In this document: piece after piece, positions 1-64,000 of the stretch | Position numbering within the stretch: the stretch's first letter is position 1 | Layout of the letters: every line of letters starts with the position of its first letter | Assembly: GCA_963792175.1 (NCBI GenBank) | Contig: CAWBVG010000053.1 | Span: 65,013 to 129,012, forward strand | Length of the DNA stretch: 64,000 nt | Reading direction: 5' to 3' | Source: an uncultured Acidobacteriota bacterium | Lineage (GTDB): Bacteria > Acidobacteriota > Vicinamibacteria > Vicinamibacterales > CAVVIG01 | Translations under genes and position numbers: made by a program | Notes under the pieces: model-generated | What the model was told of the DNA's origin: nothing | The model's input: only the letters and a program-made list of their open reading frames with translations | Databases searched by the model: none

Positions 1-233
1 CGGCATTCGCGCTGCCGCAGCGGCCGTGATGTATCGCGGACGCACTCACCTTTAGCGCGGACGATTGATGCTGAGGGAAACGGCTCGGTGGTGCCGTCAC
101 CTGACGGACTGGCACGAGTTTGGCTGCGCGGCAGCTTAGCAGGCCGTCATTCGCCTCGAACGCGACCAATGTGTACCGTCGATTACAAATTTCGCCGTTC
201 GAGGGCGCGAAACGGTTTCCCAGGATTATCAGC

Positions 234-914
234 ATGAATCGAGTGCCGCCGCGGATCTTGGTCGTCGAGGACAATGAGGCGTCGCGCCGCGGCCTTCGAC
301 AGCTCCTTTCGAACGCGGGTTACACGGTCCTGACGGCGAGCACGTTCGACGAGGGCAAACAGGCGGTCGCGGACGGCGCGCCCGACCTGCTGATTGCGGA
401 TGTCCGTCTCGGTAAGTTCAACGGCCTGCACCTCGTCGCCGCGGCGCCGAACGCGCTGCCCAGCATCATCGTCAGCGGATTCCCCGACCCGGTGATCGAA
501 GCCGAGGCGCTCCGGCTCGGCGCGCACTACGTGACGAAACCGATCGAGCCCAGAGCGCTGCTGACGCTCATCGAGGAGAAACTGCAAAGCGCCGCCCGCC
601 AGCGGGCGGTCGGCTCGACGCGGCGCTGGGAGCGGAAACCGGTCGGCGGCCAGGTGTTCGCGCGCGTCGAGGGCGACATCGCACGCCTCGTCGACGTCAG
701 CATCGGCGGCCTGCAGTTCGAAATCGATCGCGAGGAACCGCTGCCCGCGTGGTTCACGGTCAACGTCGTCGCACCCGATCTCTCACTCGACGCGCATCTC
801 GTCTGGGAAACGCTTCGCGGCGATCGGCGGCTGTGCGGCGCGGCGCTGTCGTGGGGCAACGCGTCGGCGCTGCACCACTGGGCCGCGCTCGTGGACGGCT
901 TCCCCGCCGCCTGA
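234..914 (+). CDS. Response regulator: CheY-like receiver domain fused to a C-terminal PilZ-type domain
   Basis: ORF 120..914. ATG at 234 gives MNRVPPRILVVEDNE..DLLIADVRL..TKP (receiver hallmarks). C-terminus has RRWER (RxxxR) and DVSIGG (DxSxxG) PilZ motifs. Frame uninterrupted. Confidence 0.8.
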   Translation: MNRVPPRILVVEDNEASRRGLRQLLSNAGYTVLTASTFDEGKQAVADGAPDLLIADVRLGKFNGLHLVAAAPNALPSIIVSGFPDPVIEAEALRLGAHYVTKPIEPRALLTLIEEKLQSAARQRAVGSTRRWERKPVGGQVFARVEGDIARLVDVSIGGLQFEIDREEPLPAWFTVNVVAPDLSLDAHLVWETLRGDRRLCGAALSWGNASALHHWAALVDGFPAA

Positions 915-1022
915 CGGCCCGGCCTTCAGCCGGACACGACTCCCGGACACCATCCATACGCGACGCAGGCCCTGCGCCAGAGGGTGTTCAGAATTCAACG
1001 TAGCGCAGTCCTTTCATCGACC

Positions 1023-1385
1023 CTACCAGACGCCCGACACCAGCGACTGACGGTAGGTGATCGTCCGATCGGGGACCACGGTCACGTCGAAGATGAGCGG
1101 CTGATAACCCGGCGCGAAAACCTCGATGCGGTGATTCCCGGCCGGCAGCGGCAGGTGCCGGTAGTAACCGGCGAAGTCATCGACCAGGCCCGCGTACAGG
1201 CCGTCCACGAACACTTGAGCGCGGCGAGGTTCCAGAGCGAGCTGCAGGCCGCCCATCGGTCTCGCCTGAGCCGACTGAACCGCCGGACTGCTCCGCTCCG
1301 CCGCCACTGCCAACTGATCGGCTGCCGCTCCGGAGAGCAGGAGGAGCACGCTACCGGTTGCCGCGAGCCAGCACATCATATGCAT
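1023..1385 (-). CDS. Small secreted PEGA-domain-like protein
   Basis: ORF 1023..1385. Hydrophobic N-terminus (CWLAATGSVLLLLSGAAA), then QVFVDGLYAG..GNHRIEVFAPGYQP, a PEGA-like signature. Confidence 0.55.
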   Translation of the reverse strand: MHMMCWLAATGSVLLLLSGAAADQLAVAAERSSPAVQSAQARPMGGLQLALEPRRAQVFVDGLYAGLVDDFAGYYRHLPLPAGNHRIEVFAPGYQPLIFDVTVVPDRTITYRQSLVSGVW

Positions 1386-1427
1386 TTACCTCTTCGCTCG
1401 AGACATGCATCGGACGCGCCGGAACAG

Positions 1428-1504
1428 CTCTCGGCTCTCGGCCGTCAGCTATCAGCCCTCAGATCTCAGTTTTCCGAGATCAGCTCTCAGCCATCCGCGA
1501 TCGG
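1428..1504. repeat. Eleven consecutive heptads NNNTCNG (CTCTCGG CTCTCGG CCGTCAG CTATCAG CCCTCAG ATCTCAG TTTTCCG AGATCAG CTCTCAG CCATCCG CGATCGG)
   Basis: Read directly. G at heptad position 7 in 11/11 units and TC at positions 4-5 in 11/11. Embedded 8/10-bp hairpin 1460..1483 with a TTTT loop. Confidence 0.75.
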
Positions 1505-2332
1505 CTGGGCCGGCGCGGACAGCATGACGCGCGTGAGTTCGCCGAGCCGGGCGCGAAACTGATCCGGTGTCCGGCCCGCAAAGGCCAGGAACTCGCGGAT
1601 CATGTGCGACTGATCGAAGTAACCGCCGTCAGACGATACGTCTGCCAGCGGGACCAATGGATCGTCTGTCAGGCGCGCGGCCGCCGCCGTGAAGCGGACC
1701 ACGCGTGCGTACGCCTTCGGCGTCAGGCCGACCTGCTCGCGAAACAATCGTTCGAGGTGACGCCGGCTGCTGTTCGCGACGGCTGCAAGGCGATCGATCC
1801 GGCAGGCGCCGGCGGCGCCATCGATGGCCGCAATCACGGCGTCGACGCGAGCGTCGACGTGCACGGGCTGTCGGGCCACGCGTTCGAGCAGCCCTGCCTC
1901 GAGACAGCCGATCGCCGCCTCAACCGAGGAGGCCTCCCGCGCCGTGCGCACCGTGCGTCGCAGCCAGGGTATGTCGAGGGCGGCGACATCCGCGATGGCA
2001 TCGTCCAAATAGTGTTGAGGAACGCCGAGTAGCGCATAGGCGCCGTTGGGCCGGAAACGCACCGCCGCGACTTCGGCGAGGCCGTCGGGGAGCAGGACGA
2101 CCGGCGATCGCATCGGTCCCACGAAGAGCGTGGACGCCTGACGCTCGCCTGGACCCACCGCCACGAATCGAAAGAACGGACGCTCGCGATGCACGACGAG
2201 CTCGGTGGCGCCGTCGGGCAGCACCGGTTGCGGCGATCCGTCCGGCGCGCGGCCGCACAACGACCAGTACGTCCGCACGAACGGCGCCAGCGCCGGATGC
2301 GGCGGGTACTCGCGGTAGTCCACCGCCGCCAT
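1487..2332 (-). CDS. AraC-family transcriptional regulator
   Basis: ORF 1487..2332. C-terminal double HTH (RRHLERLFREQVGLTPKAYARVVRF, GYFDQSHMIREF). The last ~6 codons lie inside the heptad repeat 1428..1504. Confidence 0.8.
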   Translation of the reverse strand: MAAVDYREYPPHPALAPFVRTYWSLCGRAPDGSPQPVLPDGATELVVHRERPFFRFVAVGPGERQASTLFVGPMRSPVVLLPDGLAEVAAVRFRPNGAYALLGVPQHYLDDAIADVAALDIPWLRRTVRTAREASSVEAAIGCLEAGLLERVARQPVHVDARVDAVIAAIDGAAGACRIDRLAAVANSSRRHLERLFREQVGLTPKAYARVVRFTAAAARLTDDPLVPLADVSSDGGYFDQSHMIREFLAFAGRTPDQFRARLGELTRVMLSAPAQPIADG

Positions 2333-2341
2333 TCTATCGGG

Positions 2342-2812
2342 CTACTTCGGCGCGGTGTCGCACGAAACGCGCACCATCGGGAACTCGATGCGGCGCCCCG
2401 CCGCCCCTTCGCCGCCGTCGATCCACGCCAGCAGTCCGGTCGGCGTCGCGCGATACGCCACGCGCTTCGGGAAATCGTGAGTGGGATTGGCGAAGATCGC
2501 CTCGCGGGCGTTTCCTCCCGGCACGAGCTCGAATGCCGTGACCGGGTTCCCATTCGGCTGCGCCAGGTAGACAAGCTTTCCTTGCCGGACCTCCACGCGC
2601 AGGAACTCGAACTCCGTCACCTTGCCGGCGCGCAGCGAATAACTCATGCCGAACATGACGTCGTCGCTCGCCTTCGTCCACGATTCCCAGGAAGTTCGCT
2701 CGCCGCCCTGTGTCGTCCAGCAGCCGATCATCCAATCGAGCGCCTTCACGTTCGGCGGGGGTTGAGACGGCTGTAACGCGATGACGATCAATGCGACGGC
2801 TGCTGGAATCAT
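2342..2812 (-). CDS. Exported protein of unknown function (DUF6265-like by recollection)
   Basis: ORF 2342..2836. ATG 2812 is preceded by GGAGGAG. Signal/anchor MIPAAVALIVIAL. No catalytic motif recognised. Confidence 0.45.
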   Translation of the reverse strand: MIPAAVALIVIALQPSQPPPNVKALDWMIGCWTTQGGERTSWESWTKASDDVMFGMSYSLRAGKVTEFEFLRVEVRQGKLVYLAQPNGNPVTAFELVPGGNAREAIFANPTHDFPKRVAYRATPTGLLAWIDGGEGAAGRRIEFPMVRVSCDTAPK

Positions 2813-2923
2813 GCGCTTCTCCTCCGCGACTGGCACCGGCGCGACAACGGCGCGGCCCCGTGCAACTCGGGGAACGATACCGCAGCGCTCGGCAGGCGGT
2901 CTTGGACAAATGCGACGTGCCGA

Positions 2924-2990
2924 GAGGACTCGGGGACTAGGGGACTGCGGGACTCGGAGTCCCCGATGTCCACCGGTCCCTCAAGTCCCA
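2924..2990. repeat. Dyad of four GGGGACT-type octamers followed by four AGTCC-type units
   Basis: GGACT at 2926, 2934, 2942, 2950. (A)GTCC at 2958, 2968, 2976, 2985. Centre at 2957/2958. Lies in a divergent promoter region. Confidence 0.7.
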
Positions 2991-3065
2991 CTCTCTTCCT
3001 CAGGAGCGAATCGGAGTCGATCCTGACCAGAGCGTTCAGCGGCCGCATGCTAACGTGACAGCCCC

Positions 3066-4464
3066 ATGGCCGTGATGCCGGCGGCTTCACTCGACAGGGT
3101 CGCAGCCTGTGACTCCGGCGATCCGTACCTGCTCACGCCTCACGCGATCGAAGCGCCTCCGACATCGGTCGCCGCCTCTTTGCGCCGAGTCGGCCCCGGC
3201 ATGGTCCTCGCCGCCGCCATCGTCGGATCGGGCGAACTGATCGCGACGACAACGCTGGGCGCGCAAGTCGGCTTCGCCGCGCTGTGGATCATCCTGGTCA
3301 GCTGCGCGATCAAGCCGGTCGTTCAGGCGGAGTTGGGCCGCTACACCATCGCCACGGGACACACCGGCCTCGAGGGGTTCGACCGCATGCCTGGGCCGCG
3401 CCTCGGCGTCAGCTGGCTGGTGTGGGCCTGGGGCATCACGGTCGCGCTGACGCTGCTGCAAGTCGGCGGGATGTACGGCGGGGTCGCGCAGGTCCTGCAC
3501 CTGCTGGCCCCGGCGATCCCGCTGAACATCTGGGTGGGGATTTGCCTCCTGCTCACCATCGCCATTCTGCTCGGCGGAGGCTACGAGCGCATCGAGAAGC
3601 TGGCCATCGTCAAGGTGGGATTCTTCACGATGCTGACGGTCTGCGCCGCTGCGGTGCTGCTGCGGTCGGACGCGGTGACGGCCAGCAATCTCGCCGGCGG
3701 GCTGAGCCTGCAGCTGCCGGCCGCGGGCCTCGCCACGGCGATTGCCGTGTTCGGGATGACCGGTGTCGGCGCGACCGAGCTGGTGCAGTACCCGGTACTG
3801 GTGCGTCGAGAAAGGCTACGCGCGGTTCGTCGGACCGCGGGATGGATCGGCGGCCTGGACTTCGCGCGCCCGCGGCTGGATCCGTGTCATGCACCTCGAC
3901 ATCGCGTGCTCGCTCGTGATTTATACCTTGGCGACGGTCGCCTTCTACCTGCTCGGCGCCGGCGTGCTGCATCGGATGGGCGCGGTGCCGGCGGAGCGTG
4001 ACACCGTGCGAGTGCTGTCGCAAATCTACACGCAAACGCTCGGCGACTGGGCGCTCTGGCTGTTTTACGCCGGCGCCGTCGTGACGCTGTACGGGACGAT
4101 TTTTGCCGCGACGGCCGCCCACTCGCGGCTGTTCGCCGACGCGATGCGCATCGGCGGCATGTTCCAGCGCGACGACACCCGCAGGCGCCGGCAATGGCGC
4201 AACAGGTTTCTCGTCGCGCTCTCGGTGATACCCGCCGTGTTCTACTGGTTCATCGAATCGCCGGTGCAGATGGTGCTGGCCGGCGGACTGGCGCAGTCGG
4301 CGCTCCTGCCGCTGATCGGCATCGCCTCCTTGTACCTGCGGCACACCCGCCTGCCCGCCGATATCCGCCCGTCGATCGCCACCACCGTCATGCTGTGGAT
4401 CGCGACCGTGGTGATGACGGGGTTCGCGCTCTACTACGTCGCGGCGCGAGTGGGCGTGTTGTAG
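3066..4464 (+). pseudogene. NRAMP-family divalent metal-ion transporter, frame broken once
   Basis: ORFs 3066..4001 and 3763..4464 join as ..GVGATELVQYP / YWCVEKGYARFVGP.. with one extra G near 3795. Multi-TM pattern throughout. Confidence 0.85.
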
Positions 4465-4542
4465 TCCGCACACAGAGACACAAGCAGAACACGGAATGAC
4501 ACGCGTCGCGCGCGAGTGTGACGTCACGCGCCGGCCCGTCCT

Positions 4543-5478
4543 CACGATCGGCGTGATGGTCACTTTGCGATACGTCACCTTCTCGTGGTCCCCCTGGATC
4601 ATGATCGGGCCTGGCTCGGTTTCGGCCGCATCGAGTGCGCCGCCCGTGATCGCTTCGAGCGTGGCATTGTCGTGCACCTTCTTGCCGTTCAGGACGACCG
4701 TGACCTTGTTGCCCACGAGGGTCGCGTCCATCGTCTGCCATTCCCCGGCAGGCTTGCTCGCGTTCACCGCCGGGGCCTTCCACGCATAGATCGACATGTG
4801 CCCGTGCGTTTCTGGCGGCTTGCCATAGTCGTCGAGCACCTGCAGCTCATAGCGCCCCCGCAGGTAGATGCCGCTGTTGCTGTTGGTCTCGAGCTTGTAC
4901 TCCGCGTGGATCTTGAAGTCCTGGAACTTCTGCTTCGAGACCAGGTTGTTGGCGTGCGGCGTGTTCGTCATCGCGCCGTCGACCACCGTCCAGCCGGACG
5001 GCTTGGTCTGGTCCTGCACGCCCCAGGCATCCATCGACGTGCCGTCGAAGAGGTCGATCGGCTTGCCCAGCTTGTGCGGCGCGTTGGCGTCGGACGGCGG
5101 CCACTTCGGCGGACGCGCGCCGGTGAACTCGATCGTGCGCGCCGGCGTCTTGATGGTTCCGGCCAGCGTGGTTCCCTTCATGCGCGCCCGATACTCCGGC
5201 GCCGGACCGCGTGCAGGCGCCGTGCCCTGGAAGAACAGCTCGCCGTTTTCGACTTTCACCGTGGCGAGCTTCACCGGGCTGCCGCCGCGATTGAGGAACA
5301 TCCCGGTCAACTGTCCGCCTTCGTCCTTGATCTCGAGCCAGTAGATGCCGCCGTCAGGGCCGATGCCGGTGAGATTCCAGCGACCGAGGTACGGATTCTC
5401 GGCGGCGATTGACGCGACGGCCGACGCGATAGCAATCGCGGCGACCAGGGCAACGCAATAAGTGGCGTGACGGCTCAT
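4543..5478 (-). CDS. Secreted DUF1080 / 3-keto-disaccharide hydrolase family protein; expected stop codon missing
   Basis: Inside ORF 3625..5604. ATG 5478 with GGAAGG SD, followed by a signal peptide. ..NSGIYLRGRYELQVLD..IMIQGDHEKVTYRKVTITPI matches the family C-terminus. There is no in-frame stop near 4543, so the ORF runs on antisense to the NRAMP gene. Confidence 0.75.
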
Positions 5479-5491
5479 GTAATCACCTTCC

Positions 5492-6251
5492 TTATCCGCG
5501 GCCAATGAACGGCATCTTCGTCGCCATGACCGTGATGAACTGTACGTTCGCGTCGAGCGGCAGGCTCGCCATGTACACGACCGCCTTCGCGACATGCTCG
5601 ACATCCAGGCGCGGCTCCGCCGCGGTCTGACCGTTGGCCTGCAAGACCCCGTCGGCGAACGACGCCGTCATGTCCGTGGCGGCATTGCCGATGTCGATCT
5701 GCCCGCACGCGATATTGAATCTCCGTCCGTCGAGCGACGTCGACTTGGTGAGCCCGGTGATGGCGTGCTTGGTGGCGGTATAGGGCGCGGAGTGGGGACG
5801 CGGGGTATAGGCTGAAATCGATCCGTTGTTGATGATGCGTCCGCCCTGCGGCTGTTGATCCTTCATCATGCGAAACGCCTGCTGGGTGCAGAGAAACGCG
5901 CCGGTCAGGTTGACATCGACCACCGACTTCCACTGCTCGACGGTCAACTCCTCGAGCGGCACGCCACGCGTCGCGATGCCGGCGTTGTTGAACAGCACGT
6001 CGACGCGTCCGAAGGCGTCGCGCGCGGCGGCGAACAGCGCGCGCACCGAGGCCGGGTCGGCGACGTCGGTCGGTACCGCGCGCGCGCGGCGTGCGATGCG
6101 GGCCGGCGTCCGCCATCGTCTGCGCCAGCAGCGCCTCGCGGCGGCCGGCGAGGACGACGGCGAAGCCTTCGTCGAGCAGGGCCAGCGCGACCGCCTTGCC
6201 AATTCCGGTTCCCGCACCCGTTACAATCGCCACTTTCGGGGGTGTGCTCAC
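5492..6251 (-). pseudogene. Short-chain dehydrogenase/reductase (SDR), one frameshift
   Basis: [20 protein letters not shown] (ORF 5475..6251) continues in ORF 5492..6217 (NNAG, YTATKHA). Extra base near 6098. Confidence 0.8.
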
Positions 6252-6303
6252 CAGGCATCCTCGTGTCGAGTTTCAGAGACGGGACACTAACACGGGATCG
6301 ATC

Positions 6304-7251
6304 ATGAAACTACTCGTCACGGGTGCGGCAGGGTTTCTGGGCGGCCGGCTGGCCAGAGCGGCGCTCGCGGGCATCCCCGGATTGCCTCCACTGTCGAAGC
6401 TGGTGGCGGTCGACACCGCGCCGTGCGTGCTCGACGACCCTCGCGTCGATTGCAGAACCGGCACCATCACCGACGACGACTTCACGCGCTCCATCGTCGA
6501 CAGTGACGTCGACGTCGTGTACCACCTGGCGGCGATTGTGAGCGGTCAGGCGGAGGCCGAGTTCGACCTCGGCATGAAGGTGAACGTCGACGCGACACGC
6601 ACACTCCTCGAGGCATGCCGGCGTCTGAAGAAGCCGCCGCGCTTCATCTTCACGAGCACGGTCGCCGTTTTCGGCGGACCTTTGCCGCCGGTTGTCCCGG
6701 ACTCCGCGGCGGTGACGCCCCAGTCCTCTTACGGATCGGCCAAAGCGATCGACGAGCTCCTCGTGAACGAGTACTCGCGGCGGGGATTCATCGACGGCAT
6801 CGTCTGCCGGCTGCCGACGATTGCGGTGCGGCCCGGCGCGCCGAACGCGGCGGCGTCGTCGTTCGTCAGCGGCATCGTCCGCGAGCCGCTGGCCGGCATC
6901 GACACCGTGTGTCCGGTGCCGCTCGAGACGCGCTTGTGGATCAGCTCACCCGATGTCGTCACGCAGAATCTGGTGCATGCCGCCCGGCTCGATGCGTCGG
7001 CCTTGGAAGGCCGGCGCAACATCAACCTCCCCGGCTTGACGGTCACCGCCGAAGAGATGCTGGCGAGCCTCGAGCGGCTGGCCGGCGCCGAGGTGCGATC
7101 GCGCGTTCGTTGTGAGATCGATCAGCGGATCTGGCGCCTCGTCAGCACCTGGCCGGGCGCCTTCGACATCAGCCGCGCGCTGAGGCTCGGCTTCAGCGTC
7201 GACCGCGACATCGACGCGGTCGTCCGGCAGTTCATGGCCGGCGGGCGCTGA
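6304..7251 (+). CDS. NAD-dependent epimerase/dehydratase family protein (DenD / D-erythronate dehydrogenase-like)
   Basis: ORF 6091..7251, ATG 6304. MKLLVTGAAGFLGGRL Rossmann motif and YGSAK active-site motif. The subfamily call is from memory. Confidence 0.7.
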   Translation: MKLLVTGAAGFLGGRLARAALAGIPGLPPLSKLVAVDTAPCVLDDPRVDCRTGTITDDDFTRSIVDSDVDVVYHLAAIVSGQAEAEFDLGMKVNVDATRTLLEACRRLKKPPRFIFTSTVAVFGGPLPPVVPDSAAVTPQSSYGSAKAIDELLVNEYSRRGFIDGIVCRLPTIAVRPGAPNAAASSFVSGIVREPLAGIDTVCPVPLETRLWISSPDVVTQNLVHAARLDASALEGRRNINLPGLTVTAEEMLASLERLAGAEVRSRVRCEIDQRIWRLVSTWPGAFDISRALRLGFSVDRDIDAVVRQFMAGGR

Positions 7252-7258
7252 AGCAGGG

Positions 7259-8203
7259 TCAGCTTCTCAAATCCGCGTGCAGCGTTTCGAGCAGGTACTT
7301 CTTGTGGGCATTCATGTCCTGCTCGACCGTGCCCTCGCCGGGCCTGGGCGCGTCGAAATCCAGCGTGACCCACCCGTCGTAGCCGCGTTCGCGCAGAACG
7401 CGGAAGAACGCGGGGAAGTCCACGCCTCCCGCTCCGAGGCGCTTATAGAGGTTGACCCGGTTGTGTTCCGCTTCGCTGGGCGCCGGACCTTTCCAGCCGC
7501 TGGCGGTGTTGTATTTGGCCTCCGCGTCCTTGAGATGGATGGCCGCGATCCTCGAGTAGTAGTCGCGAAGACACTTCACGGGGTCGATGCCGCCCAACGT
7601 CGCATGTCCGGTGTCGAGCACGAGATACACGAGTGTGGGATCGGTCATCTCCATCATCATGTCCAGCTCGGGTTGCCGCTCCACGAGCGTCCACGCGTGC
7701 GGATGGAACGCGAACCTGATGCCGGCATCGGCGGTTCGCTTGCCGACCTCATTCAGATTCCTCGCAAGCGTTTTGGCGTTCGCCGGGCTCAGGTTGTCGG
7801 CACTGACTCGCTTGCTCAGATTGACCTTCAGATGCGTGCATCCGAAATGAGCCACGTAACGGGCGCGCGCGGTATTGCTCTCAATCGTCTCCTGCAGCCG
7901 TGAGGCGTCGAGGTACTCTCCGCCGCTGCCGACCGTGCACAGCGCGAGACCGGAGGCATCGAGCACCTTCTTGAGTTGATCGGGCGGCTGCTTGAGGTAT
8001 TGCGGGATGTCATCCTGGAACGGCTCGATGCCGTGGTACCCGTACCGCGCCGCCATCTGGATGCCCGTCTCCGGATGCGGCGGGGTCGTGCGGAACTGAT
8101 GGCCGCTCATGGCGTAGCGCATCTTGTCGCCAGGACGCGCGTACACTCGGGCAGCGACGGCAGCGCCAAGGCCCGCACCGAGGAATTCACGGCGAGTCAG
8201 CAT
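7259..8203 (-). CDS. Tat-exported sugar phosphate isomerase/epimerase (xylose isomerase-like TIM barrel)
   Basis: ORF 7259..8203. Twin-arginine leader MLTRREFLGAGLGAAVA. Barrel motifs HLKVN, FHPH, LDTGH, HLKD. Intact. Confidence 0.8.
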   Translation of the reverse strand: MLTRREFLGAGLGAAVAARVYARPGDKMRYAMSGHQFRTTPPHPETGIQMAARYGYHGIEPFQDDIPQYLKQPPDQLKKVLDASGLALCTVGSGGEYLDASRLQETIESNTARARYVAHFGCTHLKVNLSKRVSADNLSPANAKTLARNLNEVGKRTADAGIRFAFHPHAWTLVERQPELDMMMEMTDPTLVYLVLDTGHATLGGIDPVKCLRDYYSRIAAIHLKDAEAKYNTASGWKGPAPSEAEHNRVNLYKRLGAGGVDFPAFFRVLRERGYDGWVTLDFDAPRPGEGTVEQDMNAHKKYLLETLHADLRS

Positions 8204-8237
8204 GGTGCACCTCCCTGCTCGTCAAGATATACGGACA

Positions 8238-8259
8238 TAGGGGCTAGGGGCTAGGCGGC
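8238..8259. repeat. Half-element: 2.5 tandem copies of AGGGGCT
   Basis: TAGGGGCTAGGGGCTAGGCGGC is the reverse complement of the C-rich word seen at 54654 and 57342. Confidence 0.55.
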
Positions 8260-8371
8260 TCGCTGACCACGGACGTGGGACTGCAGGCGACTGGGGAGCA
8301 GAGGAGGCAGGGGGACGAGAAACGACGATTCCCTCGCCGTTTCCCGTCGGTGTGCGTTCAGATTGTCGCGG

Positions 8372-8948
8372 CTACTGACACGACGCCGCCACGATCTTGC
8401 CCGATTTGACTCGAAGCACCGGTGCGTGGGCATCGGATCCAGCCGCCGGGTCGGTCGACAATGCGGCGTTGTCTTGCGGATCGAGCACTCCGGTCAGCGC
8501 CAGCTTCTTTCCGACGAGCGGGCTCAGCGCGGACGGATTCGCGATGAGGCGATAGGTTTGACCCGACGACCCGCTGGTCGCGGTGGCCGCGTCTGTCGTG
8601 CTCGCGGTGCCTGTCGTGCTCGCAGCGTCGGTCGTGCTCGGTCGCGTCGGCCGGTGCGGATGTCGCGTTTACCAACGTGAACAGGAGCGCAGCTTCATTG
8701 CTGTCGCCGGTCGTGGCTGTTCCGGTCGTGCCTGCCGTGCCCGCGGTCCCAGCCGTTCCAGCCACCCCGGCGGTGCCAGCCAATCCAACCGTCATCACGC
8801 CCTGTTTCAGGCAGCCTGTTACCGTGATTTGCGCTTCGGTGGACGGTGTCGTGCTCTGCGGTGCAGACGACGTCTGCGCGCCAACCACCGTCGCGAAGCC
8901 TACAATCGCTGTCGACACTCCTGTCCAGATCGTTCTCGTCTTCCTCAT
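8372..8948 (-). pseudogene. Small secreted Thr/Ala/Gly-rich protein, one frameshift
   Basis: ORF 8358..8948 gives a signal peptide plus (AGT)n low complexity. The C-terminal ..GQTYRLIANPSALSPLVGKKLALTGVL..VLRVKSGKIVAASCQ is in another frame, ending at TAG 8372..8374. Shift near 8640. Confidence 0.4.
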
Positions 8949-9029
8949 GCATCCTCCCGGGCATTTTCGGTCTGCAACCGTTGGACCGCATCGAGGTCAG
9001 GAGTAAAGCATTTCCACTTGTACGTAGTA

Positions 9030-9656
9030 TTAGCGCACGTCGTAGCGGTCGAGTTTCTCGTAGGGAATTTCGCGGAACATCGGCAGGCCTGCGGCCTCGA
9101 CGATGGCGACGAGCCCGGCGCGCTCGTGGAACTCCATGTGGTCGCGGTTGATGACGACCGTGTTCGGATAGCCCGGCGCGAGCCGCCGGAACTCGCCGTC
9201 GATCAGCCGGAAACGCCGCACCATGTTCTCGGCGCTCTCGTGCGGCCGGTTTCGCTGTCTGATGTGCTTCTCGATCGTGTCGGTGTTCGACGTGAGGACG
9301 ATGACGCGATCCGGGTTCCACGCGTCGCCGATCGCCAGCACCTTGCGGAGCTCGGCGTGGTACTCCGCCGGGTACTCGGCGATGTGGGCCTCGAGCGTGA
9401 TGCGCGCGCCTTCGAAGAAGATCACTTTGCCGGGACGATCGCTGTCGGCGGCATCGCGATAGTTCGCGTCGTAGAGACGGGCGAAGTAGGCGGTCACGCC
9501 GACGGGGTTCCGGCCCGCGTCGATGTCTTCGAGGACCCGCGGATCCCAGACGCCTTCTTCGCCCTCTCCGTACGCCGCGTTGTGATACAGGTCAGCGAGC
9601 TGCCGGACGAGCGTGCTCTTGCCGATGCCCGGCCCGCCGACGATCGCCACGCGCAT
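9030..9656 (-). CDS. P-loop NTPase, kinase-like
   Basis: ORF 9030..9656. Walker A GGPGIGKST near the N-terminus. Intact. Confidence 0.55.
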   Translation of the reverse strand: MRVAIVGGPGIGKSTLVRQLADLYHNAAYGEGEEGVWDPRVLEDIDAGRNPVGVTAYFARLYDANYRDAADSDRPGKVIFFEGARITLEAHIAEYPAEYHAELRKVLAIGDAWNPDRVIVLTSNTDTIEKHIRQRNRPHESAENMVRRFRLIDGEFRRLAPGYPNTVVINRDHMEFHERAGLVAIVEAAGLPMFREIPYEKLDRYDVR

Positions 9657-9667
9657 GCGCCGTCATT

Positions 9668-10048
9668 CTACGTTGAGACCGTCGCGGTGGCCGCCGGCTG
9701 CCCCATCTCGACGACCGGCCGCACTTCGATGGTGCCGATCTTCGCCGACGGAATCCGCGCCGCGATTCCGATCGCCTCGTCGAGATCCTTCGCCTCGACC
9801 AGGTAGTAGCCGCCGAGCTGTTCGCGGGTTTCGGCGAACGGCCCGTCAGTGACCAGGCGCTTGCCGTCACGCACCCGCACGCTGGTCGCCATCGTCGTCG
9901 GCTGCAACTGCGCGCCCGCCAGGTAGTTGCCGGACGCTTTGACGCTCTGGCCGAACTGGCCGTACTCGGCGTAGATCTTCCCGCGCTCCGCCTCGGTCAG
10001 CCTCGCCCACCCCTTCTCGTCGTCGTGAATCAGCAGCATGTATTTCAT
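9668..10048 (-). CDS. YciI-family (DGPF) protein
   Basis: ORF 9668..10150, ATG 10048 with [34 protein letters not shown] signature. Confidence 0.8.
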
Positions 10049-10124
10049 GTGTGTGCCTCCATCAGTGAATCGAACGACAAGGGCCGGGATCGACACCCCG
10101 CCGATAAAGTATTTACCATCGGCT

Positions 10125-11398
10125 ATGCCCCAGGGGGTCCACGACGCCACGGCCGCGGTCGATGCCGTTTACCGGTCGGATTGGGGCCGGATCGTGGCGG
10201 CGCTGATCCGGCTCCTGGGCGACTTCGATCTGGCCGAAGAGACGGCCCAGGAAGCGTTTACGGCCGCGGTCGACCAGTGGCGCAACGCGGGGCGTGCCCG
10301 AGTTTCCGCGCGCCTGGATCATCCAGACGGCCCGCCACAAGGCGATCGACCGGCTCCGGCGGCGCCAGAGGTCGTCCGAGGCGCTCGACGCGCACGGGCC
10401 CTCGTGGTTCAACAAGACCATCGAAGAACCCGACTACGACACGCAACGAGATCCCGGACGATCGGCTTCGACTGATCTTCACCTGCTGCCACCCGGCGCT
10501 CGCCCTCGACGCCCAGGTCGCGTTGACGCTGCGGACGCTGGGCGGCCTCGACACCGATGAGATCGCGCGCGCGTTTCTGGTTCCGCCCGCGACGATGGCC
10601 CAGCGGCTGGTGCGGGCGAAGCGGAAGATTCGCGACGCGGGCATCCCCTACGTCGTGCCCGATACGCACGACATGCCCGCGCGGCTCGACGCGGTCCTGA
10701 CGGTGATCTATCTGATCTTCAACGAAGGCTACGCGCCGACACGGGGCGGGCCGCTGGTGCGAACGGACATCTCGGCGGAGGCGATCCGCCTGGGGCGGCT
10801 GGTGCGAACGTTGATGACGCCGGCGCCGGCGGAGGCGACCGCGCTCGTGGCCTTGATGCTGCTGCACGATTCGCGGCGCGACGCGCGGACCGACGCCGCC
10901 GGCGATCTCGTCGTGCTCGAAGAGCAGGATCGCGCGCGGTGGAACCAGCAACAGATCGCCGAGGCGCTGCCGCTGGTCGAAGCCGCGCTGCGCGGCGGGC
11001 CCGGTCCGTTCGCGCTGCAGGCCGCGATCGCGGCGCTGCACTGTCAGGCCGCGACGGGCCGAAGAGACCGACTGGCCGCAAATCGTGCGTCTCTACGATG
11101 TGCTCGAACGTGTGCAGCCTTCCCCGATCGTGGCGCTGAACCGGGCGGTGGCGATCGCGATGGTGGATCGGTGCCGGCCCCGCGCTCGCGCTGGTCGACG
11201 CGCTCGGCGCCCGGGGCGATCTCGATGGCTACCACCTGTTTCACGCGACGCGCGCGGATCTGCTGCGCCGGCTCGGACGCATCGACGGAGGCGGCCAGCA
11301 GCTATACCCGCGCCATTGCGCTCGCGGCCAACGACGCCGAGCGCCGCTTTCTCGAACGCCGGCTGCGCGAAGTGCAGTCGGCCGGGTCGTCGGTCTGA
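10125..11398 (+). pseudogene. ECF-type sigma-70 factor with long C-terminal extension (COG4941-like), about five frameshifts
   Basis: Conserved pieces lie in several frames: [11 protein letters not shown] / [22 protein letters not shown] / [26 protein letters not shown] / [26 protein letters not shown] / [18 protein letters not shown]. Shifts near 10290, 10450, 11055, 11170, 11293. Divergent from the YciI gene. Confidence 0.8.
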
Positions 11399-12750
11399 TG
11401 GCGCGTCCAGCCGAGCACGAAACCGTGACCGTCGCGGGACGCGACGTGACGATTTCGAACCCGCGCAAGGTGCTCTTTCCTCAAGCGGGCTATACCAAAC
11501 TGGATCTCGCACGCTACTACCTGGCGGTCGCCGACGGCGCACTGCGCGGCGCGCGCGGACGGCCGACGGTCCTGGTCCGCTATCCCAACGGGATCGACGG
11601 CGAGTTCTTCTATCAGAAACGCGCGCCCGATTCGCGCCCTCCATGGGTCGAGGTCGTCGCCTTGAGCTTTCCGTCCGGACGCACCGCCGAGGAAGTCGTG
11701 CCGCGCGACGCCGCCACCCTCGTGTGGATGGCGAACCTCGCCTGTCTCGAGCTGCATCCGCATCCGGTTCGCGCTCTCGATCTCGATCACCCGGACGAGT
11801 TGCGGATCGACCTCGATCCCGTGCCGGGCGTCCCGTGGTCGCAGCTGCGCGAAGTCGCGCACGTCGTTCGCGCAACGCTGGACGATTTCGGGCTCGTCGG
11901 CTGGCCGAAGACGTCGGGCTCGCGCGGGATGCATGTCTACGTGCGCATCCACCAACAGTGGACCTTCGCCCAGGTGCGGCGCGCGGCACTCGCGTTCGCC
12001 CGCGAGGTCGAACGCCGCGCGCCGGCGCTCGCCACCAGCAAGTGGTGGAAGGAAGAGCGCCAGGGTGTCTTCCTCGATTACAACCAGAACGCCAAGGACC
12101 GGACGATCGCCAGCGCCTACTCGGTTCGGCCGAAGCCGGACGCGCGGGTGTCCGCGCCGTTGACGTGGGACGAAATCGACAGCTGCGCGCCGGAGGATTT
12201 CACGCTGGCGACGATGCCGTCGCGCTTTGCCAGCATCGGCGATCGGCACGCCGCCATCGATGACCATCCGTGTGCGATCGATCGGCTGCTGGATCTCTCG
12301 GCCAGCCAGGAGCGCGACGGGTTGGGCGATGCGCCGTGGCCGCCGAACTACAAGAAGCAGCCGGGCGAACCGGCGCGCGTCCAACCATCGCGGCGCCGGA
12401 TGCCGAAAGACGGGGATGGCGGCGATGGCTCACCGAAGCCTCGGCGGGTCCCGAAACGTCCGCTCGTCGAGATCGCGCGGTCAGGAAAAAAGGACGAGGC
12501 GCTCGCCGGGCTCGAGCGCTGGAAAGCGCGCCATCCCGACGCTGCCGCGCACTTGCAGCCTGCCGATGTTCTCGTCGACGCCATGCGCGGACGCTTTCAC
12601 ACCTGGACGCGCATCCGCGTCAACCTGCAGCACGTGCCGCCCGAGATTCGCCCGCCGCAGGAAGCGCTCGATCCGGACGAGACGCCGAACGATTGGGCGA
12701 ATGTGTCGGAAGCCGATCGCGAGGCGTGGCGACGGCAGCGCAAAGGCTGA
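11398..12750 (+). CDS. Stand-alone LigD-type primase-polymerase (PolDom) with ~150-aa C-terminal extension
   Basis: ORF 11398..12750, intact. FPQAGYTKLDLARYY, WPKTSGSRGMHVYV, FLDYNQNAKDRTIASAYSVRP. The ATG overlaps the sigma stop (TGATG). Confidence 0.85.
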   Translation: MARPAEHETVTVAGRDVTISNPRKVLFPQAGYTKLDLARYYLAVADGALRGARGRPTVLVRYPNGIDGEFFYQKRAPDSRPPWVEVVALSFPSGRTAEEVVPRDAATLVWMANLACLELHPHPVRALDLDHPDELRIDLDPVPGVPWSQLREVAHVVRATLDDFGLVGWPKTSGSRGMHVYVRIHQQWTFAQVRRAALAFAREVERRAPALATSKWWKEERQGVFLDYNQNAKDRTIASAYSVRPKPDARVSAPLTWDEIDSCAPEDFTLATMPSRFASIGDRHAAIDDHPCAIDRLLDLSASQERDGLGDAPWPPNYKKQPGEPARVQPSRRRMPKDGDGGDGSPKPRRVPKRPLVEIARSGKKDEALAGLERWKARHPDAAAHLQPADVLVDAMRGRFHTWTRIRVNLQHVPPEIRPPQEALDPDETPNDWANVSEADREAWRRQRKG

Positions 12751-12785
12751 GGATCACCGTCGCGCGCCACGCCGACAGCTGAACC

Positions 12786-13237
12786 TCAACGCACTCGAAA
12801 GACGCGGATCGATGACGCGCAGTCGTTGAACGTGTCGTGCGAGCACGGGCCTCGCACCAGCTGATAGTTCGCCACGTTCTCTTCGCCGACGTCGGCCGCC
12901 CATCCCTTGAACTTCGGGTCCTCGTAGAGCGTCGCCCGCCAGCCGGGCGCCACGCGGATCGACGACGCGCAGTCGTCCCAGCTGTCGGTCGAAGACGTGT
13001 TGCCGTTCGCGTCGGTGTCGGTTCGCACGCACGGGCCGCGCACGCTCTCGAGATTCTCGATATCGGTTGTGATGTGCGCGGACTCGCCAAGAAAGTTGGC
13101 GTGCTGGTAGATGACGATGCCCGTCGTCAGCTCGGAAGGCGCGGTCGGCAGGCGGTTGTCGCCGCAGCTGTCGAGGAAGAACGCCGCTATGCCGCAAAGG
13201 CGAGTCTGGCCGCGTTAAGCGTCAATTCATTCCACAC
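12786..13237 (-). pseudogene. Small exported beta/gamma-crystallin-fold protein, one frameshift in the leader
   Basis: ORF 12786..13043 plus an upstream in-frame segment. Two Greek-key signatures (YQHANFLG, YEDPKFKG); DCASSIRV follows YEDPKFKG and recurs at the C-terminus. The putative GTG 13237 leader reaches this frame only if one A is restored near 13189. Confidence 0.5.
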
Positions 13238-13478
13238 CGAACACCCCGAACCCTCAATATACGCGCCTGGACAGTGATCCAAAAAAGGGCACTAGCTAAC
13301 GTTTTCGCACCATTTTGTCTTTTTATAGAACAAACAGACGCGATCTCAGTCGATTGTCTCTACCACTTAACTTGCTGCAATCGCATGAGTTCGTTGAGTG
13401 GATTCGCTGATTTGAACATGGCGATCCTATTGCTCTATCGAGTCTTGTTGTGTGCCTTGTTGACTGCGAGTTAGTCCG

Positions 13479-14066
13479 TTGACCCGCTACTGGTTCGGCG
13501 CCGTCGCCGTAGTCTGGCTGTGCCTCGCCTCGGTCGGCCTGGCGGTGCTCTGGCGGTACGACAACGCGCCGGGCGAACCGGCCACCGCGCCCGGATCGTG
13601 GCCGTCGCACTCGCATCTCGCGCGAGCGGCGGACGCGCCGACGCTGGTCATGCTCGCGCACCCGCAGTGCTCGTGCTCGCGCGCGAGCCTTGGCGAGTTG
13701 GAAGAATTGCTCGCGCGCACCGACGTTCAACCGAAGACCTACGTCGTGTTCTTGAAACCCGCGTCCTTTGGCGAGGGATGGGAACAGACGGATCTCTGGC
13801 GGACCGCGAAGCGGCTGCGCGACGTGACGGTCGTTCGAGACGACGACGGCATTGAAGCGCGGGCGTTCGGGGCCGCGACGTCGGGACAGACGCTGTTGTA
13901 CGACGAGCGCGGCCTGCTGGAGTTCAGCGGCGGGATCACCGGCTCTCGCGCGCATCAGGGCGATAACGCTGGACGGCAGTCGCTGCTCGCGCTGCTGAAC
14001 GGCGGGCGACACGCACGCACGGGTACGAACGTGTACGGCTGCCCGCTGTTTGCGTCGGGCAGCTGA
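13479..14066 (+). CDS. Membrane-anchored thioredoxin-fold-like protein with CxC motif
   Basis: ORF 13479..14066, TTG start. N-terminal TM helix. LAHPQCSCSRASL. Function unknown. Confidence 0.4.
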   Translation: MTRYWFGAVAVVWLCLASVGLAVLWRYDNAPGEPATAPGSWPSHSHLARAADAPTLVMLAHPQCSCSRASLGELEELLARTDVQPKTYVVFLKPASFGEGWEQTDLWRTAKRLRDVTVVRDDDGIEARAFGAATSGQTLLYDERGLLEFSGGITGSRAHQGDNAGRQSLLALLNGGRHARTGTNVYGCPLFASGS

Positions 14067-14093
14067 GCTGCTCAGGCAGGAGTCGATCAATCG

Positions 14094-16100
14094 ATGCCGC
14101 AGGCCGTGCCGACCAGAAGCCGCGTGACCGAGCTCTTCGAACAGTACCAGTTCGATCTCCATCAGCGGACGGATCGGCTGTTTGCCGGCCTGCTGCGCTT
14201 TCCAATGGATCGCCGGCATCCTGTTCGCGCTGTGGATCTCGCCGCTCGCGTGGTCGGGCACCGTCAGCCGAACGCACGTTCACGTCTGGGCGGCGATCGT
14301 TCTCGGCGGCATCATCAATCTGTTTCCGGCGGCGCTCGGCATCCTGAGACCTGGCCAGCCGTCGACCCGCTTCACGATCGGCGTCGCCCAGATGCTGATG
14401 GGCGCCCTGCTGATCCACCTCACGGGCGGACGCATCGAAACGCACTTCCACGTGTTCGGCTCGTTGGCGTTCCTGGCGTTCTATCGTGACTGGCGCGTCC
14501 TGATTCCCGCCACCATCGTCGTGGCGCTGGATCACATGCTGCGCGGCCTGTTCTGGCCGCAGTCGGTGTATGGCGTGTTCGTCGCGAGCCAGTGGCGCTG
14601 GCTCGAGCACGCGGCCTGGGTGATTTTCGAAGACGTGTTCCTGCATGATGTCGTGCGTCCGCGGCCTGGCCGAGATGCGGCAGACGGCCGAGCGCACCGC
14701 AGCGCTCGAACAGGAGGTCCGCACGCGCCAGCAGGCGGAGAATGACGAGCGGGCGCTGGCATCGCTGACGTCCGCCATCGGTCTGGCGCTGACGCGCGGG
14801 ACCGAGCTGCGCACGATGCTGCAGCAGTGCACCGAGGCGCTGGTGAAGCACCTCGACGGCGGCCTCGCGCGCATCTGGACGCTGAACGACGCCGAGCGGA
14901 TGCTGGAACTGCAGGCCAGCGCCGGCACGCACACCCAGCTGGACGGCCCGCAGGCGAAGGTGCCGATCGGCGTGCTGTCGGTGGGCATGATCGCCCTCGA
15001 GCGGACACCGCAGTTGTCGCCCGCTCGAACAGATCGACCCGCATGTGGACGACGCGCTCTGGGCGCGCCGGGAAGGGATGGTCGCCTTCGCCGGATATCC
15101 CCTGCTCGTCGACTCGAAGCTGGTGGGCGTCATGACGATCTTCTCGCGCCGCGAATTCTCGTCGTCGGTGCAGGACACGATGGCGGCGGTCGCCGATGGT
15201 GTCGCCGTCGGCATCGAGCGCAAACGCGCCGAGGCGGAGCTGAAACGGCGCGCCAAGGACCTCGAGGAAGCCCACGAGATTCAGCGAACGCACGCACAGC
15301 AGCTGAGCGCGCTCGTCGATCAGCTCCGGGTCACCCAGCGTCATGCGGAGGCGGCGACCCGCGCCAAGAGCGATTTCCTCGCCAGCATGAGCCACGAGCT
15401 GCGCACGCCGCTGAATGCGATCATCCTCTACAGCGAGCTGCTGCAGGAAGAAGCGGCGGACCACGGACAACAGGGATCGATCACCGATCTGCAGAAGATT
15501 CAGTCCGCCGGCAAGCACCTGCTCGAGCTGATCAACGACATCCTCGATCTCTCGAAGATCGAAGCCGGCAAGATGTCGCTGTCGATCGAGACCTTCGACA
15601 TCCGGACCATGCTCGACGAGCTGCTCGATACCGCGGCGCCGCTGGTCCAGAAGAACAACAACCGGCTGAATGTCTACTGCGAGGACGACGCTGGGCACGA
15701 TGGACTCCGACCTGACGAAGACGCGGCAGATCCTGTTCAACCTGCTGAGCAACGCCGGCAAGTTCACCGGGACGGCGCAATCGCGCTCGACGTCCGCCAC
15801 AGCACCATGGCCGGACGGCCGTGCGTCGAGTTCGCGGTCACGGACACCGGCGTCGGCATGACACAGGCCCAGACGGAGAAGATCTTCGAGCCGTTCACGC
15901 AGGCCGACGTGACGACGACGCGCAAGTACGGCGGCACCGGCCTGGGGCTCGCGCTCGTCTCGCGCTTCTGTCAATTGATGGGTGGTTCGGTGGCGGTCCA
16001 GAGCGCGCCGGAAGAAGGCGCCCGCTTCGTGGTCCGCCTGCCGAGGTTGCCGGCCACGACGAGCGCGGTCGACGCCGGCGCACCGGCGAGGGTCGCGTAA
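14094..16100 (+). pseudogene. Sensor histidine kinase (multi-TM N-domain, GAF, HisKA, HATPase_c), about five frameshifts
   Basis: Pieces in ORFs 14094.., 14182.., 14645.., 15045.., 15670... H-box SHELRTPLNAI, N-box LLSNAGKF, G-boxes DTGVGM and GGTGLGLAL. Shifts near 14195, 14640, 15035, 15690, 15775. Confidence 0.85.
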
Positions 16101-16103
16101 CCG

Positions 16104-16487
16104 ATGGACGCACGAAGCCCGGCGACCATCCTGGTCGTCGAAGACGACGAGCCAGCCGCGACGCGCTCTCGCGACGTCTGGAACGCAGAGGCTATCGCAT
16201 CGTGCTGGCGGTCGACGGCCACGAGGCGGTCTCGAAAGGGCCGCTCGGCGTCGCCGGATCTGATTCTGATGGACCTCGGGCTGCCCGGCATCGACGGCTG
16301 CGAAGCGACGAGGCGGCTGAAGGGCGACCGCTCGACTGCGCAGATTCCCATCATCGTGCTCAGCGCGCACGCGATGACCAGCCACCGCGACATGGCGCTG
16401 GCGGCCGGCGGCGACGACTTCGACACCAAGCCGGTGCGGTTCCAGCAGCTGCTCGAAAAGATCTCGGCGCTCATCGCAAAAAACTGA
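16104..16487 (+). CDS. Single-domain response regulator; the ORF is open but its central ~100 nt are out of frame
   Basis: ILVVEDDE ... PDLILMDLGLPGIDG ... GGDDFDTKP. The expected SRDALSRRLERRGYRIVLAVDGHEAV is encoded in another frame between ~16150 and ~16255. Confidence 0.8.
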   Translation: MDARSPATILVVEDDEPAATRSRDVWNAEAIASCWRSTATRRSRKGRSASPDLILMDLGLPGIDGCEATRRLKGDRSTAQIPIIVLSAHAMTSHRDMALAAGGDDFDTKPVRFQQLLEKISALIAKN

Positions 16488-16492
16488 CGCCT

Positions 16493-16542
16493 CGAAGTCT
16501 CAAGACTCAAGTCTCAACTCTCAGACTGAGCTTGAGACTTCG
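16493..16542. repeat. Hairpin built from TCAAGTCTCA words
   Basis: CGAAGTCTCAAG (16493..16504) pairs perfectly with CTTGAGACTTCG (16531..16542). An inner 8 bp with one bulge extends the stem. Starts 6 nt after the receiver gene stop. Confidence 0.8.
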
Positions 16543-16598
16543 GCGCGCTTCTATAATCGACGGCATGACGAGCCCGGTAGGCGCCGGCGCGTTGCGTT

Positions 16599-17560
16599 GT
16601 GATGTCGGTCGCGCTTCTTACGGCAGTTCTTCCGGATGAGCCGCAGGCCGACGCCGGCGCGACGGCGCGCACGGTCGCCTACCTGCGCACGGAAGTCCCA
16701 CGATGGCGGCGCGAGCACCCGTGCTATTCGTGCCACAACAACGGCGACGCGACGCGTGCCCTGCTGGCGGCAGCGGCGCGAGGCCACGCGGTGGCGGATG
16801 CCATCGACGACACCGTCGCCTGGCTCGCCACACCTGAACGCTGGGACACCAACGCGCGGCGCGGCGGGTCCGAGGAGCAGCCGCTGGCGCGCATCCAGTT
16901 CGCGAGCGCGCTTGCCTCGATGGTCGCCGCCGGACGTGCCGAAGCGGATGCGCTCGACCGGGCGGCCGGGCTGCTCGTCGCGCATCAGCAGGGGGACGGA
17001 TCGTGGCGGCTGAGCGACACACAGATCCTCGGCGGCGCCACGTTCTACGGCACGTCGCTGGCAACCGCGATGGCGCGCCGCATCCTGGTTCGCGCAACGA
17101 ACGGCCTCGGTGCAGAGTCCGCTCGCCGAAAGCCAGCAGGTGGCTGAGGACGACCAGTCCGGTCACGGTCCTCGACGCGTCGGCGGTCCTCCTCGGTCTC
17201 GAGCGCGACAGCGATCCCGAAGCCGCCGCCCAACGACAACGGTCGCTCGCCATCCTCCAGCGCGGCCAGGGCCCCGACGGTGGCTGGGGGCCCTATGTGA
17301 CGTCGCAGTCGGAGGCATTCGACACCGCGCTGGCGCTGCTGGCGTTGGCGGGACTGCGGCCCGTCGATGCGCTTTCGACCGCGCCCTATTCCACTCGCGA
17401 TCTCGATGCGGCTATCGAACGAGGACGGGCGTCGCTGCTCCGCACGCAGAACCCGGACGGCAGCTGGCCCGAAACAACCCGCCCGCCCAACGGCGACAGC
17501 TACGCCCAGCGCATCTCGACGACCGCGTCGGCGCTGATGGCGCTGCTGGAAACGAACTGA
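16599..17560 (+). pseudogene. Prenyltransferase/squalene-oxidase-repeat (alpha/alpha toroid) protein with N-terminal CxxCH haem motif, one frameshift
   Basis: ORFs 16599..17147 and 17003..17560 join near 17120. CYSCH, plus repeated QGDGSW, GPDGGWG and NPDGSWPE motifs. Confidence 0.5.
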
Positions 17561-18199
17561 ACGCCGGGCACTCGCGTCGGCGCCCCGCAGCTGACTCACT
17601 CGACACCGCCGAACGGCGCGACCGGGAAGACATCTCGCTTCGCGTGCCGTCATCGTCAACCCGGAAAAACGTCGCGCCGCTCAGAGCCTGTCGCTGATCG
17701 CGGCGGTCCTACAGGTTCGCGGCATCGCTCAGATCAACAGGCAAGCGCTTGACGTTGTTGTGGCAGGCGGGGTGACATGATCAGGCAGACCGCCGCTAGG
17801 GATTCGCTCCGCGACGTTTTTCGTGCATTCTGACGGGTTGACTTCACGGCCCGCTGCGCGAGGCGTCTTCCCGTCGGTCACGTTCGCAGCGTGAGTGGAC
17901 CGTCGGGCGTCGCGGGTCGTGGCCGCGGTCCCTTGGACCGAGCATGCGCCGGCGTCAGTCGGCAAACGCGTCCGAAAGCGCGGAGGGGCACGCCGCCGCT
18001 GATTCGCCGCCGCCGATCGAAATTAGCTCTGAGCCCAACCGATTGTTGGAACGCGTTGGAAGAGCCGCAGGCGGCGTGCGCATCGTAAGCACGGGCGCGA
18101 CAGGACGCGTTTGCCATGCGAGCGTCCCGGGAACGCGGACGCGACTCGCGACGACCGAGACGGATCGCAATCACAGGGCAATCCGGCGAACGTGGTGCA

Positions 18200-19375
18200 C
18201 TACTCCTTTGGGGAGGACCCGATCGTGAACGGGATCAGGATGCTCTTCGGGTTCGGGCTCTTGTCGACGGTGTCGAAGTTATCCACCTCGAAGGCGCGGC
18301 CGATCTGGTTGCCGGCGACATCCTCGAGGGTATCGAGCGCGAGCAGCTGATAGGTGCCCGCGCGCCAGGCTTGTTTCGGCGTGAACGTCCAGCGCGTTTC
18401 CGCCTGATCGATGATCACGTCGCCTTCGACAGCTGCGTCGTCGCGTCTGACCCCGAGCGCTCGCATCAGCAGCGCGTGATCGAGCGGCTTCGGGAAGCGT
18501 GACGACCAGGCCGTCGCGGCCGCCAGCGGCCGGCGGCTGAATGCGCCACGTCGCGGTGTCCAGCGGCTGGTCTTCCGCCGGCCCGACGCGCAGCACGCGC
18601 CGGAAGTCCTCCTTGAGCCGCCGCCCGTATTGATCGCGCCACTCGTGACCGATGACGAGCGTCACCGAGCGGCCGGCACGCAGCGCGCGACCCATCTGCT
18701 GATTGGGAAGAATGCCGCCCTTGACGCGGCCGGGATCGAAAAACGCGGTGAAGCGCGTGTGATCCGGGCTCCAGAACTCGTAGTCGAGCGGCAGGAACGC
18801 GCCGGGAATCTCCCCTCCATTCTTCGTCGAGCAGCTTCATGTGCTCGATGCCGCTCGGCCTCCCCATCGGCTCCGAGAACTCGATGTACATACGAAGCAG
18901 GTTTTCCGGCACCACGTCGGCCGTCGGATAGACGCGCGTCACGACGGTTGAAGGCGTGGCATCCCGCGCCGGCTGTCCAACCGTGGCGACGATCGGCGCG
19001 GCGAGCCGCGACGCGCCCCAGGAAGACGCGCGGGATCGAATCGCACCCGATAGGGACGACCGGGGTCGAGCGGGAACGCCGGGGTGAACCGCAGCGCGCC
19101 GCCGGCGACGCTGTAGTCGCCGAGCATGCCCGGCGCGGTGTCATCGACGGCGACGCGAAGAAGCGCCGACCACTCTTCGTTGGTCAACGACGCCGTGGCG
19201 AGGGCGCCGAGCGCGGCCGGCGGCAGTCCCGTGACCTCGACGTAGGCGCGGCCGCTCTGCGGGCTCGTGAGTTTGATCGCCGGACTGGACGGGGATTGAC
19301 GGAACGGCCGCACGCCGCGGCGGTGACGATCGAGGCGGTCACCGCCGCGAGGCGCAGCAATCGAGGACGCCGCAG
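18200..19375 (-). pseudogene. Hypothetical lipoprotein, about four frameshifts
   Basis: Leader LLRLAAVTASIVTAAAC begins right after the upstream stop (TTG at 19360, no ATG). Conserved-looking pieces in ORFs 18939.., 18466.., 18279.., 18200... Shifts near 19305, 19010, 18795, 18490. Confidence 0.4.
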
Positions 19376-20482
19376 CTACGGCAGCGGCACGGTCTGGAGA
19401 TTGATGCCGCCGGACGCGCTGCGCGAGATGACGATCGCCGTCGTGTCGTCCAGCTTGTCGAGCTGCTCGACGCCCATCATGCTGGTAACCTTCTCGAACG
19501 GCACACCCGCCGTCTCGGATTCGACCGGCGTCGTGATCGGCTTGGCGGACGCGAACGGCGCCGTCGGAATCTTCATCACGCCGCGGCTGTTGTTCGCGGT
19601 GAGCAGGAATTCCTGCCCACCCTTTCGGTAGACGATCATGTCGAGCACGCGGTTGCCCGCGCCGAACTCGGCGATCGTCGTGCCGCGCACCTTGTCGCCG
19701 GCCTTGAGATCGGCGATCGGGAACTTGACCAGCGGCGTGCAGGTGTAGCCGGCGATCAGATGCTGCTGGTTGTTGATGGTGTACGGGCACGAACGCGTTG
19801 ACCGGCGACCGCGTCTCGACCGCCTTGTGATTGCCGTGATAGATCTCGACGCTCACGCCGCGGTCGACCGTGGCGAACGGATACGGGATCGCGCGAAGCT
19901 TGGACGCGAATTCCTCGTTCGACAACCCGGCGACCCACAGGCGGCCGTCGGCGAACGCCATGTCGGTGACGACCTGGGTGCGCGGATTCTGGGCGCGCCG
20001 CCGCATTCGCCACCGGCGCATTCGGCAGCTCGACCTTCTGGAACTTGACGGTCTGCAGCGAGATGTTCGCGATCTGGCCGGCCCCGTCGATCCGGAACAG
20101 CGCCGGCGCGGCGCCCGCACCCTGTCCGCGCATCACGGAGACGTAGGCATTTCGCGTCCGCGGATGCACCGCGAGATCGGTGACGCTCACCTCGCGCGCA
20201 CCAGTGCCGAGCAGCGCCGCCAGTTTCTCGTCGAGCGCGTCGAGCGCCTTCGCGCCGGCGACGCCGCCGTTGACCTGAGCGCCGAGGTCGAGGGCGAAGA
20301 TCGCCGCGCCCTGGTTGTCCGCGGCGAACAACGTGCCGTCCGGTCCGAACGTCAGCGGTCCAATGGACGCCAGCGCCGGACCCTGACCGGTTGCGACAAC
20401 CGGCACGGCTGAAGACGGCGACAGCGAGGCGAGGATGACGAAGGCGAGCGAGCAACCCGAGTTTCGCGCGGAGGACTCGCAT
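19376..20482 (-). pseudogene. Hypothetical secreted protein (possibly beta-propeller-like), about three frameshifts
   Basis: ATG 20482, MRVLRAKLGLL plus a hydrophobic leader. IGPLTFGPDGTLFAADNQGAAIFALD. Pieces in ORFs 19853.., 19756.., 18939.., 19376... Shifts near 20445, 20000, 19785. Confidence 0.4.
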
Positions 20483-20591
20483 GTGAACGCTCTCCTTTCG
20501 AGAACGGATAACGTTACGCCCCTGAGCTGGCGACGTCAACCATTGGGGCCGGGCACGCATCTGGCATTTCTTCCAGGGCAGGAGGCTCGAC

Positions 20592-21447
20592 ATGTACGGA
20601 CGGCTCATGGTTTCCGCAACAGCCCTGCTGTTCGCTTCAGCTCTGCCATCGGAGGCTCAGACGCGTGCCGGGGCACGCACGGCGCCACCGATTCGCTTTC
20701 AGGAAATGGACCGCAACAACGACCGCGTCGTGACCCGCGCCGAGTGGCAGGGCAGCGACGAATCGTTCCGCCAAAACGATTGGAACGGCGACGGCATCCT
20801 CTCCGGCGACGAAGTCCGCCTCGACGTCAACGAGCGTGCGCGCGGCCGCGACGACTTCTCGTACGACACGCCCGATACGGCTTCAACGACTGGACCCCAC
20901 GCCAGTTCGCGGCGCTCGATCGCAACCACGACGGGCGGATCGCGCGCAAGGAGTGGCGCCTCGATCGCGAGCTGTTCGGTCGCGTCGATCGCAACGGCGA
21001 CAATTTCGTGTCTCGCGCGGAATTCAATCGAATGCCGCAGCAGCTGTTCTCCAGCGCGGACGTCAATCGTGACGGGTTCATCGAGGCGAACGAATGGAGA
21101 GGGGCCCGTGCGACATTCGACCGCCGCGACCTGAACCGCGATGGCCGCCTCACCCGCGACGAATTCGCGGGTTCGGGATCGGTGGAGATACCCGGTAACA
21201 CACCTGTTGGGACGTCCGGTTCACACAGCCCTGCGTACAGCGCCGGCTACGGCCGTGGCGTGGTCGAGGCGCGCGCGCAGGCGCGCGAGGATCGCGTTCG
21301 CAATCAGGGCTACGATCCTGAAGGGCAGCGCGAGCTCGAGACGGCCGATTCGGGATACGACCCGCGGTTTGGACCGAAGGCTGAGTATCAGGCCGGCTAC
21401 CGCGAGGGTGGCGCCGGGGCTACCCCGAGGGCTGGCGCCAGCCGTAG
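20592..21447 (+). pseudogene. Secreted multi-EF-hand calcium-binding protein, two frameshifts
   Basis: Signal peptide, then six DxNxDG-type loops (DRNNDRVVTRAEW, DWNGDGILSGDE, DRNHDGRIARKEW, DRNGDNFVSRAEF, DVNRDGFIEANEW, DLNRDGRLTRDEF). Shifts near 20870 and 21405. Stop TAG 21445..21447. Confidence 0.7.
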
Positions 21448-21495
21448 ATCAGGAGAAGATCACAGGAGATCAGAGAGATCAGGATCCGGATCACG
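21447..21495. repeat. Direct array of GATCA-containing 9-11 nt units
   Basis: GATC at 21447, 21458, 21468, 21477, 21483, 21489. Lies between the EF-hand gene stop and the DUF2207 gene end. Confidence 0.6.
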
Positions 21496-23433
21496 CAGCC
21501 CGCCACCGCCGCCCCCGCCCGAGGAACCACCGCCGGAATCGCCGCCGCTGGACGAGCTCCCTGATGAACTGTCCGAGCCGCTCGATGCCGGCGAGGGTAC
21601 CGATGCGGCCATGCCGGCGGCCGCAACCGACCACGCCGCGCCGCCGCCTGCCCCGCCGGATCGTCCGCCTCCGAACCCGGTCCACTCGGGTGCGGCCGGG
21701 ACGCAGAGGAGTCGCTCTGACGGACGATGACGTGTAGCCGGAATGTCGGGGTCCGTGCCGATCTCCGATTGTCGTGGCCGCCCGCTCGGTGGACCAGGCA
21801 TCCGCCTGTTCGCCGAGGCCGAATGCCAGCACCCACGGGTACCAGTCGTCGCGCAGCGCCGGCTGCGGCCGCCGAAGCTCGGCGCTGAAGAATTCGCGCG
21901 CCGGCCGTCAGCTTCTTTCGCAACGCGACAGCGGCCCGGCTCGGTCGCGATCTGCAATGCCTCTGATCGAAGAGTTCAAGTGACCCACAGCGACAGCGCG
22001 ACGACTCGCCGCCACCATCAGCGGCGAAAGATCGACGTCGCCCCGTGCAACGGAGCGCCAGAGGAACGCCGCGGTCGCCGCCGCGAACGTCATCGCCGGC
22101 AAGAACGAGAGAAGCGCCGCCCCGCGGCCCCAGTCCATTCGCGTCCGAAAGACGACGCCGGCGATTCGCGCGATGCCGGCGACGGCCAGGGCCCCAATGG
22201 CGAGGAACAACGGGTGGGCTGCCATCGGTGCCGCCGAGATACCACGCACCCGCGAGCATGGCGGCGCACGCGAGGAACCAGACGAATGCTCGTCGTCAGT
22301 CCGATCGGCGCGGTGAGTCTCCAGACTCCAGCAGCAGCTGGACGCGTGCGTCGAGCTCGGACCTGATGACCTCTACGGGGTTGAAGCCTGGTCGCTGTAG
22401 TGGCTCCGCACATCTTCGGTGCTGGACTCGGTTCGCCCATCGAAGAACAGCGCGTCGACGAGCGTGCGCTCGTGGCCGTCGAGCGTCGACCAATCCGCCT
22501 TCAACCGGAGCGTCATCGATGGTTTGCCGGCGCCAGAACCGGCCGACTGTCGCTCTCGAGCTTGCCTTCCCTGACCAGCCGCGCGATCAGCGCGACGACT
22601 TCCGGCGTGCCGATGCTGTCATCCCAGGCGGCGCCCACAACCTCGGCCGGGATATTTCAGGATGTGTTCGGCGATCCATCGGTCGTCGATCTGGTCCGTG
22701 GTCACCGGCACGAAGCGGCCCCATGACTCCTCACGGCCAGAAGAATCCCAGCATCGCAAGCGCGGTCGCACCAAGCAGTATCAGCAGCGCCATCGCGATC
22801 GAAGTGCGGCGACGGGCTCCTCCCTGGCCTCCGGCTGACCGCTGCCGACGTAGCGGATCGGAATCGTGAGCACGAAGCGGTGACCCAGCTCGCCAGGCCG
22901 GACGCCACGTAGACCTTCTGCACCTCGGACAGCGGCTGCCATGCCGGATCCAGCGTGAGCCGCAGCACGAAGCTGTCGATGGTCCCGTTGCGATCGGGGA
23001 ACGCAAAGTCGTGTTCGAGCCGTAGCGATCGCCGTCCTTGCGACCAGGACTCCGGAGAGCTGGTATCCAGGATGTAGGTGATCGCCGTGCCGGCGAACGG
23101 CGGGTCCGTGGGCAGCCGGCTCCGCCATCGCAGCGTTCGCGCGTCGGTCCACGCGTAGTCGTCGATGTTGAGCAGGCTGCGATCCTCGTGCAGGTCGCGG
23201 GGCCCGGCGCCGGACAGACGCGAGATTCGGGTGAACGTCAACCGCTGCTGGGGGCGGATGTTGAATTTGCGCTCGCCGCCATTCCAGTCGCCGGTGAAGA
23301 CCATCGCGTGCGTCTCGGTGACACGAAGGCGGCCGGCGGCATCCAGACGGGCCTCGACGTCGAGCCGGTCCCAGTGCAGCTCGCGCTGCGCGAGCGCGAT
23401 GCCCGGCAGCGACAGCATCAGAAGGACGCACAC
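21460..23433 (-). pseudogene. DUF2207-family membrane protein, five or more frameshifts
   Basis: The N-terminal domain is intact in ORF 22702..23433. TM segments and the Gly-rich tail (GGGSSGGGGGGG) are recovered from ORFs 22731.., 22296.., 21908.., 21491.., 21460... Confidence 0.6.
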
Positions 23434-23524
23434 TGCCGCGACCTGTCCGGCCGGAGCGCCGCAGAGATGACCAGCGCGGAGGTGGATCCGCCGGGGTGAA
23501 TCATGGGCGTCCGCGGCTCAACGG

Positions 23525-23629
23525 CAGATCAAAACACGAAGATCGAAGATCAGGAGACATTTTGGTTTTGTTTTCCCAAAGAGAACTCCTGATCTCCTGA
23601 TCTCCTGTTAGAAATCTCTTGATCTCAAG
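23525..23629. repeat. Hairpin built from GATCAGGAG / CTCCTGATC words
   Basis: GATCAGGAG (23548..23556) pairs with CTCCTGATC (23586..23594) around a T-rich 29-nt loop. Extra copies of the word on both sides. Six GATC sites. Confidence 0.75.
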
Positions 23630-24705
23630 GGTTCGACGCGCCGAAGACGCTCTCGAGCTCGTACGGCGTCGTGACCTCGAGCTGATCGTACCGGCAGTCG
23701 GCGGGCTGCTTGTCGGGACGCCAGCGTTGAAAGACCGCGGCGTGCCGGAAGCGCGACCCCTGCATGTGGTCGTATTTGACCTCGCAGACGCGCTCGATCC
23801 GCAGCGGTTCCCACGAGAGGTCCTTGCCCGCACTCCATCGGCTCTGGCCGCCGGGCATGCGCGTCATGTCCGAGGCTGTCGGCCTCGGCCCATTCCCGCC
23901 AGGGATGATTCTCCAGCGCGCGCTCGCGGAGCGGCGCGAGCTCCTCGACGAGCTGCCGGCGCATCGCCATCGTGAACGACGAGGTCACGCCGACATGATG
24001 GAGCGCGCCCTTCGCGTCGTAGAGTCCCAGCAGCAGCGAACCGATCGCGCTCGTCCTGCCCGTCCTTGTGCCAGCGAAAGCCAGCGACCACACAGTCGGC
24101 GGTCCGCGCGTGCTTGATCTTGATCATCGCGCGCTTGCCCGGCTCGTAGGTGCTGTCCGCGGCTTGGCGATCACGCCGTCGAGGCCCGCGCCTTCGAAGC
24201 GAGACAGCCAGTCGGTCGCCACCTGCGGATCGCGCGTCATCGGCGTCAGGTGCACCGGGCGCTCGACGGCGGCGAGCGCCTGCTCGAGCCGGGCGCGCCG
24301 CTCGCTCTGCGCGACGGCACGGAGATCCCGTCCATCGAGCGCGAGGGCGTCGAAGGCGATGAACGAGGCCGGCGTTGCCTTCGCGAGCTTCGCGGCGCGC
24401 GAGGCCGCCGGGTGCAACCGCAGCTGCAGCGCCTCGAAATCGAGCCCGCGGGGCGTGGCGATCACGATCTCGCCGTCGATGACGCTGCCGTCCGGCAGTC
24501 GCTCGATCAGCGCGTCGTGCAGCTCGGGAAAGTAGCGATCGAGCGGCCGCAGGTCGCGGCTCTGGATGAAGACCTCGGAGCCGCCGCGAAACACGATGGC
24601 GCGAAATCCGTCCCACTTCGGCTCGTACAGGAAGGGCCCGACCGGGATCGCCTCCGCGAGCTTCGCCAGCATCGGCTCAATGGGAGGATCGATCGGAAAA
24701 GACAT
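23625..24705 (-). pseudogene. ATP-dependent DNA ligase, stand-alone LigC-like size, three frameshifts
   Basis: ATG 24705. Adenylation motif YEPKWDGFR, GVIAK, KIKH. Pieces in ORFs 24124.., 23864.., 23608.., 23625... Shifts near 24150, 24065, 23870. Confidence 0.85.
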
Positions 24706-24719
24706 CAGACGGCCGGCAG

Positions 24720-24797
24720 ATTGGTGAGTTCGGTGAATTGGTGAATTGAGTGAATTCACACTCACCCAATTCACCCATTCACCAATTCGCCAATTGC
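24720..24797. repeat. Long imperfect hairpin built from GGTGAATT / AATTCACC words
   Basis: Left ATTGGTG AGTTCGGTG AATTGGTG AATTGAGTG. Right AATTCACACTCACCC AATTCACCC ATTCACC AATTCGCC AATTGC. Helices of about 6, 7, 7 and 6 bp. Confidence 0.75.
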
Positions 24798-24850
24798 TCT
24801 AGCGGAGTTTCGCTGGCGCGGGCCTGTGAGAATCGCCGCCAGCGAGCCTT

Positions 24851-26673
24851 TCAGTCGCGCGGCGTCGCGTCCGGTCGCGCCGGTCCGCGTCGCTCGTCGA
24901 TCTGCTTGGCGAGCGCCTCGAGCTGTTCCACCACCGCCGCCGCGTTGCGGTCGCTGCCGCCGCGCAGGCCATCGGCGCGCTCGAGCGCGGTCTTCACGGC
25001 CCGCGCGCGATCCGGTTGGATGCCCCTGGTGCGCGTCAGCTGATCGACGTACGCCAGCGCCACCGCGGTGCTCGGCGGGCCACGATGATCTTCATCTGCT
25101 GCTGCGTGTTCAGCTCCTCGATCCGCACCTGCGTGGCCGCGTCGATCTCGTTCTGCGAGAGGTGCTCGGTCGGCACCAGCTTGAAGACGTCGATGCCCCG
25201 CGCGATCTCGGAGCCGTAGATCTGGCCGTTGTACCAGTAGGTCGACCAGTAGCCGCCGGTGATCAGGACTTTCGCATCGATCGGGCCGCGGTCGAAGTAG
25301 GCAATCTCCACCGGGTGCGCCGCGTCGGTGAAATCGAACACCGACACGCCGCCCTGGTACCACGCCTGCGCCATGATGTCGCGGCCGGGCACCGGGATCA
25401 GCGCGCCGTTGTGCGCCACGCAGTTCTCCGTGTCGCTCTGCGCGGCCGGCAGCTTGTAGTAGCCGCCGAAGCGCAGCTTCTTGCCGTCCTTGGTGTCGAC
25501 GATGTCGAAGATCGCGTCGGCGCCCCAGGTCGGCAGGTCGGTCGCGCGGCAGCGCGGGCGCGTGCCGCCGCCCCACTCGTCGGTGAAGATCACCTTCGTT
25601 CCGTCGTTGTTGAACGTCGCCGAATGCCAATACGCGAAGTTCTTGTCGCTCGCATCGTCCAGCCGCACCGGGTGCACCGGATCGTGGATGTCGAGCAGGA
25701 TGCCGTTGCCGGAGCAGGCGCCGGCCGCCAGGCCGATCTCGGGAAACACCGTGATGTCGTGGCACTGGTTCGTCACCGATGTCTTCTGCGCTGCCCTCGC
25801 CGTGATCGCCGCCCGCCCACAGGCCGTTCAGCGCGCCGGTTTTCGCGTCGGCGAAGATGCGCGGCCGGTTGACGATCGCGGCCTTCTCCGGCGACGCCAG
25901 CGGCACCTTGATGACGTCGATGCTGAACAGCGCCGTGTTCGGATCTTCCTCGGGCTTCAGGCCGGAACAGCCGGCGAGCTCCTCGGCCGAGCGCACCGCG
26001 CCAGTGCCCGATCCGTAGACGTACAGGTTCGCCGGATCCTTCGGGTCGGTGACGAGGGTGTGCGTATGCGATCCGCGGCACGTCTGCACCGCGGCCACCT
26101 GCTTGGGTTTCTTGAGATCGCTGATGTCGAAGATGCGGACGCCGCGGAATCGCTCGCCGCTCACCTTGCCCTGAATCCCCTCGGTGCCGCAGTCGAGCCG
26201 CCCGCGCGTCTGCTCGACCGACATGAACAGCAGGTTGCCGTGCACCGACATGTCGCCCTGCCCGCCGGGGCAGACAATCGACGCGCTCAGCTTCGGCTTG
26301 CCCGGGCGCTCGATGTCGTAGGTGTTGAAGCCATGAAAGCTGCCGAGGAAGAGATGCGTGCCGCTGAAGGCGAGATCGGAGTTGGCGAACGCGAGCATGT
26401 TCGCGAACCGCGGATCCGGCGGCGCTCAGGATCGAGCGGCGGCAGGCTCGGATCGCGCTCCGGCGGGGTTGCCGTGCCGGCCGGCACCTTCGGATCGAAG
26501 AACCCTTCCGGCTTGAACAGGCTCGCGATCTTCTCCATCCCTTTCGCGGCCTCGCCCGCGTCGCGCAGGCCCGGCTTCAGCCCGACGCGCGGATCCTTGC
26601 TCTGTGCGCCGACAGCGACCGCCGCCGCAATCAGCGCGGCGGAAACCCATCCCAGCCTGGCTACCGATTTCAT
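24851..26673 (-). pseudogene. Secreted beta-propeller protein (LVIVD-repeat-like), paralogue 1, three frameshifts
   Basis: Collinear with 26763..28646 over its full length. Pieces in ORFs 26287.., 24851.., 25036... Shifts near 26405, 25785, 25080. Confidence 0.6.
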
Positions 26674-26688
26674 CGCTCAGATCTCCAT

Positions 26689-26762
26689 GAACTCTCAAGT
26701 TCAAGTCTCAGTCTCAGTGTCCGGGAGCGGGTAAGAGTTGAGCCTTGAAAGTTGAGACTTGA
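26689..26762. repeat. Inverted TCAAGTCTCA / TGAGACTTGA pair with flanking 6-7 nt periodic copies
   Basis: TCAAGTCTCA (26701..26710) and TGAGACTTGA (26753..26762) are a perfect 10-bp pair. The right side reads GAGTTG AGCCTTG AAAGTTG AGACTTG. Confidence 0.7.
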
Positions 26763-28646
26763 TTATCGCAGTTTTGCCGCGCGACCCTTGATCGTCGCCG
26801 CGAGCGACCGGAGACGCGGTGCGTCACGCCCGCTGGCGCCAGTGGCGTCGCCCTCGATCTGTTTCGCCAGCGCGTCGAGCTGATCGGATGCGGCGACCGC
26901 GGCCTTCTCGTTGCCGGTGCGCACGCTGTCGGCGCGCTCGAGCGCGGTTTTCACGGCACGCGCCCGATCCGGCTGAATCGCTTTGGTCCGCGTCAGCTGA
27001 TCGACGTAGGCGAGCGCCACCGGCGTGCTCGCCGGCCAGGTGATCTTCGTCTGCTGCTGCGTATTGAGCTCTTCATGCCGGATCAGCGTCGCGGCGTCGA
27101 TCTCGTTCTGCGACAAGTATTCGCTCGGCTTCAATCTGAAGACGTCGATCCCGCGCGCGATCTCCGATCCGTAGATCTGTCCGTTGTACCAGTACGCCGA
27201 CCAGTAGCCGCCCGAGACGAGGCGGGATCCATCAATGGGACCGCGATCGAAGAACGCAATCTCGACCGGCTTGACGCCGTCGGTGAAGTCGAACACCGAG
27301 ACGCCGCCCTGGTACCACGCCTGCACCATGATGTCGCGGCCGGGTACGGGGATCAGCGAGCCGTTGTGCGCCACGCAATTTTCCTGCTCGGTCTGCGGCG
27401 CCGGCATCTTGAAATAGCCCGCGAACTTCAGCTTCCTGTCGACGACGTCGAAGATGGCGTCCGCGCCCCAGGTCGGCGGATCGATCGCGCGGCAGCGCGG
27501 ACGGCCGCCGCCGCCCCACTCGTCGGTGAAGATCACCTTGGTGCCGTCGTTGTTGAACGTCGCCGAGTGCCAGTACGCGAAGTTCTTGTCGCTCACGTCG
27601 TCGAGCCTGACCGGGTGCACCGGATCGTGGATGTCGAGCAGGATGCCGTTGCCGGCGCAGGCGCCCGCGGCAAGACCGATTTCGGCAAACACCGTGATGT
27701 CGTGGCACTGATTGGTGACGCGCGAGGGCTGCGTGCCGGGGCCGCGGTCGCCGCCTTTTTCCAGGCCCGCGATCGCGCCGGTCTTGGCGTCGGTGAAAAT
27801 GCGCGGCCGGTTGACGATCGCGGCCTTCTCCGGCGCCGCCAGCGGCACCTTGATCACGTCGATGCTGAAGAGCGCCGTGTTCGGATCGTCGTCGGGCTTG
27901 AGGCCCGAGCAGCCCGCAAGCTCCTCCGCCGAACGCACCGAGCTCGTTCCCGATCCGTAGACGTACAGGTTCGCCTTGTCGTTCGGATCGGTCACCAGCG
28001 TGTGCGTATGCGATCCCCGGCAGGTCTGGATCGCGGCGACCTGCCTCGGGTTGTTCAGATTGGTGATGTCGAAGATCCGGACGCCGCGGAACCGCTCGGT
28101 GCTGATCGGCGTCGGCACGCCCTGCGTGCCGCAGTCGAGGCGGCCGCGCACCTGCTCGACGGACATGAACAGCAGATTGCCGTGGACAGAGACGTCGCCC
28201 TGGCCACCCGGACACACCACCGACGCGAGAAGCTTCGGCCTCCCCGGGCGCTCGACGTCATAGGTATTGAACCCGTGGTAGTTGCCGACAATGGCGTGGT
28301 TGCCGCTGAAGGCGAGATCCGAGTTGGTAAACCCCAGTCTGTTGGCCGCAACCGGATCGAACGGCGGCGGGACGCCGGGATCGCGCGGGGGCGCGTTCGG
28401 ATCCGCCGGAGTCTCCGGCGGCGCGGGATTGCCCGCCGGCGCCTTCGGATCGAAGAAGCCGTCGGGTTTGGGCAGCCCCGCGATCCGCTCCATGTTGAAC
28501 GCGGCCTCGCCGGCGTCGTGGAGTCCCGGCTTCAGGCCAATGCGCGGATCGGATTTCGAGGCGGGCGCCTGCTGGGCGCCTCCACGCAGCACCGTCGAGA
28601 CGAGAATCACGGAGACGCTCAGGATTCTGATCGCCGCAGATCTCAT
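26763..28646 (-). CDS. Secreted beta-propeller protein (LVIVD-repeat-like), paralogue 2, intact
   Basis: Inside ORF 26763..29354. ATG 28646, MRSAAIRILSVSVILV signal. TCRGSHTHTLV, NQCHDITVF, AWYQGGVSVFDFTD. Family name from memory. Confidence 0.7.
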   Translation of the reverse strand: MRSAAIRILSVSVILVSTVLRGGAQQAPASKSDPRIGLKPGLHDAGEAAFNMERIAGLPKPDGFFDPKAPAGNPAPPETPADPNAPPRDPGVPPPFDPVAANRLGFTNSDLAFSGNHAIVGNYHGFNTYDVERPGRPKLLASVVCPGGQGDVSVHGNLLFMSVEQVRGRLDCGTQGVPTPISTERFRGVRIFDITNLNNPRQVAAIQTCRGSHTHTLVTDPNDKANLYVYGSGTSSVRSAEELAGCSGLKPDDDPNTALFSIDVIKVPLAAPEKAAIVNRPRIFTDAKTGAIAGLEKGGDRGPGTQPSRVTNQCHDITVFAEIGLAAGACAGNGILLDIHDPVHPVRLDDVSDKNFAYWHSATFNNDGTKVIFTDEWGGGGRPRCRAIDPPTWGADAIFDVVDRKLKFAGYFKMPAPQTEQENCVAHNGSLIPVPGRDIMVQAWYQGGVSVFDFTDGVKPVEIAFFDRGPIDGSRLVSGGYWSAYWYNGQIYGSEIARGIDVFRLKPSEYLSQNEIDAATLIRHEELNTQQQTKITWPASTPVALAYVDQLTRTKAIQPDRARAVKTALERADSVRTGNEKAAVAASDQLDALAKQIEGDATGASGRDAPRLRSLAATIKGRAAKLR

Positions 28647-29329
28647 TGCTGAAGCTCCTTCATGTGGGCGAGCATGGCGCCCATGCGATCGATCTCCATG
28701 CGCTGATCGGCCTCGACGTCGGACACGAAGGCGAACACCTCGGACTCCTGGGCCGCGCCCGGGGCGGCGAGCAGATCGGAGACCATCGTCAACGCGCCGC
28801 CGTGGTGTTTGATCATGCCTTGCAGGAACAGCCGATCGAACTCGGCGCCCTTCGCGGCGGCGAGGCGCTCCATTTCCTCCGGCGTCAGCATGCCCGGCAT
28901 CATCGGCGCGCCGTTCATGCGATGCACACCCGGTCCGGGCACCTGCTGGCCTCTCGCGCGCAGCCACGACTCCATCATCTTGATCTCGTCCTGCTGGGAA
29001 AGGTCGATGCGCAGCGACAGCTTCTTGAGGTCTTCGCTCTGGGTCCTCGACGGCACGAGCGCGACCATCTGTATGGCCTGCGCGTGGTGGCCGATCATGC
29101 CCTGCATGAACTTGATGTCGTCGCCGGTGTACTGCACCTGAGAGAGATCGGCGGCCTGATCGGCGGTGATGATCTTGCTCGCCTGACCGGGCGCACCGGG
29201 CTGAACGATCGGCGGCTTCGGATCGACGTCCGTCGTGGTCTTGACGCCGTTCACCGCGGCGGTCCGACACGACGCGGCCGCGACCGTCGCGAAAAGCAGG
29301 AGAGCGACTCCGGGAAACTGACTCTTCAT
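28643..29329 (-). CDS. Exported DUF305-family (four-helix, ferritin-like) protein
   Basis: ORF 28643..29347, ATG 29329. Lipobox-like AAASC. Duplicated FMQGMIGHHAQAI / FLQGMIKHHGGAL. The stop overlaps the next start (ATGA). Confidence 0.8.
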   Translation of the reverse strand: MKSQFPGVALLLFATVAAASCRTAAVNGVKTTTDVDPKPPIVQPGAPGQASKIITADQAADLSQVQYTGDDIKFMQGMIGHHAQAIQMVALVPSRTQSEDLKKLSLRIDLSQQDEIKMMESWLRARGQQVPGPGVHRMNGAPMMPGMLTPEEMERLAAAKGAEFDRLFLQGMIKHHGGALTMVSDLLAAPGAAQESEVFAFVSDVEADQRMEIDRMGAMLAHMKELQQ

Positions 29330-29393
29330 TACTTGCAAAGAATACACGCTTCAAGCCTGCGACGTCCCGCGGACAGACGACGACATTTCTGTA

Positions 29394-30222
29394 CTATTTC
29401 GCAGCCAGCGCCTTTTGAATCGCTGCTTCGGCCAGCGGCGCCATGATCGCGTACCCGGCGCCGTTCGGGTGCAGATCGTCGCCGCTCAGTTCCGCTTTCA
29501 GCATCCCCTTGTCGTCGATCATCGCCGGGAAATAATCCAGGTACTTGATGCCGATGCGCGGCGGCGTACTGGCGGATCCAGTCGTTGATCGCGCGTACAC
29601 GCGTGAGCGGCCGCTGCGTCGTCTGCGGCACGGCGTTGGGGTTGGGCACGTGATAGTTGCTGACGGGTGTAATGCTGGACAGGACCACCTTGATGCCGTT
29701 GGCGGCCGCGAGCTCGGCCATCGACGCGAGGTTGCCCTCAATCTGCTCGTCGGTCATCGGACCGGTGTTGCCGGCGATGTCGTTGGTTCCGCCAAGGATG
29801 ACGACCACCTTGGGCTTGAACGCGATGACGTCCGGCCGCATCCGGATCAACATCTGCGGCGTGGTCTGGCCGCTGATGCCGCGGCCGACGTAGTTCTTGC
29901 CGGGGAAGAACGCGCCAAATCGCGGCTGCGGCCAGACGTCCGTGATCGAGTCGCCCATGAACACCACGTCGGCGCTCGTCACCACGCGATTGGCTTCCCG
30001 GTACCGTGCGATCTGTGGCCAATCGCGCAAACGCGCATCGTTGTTGGAGACGGCTCGAAGCGCCGCGGCAAGGTCCGCGCACTCGAGCGACGCCGCCGGC
30101 AGCGGCGACGGCGGCTGTGCCGGCGCCTGTGCCAGGGATGATCTGAAACCGGCAGTCGCGACGACCAGGACGAATGCGAAACAGCCGAGAGCGACACGCA
30201 CCTTCACGATGACCCTCCTCAT
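29394..30222 (-). pseudogene. Secreted SGNH/GDSL hydrolase, one frameshift
   Basis: VVFMGDSIT, GISGQTT, ILGGTNDI, DDLHPN blocks. ORFs 29329..30222 and 29394..29741 join near 29555. Confidence 0.75.
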
Positions 30223-31277
30223 CTGCCGAATGCGAGACGTTCCGATTCCGTCAACGGCACCGCCAACGCGCGTCCCTCCGCCGACGATCTGATCGCCGTT
30301 TCGACGACGGCTGCGACCGCAACCGCTTGTTCAGGTGGAACCGGGTTGCCACCAGCGCCATCGATCGCATCGCGGACGCGCCGGTAGAACTCTGGATAAT
30401 CACCAGGCGGCACCGGCATCGGCGTGCGAGTCCCGCGCGCGCCGTCGACCATCACCGCCTGTTCGGGCTCTCCCGGCGCGACGGTGCCTCCGGGGGTCAA
30501 CGCCGCGACCAGCTGCTGCTCCTGTGCGTCCACGCCGTTTTTGATCCAGCTGCCGTCCCGCCCATGCACGACGAAGCGAACCGCTGGAGCGGCCACCAGC
30601 ACGGACGCGTGCAGGATCGCGCGCCGCCGATTGTACTCAAGGACCACATGCGCCCAGTCGTCGACCTGCGACCCCGCGCGCTGCGCCGCCAGGCTTCCCC
30701 ACACGCGGTCGGGCAACCCGAACAATTGCAGCGCCTGATCGACCAGGTGCGGGCCGAGATCGTGCCAGAGCCCCGCCCCCGCGCCGGGCTGCTCTCGCCA
30801 TCGATCCCGCACCAGCGGCCGGTAGCGATCGAAGTGCGACTCGAAGTGCGAGACCTCGCCGAGAACGCCGCGCGACAGCAGATCGCGAAGCGCCAGAAAG
30901 TCGCCGTCCCATCGGCGGTTCTGGAACACCGCCAGCACGCGATCGCTGCCGGCGGCGAGCATCGCCGTCGCGCGCGCCTCGTCGAGCGTCGGCGCGATCG
31001 GCTTGTCCACCACCACGTGCTTGCCGGCGCGAAGCGCCGCGGCGGCAAGCGGCGCGTGAACGCCGGACGGCGCCGCGATCACGACGAGATCGATCGATGG
31101 CGTGGCGAGGAGATCGTCGGCGCTCGGGACGACGGCGATGCCGGGCAGGTCGGCGGTGACGCGTTCCGGCCGGCTCGAGCTCACGGCGACGAGCTCGAGA
31201 CCTGGCGTCGCCCGGATCAGCGGGGCGTGAAACGTTCGTCCCGCGTAGCCGTAGCCAATCAGCCCAACCCTAATCAT
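30219..31277 (-). CDS. Gfo/Idh/MocA-family oxidoreductase (in a ThuB-like position)
   Basis: ORF 30219..31277, intact. MIRVGLIGYGYAGRTFH Rossmann start. The stop overlaps the next start (ATGA). Confidence 0.85.
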   Translation of the reverse strand: MIRVGLIGYGYAGRTFHAPLIRATPGLELVAVSSSRPERVTADLPGIAVVPSADDLLATPSIDLVVIAAPSGVHAPLAAAALRAGKHVVVDKPIAPTLDEARATAMLAAGSDRVLAVFQNRRWDGDFLALRDLLSRGVLGEVSHFESHFDRYRPLVRDRWREQPGAGAGLWHDLGPHLVDQALQLFGLPDRVWGSLAAQRAGSQVDDWAHVVLEYNRRRAILHASVLVAAPAVRFVVHGRDGSWIKNGVDAQEQQLVAALTPGGTVAPGEPEQAVMVDGARGTRTPMPVPPGDYPEFYRRVRDAIDGAGGNPVPPEQAVAVAAVVETAIRSSAEGRALAVPLTESERLAFGR

Positions 31278-31316
31278 CGGCGCTCCCGTCGGCTGGGCGT
31301 CCGGCGGCGCGCTGGT

Positions 31317-32185
31317 TCAGCGGACTCGCGGTTGCGGCGTGGCGTCTCCGTCGACCAGCCGAAGGGCCCAGCGAATGGCATGGAAATACATCTGCTGCAG
31401 CACCGGATTGTCCCACGCCTCCGCGTCGTGCCCGAGAATCGAGTAGAACACCCGGCCTTTTCCGTAAGTCTTCGCCCAGGCAGCGGGAAAATCGCCGTCG
31501 GTGCGATGGACCAGCGGCCCGGTCAGATCCAGCCTGGCCGGATCGAGGTGGGCGAGCACGCGAATCCGATCCCGCGAGAAATCCTTCATCTGATAGAGCT
31601 CGTCGCGAAACACGAAGGTCTTCGGCAGGTGCCGCATCGCGGGAAACTGCGGATCGTCGACCACGACCGTTCCGTCGGCGATTTCCCACGGGTGCTCGTC
31701 GAATCGGCCGCCCAGCATCTCGCCGAACTCGGGCCATGAGAAAAACGCCGTCGACGCCGAATGCGCCGCCACGAACCCCTTGCCATCGTCCTTGATGAAC
31801 GACAGCAGGTCCGCGCGCTGCTCGCGCGACAGGTCGATTTCGCGCACGCCGAAAAAGAAGATCGCGTCGAAGTAGTTCAGGTTGCGGACGTTGAACTCTT
31901 CGCCGGTGGCGATGCCGGTCCCTTTCGGAAACACGATCGGCTGCCTGGTGATCAGCTGCGAGTCGGTGCGGATGAACGTGTCGTAGTCGCCCGATTCACG
32001 GCCCAGGCGCTCGACGGTCGCCAGGGCGTGAGAGATCGAATCGTGCTGATAGCCGTTCCGGACGTCGGCCCACGCCAGCAGGTGTTTGCGCGGCCCTGCG
32101 ACTTCGCTCAGGGCAGGCGGAGCTGCGCCGGCAGCATCGCAGCGCAGGCGGCGAACGCCGCGAGGACGCCGAAGCCGAATCTCAC
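31317..32185 (-). pseudogene. ThuA-like (trehalose-utilisation A family) protein, one frameshift in the leader
   Basis: ORF 31317..31934 carries the core (GKGFVAAHSA, ILGHD). The GTG 32185 leader MRFGFGVLAAFAACAA joins through a shift near 32110. The GTG overlaps the PQQ gene stop (GTGA). Confidence 0.7.
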
Positions 32186-34014
32186 TTTTCAGCGGGGAGC
32201 GCGAACGCGAGGATTTTCGTTCCGGGCGCCGCCCCGAGGAAGCTGCCGCCGCCGGCGGCCACGACGACGTACTGGCGGCTGTCCTTGCCGAGAAAGGTCA
32301 TCGGCGTGGTATGCGCGCACGCCGGGAGCTCGGTTTCCCAGAGCTGTTTGCCGGTCCGCGACTCGAACGCCCGGAAGCGGCAGTCGATCGTCGCGCCGAT
32401 GAAGATCAGCCCGCTCGCAGTCGCGATGCTCCCGCCGATGTTCAGCGTTCCGGTCTTGTCGAAGCCCTTCGCCTTGAGCGATTCGACGAACCCGAACGGC
32501 ACTCTCCACGCCACCTCACCGCGGCTGACGTCGAGCGCGACCAGCTCGCCGAACGGCGGGGCCGAACACGGGATCTTCGTCTCCGGATTCCAGAATCGTC
32601 CGACCGCGCCGCCCCACGGGCTGCGACGCACCCACGTCGTGGGTCCGCCGCCGCGCGCCGTGCCCTGCACCATCTTGGCGACCTGCCCGAGGTTCATCAC
32701 GCTGGTGAACGCAAGGCCGAGCGTCGGATCGTAGGAGAACCCGCTCCAGTTGCCGCCGCCGAGCGTGCTGGGAAACGTCACCATCGTCCCGTCAACGCTG
32801 GGCGGCGTATACGGGCCCTTGGTGTACATCGCGTTGGTATCCCACAGCTCCTTGCAATAGGCCGCGTGGTCCGGCGTCAGGGTGTAGAAGTCCTTCGCCG
32901 GATCGAACGTGTTCCGCGCCAGGGGTGCGGGTTTGAGAGGAAACGGCTGCGTCGGCCAGCTGGCTTCGCCGGGCACGGTGCTTTGCGGCACCGGCCGTTC
33001 TTCGACACCGAAGATCGGTTCGCCCGTGACGCGATCGAGGATGAACACGAGCGCCATCTTCGTCATGACGGCGACCGCCGGAATCGTGCGGCCGTTGCGC
33101 TTCACGTCGACGAGAATCGGCGCCGCCGGCACGTCGTAGTCCCAGAGATCGTGGTGCACCACCTGCCGGTGCCATTTCAATCGGCCGGTCGCAGCGTCAA
33201 GGGCGACGACGGAATTCCCGTAGAGGTTCGCGCCCTTGCGATCGCCGCCGTAGTAGTCGGACGTCGGCGCGCCGATCGGCGCGTAAACGATGCCGCGCTC
33301 GGTGTCGATGGTGAAGAACGACCAGACGTTGGTGCCGGAGCGATTCTTCCAGCTCTCGTTCTCCCAGGTCTCGACGCCCGGCTCGCCCGGCCGCGGCACG
33401 GTGTGAAACGACCAGAGCAGCTTGCCGCTTCGTGCGTCCCAACCGCGGATGTCCCCGTACAGGCCGTAGCTCGGCGACGCTTCGCCGTTGTTCCCGCCGG
33501 TGATGACGACGTTCTTGTAGATCGACGGGGGTGACGTGAGGCTGAAGCCGCCGTCGACATCGCCGCGGATGCTGGCCTTGAGATCGACCGAGCCCTCGTC
33601 GCCGAACCCGGCGGCGGGCTTGCCGCGCTCCGCGTCCACCGCCAGCAACCGATCGCCCGCGCCACTGAACAGACGCGGCGGCGTGTCGCGATCGCCAGGC
33701 CAGTAGGCGACACCGCGGCGGCTGACGGCCGCCGGCGCCGTGTACTTCCAGATCACTTTCGCGGTTTCCGGCTCGAGCGCAAGGATGTCCTTGCCGGCCG
33801 CGACGTACATGATGCCGTTGATCACCAGCGGCGTGACCTGGATCCCGGTGGCGCCGGTGTCGAACGTCCACGCCGTCTGCAGCCGCGCGACATTCGACGG
33901 CGTGATCTGCTTCAGCGGCGAGAAGCGCTGCCCGCCGGCATCGTGATCGTGCGACGGCCAGTCGTTCACGTCGGCAGCCAGCAACGCGGGACGACGATGG
34001 CCGCGGCGACGCAT
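32182..34014 (-). CDS. Soluble PQQ-dependent (quinoprotein) dehydrogenase
   Basis: ORF 32182..34014, intact, 610 aa. WPSHDHDAGGQRFSPL, VTPLVINGIMY, VVHHDLWDYD propeller repeats. Confidence 0.8.
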   Translation of the reverse strand: MRRRGHRRPALLAADVNDWPSHDHDAGGQRFSPLKQITPSNVARLQTAWTFDTGATGIQVTPLVINGIMYVAAGKDILALEPETAKVIWKYTAPAAVSRRGVAYWPGDRDTPPRLFSGAGDRLLAVDAERGKPAAGFGDEGSVDLKASIRGDVDGGFSLTSPPSIYKNVVITGGNNGEASPSYGLYGDIRGWDARSGKLLWSFHTVPRPGEPGVETWENESWKNRSGTNVWSFFTIDTERGIVYAPIGAPTSDYYGGDRKGANLYGNSVVALDAATGRLKWHRQVVHHDLWDYDVPAAPILVDVKRNGRTIPAVAVMTKMALVFILDRVTGEPIFGVEERPVPQSTVPGEASWPTQPFPLKPAPLARNTFDPAKDFYTLTPDHAAYCKELWDTNAMYTKGPYTPPSVDGTMVTFPSTLGGGNWSGFSYDPTLGLAFTSVMNLGQVAKMVQGTARGGGPTTWVRRSPWGGAVGRFWNPETKIPCSAPPFGELVALDVSRGEVAWRVPFGFVESLKAKGFDKTGTLNIGGSIATASGLIFIGATIDCRFRAFESRTGKQLWETELPACAHTTPMTFLGKDSRQYVVVAAGGGSFLGAAPGTKILAFALPAEK

Positions 34015-34034
34015 CGCAGAGCGACAGACGCTTT

Positions 34035-34121
34035 TTCACGAAGCCACAAGGCCGCACGAAGGCCACGAAGCCTTCGTGCAAAGATTTCTTCGTGATCTTC
34101 GTGACCTCGTGCCTTCGTGAA
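34035..34121. repeat. Multi-helix hairpin: four CACGAAG-type words facing five CTTCGTG-type words
   Basis: Outer perfect 9 bp: TTCACGAAG 34035..34043 with CTTCGTGAA 34113..34121. Inner 7-bp helices: 34055..34061 with 34097..34103, and 34064..34070 with 34088..34094. Confidence 0.8.
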
Positions 34122-34138
34122 CCGTGGTTCTGACGCCG

Positions 34139-37100
34139 TCAGTAGGTGAACTTCACCGCGAACTGCATGATACGCGGATCGCCGGCGGTCAGGATCTGCC
34201 CGAAGCTCGCGCTGTTCAACGACGCGACCGGCGCGTTGAAGTTCACATGATTGATCACATTGAACACTTCCCACCGGACCTGCATCGATTGCGCGCCGCC
34301 CAACTTGAAGGTGCGGGTCAGGGCGAAGTCGTTCTGGAGGTTGTTCGGGTTGACGATGGTGAACGGCGCCAGCGGGCTGTAGGTGCCCGTCGTGGGCGAC
34401 GTGAACGCCGCGCGATTCAGAAACGCGGTCGGCCCGCCGGTGCCGTAGGGGTCGTCGAGAATCTGCACCGCCCGCTGACCGCCCAGGCCCGTCAGGGCGT
34501 TGTCGACACCCGTCGTGACGGTCGTGCGGTTCCCCGATTGCCAACGGATAATCGGCGAAAACTGCCAGTCGCCGAGGATCCGGCGAACCGCGCTATTGCC
34601 GAACTCCGGCGTCTGCGCGACCACCGAGAGGCTGACGACATGCCGGCGGTCCGACGCGCAGTACGCGTAGTCGGCGTCCGGGTTCGCCGGATCGACGATC
34701 GTCGGCCCGGTGATTTCAGTCGTCGCCGGATCGCTCATGCACTTCGAGATCGTCCATTTGGACAGCACGCTGAGATTGTTCTTCAGCCGGCGCTGGAGCG
34801 ACAGCAGCAGCGCGCCGTAGTTGGCGCGTCCGGTGTCGTCGAGTTGGCCGATCGTCCCGTAGAACTGTCCCTGTTGCGCGTTCTTCAGGATCAGGGTGCG
34901 GCGCTGATTCGTGTTCCCCGTCGTCGCGCCGGGCCCGAAGACCGCCGGGTTCAGCTCGGTCGCTCTCCAGAGATGACTGGAGTGGTTGCCCAGATAGGCG
35001 ACCGAGGCCAGCCAGTCGCCCATCTGCCGCTCCATGCTCAGGTTCCACTGCTGGAGGGACGTCGGCTCCAGATGCAGCGGGGTATTCACGTAGACGCCGA
35101 ACGCCGGAAACGGCTGCGTCGCCCATCCGGTATTCAGCCCTGGGAAGGGATTGCCGCCCGGGTACCGAGGTACGGATCGGAGAAACCGCCGGCCGGGTTC
35201 GGAAGGGTGATCTGCGCACCCCACGGCGGATTGTTCGCAAAGCGTGTGTTGAAGAACAGATGCGGCGTGTCATAGAACACGCCCCAGGAGGCGCGAACGC
35301 TCATCCGGTCGTCGCCGTTGGGCGTCCACACCACGCCGGCGCGCGGCGCGAACTGCGCGATCTTGCCGAACGACGTGGCGTCGCCCGGATACCCTGAATC
35401 GCCCGGGAACATCAGGCCCGCCGGCGCGAGCGGATAGACCGTGCTGCGGACGTTCTGATCGAACCGCGACTGATCGAAGTGGCTCACCCAGGAATACGTG
35501 TTCTCCACCGGCAGGAACGGCTCCCAGCGCAGACCCAGATTGAGCGTCAGATTCGAACGGACGCGCCAGTTGTCCTGCACGTACGCGCCCACGTAGTCGC
35601 TGTGGTCGTAGTCGTAGACCGGATTGCCCTGGAGAAAGCCGCCGCTCACGCTGCCGACCATGAAGTCGGCGAGCGAGAGACCGGTCGTCTGGCCGTTGAA
35701 CGTGAACGCGCCGTTGGTCGGCCGGTTGTTCAGCGTCTCGATGCGCGACCGAATCCAGTTGCCGCCGATCGACAACTGGTGCGTTGCCCCGGATCAGATC
35801 GACGTCGTCGGCGATCTGCCATCCCTTCGAGTTGAAGTAGCCCGGGTTGGTGGCGCCCGAGCCGACGGAGAAGCCGTTGCCGGTGACGCTGACGCCGACA
35901 TAACCCGGCACCAGGCTCGAGACGCGCGACCCGAGGTCGGTGGCGCTGAAATACGGCGGCAGCGGGCGATCGTTGAGCGTGCGGTTGTAGGTGATGTGCA
36001 GCGAGTTGAGCGTCGTGGACGAGATGACCAGGTTGTGGCCGACGACCAGCGAATGCGCCTGGTTGTTCTGGCCGGTGCGGCTGAGCGTCAGCACGTTGCT
36101 GCCGTCGTAGGTGGCCGGGTTGTCGTAGACCGCGTAGAAATAGCGCGCGAACAGCGATTGATTCGCGTTGATCGTGTAGTCGACTTTCCCCAGCGCCTGA
36201 TGCTCGGTGCTGTTGTTCGGAATCCCGTACTGCAGCCGGCCGCAGGGATCGTTCGACACCGGCACGTGCTTGAGGAAGTTCAGCGTCACCGGATTCAACC
36301 GCGACGGATCGATTCGGTTGCCGTTGCCGAAACGGGCCGGTCAGGGTGATCTGGCGGCCGGCGTTGCACGCCGGCGACGTAATGGCGGTGAAGTCGCCGT
36401 TCAGCATCGCCTGCGTCGGCACGAAGCTGATGGTCGTCGCCGGGTTGCTCTTCTCGATGCGCCCCTGGTAGCCGCCGAACACGAACAGCTTGTTCTTGAT
36501 GATCGGCGCGCCCAGCGTGCCGCCGAACTGGTTGCGATTGAGGCTGTCGCGCTCCGGCGCGAAGAAGTTCCGCGCGATGAAGTGGTAGTTGCGCAGGAAC
36601 TCGAAGGCGTCGCCGTGAATCTCGTTCGTGCCCGACTTGGTGACCAGGTTGACCGCGGAGGCCGCGTGATGGCCGTAGCGTGCCGGCAGCGCGCTGGTCT
36701 CGACCTTGAACTCCTGCAGCGCGTCGGGGAACGGCGTCGGCAGGTTCAGGTTGTTGAACGGGTCGTTGTGCGTCCCGCCGTCCATGATGTAGGTGATGCC
36801 GTTGGCCTGCCCGCCGGCGACCGAGATGGTGACCGTCGGGAAGTTCTTGTTGGTGTTGAGGTCGCCGGCGGGCGCCGCCGTGGCGAGGCCGGACAGGAAG
36901 ATCAGCTCGGTGGCCTGCCGCCCGTTGAGCGGCATTTCCATGATGCGCTGGTTGTCGATCACCTGGCCAACGCCGGTGTTGCGGGTTTCGACCATGTAGG
37001 AGTTGGCGGTGACCGTCACCTGCTCGCTGATCGCGCCGACCGCGAGCGTGACGTTGATCTCGGGGTTCGATGCCCACCTGCAGGACGATCCCGTCGCGAA

Positions 37101-37374
37101 TGTAGGTATTGAAGCCCTGCAGGACGACCTTCAGCTGATAGGGACCCACCGGAAGGTTCGGCAGCGCGTACGAGCCGTCGGCACCCGTGAACGCGGTTCG
37201 GATCGCTCCGGTATCGGTCTTCGTGGCGGTGACTTCCGCCCCGGGAATCGCGCCCCCGCTCGAGTCGCGGACGACGCCAGAGAGTTGCGAGCCGGCAATC
37301 GCCTGCGCCGACGCGGTGCCGTTGGTGAGGAGCCCGAGCACGACCATGCCGATGACCGCTCGAAACAGTTTCAC
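34139..37374 (-). pseudogene. TonB-dependent outer-membrane receptor with CarboxypepD_reg-like N-domain, four frameshifts
   Basis: GTG 37374 with GGAGG SD and a signal peptide. SGVVRDSSGGAIPGAEV. Plug region. C-terminal IMQFAVKFTY. Pieces in ORFs 36295.., 35730.., 35270.., 35134.., 34139... Shifts near 37070, 36330, 35790, 35165. Confidence 0.85.
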
Positions 37375-37448
37375 GTGAGTGCCTCCTGCAGCCGACATTT
37401 CTGTCAGGGTCGGCACGTTAGCACCCGTATTGCCACAACCCAATGGTG

Positions 37449-37468
37449 TTACGGTGTCGTTACCGTAA
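37449..37468. promoter_or_regulatory. Palindrome TTACGGT-N6-ACCGTAA in a divergent promoter region (candidate operator)
   Basis: Perfect 7-bp arms. Shares the core ACGGT-N6-ACCGT with 45604..45625. Confidence 0.3.
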
Positions 37469-37513
37469 AACTCGCCGCGCCCTTCGCGCAGGCGTAATAA
37501 TCCAGACTCTCGT

Positions 37514-38287
37514 ATGGAACCTTGGCGAACCGCCATCGTCGACGCCGGACCCACCCACATTCATGTGCGGGGACATGACGTCCTCGACCTGATGCGGCGA
37601 TCGACGTTTACCGATCTGATTTTTCTGCTGCATCACGAACGGCTGCCGTCCGACGCCGAGCGCCGCCTGATCGATGCGCTTCTGATCGGGTCGGCCGATC
37701 ACGGCGCCGGCGCGCCATCGTGCGCGGCGGCGCGGCTCGCGGCATCGGGAAATCGCCAGTCGGTGTCCGCCGCCATCGCCGCCGGCGTGCTCACCATCGG
37801 CGACGAACACGGCGGCGCCGGCGAAGCGTGCATGGACCTGATCGCCGCGGGGCTCGATCGTGCGCGGACGGGTCGCTGTCGCTCGACGAGGCGCGCGCGT
37901 CAGCTGGTTGGCGAAACGATCGGCGACAAGCGGCGGTTGCCCGGTTTCGGGCATCGCGTGCATTCGGAGATCGACCCGCGGGTCTCGGTGATTTTCGGCC
38001 TCGCCGACGATGGTGGACTGGCGGGAGACGGCATCCGGTTCGCTCGTGCACTCGAGGCGGCGCTCGCCGAACGCGTCAAACCGATCCCGCTCAACATCGA
38101 CGGCGCCATGGCGGCGGTCCTCCACGACCTCGGGCTGCCGGCCAAGGTCGGCGCGCTGCTGTTCATCGTCGCCCGGGTCGCGGGCCTGAGCGCCGAGGTG
38201 CTCGAGGAGCTGACGCGCGAGAAACCGATGCGGATCAAGATTCCGGTCACCTACGACGGCGTGCCGCCGCGCCAGAACGGATCCTGA
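37514..38287 (+). CDS. Citrate synthase-like / citryl-CoA lyase family protein
   Basis: ORF 37514..38287. LLIGSADHGAGAPS, LPGFGHRVH. About 30 nt near 37870..37900 look out of frame (possible compensating shifts). Confidence 0.6.
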   Translation: MEPWRTAIVDAGPTHIHVRGHDVLDLMRRSTFTDLIFLLHHERLPSDAERRLIDALLIGSADHGAGAPSCAAARLAASGNRQSVSAAIAAGVLTIGDEHGGAGEACMDLIAAGLDRARTGRCRSTRRARQLVGETIGDKRRLPGFGHRVHSEIDPRVSVIFGLADDGGLAGDGIRFARALEAALAERVKPIPLNIDGAMAAVLHDLGLPAKVGALLFIVARVAGLSAEVLEELTREKPMRIKIPVTYDGVPPRQNGS

Positions 38288-38289
38288 CG

Positions 38290-39711
38290 ATGGCTGTGGC
38301 GACGGCACCCGCACGAACCATCACGCCCGAGGAGCAAGCGATTGCGGACGCGCTGATCGCGCGCGCGCAAGGCCGCGATGCAGGCGGTCGACACCTACGA
38401 TCAGGCCGCAGTCGATCGGCTGTGCCGCGCCGTCGCCTGGGCAGGCGGAAACGAGGCCACCGCCACCCGGCTCGCGCGGATGAGCGTCGACGAAAGCGGG
38501 ATGGGCAGTCCGCGAACCGAAGCGGCGCGCCAAGGTGCTCGGCATCCTCCGCGACGCGCTCCGGCAGAAGAGCATCGGCATCATCGAAGAGATTCCGGAC
38601 AAGGGGATCGTGAAATACGCGAAGCCGGCCGGCGTGATCGCGTCGCTGATTCCCGTGACCAGTCCGTACGTGACGCCGATCGGCATCGCGATCTACGCGA
38701 TCAAGTGCAAGGACGCCGTGATCTTCTCACCGCATCCCGGCAGCCGCAAGACGACCAACGAAACCGTGCGCGTCATGCGCGCGGCGCTGCGCAAGGCCGG
38801 CGCGCCGGAAGATCTTCTGCAGTGCGTCGAGCGGCCGAGCATCCCGCTCGCGAACGAGCTGATGCGCCTCTGCGACCTGACGATCGCGACCGGCGGACCG
38901 GCGATGGTCAAGAGCGGCCTACAGCTCCGGCAAGCCGGCCTACGGCGTCGGCGCCGGCAATGCGACGATGGTCATCGACGACACCGCGGACATCGTCGAA
39001 GCCGCGCGCAACACGCGCATCAGCAAGACCAACGACCACGGCTCAGGGTGTTCGGCGGACGGCAACGTCCTCGTCGACGCCGCGATCTACGACGCCTTCC
39101 TGCAACAGCTGCAGGCCGAGGGCGGGTATCTGGTGAGCGGCGCGGAGAAGGCGCGCTCGAAGCCGCGTATTGGGACGCCGACGGACACCGGACTCCCGAG
39201 ACGATTGCCCGTGCGGCGTCGGTCGTGGCCGAGCGCGCCGGTTTTACGATCCCCGACGACAAGACATTCCTGATCGTCGAGGAGCAGCACATCGGCAAGG
39301 CAGCATCGCTTCTCGACGGAAAAGCTCGGCACCGTGCTCGCGGTATTCAAGTACGACGGCTTCGATCAGGCGCTCGACAAGGTGCGTCAGATCTTCGAGA
39401 CCGGCGGCAAGGGACACTCGTGCGGGATTTATTCCTACGACGACGACCACATCCATCGCCTCGCGCTGGTCGCGCCGGTGAGCCGCATGATGGTCCGTCA
39501 GGTGCAGTCGGCGTCGAATGCCGGCACGTTCACCAACGGCATGCCGATGACGTCGAGCATGGGCTGCGGCGTCTGGGGCGGGAACATCACGAACGAGAAC
39601 ATCTCGCTCAAGCACTACATGAACGTGACCTGGGTCAGCCGGCCGATTGCCGAAGACCGCCCGTCCGAGCAGGAACTGTTCGGCGAGTTCTACGGCAGCG
39701 AAACCTTCTAA
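38290..39711 (+). pseudogene. Aldehyde dehydrogenase family, CoA-acylating type (EutE/PduP/SauS-like), about five frameshifts
   Basis: ATG 38290. Pieces in ORFs 37720.., 38378.., 38535.., 38968.., 39334... Catalytic Cys context NDHGSGCSA. Shifts near 38375, 38525, 38920, 39150, 39310. Confidence 0.7.
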
Positions 39712-39730
39712 CCAGACGTGGGATGACCGT

Positions 39731-41507
39731 ATGAGCACAGTTGCGCCCCGCACCGTCGAGCGAACCGAGAAGGCGACGCGAGACCCGGATCGCCTCGTAC
39801 CTGCTGACCGAATACCTGGAGCGCCTCGGCGTCGACGTGATCTTCGGCTTGTGCGGACACACGGTCATCGCGTTTCTCGACGCGCTCGGCAAGAGCCGCA
39901 TCCGGTTCGTCTCGACGCGCCACGAACAGGTGGCCGCCCACGCCGCCGACGGCTACGCGCGCGCCTCGGGCAAGACGGGCGTGCTGCTGACGCATCTGGG
40001 TCCGGGCCTGACCAACGCGTGCACCGGCGTGGCGAACGCGGCGCTCGATTCGATTCCGATGGTCGTGATCGCCGGCGACGTGCCGTCGCATTACTTCGGC
40101 CGGCACCCGCACCAGGAGGTCAACCTCCACCAGGACGCCGACCAGTGCCAGATCTACCGGCCGTTCTGCAAACGCGTCTACCGCGTCGACCGCGTCGAGG
40201 ACTTGCCGCGCATCATCGAGCGCGCGTTCCACCTCGCGCAGGCGGGACGGCCCGGCCCGGTGCTGGTCGACGTGCCGATGGACATCTTCTCCGCCGATCT
40301 GCCGATCGACGCCTTCCAGCAGCTGCCGGCGCGCGATGTCGCGGCCGACCCTCGATGCCGCCGACCGTGGCGCGCATCGTCGACGCGCTCGCGTCGGCCG
40401 AGCGCCCGGTGCTGTACGCCGGCGGCGGCGTCCTGTCGGCGCGGGCGACCGTCGGAGCTGGCGGCGCTCGCCGAGGCGCTCGAGGTGCCGGTCGCGCACA
40501 CGCTGATGGGCAAGGGCTGCCTGCCGGAGGATCACCCGCTGCTGCTCGGCCAGACCGGATTCTGGGGCACGCCGATCTCGAACGACAAGTGCCGGACCGC
40601 CGACCTCATCGTCGCCATCGGCACGCGCCTCGCCGAAGCGAACTCGAGCTCGTGGGATCCGCGCTTCACCTTCTCGATTCCGCCGACGCGCCTGATCCAC
40701 ATCGACGCCGACGAAGCGGAGATCGGCCGCAACTATCCCGACCGAGCTCGGCGTCGTCGCCGACGCGAAGCTGGCGCTCGGGGCGCTGGCCGCCGCGGCG
40801 CGCGGCAAGCGCCATCGCGATCGCGGCCGGCTGCGCGAGGAGATCGCGCGCGGCCGGCAAGGCGTTCGCGGCGAACTGGGATCACCAGTGGAGCTCGGAT
40901 CAATACCCGATGCGGCCCGAGCGGATTCTCGCCGAGCTGCGCAAGGCCGTTCCCGAGGACGGGTTCATCGTCACCGACGTCGGCTGGAACAAGAACGGCG
41001 TCGGCCAGCAGTTTCCGATCACCGTGCCCGGCACGTTCATCACGCCCAGCGGTCTGGCGACGATGGGGTTCGGCCCGTCGGCGGTGCTCGGCGTCAAGAT
41101 GGCGCATCCCGATCGCGCGGCCGTGTCGCTGATCGGCGACGGCGGCTTCAGCACCAACCCATCGGTGATCGCGACGGCGATGGAGGCGGAGCTGCCGGTC
41201 GTCTGGCTGGTGATGGACAACGCCGGCTTCGGCACGATCGCCGGCCTCGAATCGATGCACTACGGCTCGAGCTTCGGCTGCATGTTCGAGCGCTGCGGCA
41301 AGCCGTACACGCGTCGACTACGCCGCGATGGCGCGCGCGTGCGGCGCGCGCGGCGTGATGATCGAGTCGGCCGCCGATCTCGGCCCGGCGCTGCGCGAGG
41401 CGCTCGCCTCGAACCTGCCGACGGTGATTCAGGCGCCGATGGAAAACGCGCCGACGCCGACGCCCGGCCACTGGAACATCAACGACATCTACCGCAAGGG
41501 CGAGTAG
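39731..41507 (+). pseudogene. Thiamine-diphosphate-dependent enzyme (acetolactate synthase / sulfoacetaldehyde acetyltransferase superfamily), about six frameshifts
   Basis: ATG 39731. GVDVIFGLCGHTV. ThDP motif LIGDGGFSTNPSVIATAMEAELPVVWLVMDNAGFG. Shifts near 39785, 40350, 40455, 40742, 40850, 41315. Confidence 0.8.
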
Positions 41508-41546
41508 TGGCGGAACCCGCATCACGGTTCAGGCGGCCGTCCTCCC

Positions 41547-42897
41547 GTGAGCGCGACCGCCACCGCGTCGCTGCCGCGGACGCACGTCCGCTGGGTCCCG
41601 ATCCTGGCGCTGGTCGCGTGCGGGACGATGATCAACTACCTCGATCGGACGGTCCTCGGCATCGCCGCGCCATTCCTGACGCGCGGACCTCGGGCTCAGC
41701 GCGGCGAAGATGGGGCTGGTCTTCTCGGCGTTCTCGTGGAGCTACGCGCTGCTCCAGATTCCGGGCGGCATCTTCCTCGATCGGTTCGGGACGCGCGTCA
41801 CCTATTTCATCGCCGTCGTCGCGCTGGTCGCTCTGCACCGCCTTGATGGGCGTCGGTGCGATCGCTGAACGGCCTGATCCTGACGCGGATCGGCGTCGGC
41901 ATTTTCGAGGCGCCGTGTTTTCCGGCGAACAGCCGGATCCTGGCGACGTGGTTTCCGCAGCACGAGCGGGCGCGGGCCAACTCGATCTACTCGTTCGGCC
42001 AGTACGTCGGCCTGGGATTCCTGAGCGTGCCGCTGTTCTGGATCACGCAGCGGTTCGGGTGGCGCGGATTGTTCTTCATCGTCGGCGGTCTCGGCGTCGC
42101 GTTCGGCATCGTCTGGTGGGCGCTGTTTCGCAATCCGGCCGAGAGCCGAACGGCGAACCAGGCGGAGATCGACTACATCGAGGCGGGCGGCGGCGGCGAA
42201 TACAACGGACGCGCCGGTCACCTTCAAGTGGCGCCACATCGGCCGGCTGCTGCGGTGCCGCCAGGTGGCGGGCGCGTCCCTCGGACAATTCGGCGGCAAC
42301 TCGACGCAGGTGTTCTTCGTCACCTGGTTTCCCACCTATCTGGTGACGGCGCGCGGGATGACGTTCATCCAGGCGGGCGTCATGACCGTCGCTGCCGTAC
42401 ATCGGCGCCTCGATCGGCGTGCTCGCGGGCGGCTGGCTGTCGGACGCGATTCTGAAGCGAACCGGATCGGCCAACCTCGCCCGCAAGCTGCCGATCGTCG
42501 GGCGGCATGCTGCTGGCGTCGACGATTGTCGCGGCCGCCTACGTGCCCGCCGGCAGCAACAGCCTGGTGATGCTGATCATGTCGATCGCGTTCTTCGGCC
42601 AGGGCATGACCAATCTCGGCTGGACGGTCGTCTCCGACATCGCGCCCAAGAAACTGATCGGGCTGACCAGCGGCATCTTCAATTTCAGCGCGAACCTCGC
42701 CGGCATCGTCACGCCGCTGGTGATTGGCATCGCGTTCGATCGTGTCCGGCTCGTTCGTCGGTCCGCTGGTGTACATCGGCGTGGTCGCGCTGGTCGGCGC
42801 GTTTTCCTATTCGTGATTCTCGGCGACATTCATCGCCTGCGACGTCGCTCACCGCACGAGACATGCTGCGAGCGGCCGGCCGTCCGAAGCGAAGTAA
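41547..42897 (+). pseudogene. MFS transporter, anion:cation symporter family (DgoT/GudP/TtuB-like), eight or more frameshifts, 3' end uncertain
   Basis: TM pattern recovered from many frames. NYLDRTVLGIAAP, RIGVGIFEAPCFPA, FFGQGMTNLGW, GIVTPLVIG. No unambiguous stop. Confidence 0.75.
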
Positions 42898-42917
42898 GAT
42901 ACGGCGCATGGCGTTGC

Positions 42918-44655
42918 GTGACAGTCGCCGCGGCCGTGACGCGCGACACCGACAAGCCGGTCCGGCAGCAGCTCGAACGCCTGCTGGCCAGCGCCACCTT
43001 CAAGCAGGTCGATCGCCTCAAGCGCTTCCTCAGCTTCATCGTCCTCGAATCGATCGGCGGACGCAGCACCGAGCTCAAGGAGTACGTCATCGGCGTGCAC
43101 GTCTTCGGCAAGGAGCCGTCGTTCGATCCGAGAACCGACCCGATCGTCAGGGTGCAGGCGCGCCGGCTGCGCGCCAAGCTGGTTCGCTATTACCAGGAGG
43201 AAGGCGCCAGCGACGAGGTGATCATCGACCTGCCGAAGGGCGGCTACGCGCCGGTCTTCAAGCGGCGGGAAACCTCGGCGTCGCGAAGCGATCGATTGCG
43301 TCGGCGCTGGTCAGCCGGAACACGGTCAGCGTCCTGCCCTTCGGGAACCATGGCGGCGGACGGAGCTCGACTCCTTCTGCCTGGGTGTCCGGGAAGAGAT
43401 CATTCACAACCTGGCCCGATTCCCGAACCTGCGGATTCTCGCGCGTCGAGGACGCCACCGCCAAGAGCCGACGCGGCCATGATCGTCAGCGGCAGCGTCC
43501 GCGCCGCCGGCACGCGCCTGCGCATCACGGCGCAGCTCGTCGACACGGCGAGCCGGTGTTATCTGTGGTCCGAGTCGATCGACGCGGACACGACCGATCT
43601 GTTCGACGCCCAGGAACGGGTCGCGCACGCCATCGTGCGGCAGCTGGAGCCGGAGTTTGCCGAAGGGCCGCGCCCGAGCGGGCGGCGGCCGACGCAGAAT
43701 CTTGCCGCGCACAACCTCTATCTGCAGGGCCGATACCATCTGAGCCAGCGCAGCGAAGAAGGGCTGCTGAAGGCGCTCGAGTTCTTCGAGAAGGCGCTGG
43801 TCGAGGATGCGCAGTACGCGCCGGCGCACAGCGGGCTGGCCGACGCCTACGGCCTGTGCAATCACTACGGCGTCATGGGGCCGTCCGAGGTCTGGACGAA
43901 AGCGGCGTCGAGCGCGGCGACGGCGGTGATGCTGGACGATGATTCCGGCGAGGCGCATACGTCGCTGGCGCACGTGAAGGCGACGCAGGACTGGGACTGG
44001 CTGGGGTCCGAGCGCGAGTTCCGCCGCGCCATCAGCCTGAACCCGCGCAACGCGACCGCTCATCACTGGTACGCGGCGTCGTGTCTCGCGCCGATGGGAC
44101 GGCTCGACGAGGCGCTCGATGAAATGCTCGTCGCGCAGTCGCTCGACCCGGTGTCGGCGATCGTGGCGCGCGACGTCGCCGCGGTGCACTTCTACCGGCG
44201 CGACTTCCAGACCGCGCTCGAGCGCTGCGATCACACCATCGAGCTGAATCCGCATTTCGGGGCGGCGTACTGGATGCTCGGCCTCGTCCAGGAGCAGTTG
44301 AAGGACTTCGACGAATCAGAAGCGGCGTTCCAGCGCGCGGTCCATCTGTCGCCGAACATGCCGCGCGTGCACGGTGCGCTGGGGCGGACGTTCGCGCTGT
44401 CGGGCCGGAAGAAACAGGCGCTCGAAGTGCTCGGCAAGCTCGACGCGTTCGCGAAGCAGCGATACGTGTCGCCGATGGAGTTCGCCTGGATCTACTTCGC
44501 GCTCGAGCAGACGGATCAGGGATTTCGGTGGCTGACGAAGGCGTCAGAAGATCGCGCGTTCGAGCTGATTCACCTCAAGGTCGACGCCCGCTTCGATCCC
44601 CTGCGCGACGACCGCCGGTTCGTCGCCATCATGAAGAAGCTCGGCCTGGGCGTAG
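42918..44655 (+). pseudogene. Regulatory-type protein with conserved N-terminal segment and C-terminal TPR repeats; several frameshifts, stop out of frame
   Basis: GTG 42918. VRQQLERLLASATFKQVDRLKRFLSFIVLE. TPR-like AHNLYLQGRYHL, ALEFFEKALVEDAQYAPAHSGLADAY. Shifts near 43268, 43350, 43440, 43470. The frame stays open into the convergent gene; TAG 44653..44655 in the +1 frame is the likely stop. Confidence 0.5.
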
Positions 44656-44674
44656 CGCTGAGGCGCATGCTAGG

Positions 44675-45560
44675 CTATTTCAGCGGACGCGGCGTCGCGT
44701 CGCCGTCGGTCAATCCCGAGACTCCATTTGATCGCTTCGAAGTACATCCGGTAGACGCTCGGGTCGTCCCAGGTGCTGGACGCGTGCCCGAGCGAGGAAT
44801 AGAAGACGCGTCCCTTCCCGTACATCCTGGCCCACGCCAATGGGAAGTCGCCGTCCGTGCGATGGACTTCGGAGTTGGCGGCATCTTCGAGACGTCGAGC
44901 CGCAGCACGACGCGAATCTTGTCGCGGGAATATGCCTTCGCCTGATAGAACTCGTCAGTGAAATTGAATACCGCCGGGAAATGTTTGGTGGCCGGGAACG
45001 CCGGATCCTCGTTGATGACGACTGCCGTATGCGGTGTTCCAGGGGTGTCCGTCGTACCGCGCGCCAAGCAGCTCGCCGAATTCGGGCCACGATTCGAATG
45101 CCGTCACCGCGGTGTGCGCGGCCACGAACCCCTTGCCCTCGTCCCTCACGAACGACAGCAGGTCGGCCTTCTGCTGCGCGGTCAGTTCGACTTCGCGATG
45201 GCCGAGGAAAAAAATCGCGTCGACGTTGTTCAGACTCGGGCCGCCGCTCGCGGGCTGGCCGCTGGTCATCGTCGGCTGCTTCGAGACGACGCTGGAGTCG
45301 GTGCGAATGTAGGTGTCGTAGGCGCCCGACTCGTAGCCGAGCCGCTCGATGACCGCCAGCGCATGCGAGACCGAGTCGTGCTGCGCGATGCCGTTGCGCG
45401 TGTCGGCCCACGCCAGGACGGCCTTTCGCGTCCGCACGCCGCGCCCTCCCCCGCGACCGCCACCGCGGCCTCCAACCTGACCCGCCTGCGCCGCCAGATC
45501 GCCCAGCAGCGCGAGCATCGACAGCGTGACCACCGCAACCAGCAATCTGAATGGCTTCAT
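44675..45560 (-). pseudogene. ThuA-like protein, second copy, three frameshifts
   Basis: ATG 45560, MKPFRLLVAVVTL leader. Collinear with 31317..32185 (LAWADTRNGIAQHDS, GKGFVAAHTA, DGDATPRPLK end). Shifts near 45060, 44870, 44720. Confidence 0.7.
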
Positions 45561-45603
45561 GCGTCCTCGGACGCTAACATCCTGGACCGTCCCTGCCAAC
45601 GGA

Positions 45604-45625
45604 GTAACGGTGCTGCTACCGTTAC
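45604..45625. promoter_or_regulatory. Palindrome GTAACGGT-N6-ACCGTTAC upstream of the second ThuA-like gene (candidate operator or hairpin)
   Basis: Perfect 8-bp arms, 44-65 nt upstream of ATG 45560. Confidence 0.3.
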
Positions 45626-45670
45626 GCGCCTGAGTGGCGTCACGGTTCAGGGGCTCCGGGCGCGCGGCGG

Positions 45671-47200
45671 TTACTGCGGAAGCGCGAAGGCGTACAGCGC
45701 GCTGCCGCCGCCGAGGAGCACGTACTGCCGGCCGTCGAGCTCGTAGGTCACCGGCCCGTTGCCGACGCGGCCGATGGCGGAATGCCAGAGCGTGGTGCCG
45801 TCGCTGGTGCGCAGCGCCAGCGCGTTGCCGACCGAATCGCCGGTAAACGTCACGCCGGACGCGGTCGTCAGCACACCGGCGGCCGACGCGGAGTCGCCCA
45901 GATCGTGATTCCAGCGGATCGCGCCGGTCCGATAGTCAATCGCGCGCAGCACCCCTCGTCCCCACAGGTTGTAGTCGGCGCCCGCCCATCCGTACTCGCC
46001 GTGCTCCGGCTTGAAGAAGTAGATGCCGTAGCCGTCGTGCGCGCTGACGATCAGCAGACCGCTCCGGGGATCGAAGCTCGGCGATCGATAGTTGGTGCCG
46101 CCGCTCTCATTCGGCGCGATCAACACGCCGTCCCGTGACGGCTCCTTCGCCGGATCCGGGATCGGCCGGCCTTCACTGTCGATCCCTTTTGCCCAATTGA
46201 CCGTCGCGAACGGCTTGGTCAGCAGGTTCTTGCCGGTCGTGCGATCCAGCACGAAGAAGTAGCCGTTGCGCGACGCCTGCAGCAGCAGCTTGCGCGCCGC
46301 CCCGTTGAAGTCGGCATCGACGAGAACCGGCACTTCGGCGGCATCCCAGTCGTGCGTGTCGTGCGGCGACGCCTGGAATCCCCACGCCAGCTTGCCGGTG
46401 TCCGGATCAAGGGCCACGATGCTGCCGGTCCAGGGATTGTTGCCGGGACGCATCGGACCGTTCAGCACCGGCGTCGGGTTGCCGGTGCCGACAAAGACGA
46501 GATTGAGATCGGGATCGTAGGTGCCGGTCATCCACATCTGACCGCCGGTCGCGCCGCCGCTCTGCGAACCGGGGGTGCCGACAGGCGGCGTGCTGTAGAA
46601 CGTCCACTGATGCGCGCCGACCTCGGGATCGAACGACTGCAGGATACCGGGGAGGTTGTCGAAGTCGCCCGACACGCCGACCAGCACGTGATTGCGAATG
46701 ACGAGCGGCGCGTTCGTCGACCAGTAGCCGCGCTTCGCGTCGGCGACCACGACATCCCACTTCACCTTGCCGGTGTTGGCATCGAGCGCGACCAGGTGCG
46801 CATCCGGTGTCGTCAGGTAGACCGAATCCTTGTAGACCGCGGCGCCGCGATGGCCGATGTGGAACCCCTGATTCGTCGGGTAGGTGTAGCGCCACAGCTG
46901 CCGGGCCGATCGGGCGTCGATCGCCCAGATGTTGTCCGGCGTCGTGATGTAGATGATGCCGTTGACCAGAATCGGCGTGGCCTTGATCTGCTGGGTCTGC
47001 CCCGTCTGGAACGCCCACGCCAGCGTCAGCTGACGGACGTTCTCCGGCGTGATCTGCGTCAGCTTGCTGTGGCGCTGACCGGAAAAATCGCCGTGGTAGG
47101 TCGGCCAGCTGTCCTGCGCTGTAAGAATCGCGCCACACGCGACAGCGAGCGCCAGTGCTCGCTAGCGCGAGGCCTTCTAGGCCCGCGATCGCCGTGCCAT
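45671..47200 (-). pseudogene. PQQ-type beta-propeller dehydrogenase, second copy, leader out of frame
   Basis: ORF 45671..46765 continues upstream in frame, without a start codon, to a TAG near 47165 (DSWPTYHGDFSGQRHS, ATPILVNGIIY). ATG 47200 MARRSRA is in another frame. Confidence 0.75.
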
Positions 47201-47233
47201 GAAAGCGGCCGCGCTATCGACCGCGGCTGCCGC

Positions 47234-48943
47234 TCAGCGAAGCGTCTGCAGGTACGCCAGAACATTGTGCATATCGTCATCGGTGTACTTTCCAAGCTGC
47301 TCGACGTGCGCCTGCAGCGGATCGTCGACGGTGAACGTCACCTGATTCGTGGGAAACGATCGAGACGCGCCGGACGGCAGCGTCACCGCGATCGTGAACT
47401 CGTCGCGATACGCCAGCGTTCCCGACACCTTCTCACCGGACTTCGGCGTGACGGTGACCTTGGCGTGGGACGGCTTGCCCGCGGCCGGGTTCGGATACAG
47501 CATGCGCTGAAGGAGCGGCAGGCCGTCATGGCGTTTCGCGACGCCGGCGAGATCGCCGGTCGCGGAATGACATCGCCCGCAGGCCCGGTCGAAGTACTTC
47601 TTGCCGGCGTCCGCGTTGCCGGTCTGAAGGTCCGCGAGGTCGACGGCGCGCCGGCCGCCCGTCAGCGAGGCCGCCCGGTTCTTCTGGTCGTGAATGAACG
47701 CGACGACGGCGGCGACGTCCGCGTCGCTGAGCGTGAACGCCGGCATGCCCTTGTCGACGCGGCCCGCGCGCAGCAACGGCCCGATCTTGTTGCCGCGGAC
47801 ATCTTCGGCCACCATCGGCGCGCGGGTCAGATCGGGGCCGGTCTCGCCGCCCATCCCGTCGCGGCCGTGGCAGAAGCCGCACTGCGCGGAGAAAATCGGC
47901 TGCCCGGCGCGCACCTGCTCCGGCGGATACGTCTGCGGCGTCGCCGAAGCCGGCGGCGGCACCGATGCCGGGCTCGCCTGGCTGCCGCGGCCGCCGGCCG
48001 GCGCGGGAGGCGGTTGAGCGCCGCGGCCCGCCGGTGCCGGCGGTTGATCGATCGCCGCCAGGTCCGCGCGCACGCGCACCGTGTCGGCCGTCGGAAAGTC
48101 GGCGGGGATCGGCTGCGTCACCGCGCCGGTGGCGGCCCACTCGGTGCCGCGCTGAAACGTCACGACGAAGTCGACGGAGCTCAGCGCGCTGATGTCGTGT
48201 CCCATCGTGGTATGGAACACGCGTCCCTTCCCGTAACTGAGCACCATCAGCTGCGGCTCGTCGCGTCCGGTGCCGTTGTTCGACGAATCGGAGTGCGCGG
48301 TGGCCAGTACCGTCATGTTGCGGCCCGGCCCGCGCATCAGCGCGTACAGCTCGTCGCCCTGGTGCATCCACGCCGCCGGCAAGCCACGCGTGATCGGGTG
48401 ATTCGCGTCGCGCACCGTGACCTTGAACGGCAGCCGCTGTCCGTGGCTGCCGGCGCGGCCCGGCGCGCTGTCCGATGTCAGCTTGCCGTCCTTGTAAAAC
48501 CAATACGGGCCGGCCGCTTCGGTGCGATCGCGCCAGCCGCCGATGCCAATCATGTCGTTGAACGCCTTCCAGCCGGGAAAGGCGTTGTCGGCCGCGTGCA
48601 CGATCACGACACCGCCGCCGTTGGTCACGTAGCGCTCGAACGACGCCTTCAACTCGGCGGGCCACCGATCGTCCGGCGCGTCGTAGTTGAACACCACCGC
48701 CTGATACTTCGCGAAGTCCGGCTTGAACGCGCTGAAGCTCGCGCCGGCCGGCGGCGCCGTGACGACCTCGACGTCGAACAGCTTCGCGTCGTCCAGCTGC
48801 TTCTTCAGCGACACCGTCGTCGCCTGCCACTTGTGATACGGCCCGCCGCTTTCGCCATCGAGGAGCATCACGCGGATCGGCGCAGCCGCGCGCGGCGCGA
48901 CCGATGCCATCAACAGAGCGGCAATCAACAATGGTTTCTTCAT
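47234..48943 (-). CDS. ThuA-like domain fused to two c-type cytochrome domains, intact
   Basis: Inside ORF 47234..49984. ATG 48943, [16 protein letters not shown] leader. ThuA core, Pro-rich linker, then CGFCH and CGRCH haem sites. The ATG overlaps the xylA stop (ATGA). Confidence 0.8.
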
Positions 48944-50034
48944 CGGCCGTCCCCCCGCACACCGAGCAGCACTTCCATCGTCAGCTGATCGAGGCGCTCG
49001 TAGCCGAGCCCGCGCCGGCCCTGCTTCCCGAGGCCCGCAACCAGCGCCTGAATGTCCGGGTCCGCGTTCCACTGACGCGCGCGCTCGCGCAGGATCAGAT
49101 ACGTCCGCATGCAGCCTCGCGCGAAGTCGCGCACGCCATCGTAATCCTCCGTCCGGTAGGCATGGGCGTCGAAATGACGCGGGCCGTCGTAGCCGACGTC
49201 CTCGAGGAACTTGACCAGAAAGAAGGCGGACTTCGGGTTGGCGGATCCGAACCGGAAGTCCTGGTCGTACCGGCCCGGCACCTGATCGTTCAGGTCGATG
49301 TGAAAGAGCTTGCCGGCCTCCCACGCCTGCGCCACCGCGTGCACGAAGTTGAGGCCGGCCATCTGTTCGTGCGCGACCTCGGGATTCACGCCGACCAGTT
49401 CCGGGTGAGCGAGCGTAGGGATGAACCCGAGGTAGGCGCCGGTCGTCGCCATGTAGATGTCGCCGCGCGGCTCGTTCGGTTTGGCTTCGAGCGCGAACTT
49501 GAAACCGTACTTGCGGTCGATCGAATACTCGCAGAGCGCGTTGACCGCTTCGCGCAGCCGCTTGACCGCTTCGTCGGGCCGGCGGCACGCGTCGGTCTCC
49601 GTCCCTTCGCGCCCTCCCCACAGCACGAAGATCTTCGCGCCCAGCTCCGCGCCGAGGTCCATCGCGCTCTTGGTCTTCTGCAGGGCGAAGGCACGAACGC
49701 CGGCGTCGTTGGCGGTGAAAGCGCCGTCGCGAAACACCGCGTCGTAGAACAGGTTGACCGTCGCCATCGGCACGACCAGGCCGTGCTGTTGGCACGCGGC
49801 CTTGAATTCCTTGACGATGCGATCGCGATCGGCGGGAGACGCGTCGATCGGCACGAGATCGTTGTCGTGCAGGTTCACGCCCCACGCGCCGACTTCGGCG
49901 AGGAGCGCGACCGCGTCGACCGGTGGCAGCGGATCGCGTACCACATCGCCGAACGGGTCGCGTCCGCGATTGCCGACCGTCCACAGACCGAACGAGAACT
50001 TGTGCTCCGGCTTCGGAGCGTACAGATCAGCCAT
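48940..50034 (-). CDS. xylA: Xylose isomerase (short, class I type)
   Basis: ORF 48940..50034, intact. [35 protein letters not shown]. Confidence 0.9.
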
Positions 50035-51505
50035 GAATGCTCCCGAGCGCGGGATAAAGACGCGTGTAAGCGGCGTACTGACGGTTCATCGCAGTGACAT
50101 GCGCCGGTCGAGGCTCCGTCACGGTGGCCCGGCGCACCAGAGCATCGCACGCGGCGTCCACCGTTGGCCAGAGTCCGATGCCGACGGCGGCCAGAATCGC
50201 GGCGCCGTAGGCGGCGCCTTCATCGGCCTGCACCGTGTCGACGGTGCGGCCATAGACGTCGGCCTGAATCTGGCGCCACAGCGGCGAGCGCGACCCGCCG
50301 CCGCCCAGCCGCACGCTCTCCAGCGGCAGGTCGAGCTCGGAAAAGATCGAGAAGGTGTCCCGCAGGCTGAACGCCACGCCCTCCATGATCGCCCGGACGA
50401 TGTGGCCGCGCCCGTGATTGGCGGCCAGGCCGGCGAGCGCGGCGCGGGCGTTCGGGTCGCAATGCGGCGTCCGTTCGCCCATCAGATACGGCGCCCACAG
50501 CACGCCGTCGGCGCCGGGCTCGACGCGCGCCGCTTCCGCGGTCAGATCGTCGTACGACACGCCGCCCACGATCTGATCGCGGAACCACTTCAGCGACAAA
50601 CCGGCGGCCTGCGTCACGCCCATCACGTGCCATCGTCCCGGGATCGCATGGCAGAACGTGTGGATGCGGCCGCGAGGATCGGTGGCGGGCCGATCGGTCG
50701 CGGCAAAGACGACGCCCGATGTCCCAATGGTCGCGCTCACCGCGCCGGGCCGTGTGATCCCCATGCCGATGGCGCCGGCCGCCTGATCGCCCGCGCCGGC
50801 GACGATCGGCGTGCCGGCGGACAGGCCGGTGAGCGCGGCCGCCTCGCGGGACACCTGCGCGGCAACCGCCGGCGACTCGAACACCGCGGGCAGCAGGCGT
50901 TCGTCGACGCCCACGGCGTCCAGCATCTCGCGCGACCAGCGCCGGTGCGTCACGTCGAGCATCAGCGTGCCCGACGCGTCCGCGACATCGATTGCGTGCT
51001 CGCCGCTCAGCTGAAAGCGGATGTAATCCTTCGGCAGGAGCACGTGGCGCACGCGATTCCACAGGTCCGGCTCGTGGCGGCGTACCCAGAGGAGTTTCGT
51101 CAGCGTGAAATTCGTGAGCGCGGGATTCGACGTCAGCTGGAGCAGCCGATCGCGGCCGACGGTGTCGTCCAGCCACCGGCACTCGGCCTCGGTGCGCTGA
51201 TCGCACCAGATGATCGACGGCCGCAGGACCGCGCCGGCCGCGTCGAGCAGCACCGCGCCGTGCATCTGTCCGGAGAGACCGATGCACGAGATGGCGTCGG
51301 CAGCGACGCCGGTCTGCGACAGCACCGAGCGCAAGGCGTCCTGCGACGCGCGCCACCAGTCGGCGGGATCCTGCTCCGCCCACGCCGTGCGGGGCGACGC
51401 GAACGGCGCGTGATCCGCCGTCGCCGAGCCGAGGAGCGCGCCATCTTCGCCGAGCAGCAGGGCACGGGTGCCGCCGGTGCCGACGTCAATACCCAGAACC
51501 GGAAT
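50027..51505 (-). CDS. xylB: Xylulokinase (FGGY family); no canonical start codon
   Basis: ORF 50027..51334 continues upstream in frame through [18 protein letters not shown] to a TAG, with no ATG/GTG/TTG in that stretch. ATT 51505 lies 4-5 nt after GGGAGGA. Overlaps the xylA start by 8 nt. Confidence 0.85.
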
Positions 51506-51521
51506 GGTGTCCTCCCGATCA

Positions 51522-51617
51522 GGGTTCTAGAGTTCTAGGGTTCTAGGGTTCACGCGGCGAACGTTGGAACCCGAAAACAGAACTTTGGAACCCTGAGAAC
51601 TCTGGAACCTTCGAACG
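51522..51617. repeat. Dyad of GGGTTCTA octamers (3.5 copies) facing GGAACCC / GAGAAC units
   Basis: GGGTTCTA GAGTTCTA GGGTTCTA GGGTTC, a 15-nt loop, then GAACCC, CAGAAC, GGAACCC, GAGAAC, GGAACC, CGAACG. Confidence 0.75.
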
Positions 51618-54588
51618 CTTTTGTGAGCGCGTCGAGGTCGTACAGCCGTCCGTCTTTCATGACGCGCTTCACGCGCCGCAGATCTCTGATGTTCGCCAGT
51701 GGATTGCCGTCGACGATCACGAGGTCCGCGAGCTTTCCGGCCTCGATGCTCCCGAGCTGGTCGCCCACGCCCATCGCTTCGGCCGGCACGATGGTCGCCG
51801 TTCGCAGCACTTCCACCGGTGTCAGGCCGCCGGCCGCATAGTTCTCGAGCTCCATCAGGAGACTCAGTCCGTACGGATTGATCGGCGCGTCGGTACCGGC
51901 CGTCACGCGCCCGCCGCCCTTCACGACCTGAAACACCGTGCGCTCCTGCGGCGTCACCAGGCGCGCCGCCTCGTCGATCTGGGCCGGCGTCGCCGGCGTC
52001 GCGCGTCTGATCCCGCCAGCGCTGCGCAACCGACGCGGGATACAGCTGCTGGATCCGCGCATCGTCGATCCACGACGCATCGCGCATCGTCTGCAGCCGG
52101 AAGCCGCCCTGGATGCCGATCGTCGGCGTCAGCGTCATCTTCGAGGCGGTCAACAGGTCGATGACGTCGCGATACGACCGCGAGAGACCGCTGATCTTCG
52201 GCGAGTAGCCGCGGCGGCTGGTGCCGCGAATGTGCTCGACGCCGTCGGCGCCGAATGCGACCGCCGGATAGAGCTCGTGCGACGTCACCGGCATGCCCAT
52301 GCCGTGCGCGGCCTCGATGATGCGCTTCTGCATCTGATCGGGGAGCCGCACGTAGGTCTTGACGAAGTCGAAGTCGAAGTCCTTCGCGCGGGCGAGGACG
52401 CGCGGCAACTGGCCGGTGTCGTCGAGCGAGGTGCCGCCGGGATAGTACACGCGTGTTCCGTCGAACGGCTCGCCGGTCGTGAAGAGCCGCGGGCCGATCC
52501 GGACGCCCGACTCGAAGGCTTCCCGGTTCTCCATCGATTCCGTGATGCTGGTCGCCGGATTGCGGACGCGTGGTGATGCCCCACGAAAGGAACGCGCGGC
52601 CGAGCGCTTCGCCATAGTCCTTGCTCAGATGCGTGTGGATCTCGATCAACCCGGGGATCACGGTGTCGCGAGAGGCGTCGACGAGCTCGCCGATATGGAG
52701 CGCGTCGCGATGCGGCTCGACGCTCCGGATCCGGTGACCGTCGACGACAATGTCGACGTCGGTCTGGAGCGTGTCGGTGCGGCCGTTCCAGAACCGTCCG
52801 GCGTGAATCGTCTTCGTTCCGGTCGGCGCCGCCAGCAGTCCAGGTGAGGTGCGGATCGATCTCCTGGACGATCTTCCCTGACGCGACGTCGACGAGCTCG
52901 AGGCGATCGCCGCTCTGATACAGGAGCCGGCGCGAGTCGCCGGTCCACGTCGGCGATCCCGCGAGCCCGGTGGAGACGGCGCGCGGCGGACGCTGCGGCG
53001 TGCCGTCGCGTGCGACCGGCCAGACGGTGAGCAGGCCGTCGACGATCGCGGCCATCTGCGTGCCGTCGGGCGACCAGACCGGGCCGTAGTCCTCGCGCAT
53101 GCCGATCGACTTGTGCGGCATCGGATCGAACCAGCGATCCGGCTGCCCGTCGAGCGAGATGCGCAGCACCTGATTCGTGCCTTCGCGGAAACGCGTCGAA
53201 TAGACCTTGAGGGACGAGACGATCAGCGCGCGGCCGTCGGGCGACCAGCTCGCCCGGCCGGCCTCGTTGAGATGCTCGTGAGCCCGCGTGACGACGCCGC
53301 TCTTGACGTCGACGAGCTGGATTTGCCCCTCCGGATCGCTGAACGCGATGCGCGATCCGTCGGGCGACCACGAGGCCTGCATCGCCGCCGCTTTCAGGTG
53401 CGTGAGCTGGCGATCGGTTCTGCTCTGCAGGTCGCGCACCCAGATGTTCATCACGCCGTCGCGATCGGTCGAGTACGCGAGCGATCGGCCGTCGGCCGAC
53501 CAGGCGGGATCGGTGTCGAGCGCCGCGTCGTGCGTCAGCCGCTCGGCGGACCCACCGACCGGCATCAGCCACAGGTCGCCGAGCGCGGCGAACGCCACGC
53601 GCGTGCCATCGGGAGCGACCACCGGGTGCATGATGCCGCGCACGGGCTGCGGCCCTCGGAGATCGAACTCGCGCGGCTTCGGCTTGAACCCGGATCGCGC
53701 GAACGAGATGTCGGCGGTCAGCTCGACGACGCGCGCGGGCCCGCCGGCCACGGATCGCCGCTTGATCTTGCCGTCAGCCGTGTACAGCACTTCGGAGGGG
53801 GCGACCCATTGCGGCCGGAACGGAAACACGTCCTCGTCTGGATCCGCGATATTGCGGTCGCCGCCCGTCGGCGCGCTCACCATCAGGCGGCTTCTGCCGC
53901 CCGCAATCACGCTGAACACCATCGTCGATCCGTCCGGACCGAACGCCGGCGCGGCAACCGCACCGTCGACGGCGGCGATCAGCCGCTCGGAGGCGCCGGA
54001 GACATCGGTCGCCATCGCGTAGACGCCGGGCTTGTCGCGGCGATCGGAGACGAACGCGATTTCACCGCTGCTCTTCCACGAGGGATAGAACTCATTCGAC
54101 GGATCCGACGTGACCTGCTTGACCTCGCCGCTCGCCAGCGTCAGCGCCCAGACGTCGTACGAGCCGCTGCGGTCTGAAGAAAACGCGATGCGGCGTCCGT
54201 CAGGCGACCACGCGGGCTCGCGATCGTCGTAAGGACTGGATGTGACCGGTCGCAGGTCGGTGCCGTCGGCCTTGACCGTCCAGATCTGCCAGGTGCTGGT
54301 CCAGTAGGCCTGGAAGGCGATGCGGGTGCCGTCCGGCGACCACGACGGCTGCCGCGCGTCCATCGAGATGTCGGTGATCGGTTTCGCCACGCCGCCAGAC
54401 GCGGGCATGGTCCACAGCGTGCCGAGCAGGTCGATGGCGAGCGTCCGCCCGTCCGGCGACAGCGCGGCCGCCATGTTCGTCCCCTCGTGGAGCGTGACGT
54501 GAACCGAACGGCCGGGTGTGGGTATTTGCGCGCTGACGACGAGCGTCGCGCCGATCAACATCGCGACGGTCGAGAGCTGCCTACGCAT
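51550..54588 (-). pseudogene. TolB-like PD40 beta-propeller fused to a metal-dependent amidohydrolase, three frameshifts
   Basis: ATG 54588 with a leader. Repeated SWSPDG / AWSPDG blades. Amidohydrolase EIHTHL, SHELY, GTDAP. Shifts near 52845, 52570, 52035. The last codons run into repeat 51522..51617. Confidence 0.8.
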
Positions 54589-54607
54589 GTGGTCACCCGG
54601 CCGCTGT

Positions 54608-54679
54608 CGGGGCTGGGGACTGGGGGCTAGCTGCCAATGTTGTTGTCTCTGGACAGCTAGCCCGTAGCCCCTAGCCCCG
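54608..54679. repeat. Hairpin of GGGGCT-type heptads
   Basis: 26-nt arms CGGGGCTGGGGACTGGGGGCTAGCTG and CAGCTAGCCCGTAGCCCCTAGCCCCG pair at 22/26 positions. 20-nt loop. Confidence 0.8.
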
Positions 54680-54690
54680 ATCGTGCCGCG

Positions 54691-55587
54691 TCAGTGGCTG
54701 GTCGCGGTCGTGACGGCGGCAAGGACGCCGCGCATGTAGGCCATCGATTCGATCATGCCCTGCAGCGGCGCCTTGGCGTTGATCTGGTACTCGAGGCCGA
54801 CCTGACCCTGGTAGCCGATTTCGATCAGGGTCCTGAACAGCGCCGGGAAGTCGATCACGCCCTTGCCGACTTCGACCTGACTCTCCCGCTCGCTCTTCGA
54901 CGCCAGGTCCTTGACGTGCATGTCGTACAGGCGATCGCGGCACTCGCGGCACGCCTGCACCGGGTCGGTGCCCGTACGCAGCGTGTGGCCGATGTCGATG
55001 CAGAGTCCCAGCCGCTTATCGCGCGACTTCACGGCGGCGTACGCGTCGCGGGGCGCCGGCCAGTTCTTGTTCTCTGGCCCGTGATTGTGGATGGCGACCT
55101 TGATGTCGTACGTCTTCGCCATCTGCTCGAGTGTATCGAGGGCGGCCGGATCGGGATCCACGTAGATCAGCGGGAACCCGGCGTTCTTCGCGTACTCGAA
55201 TTCCTTCTTGATCTGCGCCGCGTCGTTCTTGATGGTGATCGTCCCGCCGCCCATGATCGTGATGCCGGCGGCTTCGATCTTCGCGCGCAGCGCACGTGTC
55301 GCCTCCGGCGGATCGGTCCGCGGCACGTGCACATCCTTGAACGTCATGTACTTGACGTCCATGAGCTTGGCCCACGCCAGCGCCTGGTCGAGCGGAAACT
55401 CCCGCATCGAGTACGAGGCGAGCCCCAGCTTCAGACGCTCCGGTTTACCACCAGCCGGCGGCGCGGTTGACGTCGTCCCGGCCCCGGGCGTGGCCGATTC
55501 CGCGCCGGTGACCCGGCCAAGGCTCGTCCAGGCGGCGGCAGCCGCCACGGTCCCCACGAAGCGGCGGCGAGAGCGATCAGTGGTCAT
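54691..55587 (-). CDS. Tat-exported sugar phosphate isomerase/epimerase (TIM barrel), second copy
   Basis: ORF 54691..55932, ATG 55587 with AAGGAG SD. Tat leader DRSRRRFVGTVAAAAAW. Intact. Confidence 0.8.
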   Translation of the reverse strand: MTTDRSRRRFVGTVAAAAAWTSLGRVTGAESATPGAGTTSTAPPAGGKPERLKLGLASYSMREFPLDQALAWAKLMDVKYMTFKDVHVPRTDPPEATRALRAKIEAAGITIMGGGTITIKNDAAQIKKEFEYAKNAGFPLIYVDPDPAALDTLEQMAKTYDIKVAIHNHGPENKNWPAPRDAYAAVKSRDKRLGLCIDIGHTLRTGTDPVQACRECRDRLYDMHVKDLASKSERESQVEVGKGVIDFPALFRTLIEIGYQGQVGLEYQINAKAPLQGMIESMAYMRGVLAAVTTATSH

Positions 55588-55606
55588 ACCAATCTCCTTC
55601 CAAGGC

Positions 55607-55696
55607 TGAGGAATCCTACCGCAGGAGACCGAGACCGGGGTCGGATACTGATCCGACCCCTGGCAGGGGCAGGGGTGAGAAATCCTACCGCAGGTG
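55607..55696. promoter_or_regulatory. Two 21-nt direct repeats (TGAGrAATCCTACCGCAGGwG) flanking a perfect 10-bp hairpin, between divergent genes
   Basis: Repeats at 55607..55627 and 55676..55696 (19/21 identical). Hairpin GGGGTCGGAT ACTG ATCCGACCCC at 55637..55660. Confidence 0.35.
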
Positions 55697-55738
55697 CCCG
55701 TCCAGTGCCTTACACTGTGCGATGAAAGCGAGGGCTTT

Positions 55739-57211
55739 GTGGCCATCAACCAGGACGACAAGACCATATCGCGGCGCGAATTCGCCTCCAAAGTGGGTGC
55801 GGTGGCGGCGGGAATCGCAGTCGGCAGTGAATTCCTCAGCTCGAAGGCCGAGGCCGCGGCGGCCGCCGCCCCTCGCGCTGCCCGGCGGATCCTCGGCGCG
55901 AACGACCGCGTCGTGACCGCCAGCATCGGCATCCGCGGTCAGGGCAACTCCCTGAAGCGCGGGTTCGCGAAGCTCCAGAACGTCGAGATCAAAACGCTGT
56001 GCGACATCGACGCCAACCTGGCGCCCGAGCGGATCAACGACGCGCGCCTGAGCGACGTGACCACATTCAAGCCCGGGTTCGTCCAGGACATGCGGCGCGT
56101 GTTCGACGACAAGGACATCGACGCGGTCGTCATCGCCACGCCGAACCACTGGCACGCGCTGGCGACGATCTGGGCGCTCCAGGCCGGCAAGCACGTCTAC
56201 GTCGAGAAGCCGTCATCGCACACGGTGGTGGAAGGCCGCCGGATGGTGGAGGCGGCGCAGCGCTACAACATGATCGTGCAGGTCGGCACGATGAACCGCA
56301 GCCGGCCCGCGGTGAAGGACGCCATCAAGTTCATTCACGAAGGCGGCCTCGGCAAGGTCTACATGGCGCGCGGGCTCTGCTACAAGCCGCGTCCGGCGAT
56401 CGGCAAGTACCCGGATGGGCCGATGCAGCCTGGCGAGAAGTACGCGCTCACGCTGACGTCGACCAACTACGAGCCGACCTACGACGCGCAGTACCTGTCC
56501 AAGGTCGATTACGACCTGTGGCTCGGCCCCGCGGCGAAGCGGCCGTTCAACCGCAACCGCTTCCACTACAACTGGCACTGGCACTGGGACTACGGCAACG
56601 GCGACAGCGGCAACCAGGGTCCGCACCAGTTCGACATCGCGCGCTGGGGCCTGCAGAAGCAGGAACACCCGGTGAAGATCAAGTCGGTCGGCGCCTACGC
56701 CGGCGAGGAATCGTCGCAGGAGACACCGAACTACCAGAACAGCTTCTTCGAATACGCCGACGGCGCGATCCTCGAGTTCGGCACGCGCGGCGGCTTCACC
56801 AACGACGAAGGCAGCGTCAAGATCGGCAACCTGTTCTACGGCACGAAAGGCTGGCTGTGGATCGAGGAGTCAGGGAAGAAATGGCAGTCGTACTTCGGAC
56901 CCAAGAACGAGAAGGGTCCCGGAGCCGACGCGCCCGACGCCGAACCCACCGGCCTGACGACGACGGAGTATCCGCACTACCAGAACTTCATCGACGCCAT
57001 CCGCGCCGGCGATCCCAAGCTGTTGACCTGCGACGTCAACGAAGGGCACCTGTCCTCGACGCTGCCGCACCTGGGCAACATCTCGTACCAGGTCGGCCAC
57101 AGCCTCGTGTTCGACGGGAAATCCGAAACGTTCGTTGACGACAAGAAAGCGGACAAGCTGCTGACCCGCGAGTACCGGAAAGGGTTCGAGCTGCCGAAGT
57201 CGTTCACGTAG
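55739..57211 (+). CDS. Tat-exported Gfo/Idh/MocA-family oxidoreductase
   Basis: ORF 55694..57211. GTG 55739 gives MAINQDDKTISRREFASKVGAVAAG. ASIGIRGQG, VEKP. Intact. Confidence 0.85.
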   Translation: MAINQDDKTISRREFASKVGAVAAGIAVGSEFLSSKAEAAAAAAPRAARRILGANDRVVTASIGIRGQGNSLKRGFAKLQNVEIKTLCDIDANLAPERINDARLSDVTTFKPGFVQDMRRVFDDKDIDAVVIATPNHWHALATIWALQAGKHVYVEKPSSHTVVEGRRMVEAAQRYNMIVQVGTMNRSRPAVKDAIKFIHEGGLGKVYMARGLCYKPRPAIGKYPDGPMQPGEKYALTLTSTNYEPTYDAQYLSKVDYDLWLGPAAKRPFNRNRFHYNWHWHWDYGNGDSGNQGPHQFDIARWGLQKQEHPVKIKSVGAYAGEESSQETPNYQNSFFEYADGAILEFGTRGGFTNDEGSVKIGNLFYGTKGWLWIEESGKKWQSYFGPKNEKGPGADAPDAEPTGLTTTEYPHYQNFIDAIRAGDPKLLTCDVNEGHLSSTLPHLGNISYQVGHSLVFDGKSETFVDDKKADKLLTREYRKGFELPKSFT

Positions 57212-57302
57212 AGAAACCGTATCAGCAACCTTCTGATCGTCATCGGCGTCTGCGCGCTTGGCCTCAACGCGGCCATCGTCGCGCAGACGCCTTCTGCCTC
57301 TG

Positions 57303-57452
57303 CAGCCAGTCCGCAGCCCCGAGCTCGTCGTTCCGTTTCAACAGCTAGCCCCCAGCCCCGAGCCCCTGTTTCCGTTTTTGCAGCTAGCCCCGAGCCCCTA
57401 GCCCCTGTCTCGTTTTCTGCAGCCGAGCCCCCAGCCCCCAGACCCGACGACC
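57303..57452. repeat. 39-nt tandem repeat, about 3.8 copies (CAGCTAGCCCCnAGCCCCnAGCCCCTGTyTCCGTTTTyG)
   Basis: Units start at 57303, 57342, 57381, 57420. Only the C-rich word is present; there is no G-rich partner. Confidence 0.8.
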
Positions 57453-57497
57453 GCGGCCCGGTTCCCCGACGGCGCCGGCCGCGATGCGCTCTTCAAG

Positions 57498-57845
57498 GTG
57501 TGCAAGGACTGTCACGGCCCGGAGAGTGTCCTGGCGCAGCTGAAGTCGCGCGACGAGTGGAGCAAGACGCTCGACGAGATGGCGGCGAACGGCGCGCAGG
57601 GCAGCGACCAGGAGTGGACCGACATCCTCGAGTACCTCGCCAGACACTTTTCACCGATCGCGGTGAACAAGGCGACCGCGACGGAGCTGGCCGCCACCCT
57701 CGATGTGCCGGCTGCCGTCGCCGAAGCGATCGTGCGGGCCCGCACCGAAAAAGGACGCCTGGCGTCGATTGACGATCTGAAACAGGCAGCCGGCGGCGAG
57801 GCCGCGCCGAAGATCGACGCGCGAAAAGATCGGCTCGTTTTCTAA
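57498..57845 (+). CDS. c-type cytochrome domain plus helix-hairpin-helix protein; true 5' end unresolved
   Basis: The ORF begins inside ..ALFKVCKDCHGPE (CxxCH). C-terminal ComEA-like HhH (TELAATLDVPAAVAEAIV, RLASIDDL). A leader-like segment lies upstream in another frame (about 57221..57290). Confidence 0.6.
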   Translation: MCKDCHGPESVLAQLKSRDEWSKTLDEMAANGAQGSDQEWTDILEYLARHFSPIAVNKATATELAATLDVPAAVAEAIVRARTEKGRLASIDDLKQAAGGEAAPKIDARKDRLVF

Positions 57846-57846
57846 C

Positions 57847-57921
57847 GCCACGAAGACACGAAAGCACCCTCGACAAGCTGGGATATGCATTATGGTGAGC
57901 GTGTCGAACCGTCTTCGTGGC
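57847..57921. repeat. Hairpin with CACGAAG-family stem
   Basis: GCCACGAAGAC (57847..57857) pairs perfectly with GTCTTCGTGGC (57911..57921). 53-nt interior. Confidence 0.7.
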
Positions 57922-57940
57922 TAACCCGACGGAAGAAACC

Positions 57941-59593
57941 ATGCGCAGAATCACTGTCTGGACCGTTCTCCTGGCGTGCCTCGCCATCCTGCCGCTGCGC
58001 GGCGCCGAGTGGGTCACGCACAGCGGCGACAATCAGCGCACCGGCTGGCAGAAGAACGAGACCGCGATCTCGAAGGACTCGGTCAAGAACCTGAAGCTGC
58101 TGTGGAAGATCACGCTCGACACCAAGCAGCGATCGGTTTACTCCCTGTACGGTCCGCTGATCGTCGAGCGCGCCATCACGGACCGCGGTTTCAAGGAGCT
58201 GGCGATCGTCGCGGGCGCCGACAACGATCTCTTCGCCGTCGACGCGGACCTCGGCAAGCTGTTCTGGAAAAAACATTTCGAGTGGCACGCGGACGTGCCC
58301 GAAACCACGCAGGCGTCGTTTCTCTGTCCTGGCGGGCTGACAGCGTGGCCGGTGCTTCAGCCACTGCCGCAGCGAGGCCGCGGCGCACCCGCGCCGCCGG
58401 CCGCGCCCGCACCGACTCCGCCCACAGCAACGACGACGGCCCCGGCTGCGGCCGGACCACAGCGAGGCGGCAGTCCCTTCGCGGTCCGCTCGGTGTTCGC
58501 GCTCACCGGCGACGGCAACCTGCAGCAGGTGAACATCAACACCGGCGACACGGCGCCGCCGGTCAAGTTCCTGCCGCCCAACGGCAAGCCGTACAGCCTC
58601 GCGCTGGTCGACAACATCATCTACACGATCACCGGTCAGGGCTGCGGCGGGAACCCGAACAGCGTCTATTCCCTGGACCTGAACGATCCGGCGAAAACGG
58701 TGCGCTACTGGCGGTCGGGAAGCGGCGGGTTGTGGGGCACCGCGGGTCCTGCGATCGGCGCCGATGGAACCGTGTACGCGGAGACTGGCGACGGCCAAAC
58801 CGATCCGGCGGCCAACCGTTACGCCAACGCGGTGATTGCGTTGACGCCCAAGGAATTGAAACTGAAAGACTGGTATGCGCCGACCAATGCCGAGTGGCTC
58901 TACAAGCGCGATCTCGACATGAACGTCACGCCCGTGGTCTTTCCGTACAAAGGCCGCGAGCTGCTGGTCGGCTCGGGCAAAGAAGGGCGTTTCTTCCTGC
59001 TCGACTCGCAGTCGCTCGGCGGCACCGATCACCGGACGCCGCTGTTCCGATCCGATTTGATCTCGAACGAGGACATCGACTTCGCCGGCGCCGGCACGTG
59101 GGGCAGCCTGTCGTCGTGGGAAGACGCGCAGGGGACGCGCTGGGTGCTCGCGCCGGTCTGGGGGCCGAAGCATCCGAGCGCGACGTTCGCGATGAACAAC
59201 GGCGACGCCAACGTCGGCAGCATCGCCGCGTTCAAAGTCGAAGAGAAGGGCGGCAAGCCGGTCCTCACCAACGCGTGGATTTCCCGAAACCTCATGACGC
59301 CGGCGGCACCCGCGGTGGCCAACGGCGTCGTTTTCGCCCTGGCGAGCGGCGAGTGGGTGCGCCAGGCGAACGATCGAGAAGGCGGCCTGTATCAGGTGGA
59401 TGCCCGCGTGCAGCGATCGCAGCCGGCCATCCTGTACGCGCTCGACGCGGCCACCGGCAAGGAACTGTGGTCGAGCGGCAGCCAGGTGACGGCGTTCACG
59501 CACAACGGGCAGCTGACGATCGCGAACGGGCGCGTCTACTTCACGACCTACGACAACACGCTGTACTGCTTCGGCTTCCCGATGGAACACTGA
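57941..59593 (+). CDS. PQQ-like / BamB-like beta-propeller repeat protein, intact
   Basis: ORF 57917..59593, ATG 57941 leader MRRITVWTVLLACLAILPLRGA. HSGDNQRTGW. Pro/Ala-rich insert. Confidence 0.7.
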   Translation: MRRITVWTVLLACLAILPLRGAEWVTHSGDNQRTGWQKNETAISKDSVKNLKLLWKITLDTKQRSVYSLYGPLIVERAITDRGFKELAIVAGADNDLFAVDADLGKLFWKKHFEWHADVPETTQASFLCPGGLTAWPVLQPLPQRGRGAPAPPAAPAPTPPTATTTAPAAAGPQRGGSPFAVRSVFALTGDGNLQQVNINTGDTAPPVKFLPPNGKPYSLALVDNIIYTITGQGCGGNPNSVYSLDLNDPAKTVRYWRSGSGGLWGTAGPAIGADGTVYAETGDGQTDPAANRYANAVIALTPKELKLKDWYAPTNAEWLYKRDLDMNVTPVVFPYKGRELLVGSGKEGRFFLLDSQSLGGTDHRTPLFRSDLISNEDIDFAGAGTWGSLSSWEDAQGTRWVLAPVWGPKHPSATFAMNNGDANVGSIAAFKVEEKGGKPVLTNAWISRNLMTPAAPAVANGVVFALASGEWVRQANDREGGLYQVDARVQRSQPAILYALDAATGKELWSSGSQVTAFTHNGQLTIANGRVYFTTYDNTLYCFGFPMEH

Positions 59594-59620
59594 CAGCTGC
59601 CTGCAGTGCCCTGTCCGATG

Positions 59621-59704
59621 GCCACGATAAGCCACGAAAGCACGAAAGATCAGCTAGCTCTCGAGAGATGCTCCGTATCTTCGGTGTTTTCGTGTTTTCG
59701 TGGC
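59621..59704. repeat. Hairpin with CACGAAA-family stem overlapping the FGE translation start
   Basis: 59631..59648 pairs with 59687..59704 over 18 consecutive pairs (16 Watson-Crick plus 2 G-U). An extra GCCACGATAA word sits at 59621. Confidence 0.8.
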
Positions 59705-60680
59705 TGGCTTGCCGTCGTGGCCGCGACGGCGGTCGTTGTCGGCGCGTGCACGAAGCCGCCGGCGACGGCGCCACGCGGAATGATCCGGATCCCGGGCGGC
59801 ACGTTCCACATGGGATGCGCCGATTGCGGGATGCCGGACGCTGAACCCGTGCATCTCGTCGCCGTCGATCCGTTCTGGATGGACGAAACGCCGGTCACCA
59901 ACCAGCAGTTCGCGGCATTCGTCGCCGCGACCGGATACGTGACCATCGCCGAACGGATCCCCGACTCGAAAGACTACCCGGGCGTCCCCGTCGACAAGCT
60001 CGTCCCGGGTTCTGCGTGCTTCCGGCCTCCAGGCCGCCCCGTGCCGCTCGACAACCCGAACGCGTGGTGGGCGTATCAGCCGGGTGCCAGCTGGAAGCAG
60101 CCAGAGGGACCCGGCAGCAGCGTGCAGGGCAAGGACGATCATCCCGTGGTCCATATCGCGTGGGACGACGCGCAGGCGTATGCGGCGTGGGCAGGCAAGC
60201 GCTTGCCGACCGAAGCCGAATACGAATTCGCGGCCCGCGGCGGCCAGGACGGAAAACATTTCGCCTGGGGCGACGACCTGAAACCGGGCGGCCGATGGCC
60301 CGCCAACATCTGGCAGGGCCAGTTCCCGTCGCAGGACGCCGGCGAGGATGGCTATCGCGGGACGTCGCCCGTGAAGGCGTTTCCGCCGAACGGGTATGGC
60401 TTGTACGACGTCGGCGGCAACGTCTGGCAGTGGTGCTCGGATTGGTACCGTCCCGATTACTTCGCACAGTTGAATGCGCAAGGCACCGCGCACAATCCCA
60501 CCGGGCCGAGCGACAGCGTGGATCCGCAGGAGCCGGGCATCCCCAAGCGCGTCCAGAAAGGCGGCTCGTTCCTGTGCAGCGATCAGGTACTGCGCGCGCT
60601 ATCACGTCGGCAGTCGGGGACGCGGCGCCGCTGACAGCGGCGGCACGAACGTGGGGTTTCGATGCGTGAAGCCGGCGTGA
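59668..60680 (+). pseudogene. Formylglycine-generating enzyme (SUMF1/FGE family), two frameshifts
   Basis: RIPGGTFHMGC, WWAYQPGASWKQPEG, GGSFLCSDQYC..VGSRGRG. The ATG 59668 lipoprotein-type leader joins if one T is removed near 59710. Extra G near 60587. Confidence 0.85.
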
Positions 60681-60766
60681 TCGCGTCCGTCCACGGTGGA
60701 ACGCGACGATCGCGAAGATCGCAAGAATATTCTCGGCGGCCTTAGCGGCCTCTGCGTTCTTTCGTC

Positions 60767-62483
60767 CTACAGCGACGGATGCTTCAGATGATGATCCGTC
60801 TTCGACTGGAACGCGTGCGCCAGCAGGAGCAGTTCCGGCTCGCCGAACAGCTTCCCCGTCATCTGCAGCGCCGTCGGCGATCCGTTGAAAAACCCGTTCG
60901 GCAGGCTGATGACGGGATGACCGGTGCGATTCGTCAGCAGCTGGTTCGCGCCGATGAACAGGTCGAGCCCGGACATCGCGGCGTCGATCTGTTCCATCAC
61001 CCGCATGCGATACCGGTTGGCCTGGATGTACTCCACCGCCGGAATGAAGCGCGCCGGCCGAATCTCCGCCGGGCGCGGACTCTGCTCCGGACCGCGCTCG
61101 ACGTCGCGGAGCCTGCCGCTGCGCGTCAGATCGTCGAAGGCCGCGGCGGTTTCCGCGTACCGGATGAAGTCGATGGCCTCGATCGCGACCTCCGGCAGGT
61201 CGAACGGCGCCACCTGCACACCGAGACCGCGAATCACGCGGATCGCCTCCTCGTAGTTCCGGCGCGTCGCGTCCTGCTCTGACGACCCGCTGCCAGCCGC
61301 GCCCGCGGGTCCCTCGTCCAGAATCGAGCGGAGGTACCCGACACGCAGCTTCGCGACATCCGCTGACGCGTCCCACCCGAACGGCACGTCGAGGACGCTG
61401 TTGTCTTTTCCGTCCGGACCGTAGATCGCGTCGAAGACAACGGCGCAGTCTTCGGCCGAGCGGCACAGGGGGCCGACGGTATCCTGCGTCCACGCCAGGG
61501 TCATCGCGCCGTATCGGCTCACTCGGCCGAAAGTCGGCCGCATGCCGGTGACGCCGTTGCGAGCCGACGGAGCAATGACCGATCCGCCGGTGTCGCTCCC
61601 AATCGAGAAGGCGACCAGCCCCGCGGCGGTGGCGGACCCGGGGCCGGCTGAGGAGCCGGCCGCGTCCTGCTGCAGGTTCCACGGGTTGCGCGTCACGCCG
61701 CCGAACCACTGCGCGGTGAACGCGAGCGCGCCGGTCGACAGTTTCGCGACCAGGATCGCGCCGGCGTTCCTCAGCTTCGTGTACACCGTGGCGTCGGTGT
61801 CGATGATCCGATCCTTGTACGGCGAGATACCCCAGGTCGTCTTCGTCCCTCGAACCGCGAACAGGTCCTTCAACCCGAAGGGAATCCCGTGCAGCGGACC
61901 ACGGTACCGGCCGGCGGCGATCTCCGCGTCGGCCTGCTTCGCCTGCGTTCGCGCCAGATCCGCCGTGAGGTTGACGACGCAGTGGAGTGCGGGATCGTGT
62001 GCGGTCAGCCGCGCGAGATACAGCTCGGTGAGCTCCGACGGCTTGATCTGACGCGACTTCACCAGCTTCGCGAGATGCGTCACCGGCAGGAACGCGAGGG
62101 CCTCGTCGCTCGACGGCTTCGACACGAGCGGTTCGCGACGCTTGAGGCCGCGTGGTCCGGCGGGCAGCGTCTTGCCCGGCGGAACCGGGTTGAACACGAC
62201 GGCGGGCTGCGTATCATTGCCGAGATTGGCGGTCTTCAGAAAACGAAACCCCGCCAGCGTAGCCGCGGGTCGCGTTCAGCCGGGTCGCGATCGCCTGCTG
62301 CTCCTCGCGGGTGAACGTGATGCCGGCGAGGGTCTGCGCCGCCTCGATCATCTCGATCGTGATGGTGTCCGAGTCCTGAGCCGCGATCGTCAGCGCGTCC
62401 GGCATCAGCGTCGAGCCGAGGCCGATCGCGGAGAGGCACTCGAAAAACCTCCGGCGATTCACCGCGAGTCGTTCGTCGTTCAC
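60767..62483 (-). pseudogene. Tat-exported amidase (amidase signature family), one frameshift
   Basis: GTG 62483 leader VNRRRFFECLSAIGLG. Signature GSSAGPGSATAAG..GSDTGGS. Extra G in a G-run near 62250. Confidence 0.85.
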
Positions 62484-64000
62484 TTACTTGCCCCGCAACG
62501 TCGCGACCGGGCCGTCTACGCCATTCGGCAACTGATCGTTCGCGAACTGATCGTCGTCTTTCAGCGACTTCTTCAGGCGAAGCAGCTCGGTCTTCAGCTC
62601 CGCCGTCACCGCCTCGTGGCCCGGCAGACCGTAGAGGTTGTGGAGCTCGTGCGGATCGTTCACGAGGTCGAACAGCTCCCACTGATCCTTCTTCCAGAAG
62701 TAGATCAACTTGTGCGTCGCGGTGCGGACGCCGTAGTGCGCGCGCGTGTTGTGATCGCCCGGGTCGTGGTAGTAGCGGTAGTACATCGACGTCCGCCAGT
62801 CGGCGGGGGTTCGGCCGCGGAGGATCGGCAGCAGGCTGCGTCCCTGCATGTCCGCCGGTACCGGCACTCCGGCGGCCTCGAGGAACGTCGGCGCGAAGTC
62901 GATATTCAGGGCGAGCGCGCGGCTCCGCGTGCCGGGTTTGATGCGCGGCGGGCCAGCGCGCGAGAAACGGCATCCGCAGCGCTTCTTCGTACATGAAGCG
63001 CTTGTCGAAGAGGCCGTGATCGCCGAGGAAGAAGCCCTGGTCGCTGGTGTAGATGACGATGGTGTTCCGCGAGAGCCCCGACTCGTCGAGGAAGGCGAGC
63101 AGCCGTCCGATGTTGTCGTCGAGCGACTGCACGGTCGCGAGATAGTCCTGCATGTAGCGCTGATACTTCCAGCGCGCCAGCGCCTCGCCTGTCAGCGTCA
63201 CCGTCTCGCTGCCACGGCGAATCGTGACGGACGCCGGCTTCGTGGTCAGCCAGGTGGTCAGTGCCGGGCCGGTCAGGTCCGGCGGCGGCGGCAGCTTGAG
63301 GTCGCGGTTGTTCAGATCGGCGGCCACGCGCTGCTGGTTTTCGTGCAGCGCGTCCGTCCGGGTGTCGTAGGCGTCCCAGAACGTGTCCGGCTCGGGGATC
63401 CAGCGATTGGCGAATGCCGCGCGATGCGCCTCGTCGGGCTCCCACGGCCGGTGCGGCGCCTTGTGATGCGACATCAGGAAGAACGGCTTGTTCCTCGGCC
63501 GGCTGCGAATGAACTCGATGGACAGGTCCGTGATGACGTCGGTGGCATATCGGCCGGTGTAGGTTTTCTCCCCCGTGGCCGTGTAGAGGATCGGATTCTG
63601 ATAGGCGCCCTGCCCCGGCAGGATCTCCCACCGATCGAACCCGACCGGATCGCTGCCGAGATGCCATTTGCCGATCATGCCGGTGTAGTAGCCGCCCTGC
63701 TGGAGCAGGCTCGCCACGGTGCGCCGGGAGCTGTCGAACCGGTTGAACACCGGCACGCCATTGAGGTGCGAGTACTGACTCGTGAGAATCGCGGCGCGGC
63801 TCGGCGTGCAGATCGAGTTGGTCGCCATCACCTGCTCGAGGAGCGCGCCTTCCCGGGCCAGCCGGTCGATGTTCGGCGTGCGGTTCACGCGCGATCCGTA
63901 CGCGCCGATCGCATGCGCCGCGTGGTCGTCCGACATGATGAAGACGATGTTCGGGCGATCGGCGGCCACCGCCGGCGCCGTGAGGGCCGCAAAAAGACCG
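62484..64000 (-). pseudogene. Cys-type sulfatase, 5' end beyond the window, one frameshift
   Basis: IVFIMSDDH and SICTPSRAAILT (CxPxR). ORFs 62236..63969 and 62484..62867 join near 62943. Confidence 0.85.

Follow-up and report, generated by a model that had tools for sequence, protein, structure and literature searches.

Tandem-word dyads and the genes that flank them

The 64-kb stretch of DNA analysed here (the window), whose host is an uncultured, Vicinamibacterales-like soil acidobacterium, contains hairpins in which an array of a short word is followed by an array of its reverse complement (Table 1). The dyad at 16493 begins 6–7 nt past the stop of a response-regulator gene (16104–16487, + strand). 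On the − strand, the right arm of the dyad at 23525 adjoins the stop (23608–23610) of a DNA-ligase C-terminal ORF (23608–24093), the dyad at 24720 lies between the stop of an ORF ending at 24851 and the start of a ligase ORF (24124–24774), and the dyad at 26689 adjoins the stop (26763) of ORF 26763–29354. The dyad at 34035 separates the stop of an outer-membrane barrel gene (34139) from the start of a PQQ-dehydrogenase gene (34014), both −. Two − strand genes also flank the dyad at 51521, which is about 10–20 nt upstream of an FGGY kinase start and into which the upstream ORF runs (stop at 51550–51552). The dyad at 54607 is 10–12 nt past stop 54691 and 19 nt before start 54588 (both genes −), and that at 59621 is 28 nt past stop 59593. 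The hairpin at 57847, whose arms have one or two words each and enclose a loop of 50 nt, begins 2 nt past stop 57845, and the next gene has its likely ATG at 57941. The array at 1424 covers the final codons and stop (1487–1489) of an AraC-type gene (1487–2332, −), and the array at 8236 precedes the start (8203) of a xylose-isomerase-like TIM-barrel gene (7259–8203, −) by about 35 nt. The dyad at 2924, with a partner score of 10.5, slightly below the detector threshold, occupies the spacer between the apparently divergent genes 2334–2909 (−) and Nramp-like 3066–4001 (+).

Table 1. Listed sites in the window, with class, word composition and folding-energy z-scores.
Position	Strand	Class	Words	Folding z-score
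1424..1510		one-sided array	about 12 heptads (GCNNTCA on +, TGANNGC on −)	−2.6/−2.8
2924..2995		weaker dyad	GGGGACT ×4 then AGTCCC-type words	−2.7/−2.3
8236..8260		one-sided array	TAGGGGC ×3	no hairpin, −0.5
16493..16545		clear dyad	(C)TCAAGT ×4 then CTTGAGAC	−4.9/−5.9
21446..21493	+	non-member	9-nt periodic repeat	no hairpin
23525..23610		clear dyad	GAAGATC/GATCAGGAG then CTCCTGAT ×3	−4.7 on − strand
24720..24795		clear dyad (octamer, strongest)	GGTGAATT ×4 then AATTCACC ×4	−9.0/−7.9
26689..26762		weaker dyad	TCAAGTC/GACTTGA family; partner score 11	−1.8/−2.0
34035..34121		clear dyad	CACGAAG/CTTCGTG	−4.9/−6.6
51521..51610		clear dyad	GGGTTCTA ×4 / TAGAACCC-type	−6.6/−4.8
54607..54680		clear dyad	GGGGCT[AG] ×3 / TAGCCCC ×3	−9.7/−8.3
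57303..57447	+	non-member, coding	AGCCCC[CGT] heptads in 39-nt higher-order repeat
57847..57921		weaker dyad	CACGAAG-family hairpin, GCCACGAAGAC ... GTCTTCGTGGC	−2.6
59621..59705		clear dyad (octamer)	CACGAAA	−3.6/−4.0
60698..60765		doubtful	degenerate CGCGAAGAT-type repeat, weak partner	−2.2/−1.0

Dyads were detected as TRF arrays (period 7, 8, 10 or 11) with a gapped reverse-complement partner no more than 140 nt away. This main detector found seven loci in the window (40 dinucleotide shuffles: mean 0.125, maximum 2), and a stricter ungapped detector found five (100 shuffles: mean 0.47, maximum 3), indicating that the elements are real. The window sequences were found where earlier coordinates had placed them. 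The initial annotation had proposed tandem-word hairpins at 14 or more spacers; among 15 listed sites, 9–10 were hairpins with arms of tandem 7–8 nt words, and the others were three one-sided arrays, one weak site and two coding repeats (21447 and 57303). In RNA folding predictions the seven strong dyads had z-scores between −4 and −9.7, and 8236–8260 and 21446–21493 gave no hairpin. The region near 60700, initially listed as a degenerate copy, was only weakly structured (z of −1 to −2), and its membership of the class is doubtful; it lies between convergent genes and is conserved in relative L201, and its left part is absent in L231.

An origin of the pattern in chance or assembly artefact has next to no probability. 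Some listed sites are indeed weak (8236, 60698) or coding (21446, 57303), and at low stringency short-period repeats were common in shuffled sequence too, but the detector counts far exceed the shuffle counts and the same design occurs in published complete genomes (PMC2700814, PMC4692102). Because many independent assemblies carry the elements (short-read and long-read MAGs and JGI metagenome contigs, with orthologous copies in more than 10 metagenome or MAG assemblies), they are not assembly artefacts, and for the strong elements this explanation is already refuted.

Two candidates were rejected as spacer elements. The repeat at 21446..21493 is most likely coding, since it is in frame (by arithmetic from the ORF start) within an EF-hand protein ORF (20435–21730). 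The repeat at 57303..57447 lies in the gene of a secreted c-type cytochrome (signal peptide ... CKDCH), where it encodes a linker rich in Pro and Ala. The anchor motifs of this cytochrome are 120–207 nt apart and in frame in six relatives; in the window they are 247 nt apart (1 mod 3), and the linker length throws the haem domain out of frame.

Position in operons and the terminator question

Among 62 elements with both flanks assigned, 52 (about 84%) lay between co-directional, seven between convergent and three between divergent genes, and the distance from the upstream stop was mostly 0–20 nt. The initial annotation had thus placed the elements correctly, directly after stops between co-directional genes. 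It had also been right that they are neither CRISPR arrays nor classical intrinsic terminators: no T-tract was present at the elements, and over 40 kb of the window hairpin-plus-T sites showed no excess over shuffles (8 vs 9.8; 10 vs 11). Canonical terminators do not compete for the elements' role.

The elements could instead be the intrinsic terminators of this lineage, long hairpins without a U-tract and possibly bidirectional, which we regard as unlikely. Their closeness to stop codons and the convergent pairs around 7 of 62 would suit such a role, and with canonical hairpin-plus-T sites showing no enrichment in the window, transcripts would have to be ended by some other means. CACGAAA-family elements combine an A-rich 5' arm with a U-rich 3' arm, and inner registers look like a stem followed by U-runs. 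However, most words produce no U-tract, and the great majority of elements are enclosed by co-directional pairs. In the window merely 15–25 nt separate the elements from the next start, and there is therefore no room for a new promoter. Ancestral junctions have stop and start overlapping or at most about 20 nt apart, indicating operons. In several cases, moreover, the start and first codons of the next gene lie within the 3' arm; at 59621..59705 this arm appears to carry the beginning of a lipoprotein signal peptide, with the GTG start at 59684 and the first codons.

Dispersal and turnover among relatives

Orthologous spacers of close relatives differed in that the element was absent, had an altered copy number, loop or number of arms, belonged to another family or contained a nested hairpin. 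The junction holding 34035..34121 is empty in six relatives (L001 and five other lineages), with stop and start overlapping or at most 2 bases apart (TGATG, TAATG, TGACATG). The 57847..57921 element is missing in L228 (whose protein is 96% identical), L212 and L218; the window copy has a promoter-like loop insert of about 45 nt (TCGACA-17-TATGGT), and the loop is short in relatives. An L001 element at 8596–8677, a dyad of the same word family (GCTGA[GT]) as the array at 1424..1510, has no counterpart in the window. The words of 54607..54680 are retained in L200 and L201, and in L198 the loop of this GGGGCT hairpin holds a nested CACGAAA hairpin. One hairpin is split by an IS, its loop containing an IS110-family transposase.

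Arms in orthologues had one to four words, with two loop types and one single-armed orthologue; loss of an arm leaves a one-sided array. The variation in word copy number and the loss of one arm in some orthologues support slippage, as had been suggested.

At least seven word families are present in the window, with CACGAAG occurring in 3–4, GGGGCTA in three and TCAAGTC in two copies. Several window words are also present in other genomes; GGTGAATT occurs in many, with unchanged arm order. Contrary to the initial claim, the words are therefore not locus-specific, and orthologous spacers can hold different words. One MAG has six copies at unrelated loci; they share a sharply bounded 64-nt unit, and their flanks are unrelated. 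Multi-copy families have sharp unit ends (e.g. GCCACGAAA...TTTCGTGGC). A further 32 hairpins with other words were found in 8-kb loci, which had been fetched through the CACGAAA pattern and are not an unbiased sample. If such arrays are common, a 596-Gb collection would be expected to show the same word in different phyla by chance, and such recurrence is therefore no evidence of shared descent.

These data bear on the proposal that each spacer makes its own element, by word slippage, an inverted fold-back template-switch copy and selection for structure only, so that words are arbitrary and locus-specific. It would account for the variable word number and single arms of orthologues and for the large variety of words; neither a transposase nor a target duplication was found, and the strand-symmetric arm polarity described below could show which nascent strand folds back. 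We nevertheless consider it improbable. Word, unit ends and related loops are common to unrelated loci of one genome, as in the 64-nt unit, and one word recurs at 3–4 loci of the window. The FGGY-kinase spacer exists in three states, L198 having a one-sided array and L201 a 304-nt element of the unrelated ACGGAG family where the window has GGGTTCTA, and in L198 a complete CACGAAA unit is nested within another element; each of these findings speaks against generation in place. Finally, the arms depart from exact complementarity (G opposite T), so copying of one arm from the other is not what keeps them alike.

Arm pairing, precedents and interpretation

The 5' arm was purine-rich in 84 of 101 elements, and the AATTCACC array followed the GGTGAATT array in 23 cases and preceded it in one. 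On the sense strand, AU-GU-GC substitution series were seen at three equivalent positions (G-U cells 13 vs A-C 1), and G-U pairs numbered 164 on the sense and 119 on the antisense strand. Both observations support selection for structure, one of the two origins suggested initially. The sense strand was the more stable in 28 elements and the antisense strand in 20, a modest bias (Wilcoxon p = 0.066).

The design has been noted previously in Geobacter, Xanthomonas and cyanobacteria, yet never explained. Paired hepta/octamer sites of the same design are described in the supplement to the genome paper on Geobacter metallireducens, which proposes that they bind nucleoid or regulatory proteins and notes IS elements at a constant distance (PMC2700814); GGGAATC inverted pairs are described in Xanthomonas (PMC4692102). 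The cyanobacterial STRR are a third precedent. The statement that no named family has this design was fair, and an Rfam search gave no matching family, but the design itself had been described.

By analogy with Geobacter metallireducens, the elements could be DNA-level binding-site arrays for IHF/HU-type or other nucleoid or regulatory proteins, their hairpin potential being incidental. The word CACGAA[AG]N, with seven positions conserved within the family and an eighth free, is what a repeated site with a spacer base should look like, and the arm order is fixed. This explanation is very unlikely in our judgement: seven or more word families in one window would need as many binding proteins, no candidate protein was identified, and close relatives dispense with the elements. 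The free eighth position can equally be explained as an unpaired hairpin column, and the sense-strand G-U-type substitutions indicate RNA pairing.

On balance, we cautiously favour the view that the elements are REP/STRR-like small dispersed intergenic foldback repeats, co-transcribed as imperfect stem-loops, with arms evolving by slippage. The unit is about 60–110 nt long and consists of two arms and a variable loop, the 5' arm having 2–5 tandem 7–8 nt words, usually purine-rich, and the 3' arm an equal number of reverse-complement words. Judging from their position, the elements would be transcribed with the flanking genes as part of operon mRNA, where they would form long stem-loops of 7-bp blocks with single mismatches between them. 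These may shield the 3' end of the upstream cistron like enterobacterial REP/BIME hairpins, or act as a site of processing or weak attenuation; where the next start codon lies in the 3' arm, the stem-loop could occlude or couple initiation. Replication slippage within each arm would make the word periodicity and keep the words uniform, and RNA-level selection would maintain arm–arm pairing. The REP/BIME comparison was the nearest among the earlier ideas; the mRNA function and the means of spread are both ones that we infer.

Several observations count against the REP/STRR-like reading. The elements showed neither a target-site duplication nor a conserved terminal tag, no mobilising enzyme was identified, and the one RAYT-like gene in 4.4 Mb of fetched loci was flanked by ordinary REP palindromes and by none of the tandem-word elements. 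Sense and antisense stabilities were about equal within the window, and one-sided arrays, which cannot fold, were numerous. The PQQ-dehydrogenase junction yields a poorly resolved tree, with which repeated gain and gain with recombination or loss are both compatible. Presence and absence among near-identical relatives means that no single copy is essential, and much of the elements' abundance may be selfish or neutral.

Frequency and position of the dyads

Fifteen sites were inspected by direct reading, and the layout reported by the initial annotation, tandem words followed by reverse-complement words, was seen at the sites it had listed, with several exceptions. Its figure of 14 or more spacers was too high; the count came to nine or ten hairpins and two or three half elements. 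An ungapped detector was run against 100 dinucleotide shuffles and called 5 window loci, compared with a shuffle mean of 0.47 and a maximum of 3. A gapped detector, which required a TRF array (period 7, 8, 10 or 11) and, at most 140 nt away, a gapped reverse-complement partner, called 7 loci, compared with a mean of 0.125 and a maximum of 2 in 40 shuffles. The dyads therefore lay well above the shuffle level with both detectors, and the predicted folding energy of seven strong dyads was 4 to 9.7 SD below that of shuffles. That the dyads are an artefact is thus very unlikely. Detectors based on exact k-mer chaining or paired TRF arrays overlooked most elements because the copies are degenerate, and other simple detectors were too strict or too noisy. 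Repeats of period 6 and 9 were left out because coding periodicity dominates at these lengths (84 vs 38 in shuffles). Single-linkage clustering of the word vocabulary chained unrelated words, and its result was discarded.

Tandem-word features of the window and adjoining reading frames
Position	Strand	Feature	Remark
1424-1510		One-sided array	Not a dyad
2926		Dyad	Marginally below the gapped-detector cut-off
3066-4464	+	Nramp-like ORF	Matches the first half of the Pfam model only
3625-5604	-	Long ORF with 3-keto-disaccharide hydrolase domain	Overlaps the Nramp-like ORF
3763-4464	+	Second frame	Scores as coding
8236-8260		One-sided array	Not a dyad
8589-8640		18-nt repeat, 2.9 copies	Probably a coding low-complexity repeat
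8727-8781		9-nt repeat, 6.1 copies, CGTGCCAGC	Probably a coding low-complexity repeat
16495		Dyad	Gapped detector
21446-21493		9-nt repeat	In frame inside an EF-hand protein ORF; not a dyad
23540		Dyad	Gapped detector
23608-24093, 24124-24774	-	ATP-dependent DNA ligase, apparently split (PF01068 adenylation, PF04679 C-terminal)	30-nt gap
24720		Dyad	Gapped detector
26734		Dyad	Marginally below the gapped-detector cut-off
33976-34014	-	PQQ-dehydrogenase N-terminus, MRRRGHRRPALLAADVND
34036		Dyad	Gapped detector; between outer-membrane barrel and PQQ-dehydrogenase genes
51490-51526	-	FGGY carbohydrate kinase, start region
51521		Dyad	Gapped detector
54609		Dyad	Gapped detector
57225-57845	+	Small secreted c-type cytochrome	Signal peptide GVCALGLNAAIVAQTP, Pro/Ala-rich AGCCCC-heptad linker, CKDCH haem motif
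57303-57447		Coding repeat	Not a dyad
57868-57905		Insert in the loop of the 57847 hairpin, with TCGACA, 17 nt, TATGGT	Also in relatives L196 and L199
59621		Dyad	Gapped detector
60698-60765		Weak element

The window dyads lie between same-strand genes, the sole exception being that at 2924, which is apparently between divergent genes. They start 0-28 nt past the upstream stop codon, except at 24720 (55 nt), and 15-25 nt are left between the element end and the next start at 24720, 34035, 51521, 54607 and 57847. Because a codon-usage gene caller built ad hoc gave unreliable calls in places, gene context was taken from Pfam matches on flanking ORFs and a GC1/GC2/GC3 open-frame test. Both neighbours could be assigned for 62 elements across all fetched loci; 52 were co-directional, 7 convergent and 3 divergent. 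The upstream stop was mostly 0-20 nt away, by a method that truncates distances at 40 nt and is blind above that value. These figures bear out the earlier placement of the elements close to stop codons between co-directional genes.

An intrinsic terminator closes a transcription unit with a G+C-rich stem-loop and a U-tract behind it. A rival reading takes the dyads, which are predicted stem-loops just behind stop codons, to be terminators that lack the U-tract. Hairpin-plus-T-tract sites in 40 kb of the window were not above shuffle frequency, and the scan called no dyad as a stem followed by a T-run; a single call touched an element, namely a small stem on the antisense strand that overlapped the 16493 element at its 5' end. 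The statement that these are not classical intrinsic terminators stands: the U-tract is missing, and most dyads sit inside co-directional pairs with the next start close by.

Word families and turnover among relatives

The window has a G+C content of 65-70% over its 64 kb and no tRNA genes. Protein-anchored searches placed it in an uncultured member of the Acidobacteriota of Vicinamibacterales type. The closest species-representative genome was a groundwater MAG (locus L001; loci fetched from other genomes or metagenome assemblies carry such numbers), with 78% identity in the best protein segment and synteny over 12.6 kb. An orthologous protein was 92-99% identical on JGI soil metagenome contigs.

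The words had been described as locus-specific; they recur within the window and in other genomes. CACGAAG occurs at 34035, 57847 and 59621, TCAAGTC at 16493 and 26689, and GGGGCTA at 8238 and 54608 as well as inside the coding repeat at 57303. The pattern TTTCGTGNTTTCGTGGC matched more than 118 loci, many with a complete hairpin GCCACGAAAnCACGAAAnCACGAAA-loop-TTTCGTGnTTTCGTGnTTTCGTGGC, of which one MAG held at least six copies. Six copies from this MAG align across a 64-nt unit that has sharp ends (GCCACGAAA...TTTCGTGGC) and unrelated flanks, which is the signature of a dispersed repeat family. A further 32 hairpins with other words were found in the 8-kb loci matched by TTTCGTGNTTTCGTGGC (ATCGGGTA at three loci, ATTTGAGG, GAACTTA, ATTGCAGG and others). 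The word GGTGAATT occurs once in the window and in tandem arrays at more than 119 loci from many phyla. Cross-phylum recurrence was rejected as proof of a shared family, because chance alone would yield about 280 matches to a 16-base pattern in 596 Gb (both strands) and because any word recurs if arrays are common; within-genome recurrence with shared ends, in contrast, is strong evidence. The 12 single matches in viral contigs, from a collection of unstated size, were judged no more than chance. Literature string searches gave no match for CACGAAA arrays. Stop codons in all frames were ruled out as a unifying property, since CACGAAA/TTTCGTG arrays contain none. Density differs by lineage: 1.31 Mb of protein-anchored acidobacterial loci gave 20 calls, about 16 of them convincing, vs 3 in shuffles, and there were 7-9 elements per 64 kb in the window and 4 per 22 kb in L001.

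Orthologous junctions differ in their elements. At the 34035 junction, L001 has no element, and the barrel-gene stop overlaps the PQQ-dehydrogenase start in the sequence TGATG. The element is likewise absent from five further lineages, with stop and start overlapping or at most 2 bases apart (TGATG, TAATG, TGACATG), and seven lineages carry CACGAA- or CACAAAGG-type elements. Filled and empty states were interleaved in a neighbour-joining tree of this junction, which was poorly resolved. Conversely, the GGCTGAG/CAGCCAT element of L001 is absent from the window. The PQQ-dehydrogenase N-terminus of the window is without the hydrophobic signal-peptide core of element-free relatives (MKKVLGAAALCSALVTALVAAD in L001); the element acquired at 34035 seems to have taken the place of some of the signal-peptide coding sequence.

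The surroundings of gene 57917-59593 were compared in twelve metagenome relatives. The 59621 hairpin had 1 to 3 words per arm and two unrelated loop sequences, and one copy was without the left arm and loop. The 57847 hairpin had a short loop in most relatives and a promoter-like insert of about 45 nt in the window, L196 and L199; it was absent in L228 (96% identical protein), L212 and L218, where the stop-start gap was 11-22 nt. The loop insert resembles CTTGATG-17-TATGGTCTCGCC, a promoter-like motif that is conserved upstream of this gene in relatives of about 80% protein identity. At the 51521 spacer, the window has a GGGTTCTA dyad, L198 a one-sided array of TAGAACC, and L201 an element of the ACGGAG/CTCCGT family that is 304 nt long. 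At the 54607 spacer, the hairpin had nearly no loop in L201, and in L198 a complete CACGAAA hairpin was nested in the GGGGCT hairpin loop. No consistent target-site duplication was found at filled vs empty sites or at unit flanks.

REP elements are insertion targets of IS110/IS1111-type elements. In L240 (4747-6480), the arms of an AAGTCTG hairpin, (AAGTCTG)5 and (TCAGACT)6, were parted by a 1.66-kb insert that lay exactly between them; it encoded an IS110-family transposase (PF01548) and had 11-bp inverted repeats of its own, ATGGCTGTCAC/GTGACAGCCAT. Because these repeats lie inside the loop, the element is an insertion into the hairpin, whose loop served as an IS insertion site; it was the sole transposase found between two arms. 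A rival explanation holds that each element was generated purely locally. The variable number of words per arm is in keeping with local slippage, whereas gain, loss, replacement, nesting and IS targeting are the behaviour of REP-like or miniature mobile repeats, not of separate local inventions.

Comparison with described repeat systems

The initial annotation knew of no named family with this design, and the comparison upheld this: REP, REPIN, MITE, terminator, CRISPR and Rfam definitions did not fit, and the STRR definition fits each arm, not the dyad. Rfam gave 0 matches at gathering thresholds and chance-level matches only in a permissive search; the sole element match at E below 5 was to a microRNA hairpin model at 34035-34121 (26.6 bits vs a cut-off of 92), again chance. 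CRISPR arrays have repeats of 24-48 nt and unique spacers of similar length; the period of 7-8 nt and the lack of spacers agree with the earlier exclusion of CRISPR. MITEs combine terminal inverted repeats with a target-site duplication and have a related autonomous element; here the arms act as long inverted repeats, and no consistent flanking direct repeat was found. An attC or integron-cassette reading was ruled out, as the genes are large, syntenic and of housekeeping type and the element ends have no inverse-core/core pair.

The window elements are short, extragenic, multi-copy imperfect palindromes, as REP/BIME elements are, with several families within 64 kb and at least six copies in one MAG. 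REP/BIME/REPIN elements are extragenic and multi-copy and fall into families; in ssDNA or mRNA, a doublet in inverted orientation folds into a hairpin of about 100 nt, singlets are decayed remnants, and REPs lie in intercistronic spacers as well as at 3' ends (Bertels and Rainey 2011, PMC3116915). The likeness extends to multi-copy families, 3'-end and intercistronic sites and IS110 insertion (L240), and may extend to inverted doublet hairpins and singlet remnants. REPIN doublets include a spacer and show stronger conservation than singlets. In the elements studied here, doublet hairpins and one-sided remnants are both present, with each arm a tandem word array and not a REP palindrome. A REP arm, unlike the window arms, is a 20-40 nt imperfect palindrome, usually GTAG/CGTC-tagged, without internal 7-8 nt periodicity. 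According to Di Nocera and colleagues, reportedly in 2013, a GTAG or CGTC tag is conserved at one end of the REP palindrome; no such tag was shared at the ends of the window elements. REPINs are associated with a RAYT gene that the same repeats flank, and no such gene was found in the 4.4 Mb of fetched loci searched by tblastn with an approximate RAYT query. One acidobacterial Y1_Tnp gene was found (L274, PF01797, E 8.5e-9), flanked by ordinary REP palindromes and not by tandem-word hairpins; this bacterial order therefore has ordinary REP/RAYT systems as well as tandem-word hairpins. This Y1 (IS200/RAYT-like) transposase gene occupies positions 2-600 of a Vicinamibacterales MAG locus and is followed by the palindromes CCGCC-AAAAA-GGCGG and GCTTCCGCC-TGA-AGGCGGAAGC, each repeated.

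The arms are TRF arrays of period 7-8 whose copy number differs among orthologues, as in STRRs, and the dyad layout exceeds that definition. Mazel and colleagues reportedly described cyanobacterial STRR heptamers in 1990. The window word GGGGACT is the reverse complement of STRR1 (CCCCAGT) in another rotation. Xanthomonas has 70-75 convergent inverted pairs of GGGAATC heptamers that are stem-loop capable, and the Nostoc heptamer repeat is GGGGA(C/T)T (Rehm et al. 2015, PMC4692102); a regulatory role was suggested for Nostoc heptamer arrays (bioRxiv 10.1101/2022.06.06.494920). TAACTGA direct repeats were described in Beggiatoaceae, together with heptamer arrays common to Beggiatoaceae, cyanobacteria and Bacteroidetes without a known vehicle (PMC4679880). 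All share with the window tandem heptamers that lie mainly in non-coding DNA and whose copy number changes from one relative to another. Those studies concern one or few G-rich words, with emphasis on G-quadruplexes or start-codon proximity, whereas the window set has many words, mostly not G-rich, with octamers as often as heptamers and a predominance of post-stop dyads. A G-quadruplex reading was ruled out for most families, which have no G-tracts: tracts occur only in GGGGCT, GGGGACT and GGGTTCTA arms, usually three, and CACGAAA, GGTGAATT, TCAAGTC and GATCAGGA have none. This is fewer than in the Xanthomonas type, which has at least four consecutive tracts of at least three G and a preference for four units.

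The same architecture has been described in Geobacter metallireducens, where 3-5 tandem GTTGCTYN, TCTCCGTS or MTYCTGA words stand on opposite strands at variable distance (Aklujkar et al. 2009, PMC2700814). These sites, classes 1-3 of 'global regulator binding sites', number 24, 21 and 8 pairs, include at least one pair between proB and proA, and have IS elements at a fixed distance; they are given as supplementary alignments and read as IHF/HU-type DNA sites (PMC2700814). Several word classes per genome and the operon site are further points of likeness. By word description only, TCTCCGTS and MTYCTGA resemble CTCCGT (L060, L201) and CTCCTGAT/TCTGAA (window, L001), respectively. Geobacter differs in belonging to another phylum, and its sites were described without an analysis of turnover, RNA pairing or placement relative to stops.

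In eukaryotes, including Drosophila, foldback (FB) transposons have long terminal inverted repeats made of copy-variable tandem short sub-repeats, and their loop varies, may be missing and can include foreign DNA. They differ in being kilobase-scale, with sub-repeats of 10-31 bp, and no homology is implied.

Predicted fold, putative role and coding ends

In an alignment of eleven 59621 orthologues, three 7-bp helices were separated by single unpaired columns, which correspond to the eighth, unconstrained base in the word CACGAA[AG]N. The seventh position showed AU, GU and GC pairs in three equivalent places, and there were 13 G-U cells vs one A-C cell. Such an excess would be expected for pairing of sense-strand RNA and not of DNA or antisense RNA; because the sequences are related, the pattern is suggestive and not a formal test. 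It bears on the view of the Geobacter authors, under which the arrays bind protein at the DNA level: the shared architecture is consistent with that view, and the substitution pattern points to RNA. Among the 52 co-directional elements, the sense strand was more stable in 28 and the antisense strand in 20, and G-U pairs numbered 164 vs 119 (Wilcoxon p = 0.066); no clear strand preference was seen within the window elements. The purine-rich arm was the 5' arm in 84 of 101 elements, and AATTCACC arrays lay downstream of GGTGAATT arrays at 23 loci and upstream at 1. Since a hairpin reads alike on both strands, this polarity does not stem from the direction of replication or transcription as such; possibilities are that it avoids exposing the C-rich arm first in nascent RNA or reflects a strand bias of fold-back copying.

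The dyads are most likely dispersed REP/STRR-like foldback repeats. The analysis shows how frequent they are, that they form families, their turnover and slippage, where they lie and how they are predicted to fold. The elements would be co-transcribed with the flanking genes and would fold in the mRNA. A REP/BIME-like role may then consist in protecting the 3' end of the upstream cistron; alternatively, the hairpins could act as processing or attenuation points, or could occlude the next initiation site or couple it to the upstream gene. Part of their abundance may be neutral or selfish. A wider proposal, which we regard as tentative and on the whole doubtful, is that foldback hairpins form an unnamed class of miniature mobile DNA in many bacterial phyla. 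Their copying behind stops and into loops would be directed by structure and would rewrite gene ends (stop codons, C-terminal tails, start codons, signal-peptide segments), and their mRNA stem-loops would be register-tolerant, with 7-bp blocks parted by mismatches evading double-strand-specific nucleases. The kind of repeat is already known and poorly characterised; the present analysis adds turnover and nesting evidence, a position rule, arm polarity and RNA-type substitutions. The finding is descriptive and computational, and the function is putative.

If this reading is right, the dyads are a common class of soil-bacterial spacer repeat that annotation pipelines and Rfam have missed, hosted by Acidobacteriota and, from pattern scans, probably also by Planctomycetota, Gemmatimonadota and Bacteroidota. 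They would mark operon junctions, change fast enough for strain typing and attract IS elements, and would link scattered heptamer and octamer reports in Geobacter, Xanthomonas, cyanobacteria and Beggiatoa. How hairpins with tandem-word arms, purine-rich arm first, originate and spread is a tractable question. They would also alter coding ends, here by supplying stop codons, extending a C-terminus, holding start codons and contributing signal-peptide repeats.

The ORF upstream of 51521 runs into the element, and in L198 the stop codon comes from the first GGGTTCTAA word. In all close relatives, the 3' arm at 59621 appears to include the GTG start of a lipoprotein signal peptide together with its first seven codons. 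In L255 and L295, 3' arm words of period 9 (CCTTTGTG; GCCTTTGTG) encode Ala-Phe-Val repeats within the PQQ-dehydrogenase signal peptide. The repeat arm lies about 100 nt upstream of the mature N-terminus in these loci, and at the same place L257 contains GTGCCTAAC 9-mers that are arrayed in one direction and share the reading frame of the signal peptide. In these loci, coding sequence appears to have been recruited from repeat arms. The 57303 repeat codes for a linker in a secreted c-type cytochrome; in six relatives this linker spans 120-207 nt between the signal-peptide and haem-motif anchors and is always in frame. In the window it spans 247 nt and the haem domain is out of frame; this copy could be a pseudogene, a phase-off variant produced by heptamer slippage, or an assembly error. 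Its start codon appears non-canonical.

Several other reading frames of the window were irregular. With a start at 51334, the FGGY kinase matches its Pfam model only from position 56; the frame is open to 51526, and an ATT codon near 51504 has a GGGAGG Shine-Dalgarno sequence ahead of it, which suggests a non-canonical start just past the hairpin. ORFs overlap on both strands without a Pfam match around the 8589-8640 and 8727-8781 repeats. The split of the DNA ligase may be due to a frameshift or nonsense change, and the overlapping frames around 3066-4464 suggest a frameshifted transporter gene or mis-set starts.

Follow-up and report, generated by a model that had tools for sequence, protein, structure and literature searches.

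The 39-nt tandem array at 57299-57455 is, on comparison with its orthologues, a coding linker between an export leader and a haem domain and not an intergenic repeat. It lies in the window, a stretch of 64,000 nucleotides from an uncultured Acidobacteriota bacterium. The best explanation of the locus, held as a whole with fairly high confidence, is that 57221-57845 is one gene for an exported c-type cytochrome consisting of a leader, a disordered linker, a haem domain and a helix-hairpin-helix (HhH) domain. The same joint reading comprises a coding array, units derived from a scattered hairpin, a frame break caused by assembly error and a likely ATC start.

The features of the locus are the following.

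55694-57211, +: Gfo/Idh/MocA oxidoreductase gene (Gfo gene; Pfam GFO_IDH_MocA and C-terminal domains) with a SRREF twin-arginine-type leader and a TAG stop at 57209-57211
57212-57220, +: putative short untranslated spacer from the Gfo stop to the proposed start; its length varies out of frame
57221-57223, +: proposed non-canonical start ATC of the cytochrome gene, in an invariant GTATC
57221-57289, +: predicted leader of 23 codons, (M/I)SNLLIVIGVCALGLNAAIVA followed by QT
57299-57455, +: variable linker of four 39-nt (13-codon) tandem units (Tandem Repeats Finder, translation, copy number in relatives), with the peptides SAASPQPRARRSV / STASPQPRAPVSV / FAASPEPLAPVSF / SA(A/P)(G/S)PQPPDPTTA in units 1-4
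57342-57366, +: CAGCTAGCCCCnAGCCCCnAGCCCC, the scattered C-rich arm word, copied exactly in unit 2
57381-57405, +: exact copy of the same arm word, in unit 3
57421-57426, +: site of one surplus base (A57421 or A57426), which shifts leader and linker into a frame other than that of the haem domain
57462-57845, +: mature protein from FPDGAGRD, a mono-haem cytochrome c followed by a ComEA-like HhH domain (Pfam, homologues, model)
57501-57515, +: CKDCH motif
about 57654-57791, +: ComEA-like helix-hairpin-helix domain (HHH_3)
57843-57845, +: stop codon of the cytochrome gene
54607-54680, no strand assigned: reference hairpin copy between two minus-strand genes, with the G-rich arm at 54607-54633 and the C-rich arm at 54654-54680

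Array, orthologues and copy number

Tandem Repeats Finder placed a period-39 array at 57299-57445 (3.7 copies, 78% matches, score 159), which is the strongest tandem array in the window, the next-best score being 76. Allowing one extra base, four units can be counted at 57299-57455. They agree with one another at 23-31 of 39 positions, and the period is a multiple of three, as the first-pass annotation of the letters had stated.

Unit 1: TCTGCAGCCAGTCCGCAGCCCCGAGCTCGTCGTTCCGTT
Unit 2: TCAACAGCTAGCCCCCAGCCCCGAGCCCCTGTTTCCGTT
Unit 3: TTTGCAGCTAGCCCCGAGCCCCTAGCCCCTGTCTCGTTT
Unit 4, extra base in brackets: TCTGC(A)GCCGAGCCCCCAGCCCCCAGACCCGACGACCGCG

The window has 11 copies of the word AGCCCCnAGCCCC where 0.34 would be expected by chance, and those within the array (57347-57445) are all on the + strand, so that the early description of direct copies only is correct. 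The units had also been described as sharing the word of the right hairpin arm, and CAGCTAGCCCCnAGCCCCnAGCCCC is indeed exact in units 2 and 3. Read in the frame of 57212, the region gives RNRISNLLIVIGVCALGLNAAIVAQ and then 13-aa units, with no ATG, GTG or TTG; re-translation reproduced both the leader-like stretch and the units as first given. The other two frames contain TAG, one of them in units 2 and 3, matching the two-unit TAG reported at the outset, and the other in unit 3. Within the gene the repeat word is always read as (S/T)-A-S-P-(Q/E)-P-x-A-P. Outside the coding frame CAGCTAGCCCCnAGCCCCnAGCCCC always has a TAG in one frame, and has one in the other frame when its second variable base is T.

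The protein search yielded 281 homologues and the metagenome scan 80 loci. At five related loci in Acidobacteriota assemblies, three of which are labelled Vicinamibacterales, the same protein is encoded as a single uninterrupted ORF, and at the closest two of those five (L001 and L002) the ORF starts with Met and a signal peptide. The ORFs of the relatives begin with a hydrophobic leader of 23 codons; a short Pro/Ser/Ala/Gln linker comes next, followed by a cytochrome c domain with CxxCH and finally by the ComEA-like HhH domain. In L001 leader, linker and CxxCH follow each other without a break (MTRVTAALEIAIAVAVLTATTIAQTTSTSQPPETPAMTTASRFPPGPGRD; in a fuller reading of the protein MTRVTAALEIAIAVAVLTATTIAQTTSTSQPPETPAMTTASRFPPGPGRDALFKVCKECHG). 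The window frame after 57212, RNRISNLLIVIGVCALGLNAAIVAQTPSASAASPQP..., is homologous to the L001-type leader and the frame of the ORF at 57498-57845, ...SPQPPDPTTAARFPDGAGRD..., to the end of the L001-type linker. The closest metagenome locus, L025, has a mature domain 99% identical to that of the window and DNA 96.7% identical over 3.4 kb, and it encodes the whole in a single frame: RNRISNLLIVLGVCALGLNAAIVAQTPSISSAGPWPTALVSVSTASPQPLDPVSFSAPGHQPPDPTTAARFPDG. The best cytochrome match in the genome collection is 69% identical.

The ORF across the array is thus continuous in all relatives and interrupted by one base in the window. Because the leader and the linker end of the window match orthologues in which they are joined in one frame, as in L025, the array is read as a coding linker. 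The first-pass annotation had offered two explanations, a repeat captured as a Pro/Ala/Ser linker and a fortuitous resemblance to a leader. The orthologues join a homologous leader in frame to the cytochrome domain, which speaks for the former, and the latter is contradicted by the homology of the leader itself. In the alignment the orthologous ORFs neither start near 57498 nor carry an unrelated leader. In the model of the homologue P0001, most residues of the N-terminal leader and linker (1-4 and 21-38) have a pLDDT below 50, and values of 81-97 are reached in most of the folded part; the homologous linker of this protein is accordingly predicted to be disordered.

The number of linker units differs among the relatives, every one of which is in frame.

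0 units: L035, L083, L037, L019, L022
1 unit: L029, L032, L033, L052, L088
2 units: L026, L028/L015
3 units: L025, L031
4 units: window

After removal of the extra base in the window all differences in linker length are 0 mod 3, and the window equals L025 plus one 39-nt unit and one base at 57421. Soil-metagenome contigs with flanks that for the most part match the window at 90-99% identity gave the same range of units. Position 57324 is joined to 57427 in contig X1 with 23 nt between, 57313 to 57361 in X3 and X5 with 8 nt between, and 57293 to 57461 in X25 with 64 nt between. In X13 the leader runs directly into unit 3, and in the RNA contig X15/X18 position 57296 is joined to 57379 with 10 nt between. 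In contig X27 the last part of unit 1 is followed without a gap by units 2, 3 and 4, with one base fewer than in the window. This supports the four-unit allele independently; the count of four rests on this one metagenome contig. The expected copy-number variation among strains is therefore present, at 0-4 units across relatives and metagenome contigs, and the repeat number, which could have been an assembly artefact, recurs in X27. Copy number changes by whole codons, so that the reading frame is kept in soil strains with anything from 0 to 4 units. Such changes could arise by slippage, or by unequal recombination of one unit with another.

Coding variable-number tandem repeats are known in Pro/Ala-rich linkers of bacterial envelope proteins. 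The array resembles them in a period that is a multiple of three, in a copy number that varies among close strains and in a disordered Pro/Ala/Ser segment. It differs from them in a unit that appears to have been seeded by a scattered noncoding repeat, and in its position between an export signal and a cytochrome domain. The array is a fresh example of known phenomena, the coding variable-number repeat and the uptake of repeat DNA into a gene.

Origin of the repeat unit

The reference hairpin at 54607-54680 has 27-nt arms that are 85% complementary and a 20-nt loop, and its right arm holds CAGCTAGCCCCnAGCCCCnAGCCCC. This 25-nt word has 45 exact copies in the genome collection, 34 in the Vicinamibacterales MAG SMAG_U9489 and 9 in the related SMAG_U9522. 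Many of the copies form a hairpin GGGGCTnGGGGCTnGGGGCTAGCTG - loop - CAGCTAGCCCCnAGCCCCnAGCCCC, and with a strict pattern the G-rich partner arm is found within 90 nt in 16 of 45. The C-rich arm also occurs in direct arrays, its copies separated by a short spacer at a period of 39-43; one such array comes right after a stop codon (L143) and another just before a start codon (L108). A codon-usage model assigns 44 of 45 other copies of the word to noncoding sequence, the same model also miscalling the coding linker as noncoding. The word is absent from the close relatives L035, L083, L037, L019 and L022 and from the more distant orthologues examined. In soil metagenomes the contigs pile up over 57342-57405 to two to four times the depth seen in the flanks, and many of their ends there are loose; the word is for this reason taken to be multi-copy in soil populations too.

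Each unit of the array would consist of the 25-nt C-rich arm of the scattered, REP-like hairpin element and a 14-nt tail, the arm being read in the frame that gives (S/T)ASP(Q/E)PxAP within the gene. The original proposal of a captured intergenic element fits a word that belongs to a scattered and mostly noncoding hairpin family. On balance a fragment of this family seems to have entered the linker and to have been amplified there. The direction from element to gene is no more than probable, because the linkers of the relatives show no clean insertion footprint, with only one hairpin arm present, and because there are intermediates such as L052. Linkers with one unit exceed word-free linkers by only about 3-4 residues.

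These same observations leave some room for convergence, in which a Pro/Ser/Gln-rich linker drifted towards the arm by slippage of a 7-nt AGCCCCn motif. The more distant L001 already has an S/Q/P-rich linker, TSTSQPPETP, partial forms occur in L052, L029 and L032, and neither a target-site footprint nor a second arm accompanies the word. However, the match spans 25 nt and includes the non-periodic CAGCTAGC head at the hairpin centre, the sequence in L033 (TCAGCTAGCCCCCAGCCCCCAGCCCCGA) is almost the same as that of the intergenic copies, and direct arrays of arm plus spacer with a period of 39-43 are found at noncoding sites. Convergence is consequently possible but rather unlikely, and entry of a piece of the repeat family into the linker is the preferred origin.

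Rickettsia palindromic elements (RPEs) and other intragenic repeats (ERIC, BOX) are found in frame inside genes (PMC10969869). As with RPEs, a scattered palindromic family would here give an in-frame peptide segment to a conserved protein in a tolerant region (PMC10969869), and orthologues without the segment exist. Unlike an RPE, the array has one 25-nt hairpin arm and not a whole element of ~150 bp inserted in frame, it was then amplified in tandem, it has no discrete insertion boundary, and the host is a free-living soil acidobacterium. REP-type repeats are similar to the family in being short imperfect palindromes with many scattered copies, mostly intergenic and often just after stops. 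The family differs from them in arms made of three tandem 7-nt words and in direct one-arm arrays. The array itself consists of C-rich arms only, in direct orientation, with no hairpin-forming palindrome (fold z +0.67), and this copy is coding whereas REP elements are extragenic. In a free-living soil bacterium, noncoding repeat DNA would thus be raw material for a disordered protein linker, with a natural range of 0-4 units.

Several other hairpins of the window have arms of tandem 7-8-nt words. Together with the reference copy at 54607-54680 they lie at 24732-24783, 51519-51596 and 59630-59705, and each uses its own word (GGTGAATT, AGGGTTCT, CACGAAAG or GGGGCTn). Tandem 7-8-mers are also found at 16495, 26704-26762, 34088, 2926 and 8238. 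Hairpins with tandem-word arms look like a general class in this genome. A second repeated module, roughly CGTAGCGCGAAGGCTTCAGCCGAGCG, is present in the loops or beside the C-rich arms in L106, L109, L117, L118, L120 and L122, and the scattered elements therefore appear composite.

Frame break

The first-pass annotation predicted that one frame change near 57460 would join the array to the cytochrome ORF. One change is sufficient, as predicted, but it is located at 57421-57426. The base at 57421 is absent in L025, L031, X3, X4, X5, X13 and X15/X18, that at 57426 is absent in L026 and X27, and that at 57424 is absent in L088. The length differences to in-frame relatives (-79, -40, -103, -73, -73 and -40) are all 1 mod 3. 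Deletion of A57426 gives ...VSFSAAGPQPPDPTTAARFPDG, which from AAGPQPPD onward is the residue sequence of L026. The extra base does not lie in a homopolymer.

A hidden Markov model of codon usage found about 50 same-strand frame switches in the 53 kb of coding sequence in the window, and the number of frame breaks is put at about 40-50, a rate of about 0.75 per kb coding or roughly one per 1-1.5 kb. When frames are stitched, single domains run across the junctions: TPP_enzyme_M (Pfam) is complete at 1-137 of 137 across two junctions, Amidohydro_1 (Pfam) covers 1-344 of 345 across two junctions, and TPP_enzyme_C and Aldedh (Pfam) each span one junction. The assembly is error-rich, massive genome decay being far less likely. 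Since 0.75 breaks per kb make one break in a 625-nt gene unremarkable, the break in the window is very probably a sequence error and not biology. The broken frame, which had been raised as an objection to a coding array, thus comes down to one extra base in an assembly full of such breaks.

Frame-breaking indels were seen, for example, at 51613-54501(-), 39778-41502(+), 34141-37377(-), 14206-15957(+), 38527-39708(+) and about 60600(+). The well conserved genes with such indels are an amidohydrolase, a TPP enzyme, a TonB-dependent receptor, a histidine kinase, an aldehyde dehydrogenase and a sulfatase-maturase-like gene, the last of these, near 60600 (+), apparently being broken by an extra G.

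It is improbable, though conceivable, that the break is real and that the cytochrome gene is a recent pseudogene of this strain, following imprecise slippage or conversion in unit 4. The extra base is inside the repeat and outside any homopolymer, and the many differences from L025 in units 1 and 4 suggest local conversion. Of the words in a 9.9-kb stretch, at most 55% were present in any public run, and the window-specific words at 57392-57455 were missing from all of them, so nothing in the runs contradicts a private allele. A real mutation private to this strain is possible to that extent, because reads of the source organism itself were not found among the public runs. Against a pseudogene, the ~0.75 breaks per kb coding fall within well conserved domains and are not accompanied by stop codons or decay, one break per 625-nt gene is expected from this background alone, the mature domain of 127 residues is intact and 99% identical to L025, and all other strains are in frame.

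Units 1 and 4 were compared with L025 over the segments 57299-57337 and 57416-57445. About 12 of 45 positions differ in unit 1 and several in unit 4, while the flanks differ at ~3%, and in both units the window version is closer to the scattered repeat word than the L025 version. Gene conversion, or mis-polishing by reads from other copies of the word, is a conceivable cause of these differences.

With roughly one frame-breaking indel per 1-1.5 kb of coding sequence, any finding in the window that depends on a change of frame, on the lack of a start or on an ORF in pieces should first be checked against relatives.

Start codon, haem domain and neighbouring genes

All 15 distinct sequences of the clade, which come from several independent metagenome assemblies, have GTATC unchanged. 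The distance from the Gfo stop to CGTATC is 5, 6, 7, 8, 13 or 14 nt in the relatives, and since this length preserves no frame the spacer between the two genes is not coding. From ATC to GCGCAGACG there are exactly 69 nt in 13 of 13 sequences. No in-frame ATG, GTG or TTG is found upstream of ATC in 12 of the 15 sequences (the window and 11 of 14 relatives), nor is there a canonical start inside the leader of the window or of several relatives. The missing canonical start is genuine and common to the whole clade, not an artefact; what the window shows at 57209-57223 recurs in L015-L037, L052, L083 and L088. The absence of ATG, GTG and TTG from the frame, noted at first as an argument against translation, was thus correctly seen, but it loses its force as an objection because the relatives share the invariant ATC.

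The ATC at 57221, located 5-14 nt past the Gfo stop within the clade, is the likely start. The GAG at 57211-57213 resembles a weak ribosome-binding site, 7 nt before ATC, and initiation would probably be coupled to termination of the Gfo gene 9 nt upstream. Initiation from AUC in E. coli reaches roughly 0.02-3% of that from AUG (10.1101/063800). The gene resembles the AUU-initiated infC and pcnB of E. coli (10.1101/063800) in having a conserved near-cognate Ile codon and no canonical alternative. It differs from them in that the codon is AUC and not AUU, and in a position 5-14 nt past the upstream stop, which suggests re-initiation. The whole clade appears to start its cytochrome gene at AUC directly after the gene of the likely redox partner.

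The leader is homologous to the ATG-initiated leaders (MRARTA.../MTRVTA...) of more distant orthologues. These orthologues have no Gfo gene directly upstream, and Gfo abuts the leader only in the ATC clade. The 23 codons are hydrophobic, end in IVA before Q and are conserved in the clade; if started at ATC, the leader of the window has no positive charge. It is predicted to be a Sec-type signal peptide or a signal anchor, and would supply the export signal that periplasmic haem attachment requires. A test of codon positions in the leader was uninformative (127 synonymous against 395 non-synonymous pairwise codon differences), and the leader was judged by its conserved length and hydrophobicity in place of such counts. 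A lipoprotein signal at IGVC was rejected, as Val stands directly before Cys. This is not typical of the lipobox consensus. A 14-nt block of the leader at 57245-57259 (GGCGTCTGCGCGCT) is identical in 13 relatives, third positions included, and the neighbouring codons vary.

Production of the cytochrome by read-through of the Gfo TAG, or by programmed frameshifting or phase variation in the C-runs of the repeat, is highly improbable. TAG and leader share one frame in the window, L025, L028, L032 and L052, but the leader is out of this frame in L019, L022, L026, L029, L031, L033, L035, L083 and L088. Because the frame of the leader relative to the Gfo stop differs among relatives, read-through is not conserved, and it was rejected on this ground. 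C4-C5 runs are present in the repeat, but they are short, the relatives need no shift, and the breaks of the window occur everywhere.

No RNA structure (fold z +0.67) and no Rfam match were found for the array, and no terminator or promoter was found between the Gfo and cytochrome genes or around the array. A reading of the array as an RNA element was dropped, since it had neither structure, Rfam match nor terminator. A noncoding reading of 57212-57497, as an intergenic array that might stabilise the transcript or act as a terminator, with the gene starting at GTG 57498, is barely credible: a canonical start is missing before the leader, the codon-usage model scores 57208-57414 as noncoding and most copies of the word are extragenic, but a start at 57498 would cut off any export signal together with the conserved FPDGxGRDALFKV segment, the leader is in frame in all orthologues and exactly 69 nt long in 13 of 13 sequences, the length of the linker changes only by whole codons, and RNA structure and terminator are lacking.

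The coding reading thus gives a leader and linker followed by a haem domain, in which C54, C57 and H58 of CxxCH are invariant in 36 homologues. The HhH domain is supported by HHH_3 (Pfam, 34.4 bits against a cut-off of 27) and by a fold match to ComEA 8dss_B (probability 0.99, rmsd 2.0 A). Cytochrome_CBB3 (Pfam) scored 18.6 bits, below its cut-off of 27, and SorB (NCBIfam) 21.9 against a cut-off of 93, with a weak fold match to SorB 2blf_B. A fold search with the whole model gave weak matches only, all with E >0.4.

The conserved gene order is a xylose-isomerase-like TIM-barrel gene (-), Gfo/Idh/MocA (+), cytochrome c-HhH (+) and a PQQ-like propeller gene (+), the last of which follows in the closest relatives L015-L018 and not in L019-L024. 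Glycoside 3-dehydrogenase is the NCBIfam family that the Gfo protein matches best, with a score under the cut-off. One RNA contig covers the 3' end of Gfo, the leader, a two-unit linker and the cytochrome domain, and the two genes are probably co-transcribed. The Gfo/Idh/MocA protein is the likely redox partner of the cytochrome, which would accept electrons from this periplasmic dehydrogenase.

Cytochrome c_y of Rhodobacter capsulatus has a 30-residue helix, a 69-residue linker and a 100-residue cytochrome domain, and the length of its linker sets which partners the haem domain can reach (PMC7876108). The likeness lies in the layout: in both proteins a hydrophobic segment at the N-terminus is followed by a linker that is long and flexible, and then by a cytochrome c domain of class I type. 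The window protein differs in the HhH domain after the haem domain and in its likely partner, a Gfo/Idh/MocA dehydrogenase and not bc1 or cbb3. RPEs, coding variable-number repeats and c_y are none of them a strict family match to this gene. A more speculative and doubtful extension is that the hairpin repeat was captured and amplified as a length-variable tether that sets the reach of the haem, combined with AUC re-initiation after the dehydrogenase gene throughout the clade. If this were so and the leader were an uncleaved anchor, both the amount and the reach of the cytochrome would be tuned by unusual means.

Downstream of the cytochrome gene, three 1-nt gaps are found at 57926-57932 relative to L015, L016, L018, L025, L027, L028, L031 and L032. 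Directly after these gaps comes the ATG at 57941 from which the PQQ-like propeller gene is likely to start, and the GTG at 57917 that is listed as its start is probably a wrong assignment.

Follow-up and report, generated by a model that had tools for sequence, protein, structure and literature searches.

A stem-loop at the start of an Acidobacteriota formylglycine-generating enzyme gene appears to be a copy of a dispersed palindromic repeat

The stem-loop at 59621-59704 of the window (the whole 64-kb stretch of DNA that we analysed) lies between a gene for a PQQ-like beta-propeller protein and a gene for a formylglycine-generating enzyme (FGE), and its sequence pattern identifies it as a member of a dispersed palindromic repeat family that we call CACGAARN. 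On balance, we favor the view that this hairpin is a REP-like intergenic palindromic repeat located behind the PQQ stop codon, that its right arm has been partly exapted as the 5' end of the FGE gene, and that it probably dampens FGE initiation constitutively. Nothing in our analysis points to a signal-dependent switch at the FGE gene, and we observed no sign of a purpose-built one.

Results

Geometry and predicted fold of the stem-loop

On the plus strand, the 5' arm, GCCACGAAAGCACGAAAG (59631-59648), pairs with the 3' arm, TTTTCGTGTTTTCGTGGC (59687-59704), through 16 Watson-Crick pairs and 2 G-U pairs (G59640-T59695 and G59648-T59687) around a 38-nt loop (59649-59686), exactly as described in the sequence-only reading that preceded this work. 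The left (5') arm is composed of GC followed by two units, CACGAAAG, and the right (3') arm is composed of two units, TTTTCGTG, followed by GC and corresponds to FGE codons 2-7 (F S C F R G). A degenerate third unit of the left arm, GCCACGATAA (59621-59630), lies outside the stem and has a 2-nt insertion relative to its counterparts in related loci. Consistent with this organization, TRF detects an 8-nt unit that is repeated 3.1 times at 59621-59648 and 2.4 times at 59684-59702. When more flanking sequence is included, the minimum free energy (MFE) structure also pairs the outer GGCCACGA (59620-59627) with TCGTGGCC (59714-59721). In the loop lie an out-of-frame ATG (59668) and GAGAG, a decayed form of the Shine-Dalgarno sequence that is GGAGG in relatives.

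The stem is far beyond chance expectation: the plus-strand RNA of 59618-59710 folds with -39.5 kcal/mol, compared with -24.4 ± 3.2 kcal/mol for shuffled sequences (z = -4.69), and none of 200 shuffles folds as well. The minus-strand RNA is less stable at the stem (-35.4 kcal/mol). The CACGAA unit pattern occurs four times in the window, where 0.55 occurrences would be expected. An Rfam search of the whole window at the gathering threshold, and of the region around the stem at E<=10, returned only a chance miRNA hit. A scan of 57200-60800 for sigma-70 promoters and terminators found no promoter at the hairpin and no intrinsic terminator at 59620-59720. The sequence that follows the stem on its 3' side, GGCTGGCTTGCC, contains no U-tract, and we rejected an intrinsic (Rho-independent) terminator at 59620-59720, as the combination of a GC-rich stem and a U-tract is absent there.

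Neighboring genes and the FGE start codon

The upstream PQQ-like beta-propeller gene (57941-59593, plus strand; PF13360/PF01011) ends with a TGA codon at 59591-59593, and its counterpart in the syntenic locus L006 encodes 549 aa. The left arm lies 37 nt past this stop codon in the window, 26 nt past it in L006 and 13 nt past it in L026; the copy itself begins 26-37 nt past it. In the syntenic contigs, the gene order is GFO/IDH/MocA, HHH_3, PQQ_2 and FGE, followed by an amidase gene and a sulfatase gene on the minus strand. Downstream of the hairpin, the FGE-family gene (59684-60680, plus strand) encodes a domain (MIRIPGGTFHMGC...) that matches PF03781 with E = 6e-75 over residues 31-309, counted from GTG 59684. 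The domain is of the FGE-sulfatase type, and homologues that are 85-90% identical carry the FGE name.

Relative to L006, the window has +1 insertions at 60586 (a G in the FGE gene), 62258 (amidase gene) and 62944 (sulfatase gene), each of which shifts its reading frame and none of which is compensated by a second indel. The insertions at 60586 and 62258 are missing from soil contigs that are at least 98% identical. The insertions probably reflect indel errors in the assembly, with private pseudogenes as the other explanation; in both cases, single-base details of the window are to be taken with care.

The frame of the FGE domain is shared by GTG 59606, ATG 59618 and GTG 59684, and its translation reads MATISHES...VFSCFRGWLAVVAATAVVVGAC...MIRIPGG, also written ...VFSCFRGWLAVVAATAVVVGACTKPP.... 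The sequence-only reading had named ATG 59668 as the probable start codon and had assigned to the 3' arm a leader with the residues GVFVFSW. We rejected this ATG, which is out of the FGE frame, opens a reading frame (MLRIFGVFVFSW..., also written MLRIFGVFVFSWLACRRG...) that ends at 59844, and lies within a 4-nt insertion that is private to the window and absent in all related loci. The leader was likewise read in the wrong frame, as the 3' arm encodes FSCFRG in the frame of the FGE domain.

GTG 59684 (59684-59686, plus strand), which is in frame with the domain and abuts the 3' arm, is the best-supported FGE start codon. It is favored by four observations: loci L006-L011 have GGAGG 12 nt 5' of the equivalent GTG; in L149, where the PQQ and FGE genes are syntenic in the same way, this GTG is the first in-frame start codon after the upstream TGA; in soil run X4, the FGE frame of a DNA contig is interrupted by TAA 12 nt 5' of the GTG (...TGC TAA TCC GAT TTC, then GTG); and strain-to-strain homology starts exactly at 59683/59684. 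Close FGE homologues have lipoprotein-type signal peptides that end in ...GAC or ...GC, which places the start upstream of RGWLAVV...GAC, i.e., at GTG 59684 or at ATG 59618. Based on the translation and on the lipobox peptides of these homologues, we predict a lipoprotein signal peptide at 59684-59749 of the plus strand (MFSCFRGWLAVVAATAVVVGA, followed by the lipobox Cys encoded at 59747-59749). With a start at GTG 59684, the right arm would encode residues 2-7 (FSCFRG) of this signal peptide, and base pairing includes the GTG in those relatives whose arms have three units each. The earlier idea that the stem buries the start region thus holds for GTG 59684, which had been named as an alternative and which places codons 2-7 in the arm, and fails for ATG 59668.

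The CACGAARN repeat family

We defined the family as GC plus at least two units of CACGAANN, a loop, and at least two units of NNTTCGTG plus GC, in an 8-nt register, and 59631-59704 fits this pattern. Scanning metagenome contigs with GCCACGAANNCACGAA-N20-50-TTCGTGNNTTCGTGGC yielded at least 120 stretches and, together with the other loci analysed, at least 126 distinct hairpins. Among the matches listed, elements are 55-80 nt long and built from tandem units; the copies are many and all intergenic, mostly 0-60 nt past an upstream stop codon. The FGE copy, at 13-37 nt past the PQQ stop, fits this position, and its right arm enters the FGE coding sequence.

Among the matches listed, 93 copies with usable flanks reside on contigs with a GC content of 0.56-0.70 and form a GC-rich set. 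Three units per arm is the commonest form (54 of the 93), the median loop length is 17 nt, and 16 copies lie in convergent gene contexts compared with 5 in divergent ones. The ends are sharp (GC...GC), with flanks that are neither complementary nor duplicated; we found no target-site duplication in this set, and direct repeats in the flanks are at the level seen in permutations. Read from the outside inward, both arms have the order CACGAA-R-N, and approximately 97% of units have A or G as their first spacer base. A hexamer core that is conserved on both arms, next to spacers that are poorly complementary, points to recognition at the DNA level rather than to an RNA structure. Palindromic TTGTACAA, or a near variant of it, occupies the center of the loop in L036, L052, L066, L071, L072, L094 and L126 (8911-8980). 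Many GC-rich copies have TTGTACAA in mid-loop, which makes the whole element one long palindrome.

A second, AT-rich set comprises 26 copies among the matches listed (GC content of 0.32-0.44), whose arms have two units each, whose spacers are fully paired and whose flanks are made of A/T runs. Several of these loci (L027, L029, L034, L035, L041, L044, L046, L049, L051 and others) have the same ends as the GC-rich copies, GCCACGAAT..ATTCGTGGC. Three copies lie within 560 nt in L035, and the copy in L051 is situated between a murA stop codon and the start of the next gene, near a DUF4290 gene. At nine other loci (L031, L033, L053, L085, L088, L102, L108, L128 and L140), the CACGAA hairpin is nested in a longer element with a MITE-like look, which has extra flanking inverted repeats (e.g., gaatcccgagataga ... 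tctatctcgggattc) and whose inner segment, ACGGAGC...CCGTTTC, is conserved. A literature search for CACGAA repeat strings and for Vicinamibacterales repeats found no matching paper in the library searched. The family is apparently undescribed, and the kind of element is a known one.

G-U pairs and strand bias

The two G-U pairs, which exist only in the plus-strand RNA, had been taken as a sign of selection at the RNA level. Both fall on the purine spacer, i.e., the first spacer base, of the duplicated 8-nt unit, and because they occupy the same position in two duplicated units they represent one event, not two. Since a purine is found at this spacer on both arms, the resulting pair is Watson-Crick, G-U or A-C depending on which arm has G; G-U and A-C pairs thus arise symmetrically from the unit consensus.

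For a family-wide comparison, we assigned the orientation of flanking genes with a crude GC3-based ORF filter. Among the matches listed, sense-strand G-U and A-C pairs number 33 and 24 in the 34 copies located between co-directional genes (binomial p = 0.29), and 48 and 44 in the 57 singly oriented copies (p = 0.75). The mean difference between sense and antisense MFE is -0.5 kcal/mol (Wilcoxon p = 0.57), and both kinds of mismatch occur within a single hairpin in 34 cases, again among the matches listed. Within the window, the hairpins at 34035 and 59620 favor the sense strand, and the one at 51516 favors the antisense strand. By eye, a sibling copy located 5' of the PQQ gene has sense-strand A-C mismatches in L006 and L026. 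A family-wide sense-strand G-U bias is therefore absent. The sequence-only reading had itself proposed this comparison and had named a lack of strand bias as the outcome that would speak against it, and its argument for RNA-level selection does not survive at the level of the family: the G-U pairs stem from the unit consensus and are the product of one duplicated event. A sense preference specific to the FGE locus is possible, as described below.

Conservation and polymorphism at orthologous FGE loci

A hairpin occupies the same PQQ-FGE junction in L006-L011, L025 and L026. Those in L006-L011 have three units per arm, a 26-28-bp stem and a folding energy of -46.0 kcal/mol; the L025 stem spans 28 bp, closes a loop of 10 nt and folds with -45.9 kcal/mol, and L026 folds with -39.1 kcal/mol. 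In the alignment of orthologues, 90.5% of the cells at stem positions are paired, compared with 36-54% when the 3' partner is slid. Both-sided changes are present at four stem pairs, and the covariation of 0.148 exceeds the 0.096 seen in shuffles, of which 1 in 500 reaches the observed value. For example, one pair is G-U, A-U or G-C depending on the lineage, and an inner A-U pair is replaced by G-C in L025. The hairpin is thus conserved with compensatory changes in close relatives; in total, four lineages have retained it. Its loop is conserved in neither sequence nor length (38, 24, about 20 and 10 nt).

In the four hairpin lineages, the sense RNA folds more stably than its antisense counterpart, with margins of 4.1, 11.5, 6.6 and 5.6 kcal/mol, and the transition mismatches at this locus are all G-U on the sense strand, with no A-C, which fits some RNA-level constraint peculiar to this copy. 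As single-stranded DNA, the two strands of the FGE hairpin fold about equally.

The left arm is missing at the FGE locus in at least three other strains. L149 retains (TTTTCGTG)3GC as the FGE 5' end, with neither left arm nor loop. L149 is a contig of approximately 1x coverage with a 5-nt deletion of its own, and its armless allele is supported by an independent RNA-derived contig from run X29, whose upstream sequence is L149-like. In the X4 contig, the stop codon of another gene takes the place of the left arm. The X4 and X29 contigs diverge exactly at 59683/59684. As read from these contigs, the left arm is polymorphic for presence or absence among strains. Several spacer alleles exist among soil contigs whose flanking genes share at least 98% identity. 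In soil runs X3, X12 and X13, with the flanking genes at that same level of identity, the PQQ-FGE spacer at 59594-59683 is hypervariable, and from 59591/59593 onward their contigs follow either an L006-like or an L025/L149-like allele. Contigs from metatranscriptomes are interrupted at the hairpin.

In more distant Vicinamibacterales, the PQQ orthologues (L012-L017 and L022) are followed by another gene and have no hairpin, and the FGE homologues P0001, P0015 and P0016 reside in different neighborhoods where the hairpin is absent. The gp6 MAG contig L018 has a hairpin of approximately 180 nt right after its PQQ stop (approximately 4880-5060), with about eight heptamers per arm (CTCAACT/CTCAAGG), and a CACGAA-type hairpin at 1299-1376 of the same contig.

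Other repeats in the window

Two further CACGAA-type hairpins are present in the window. A sibling on the plus strand (57848-57925) lies 1.7 kb upstream, between the HHH_3 stop codon (57845) and the PQQ start codon (57941), and its inner part is decayed. The third, of CACGAAG type (34035-34121), lies between two minus-strand genes. Seven more strong intergenic hairpins of -28 to -68 kcal/mol have arms made of tandem 6-8-nt units (2920-2990, 16488-16547, 23533-23609, 24716-24797, 26690-26760, 51516-51617 and 54595-54691). Their units are GGGGACT, CTCAAGA, GATCAGGA, GGTGAATT, AGTCTC, GGGTTCTA and GGGGCTA. In total, the 64-kb window contains about ten short-unit hairpins, or approximately one per 6-8 kb, and one-armed arrays also occur in it. 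In the spacer between the GFO/IDH/MocA and HHH_3 genes, a 39-nt unit, TCTGCAGCTAGCCCCCAGCCCCGAGCCCCTGTTTCCGTT, which is itself made of AGCCCC units, is directly repeated in 3.7 copies (57299-57445); strains differ at this array, where contigs from RNA runs have loose ends. Downstream of the 51516 hairpin, a sugar-kinase-like gene on the minus strand (approximately 51505-51515) seems to begin GGGAGG-ACACC-ATT CCG GTT CTG GGT ATT GAC GTC GGC, with ATT, read by eye, at the expected position of the start codon.

Discussion

A partly exapted repeat and its rivals

According to the reading that we prefer, a dispersed repeat copy, built from two to four tandem units of CACGAA plus a purine plus any base per arm, sits behind the PQQ stop codon, and its right arm has been taken over as the FGE 5' end, supplying the GTG 59684 start and residues 2-7 of the lipoprotein signal peptide. 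On the sense transcript, the resulting hairpin of -39 to -46 kcal/mol may act mainly as a 3' stem-loop of the PQQ mRNA, through protection of the mRNA end or partial termination. Because the hairpin pairs the initiation region, with codons 2-7, and the GTG in three-unit alleles, held in a very stable helix, FGE initiation would be lowered constitutively. Ribosomes that terminate at the PQQ stop, 27-37 nt away, would leave the stem closed. The G-U pairs would simply be an outcome of the unit consensus. Several findings count against this reading: there is no U-tract and the terminator scan is blank at the hairpin, the transition mismatches at the FGE locus are exclusively sense-strand G-U, the conserved cores with poorly complementary spacers point to DNA-level recognition, and an in-frame ATG at 59618 is present in the four hairpin lineages, so that the whole hairpin might be translated.

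The latter finding leads to the proposal that the entire hairpin is coding, with FGE starting at ATG 59618, the left arm encoding an n-region of basic character (in relatives, ATKxRK...) and the right arm a hydrophobic stretch of a long signal peptide. In its favor, the frame from this ATG to the GTG is free of stop codons in all four lineages despite their differing loops, and the distances from GCCACG to the GTG (63, 57, 48 and 45 nt) are all multiples of 3, for which the chance is approximately 1 in 27; the 2-nt and 4-nt insertions of the window likewise sum to 6. The arms are stop-free in every frame, however, so an open frame comes cheaply, and the stretch enclosed by the two insertions is out of frame with L006, which leaves its peptide unconserved. 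In addition, L149 has no in-frame start codon 5' of the GTG, the X4 strain has its TAA there, no Shine-Dalgarno sequence precedes ATG 59618 while GGAGG precedes the GTG in L006, and the n-regions of homologues are only about 7-15 residues long. We regard this proposal as improbable. The original proposal of a dedicated translational gate, a hairpin that evolved at the RNA level, hides the FGE start and leader, and opens on a signal, strikes us as slightly more doubtful still. The location of the start region inside or beside the stem agrees with it, as do the 4-11.5 kcal/mol by which the sense RNA surpasses the antisense RNA in four lineages, the compensatory changes that have kept the stem, and the GGAGG in the L006 loop 12 nt before the GTG. 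Yet the same element is found at at least 120 unrelated sites, the strand bias is absent family-wide, and the G-U pairs belong to the repeat unit. Close relatives have alleles without the left arm, which indicates that FGE expression is not dependent on that arm, and the loop is unconserved. Rfam has no match, the ATG and leader on which the proposal was built are out of frame, and at -39 to -46 kcal/mol physiological melting is not expected, such that the stem could be reversible only with a helper. Thus, the claim that folding gates FGE translation gives way to a generic repeat that has armless alleles and is too stable to be a reversible gate unaided.

A serious alternative to the partly exapted repeat, although an unlikely one in our estimation, is an element that operates purely at the DNA level, with cores that a protein binds or cleaves (e.g., a nucleoid or recombination factor, or a transposase acting on non-autonomous hairpin elements). 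Such an element would be neutral or selfish, and its effects on FGE RNA, if any, would be accidental. This alternative would explain core conservation and the missing strand bias at least equally well. The CACGAA core is kept on both arms in outside-in order while the spacers are often mismatched, the GC...GC ends are sharp, copy number is high across GC-rich and AT-rich contigs, presence and unit number vary among strains that are at least 98% identical, the single-stranded DNA strands fold about equally, and a sense-strand bias is absent. Against it, target-site duplication was not found in the GC-rich set, the preference for post-stop and convergent spacers also suits a role at RNA 3' ends, and the FGE locus shows compensatory changes. 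A more far-reaching version, to which we give rather little credence, holds that CACGAARN copies are an undescribed family of core-recognized, non-autonomous hairpin elements in more than one phylum, that the FGE arm has been exapted, and that gain and loss of the opposite arm and of units would act, in soil Vicinamibacterales, as an inherited on/dim polymorphism of sulfatase maturation.

We conclude that the translational-gate reading is not convincing and that a repeat copy partly exapted into the 5' end of a gene is a modest curiosity. If our reading is right, what looks like a riboregulator arises as a side effect of a repeat family scattered in abundance through these genomes, which calls for caution in structure-based scans of Acidobacteriota. 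It would also add a seemingly undescribed family with a fixed CACGAA core, an 8-nt register and hundreds of metagenomic copies, and an example of a repeat arm that has come to provide a start codon and the N-terminus of a signal peptide. Near-identical strains with hairpin or armless alleles would then amount to a natural experiment on the effect of a repeat on a downstream gene.

Comparison with known systems

The FGE hairpin resembles start-hiding mRNA hairpins, such as the ROSE and fourU thermometers and structured initiation regions, in placing a helix over the initiation region of the sense RNA. RNA thermometers are short, mismatch-weakened helices that melt near 37-42 C, whereas the FGE stem spans 18-28 bp at -39 to -46 kcal/mol and belongs to a generic, strain-variable repeat with an unconserved loop. 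We rejected a thermometer or riboswitch-type element on the basis of the missing Rfam match, the folding energy of -39.5 kcal/mol in the window and the unconserved loop. A MITE was likewise rejected for lack of target-site duplication in the GC-rich set. Rickettsia palindromic elements (RPE) are inserted in frame into genes, and the FGE copy is similar in that a dispersed palindromic repeat supplies protein codons. It differs in that the right arm alone (seven codons including the start) is certainly coding, at the 5' edge of the gene rather than inside a folded domain.

Like the REP/BIME sequences of proteobacteria, CACGAARN elements are short, imperfect palindromes present in many copies, located in post-stop and convergent spacers, and variable among strains. 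REP/BIME sequences stabilize upstream mRNA and modulate expression within operons, and a post-stop and convergent distribution is known for REP-type elements and for terminator-like hairpins. CACGAARN arms differ in being tandem 8-nt units instead of a unique palindrome, and the FGE copy has one arm in a coding sequence. REP/BIME sequences are imperfect palindromes of 20-40 nt; CACGAARN elements measure 55-80 nt. REP super-families have a GTAG or CGTC head (PMC3733652), whereas CACGAARN elements end in GC...GC and show neither GTAG nor CGTC in their flank profile.

A more specific match is with inverted pairs of short-unit tandem arrays, known from Xanthomonas and Nostoc/Anabaena. In Xanthomonas, GGGAATC heptamer repeats form 70-75 convergent array pairs able to fold into stem-loops, and the GGGGA(C/T)T repeats of Nostoc/Anabaena are of the STRR type (PMC4692102). 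Such intergenic arrays of 7-9-nt units differ in length between related genomes or species while their type is preserved (PMC4692102). The window also contains GGGGACT and GGGGCTA hairpins. CACGAARN differs from both in its 8-nt unit, composed of the fixed hexamer CACGAA and a 2-nt spacer with no G-quadruplex, and in its occurrence in Acidobacteriota (Vicinamibacterales) and in an AT-rich lineage.
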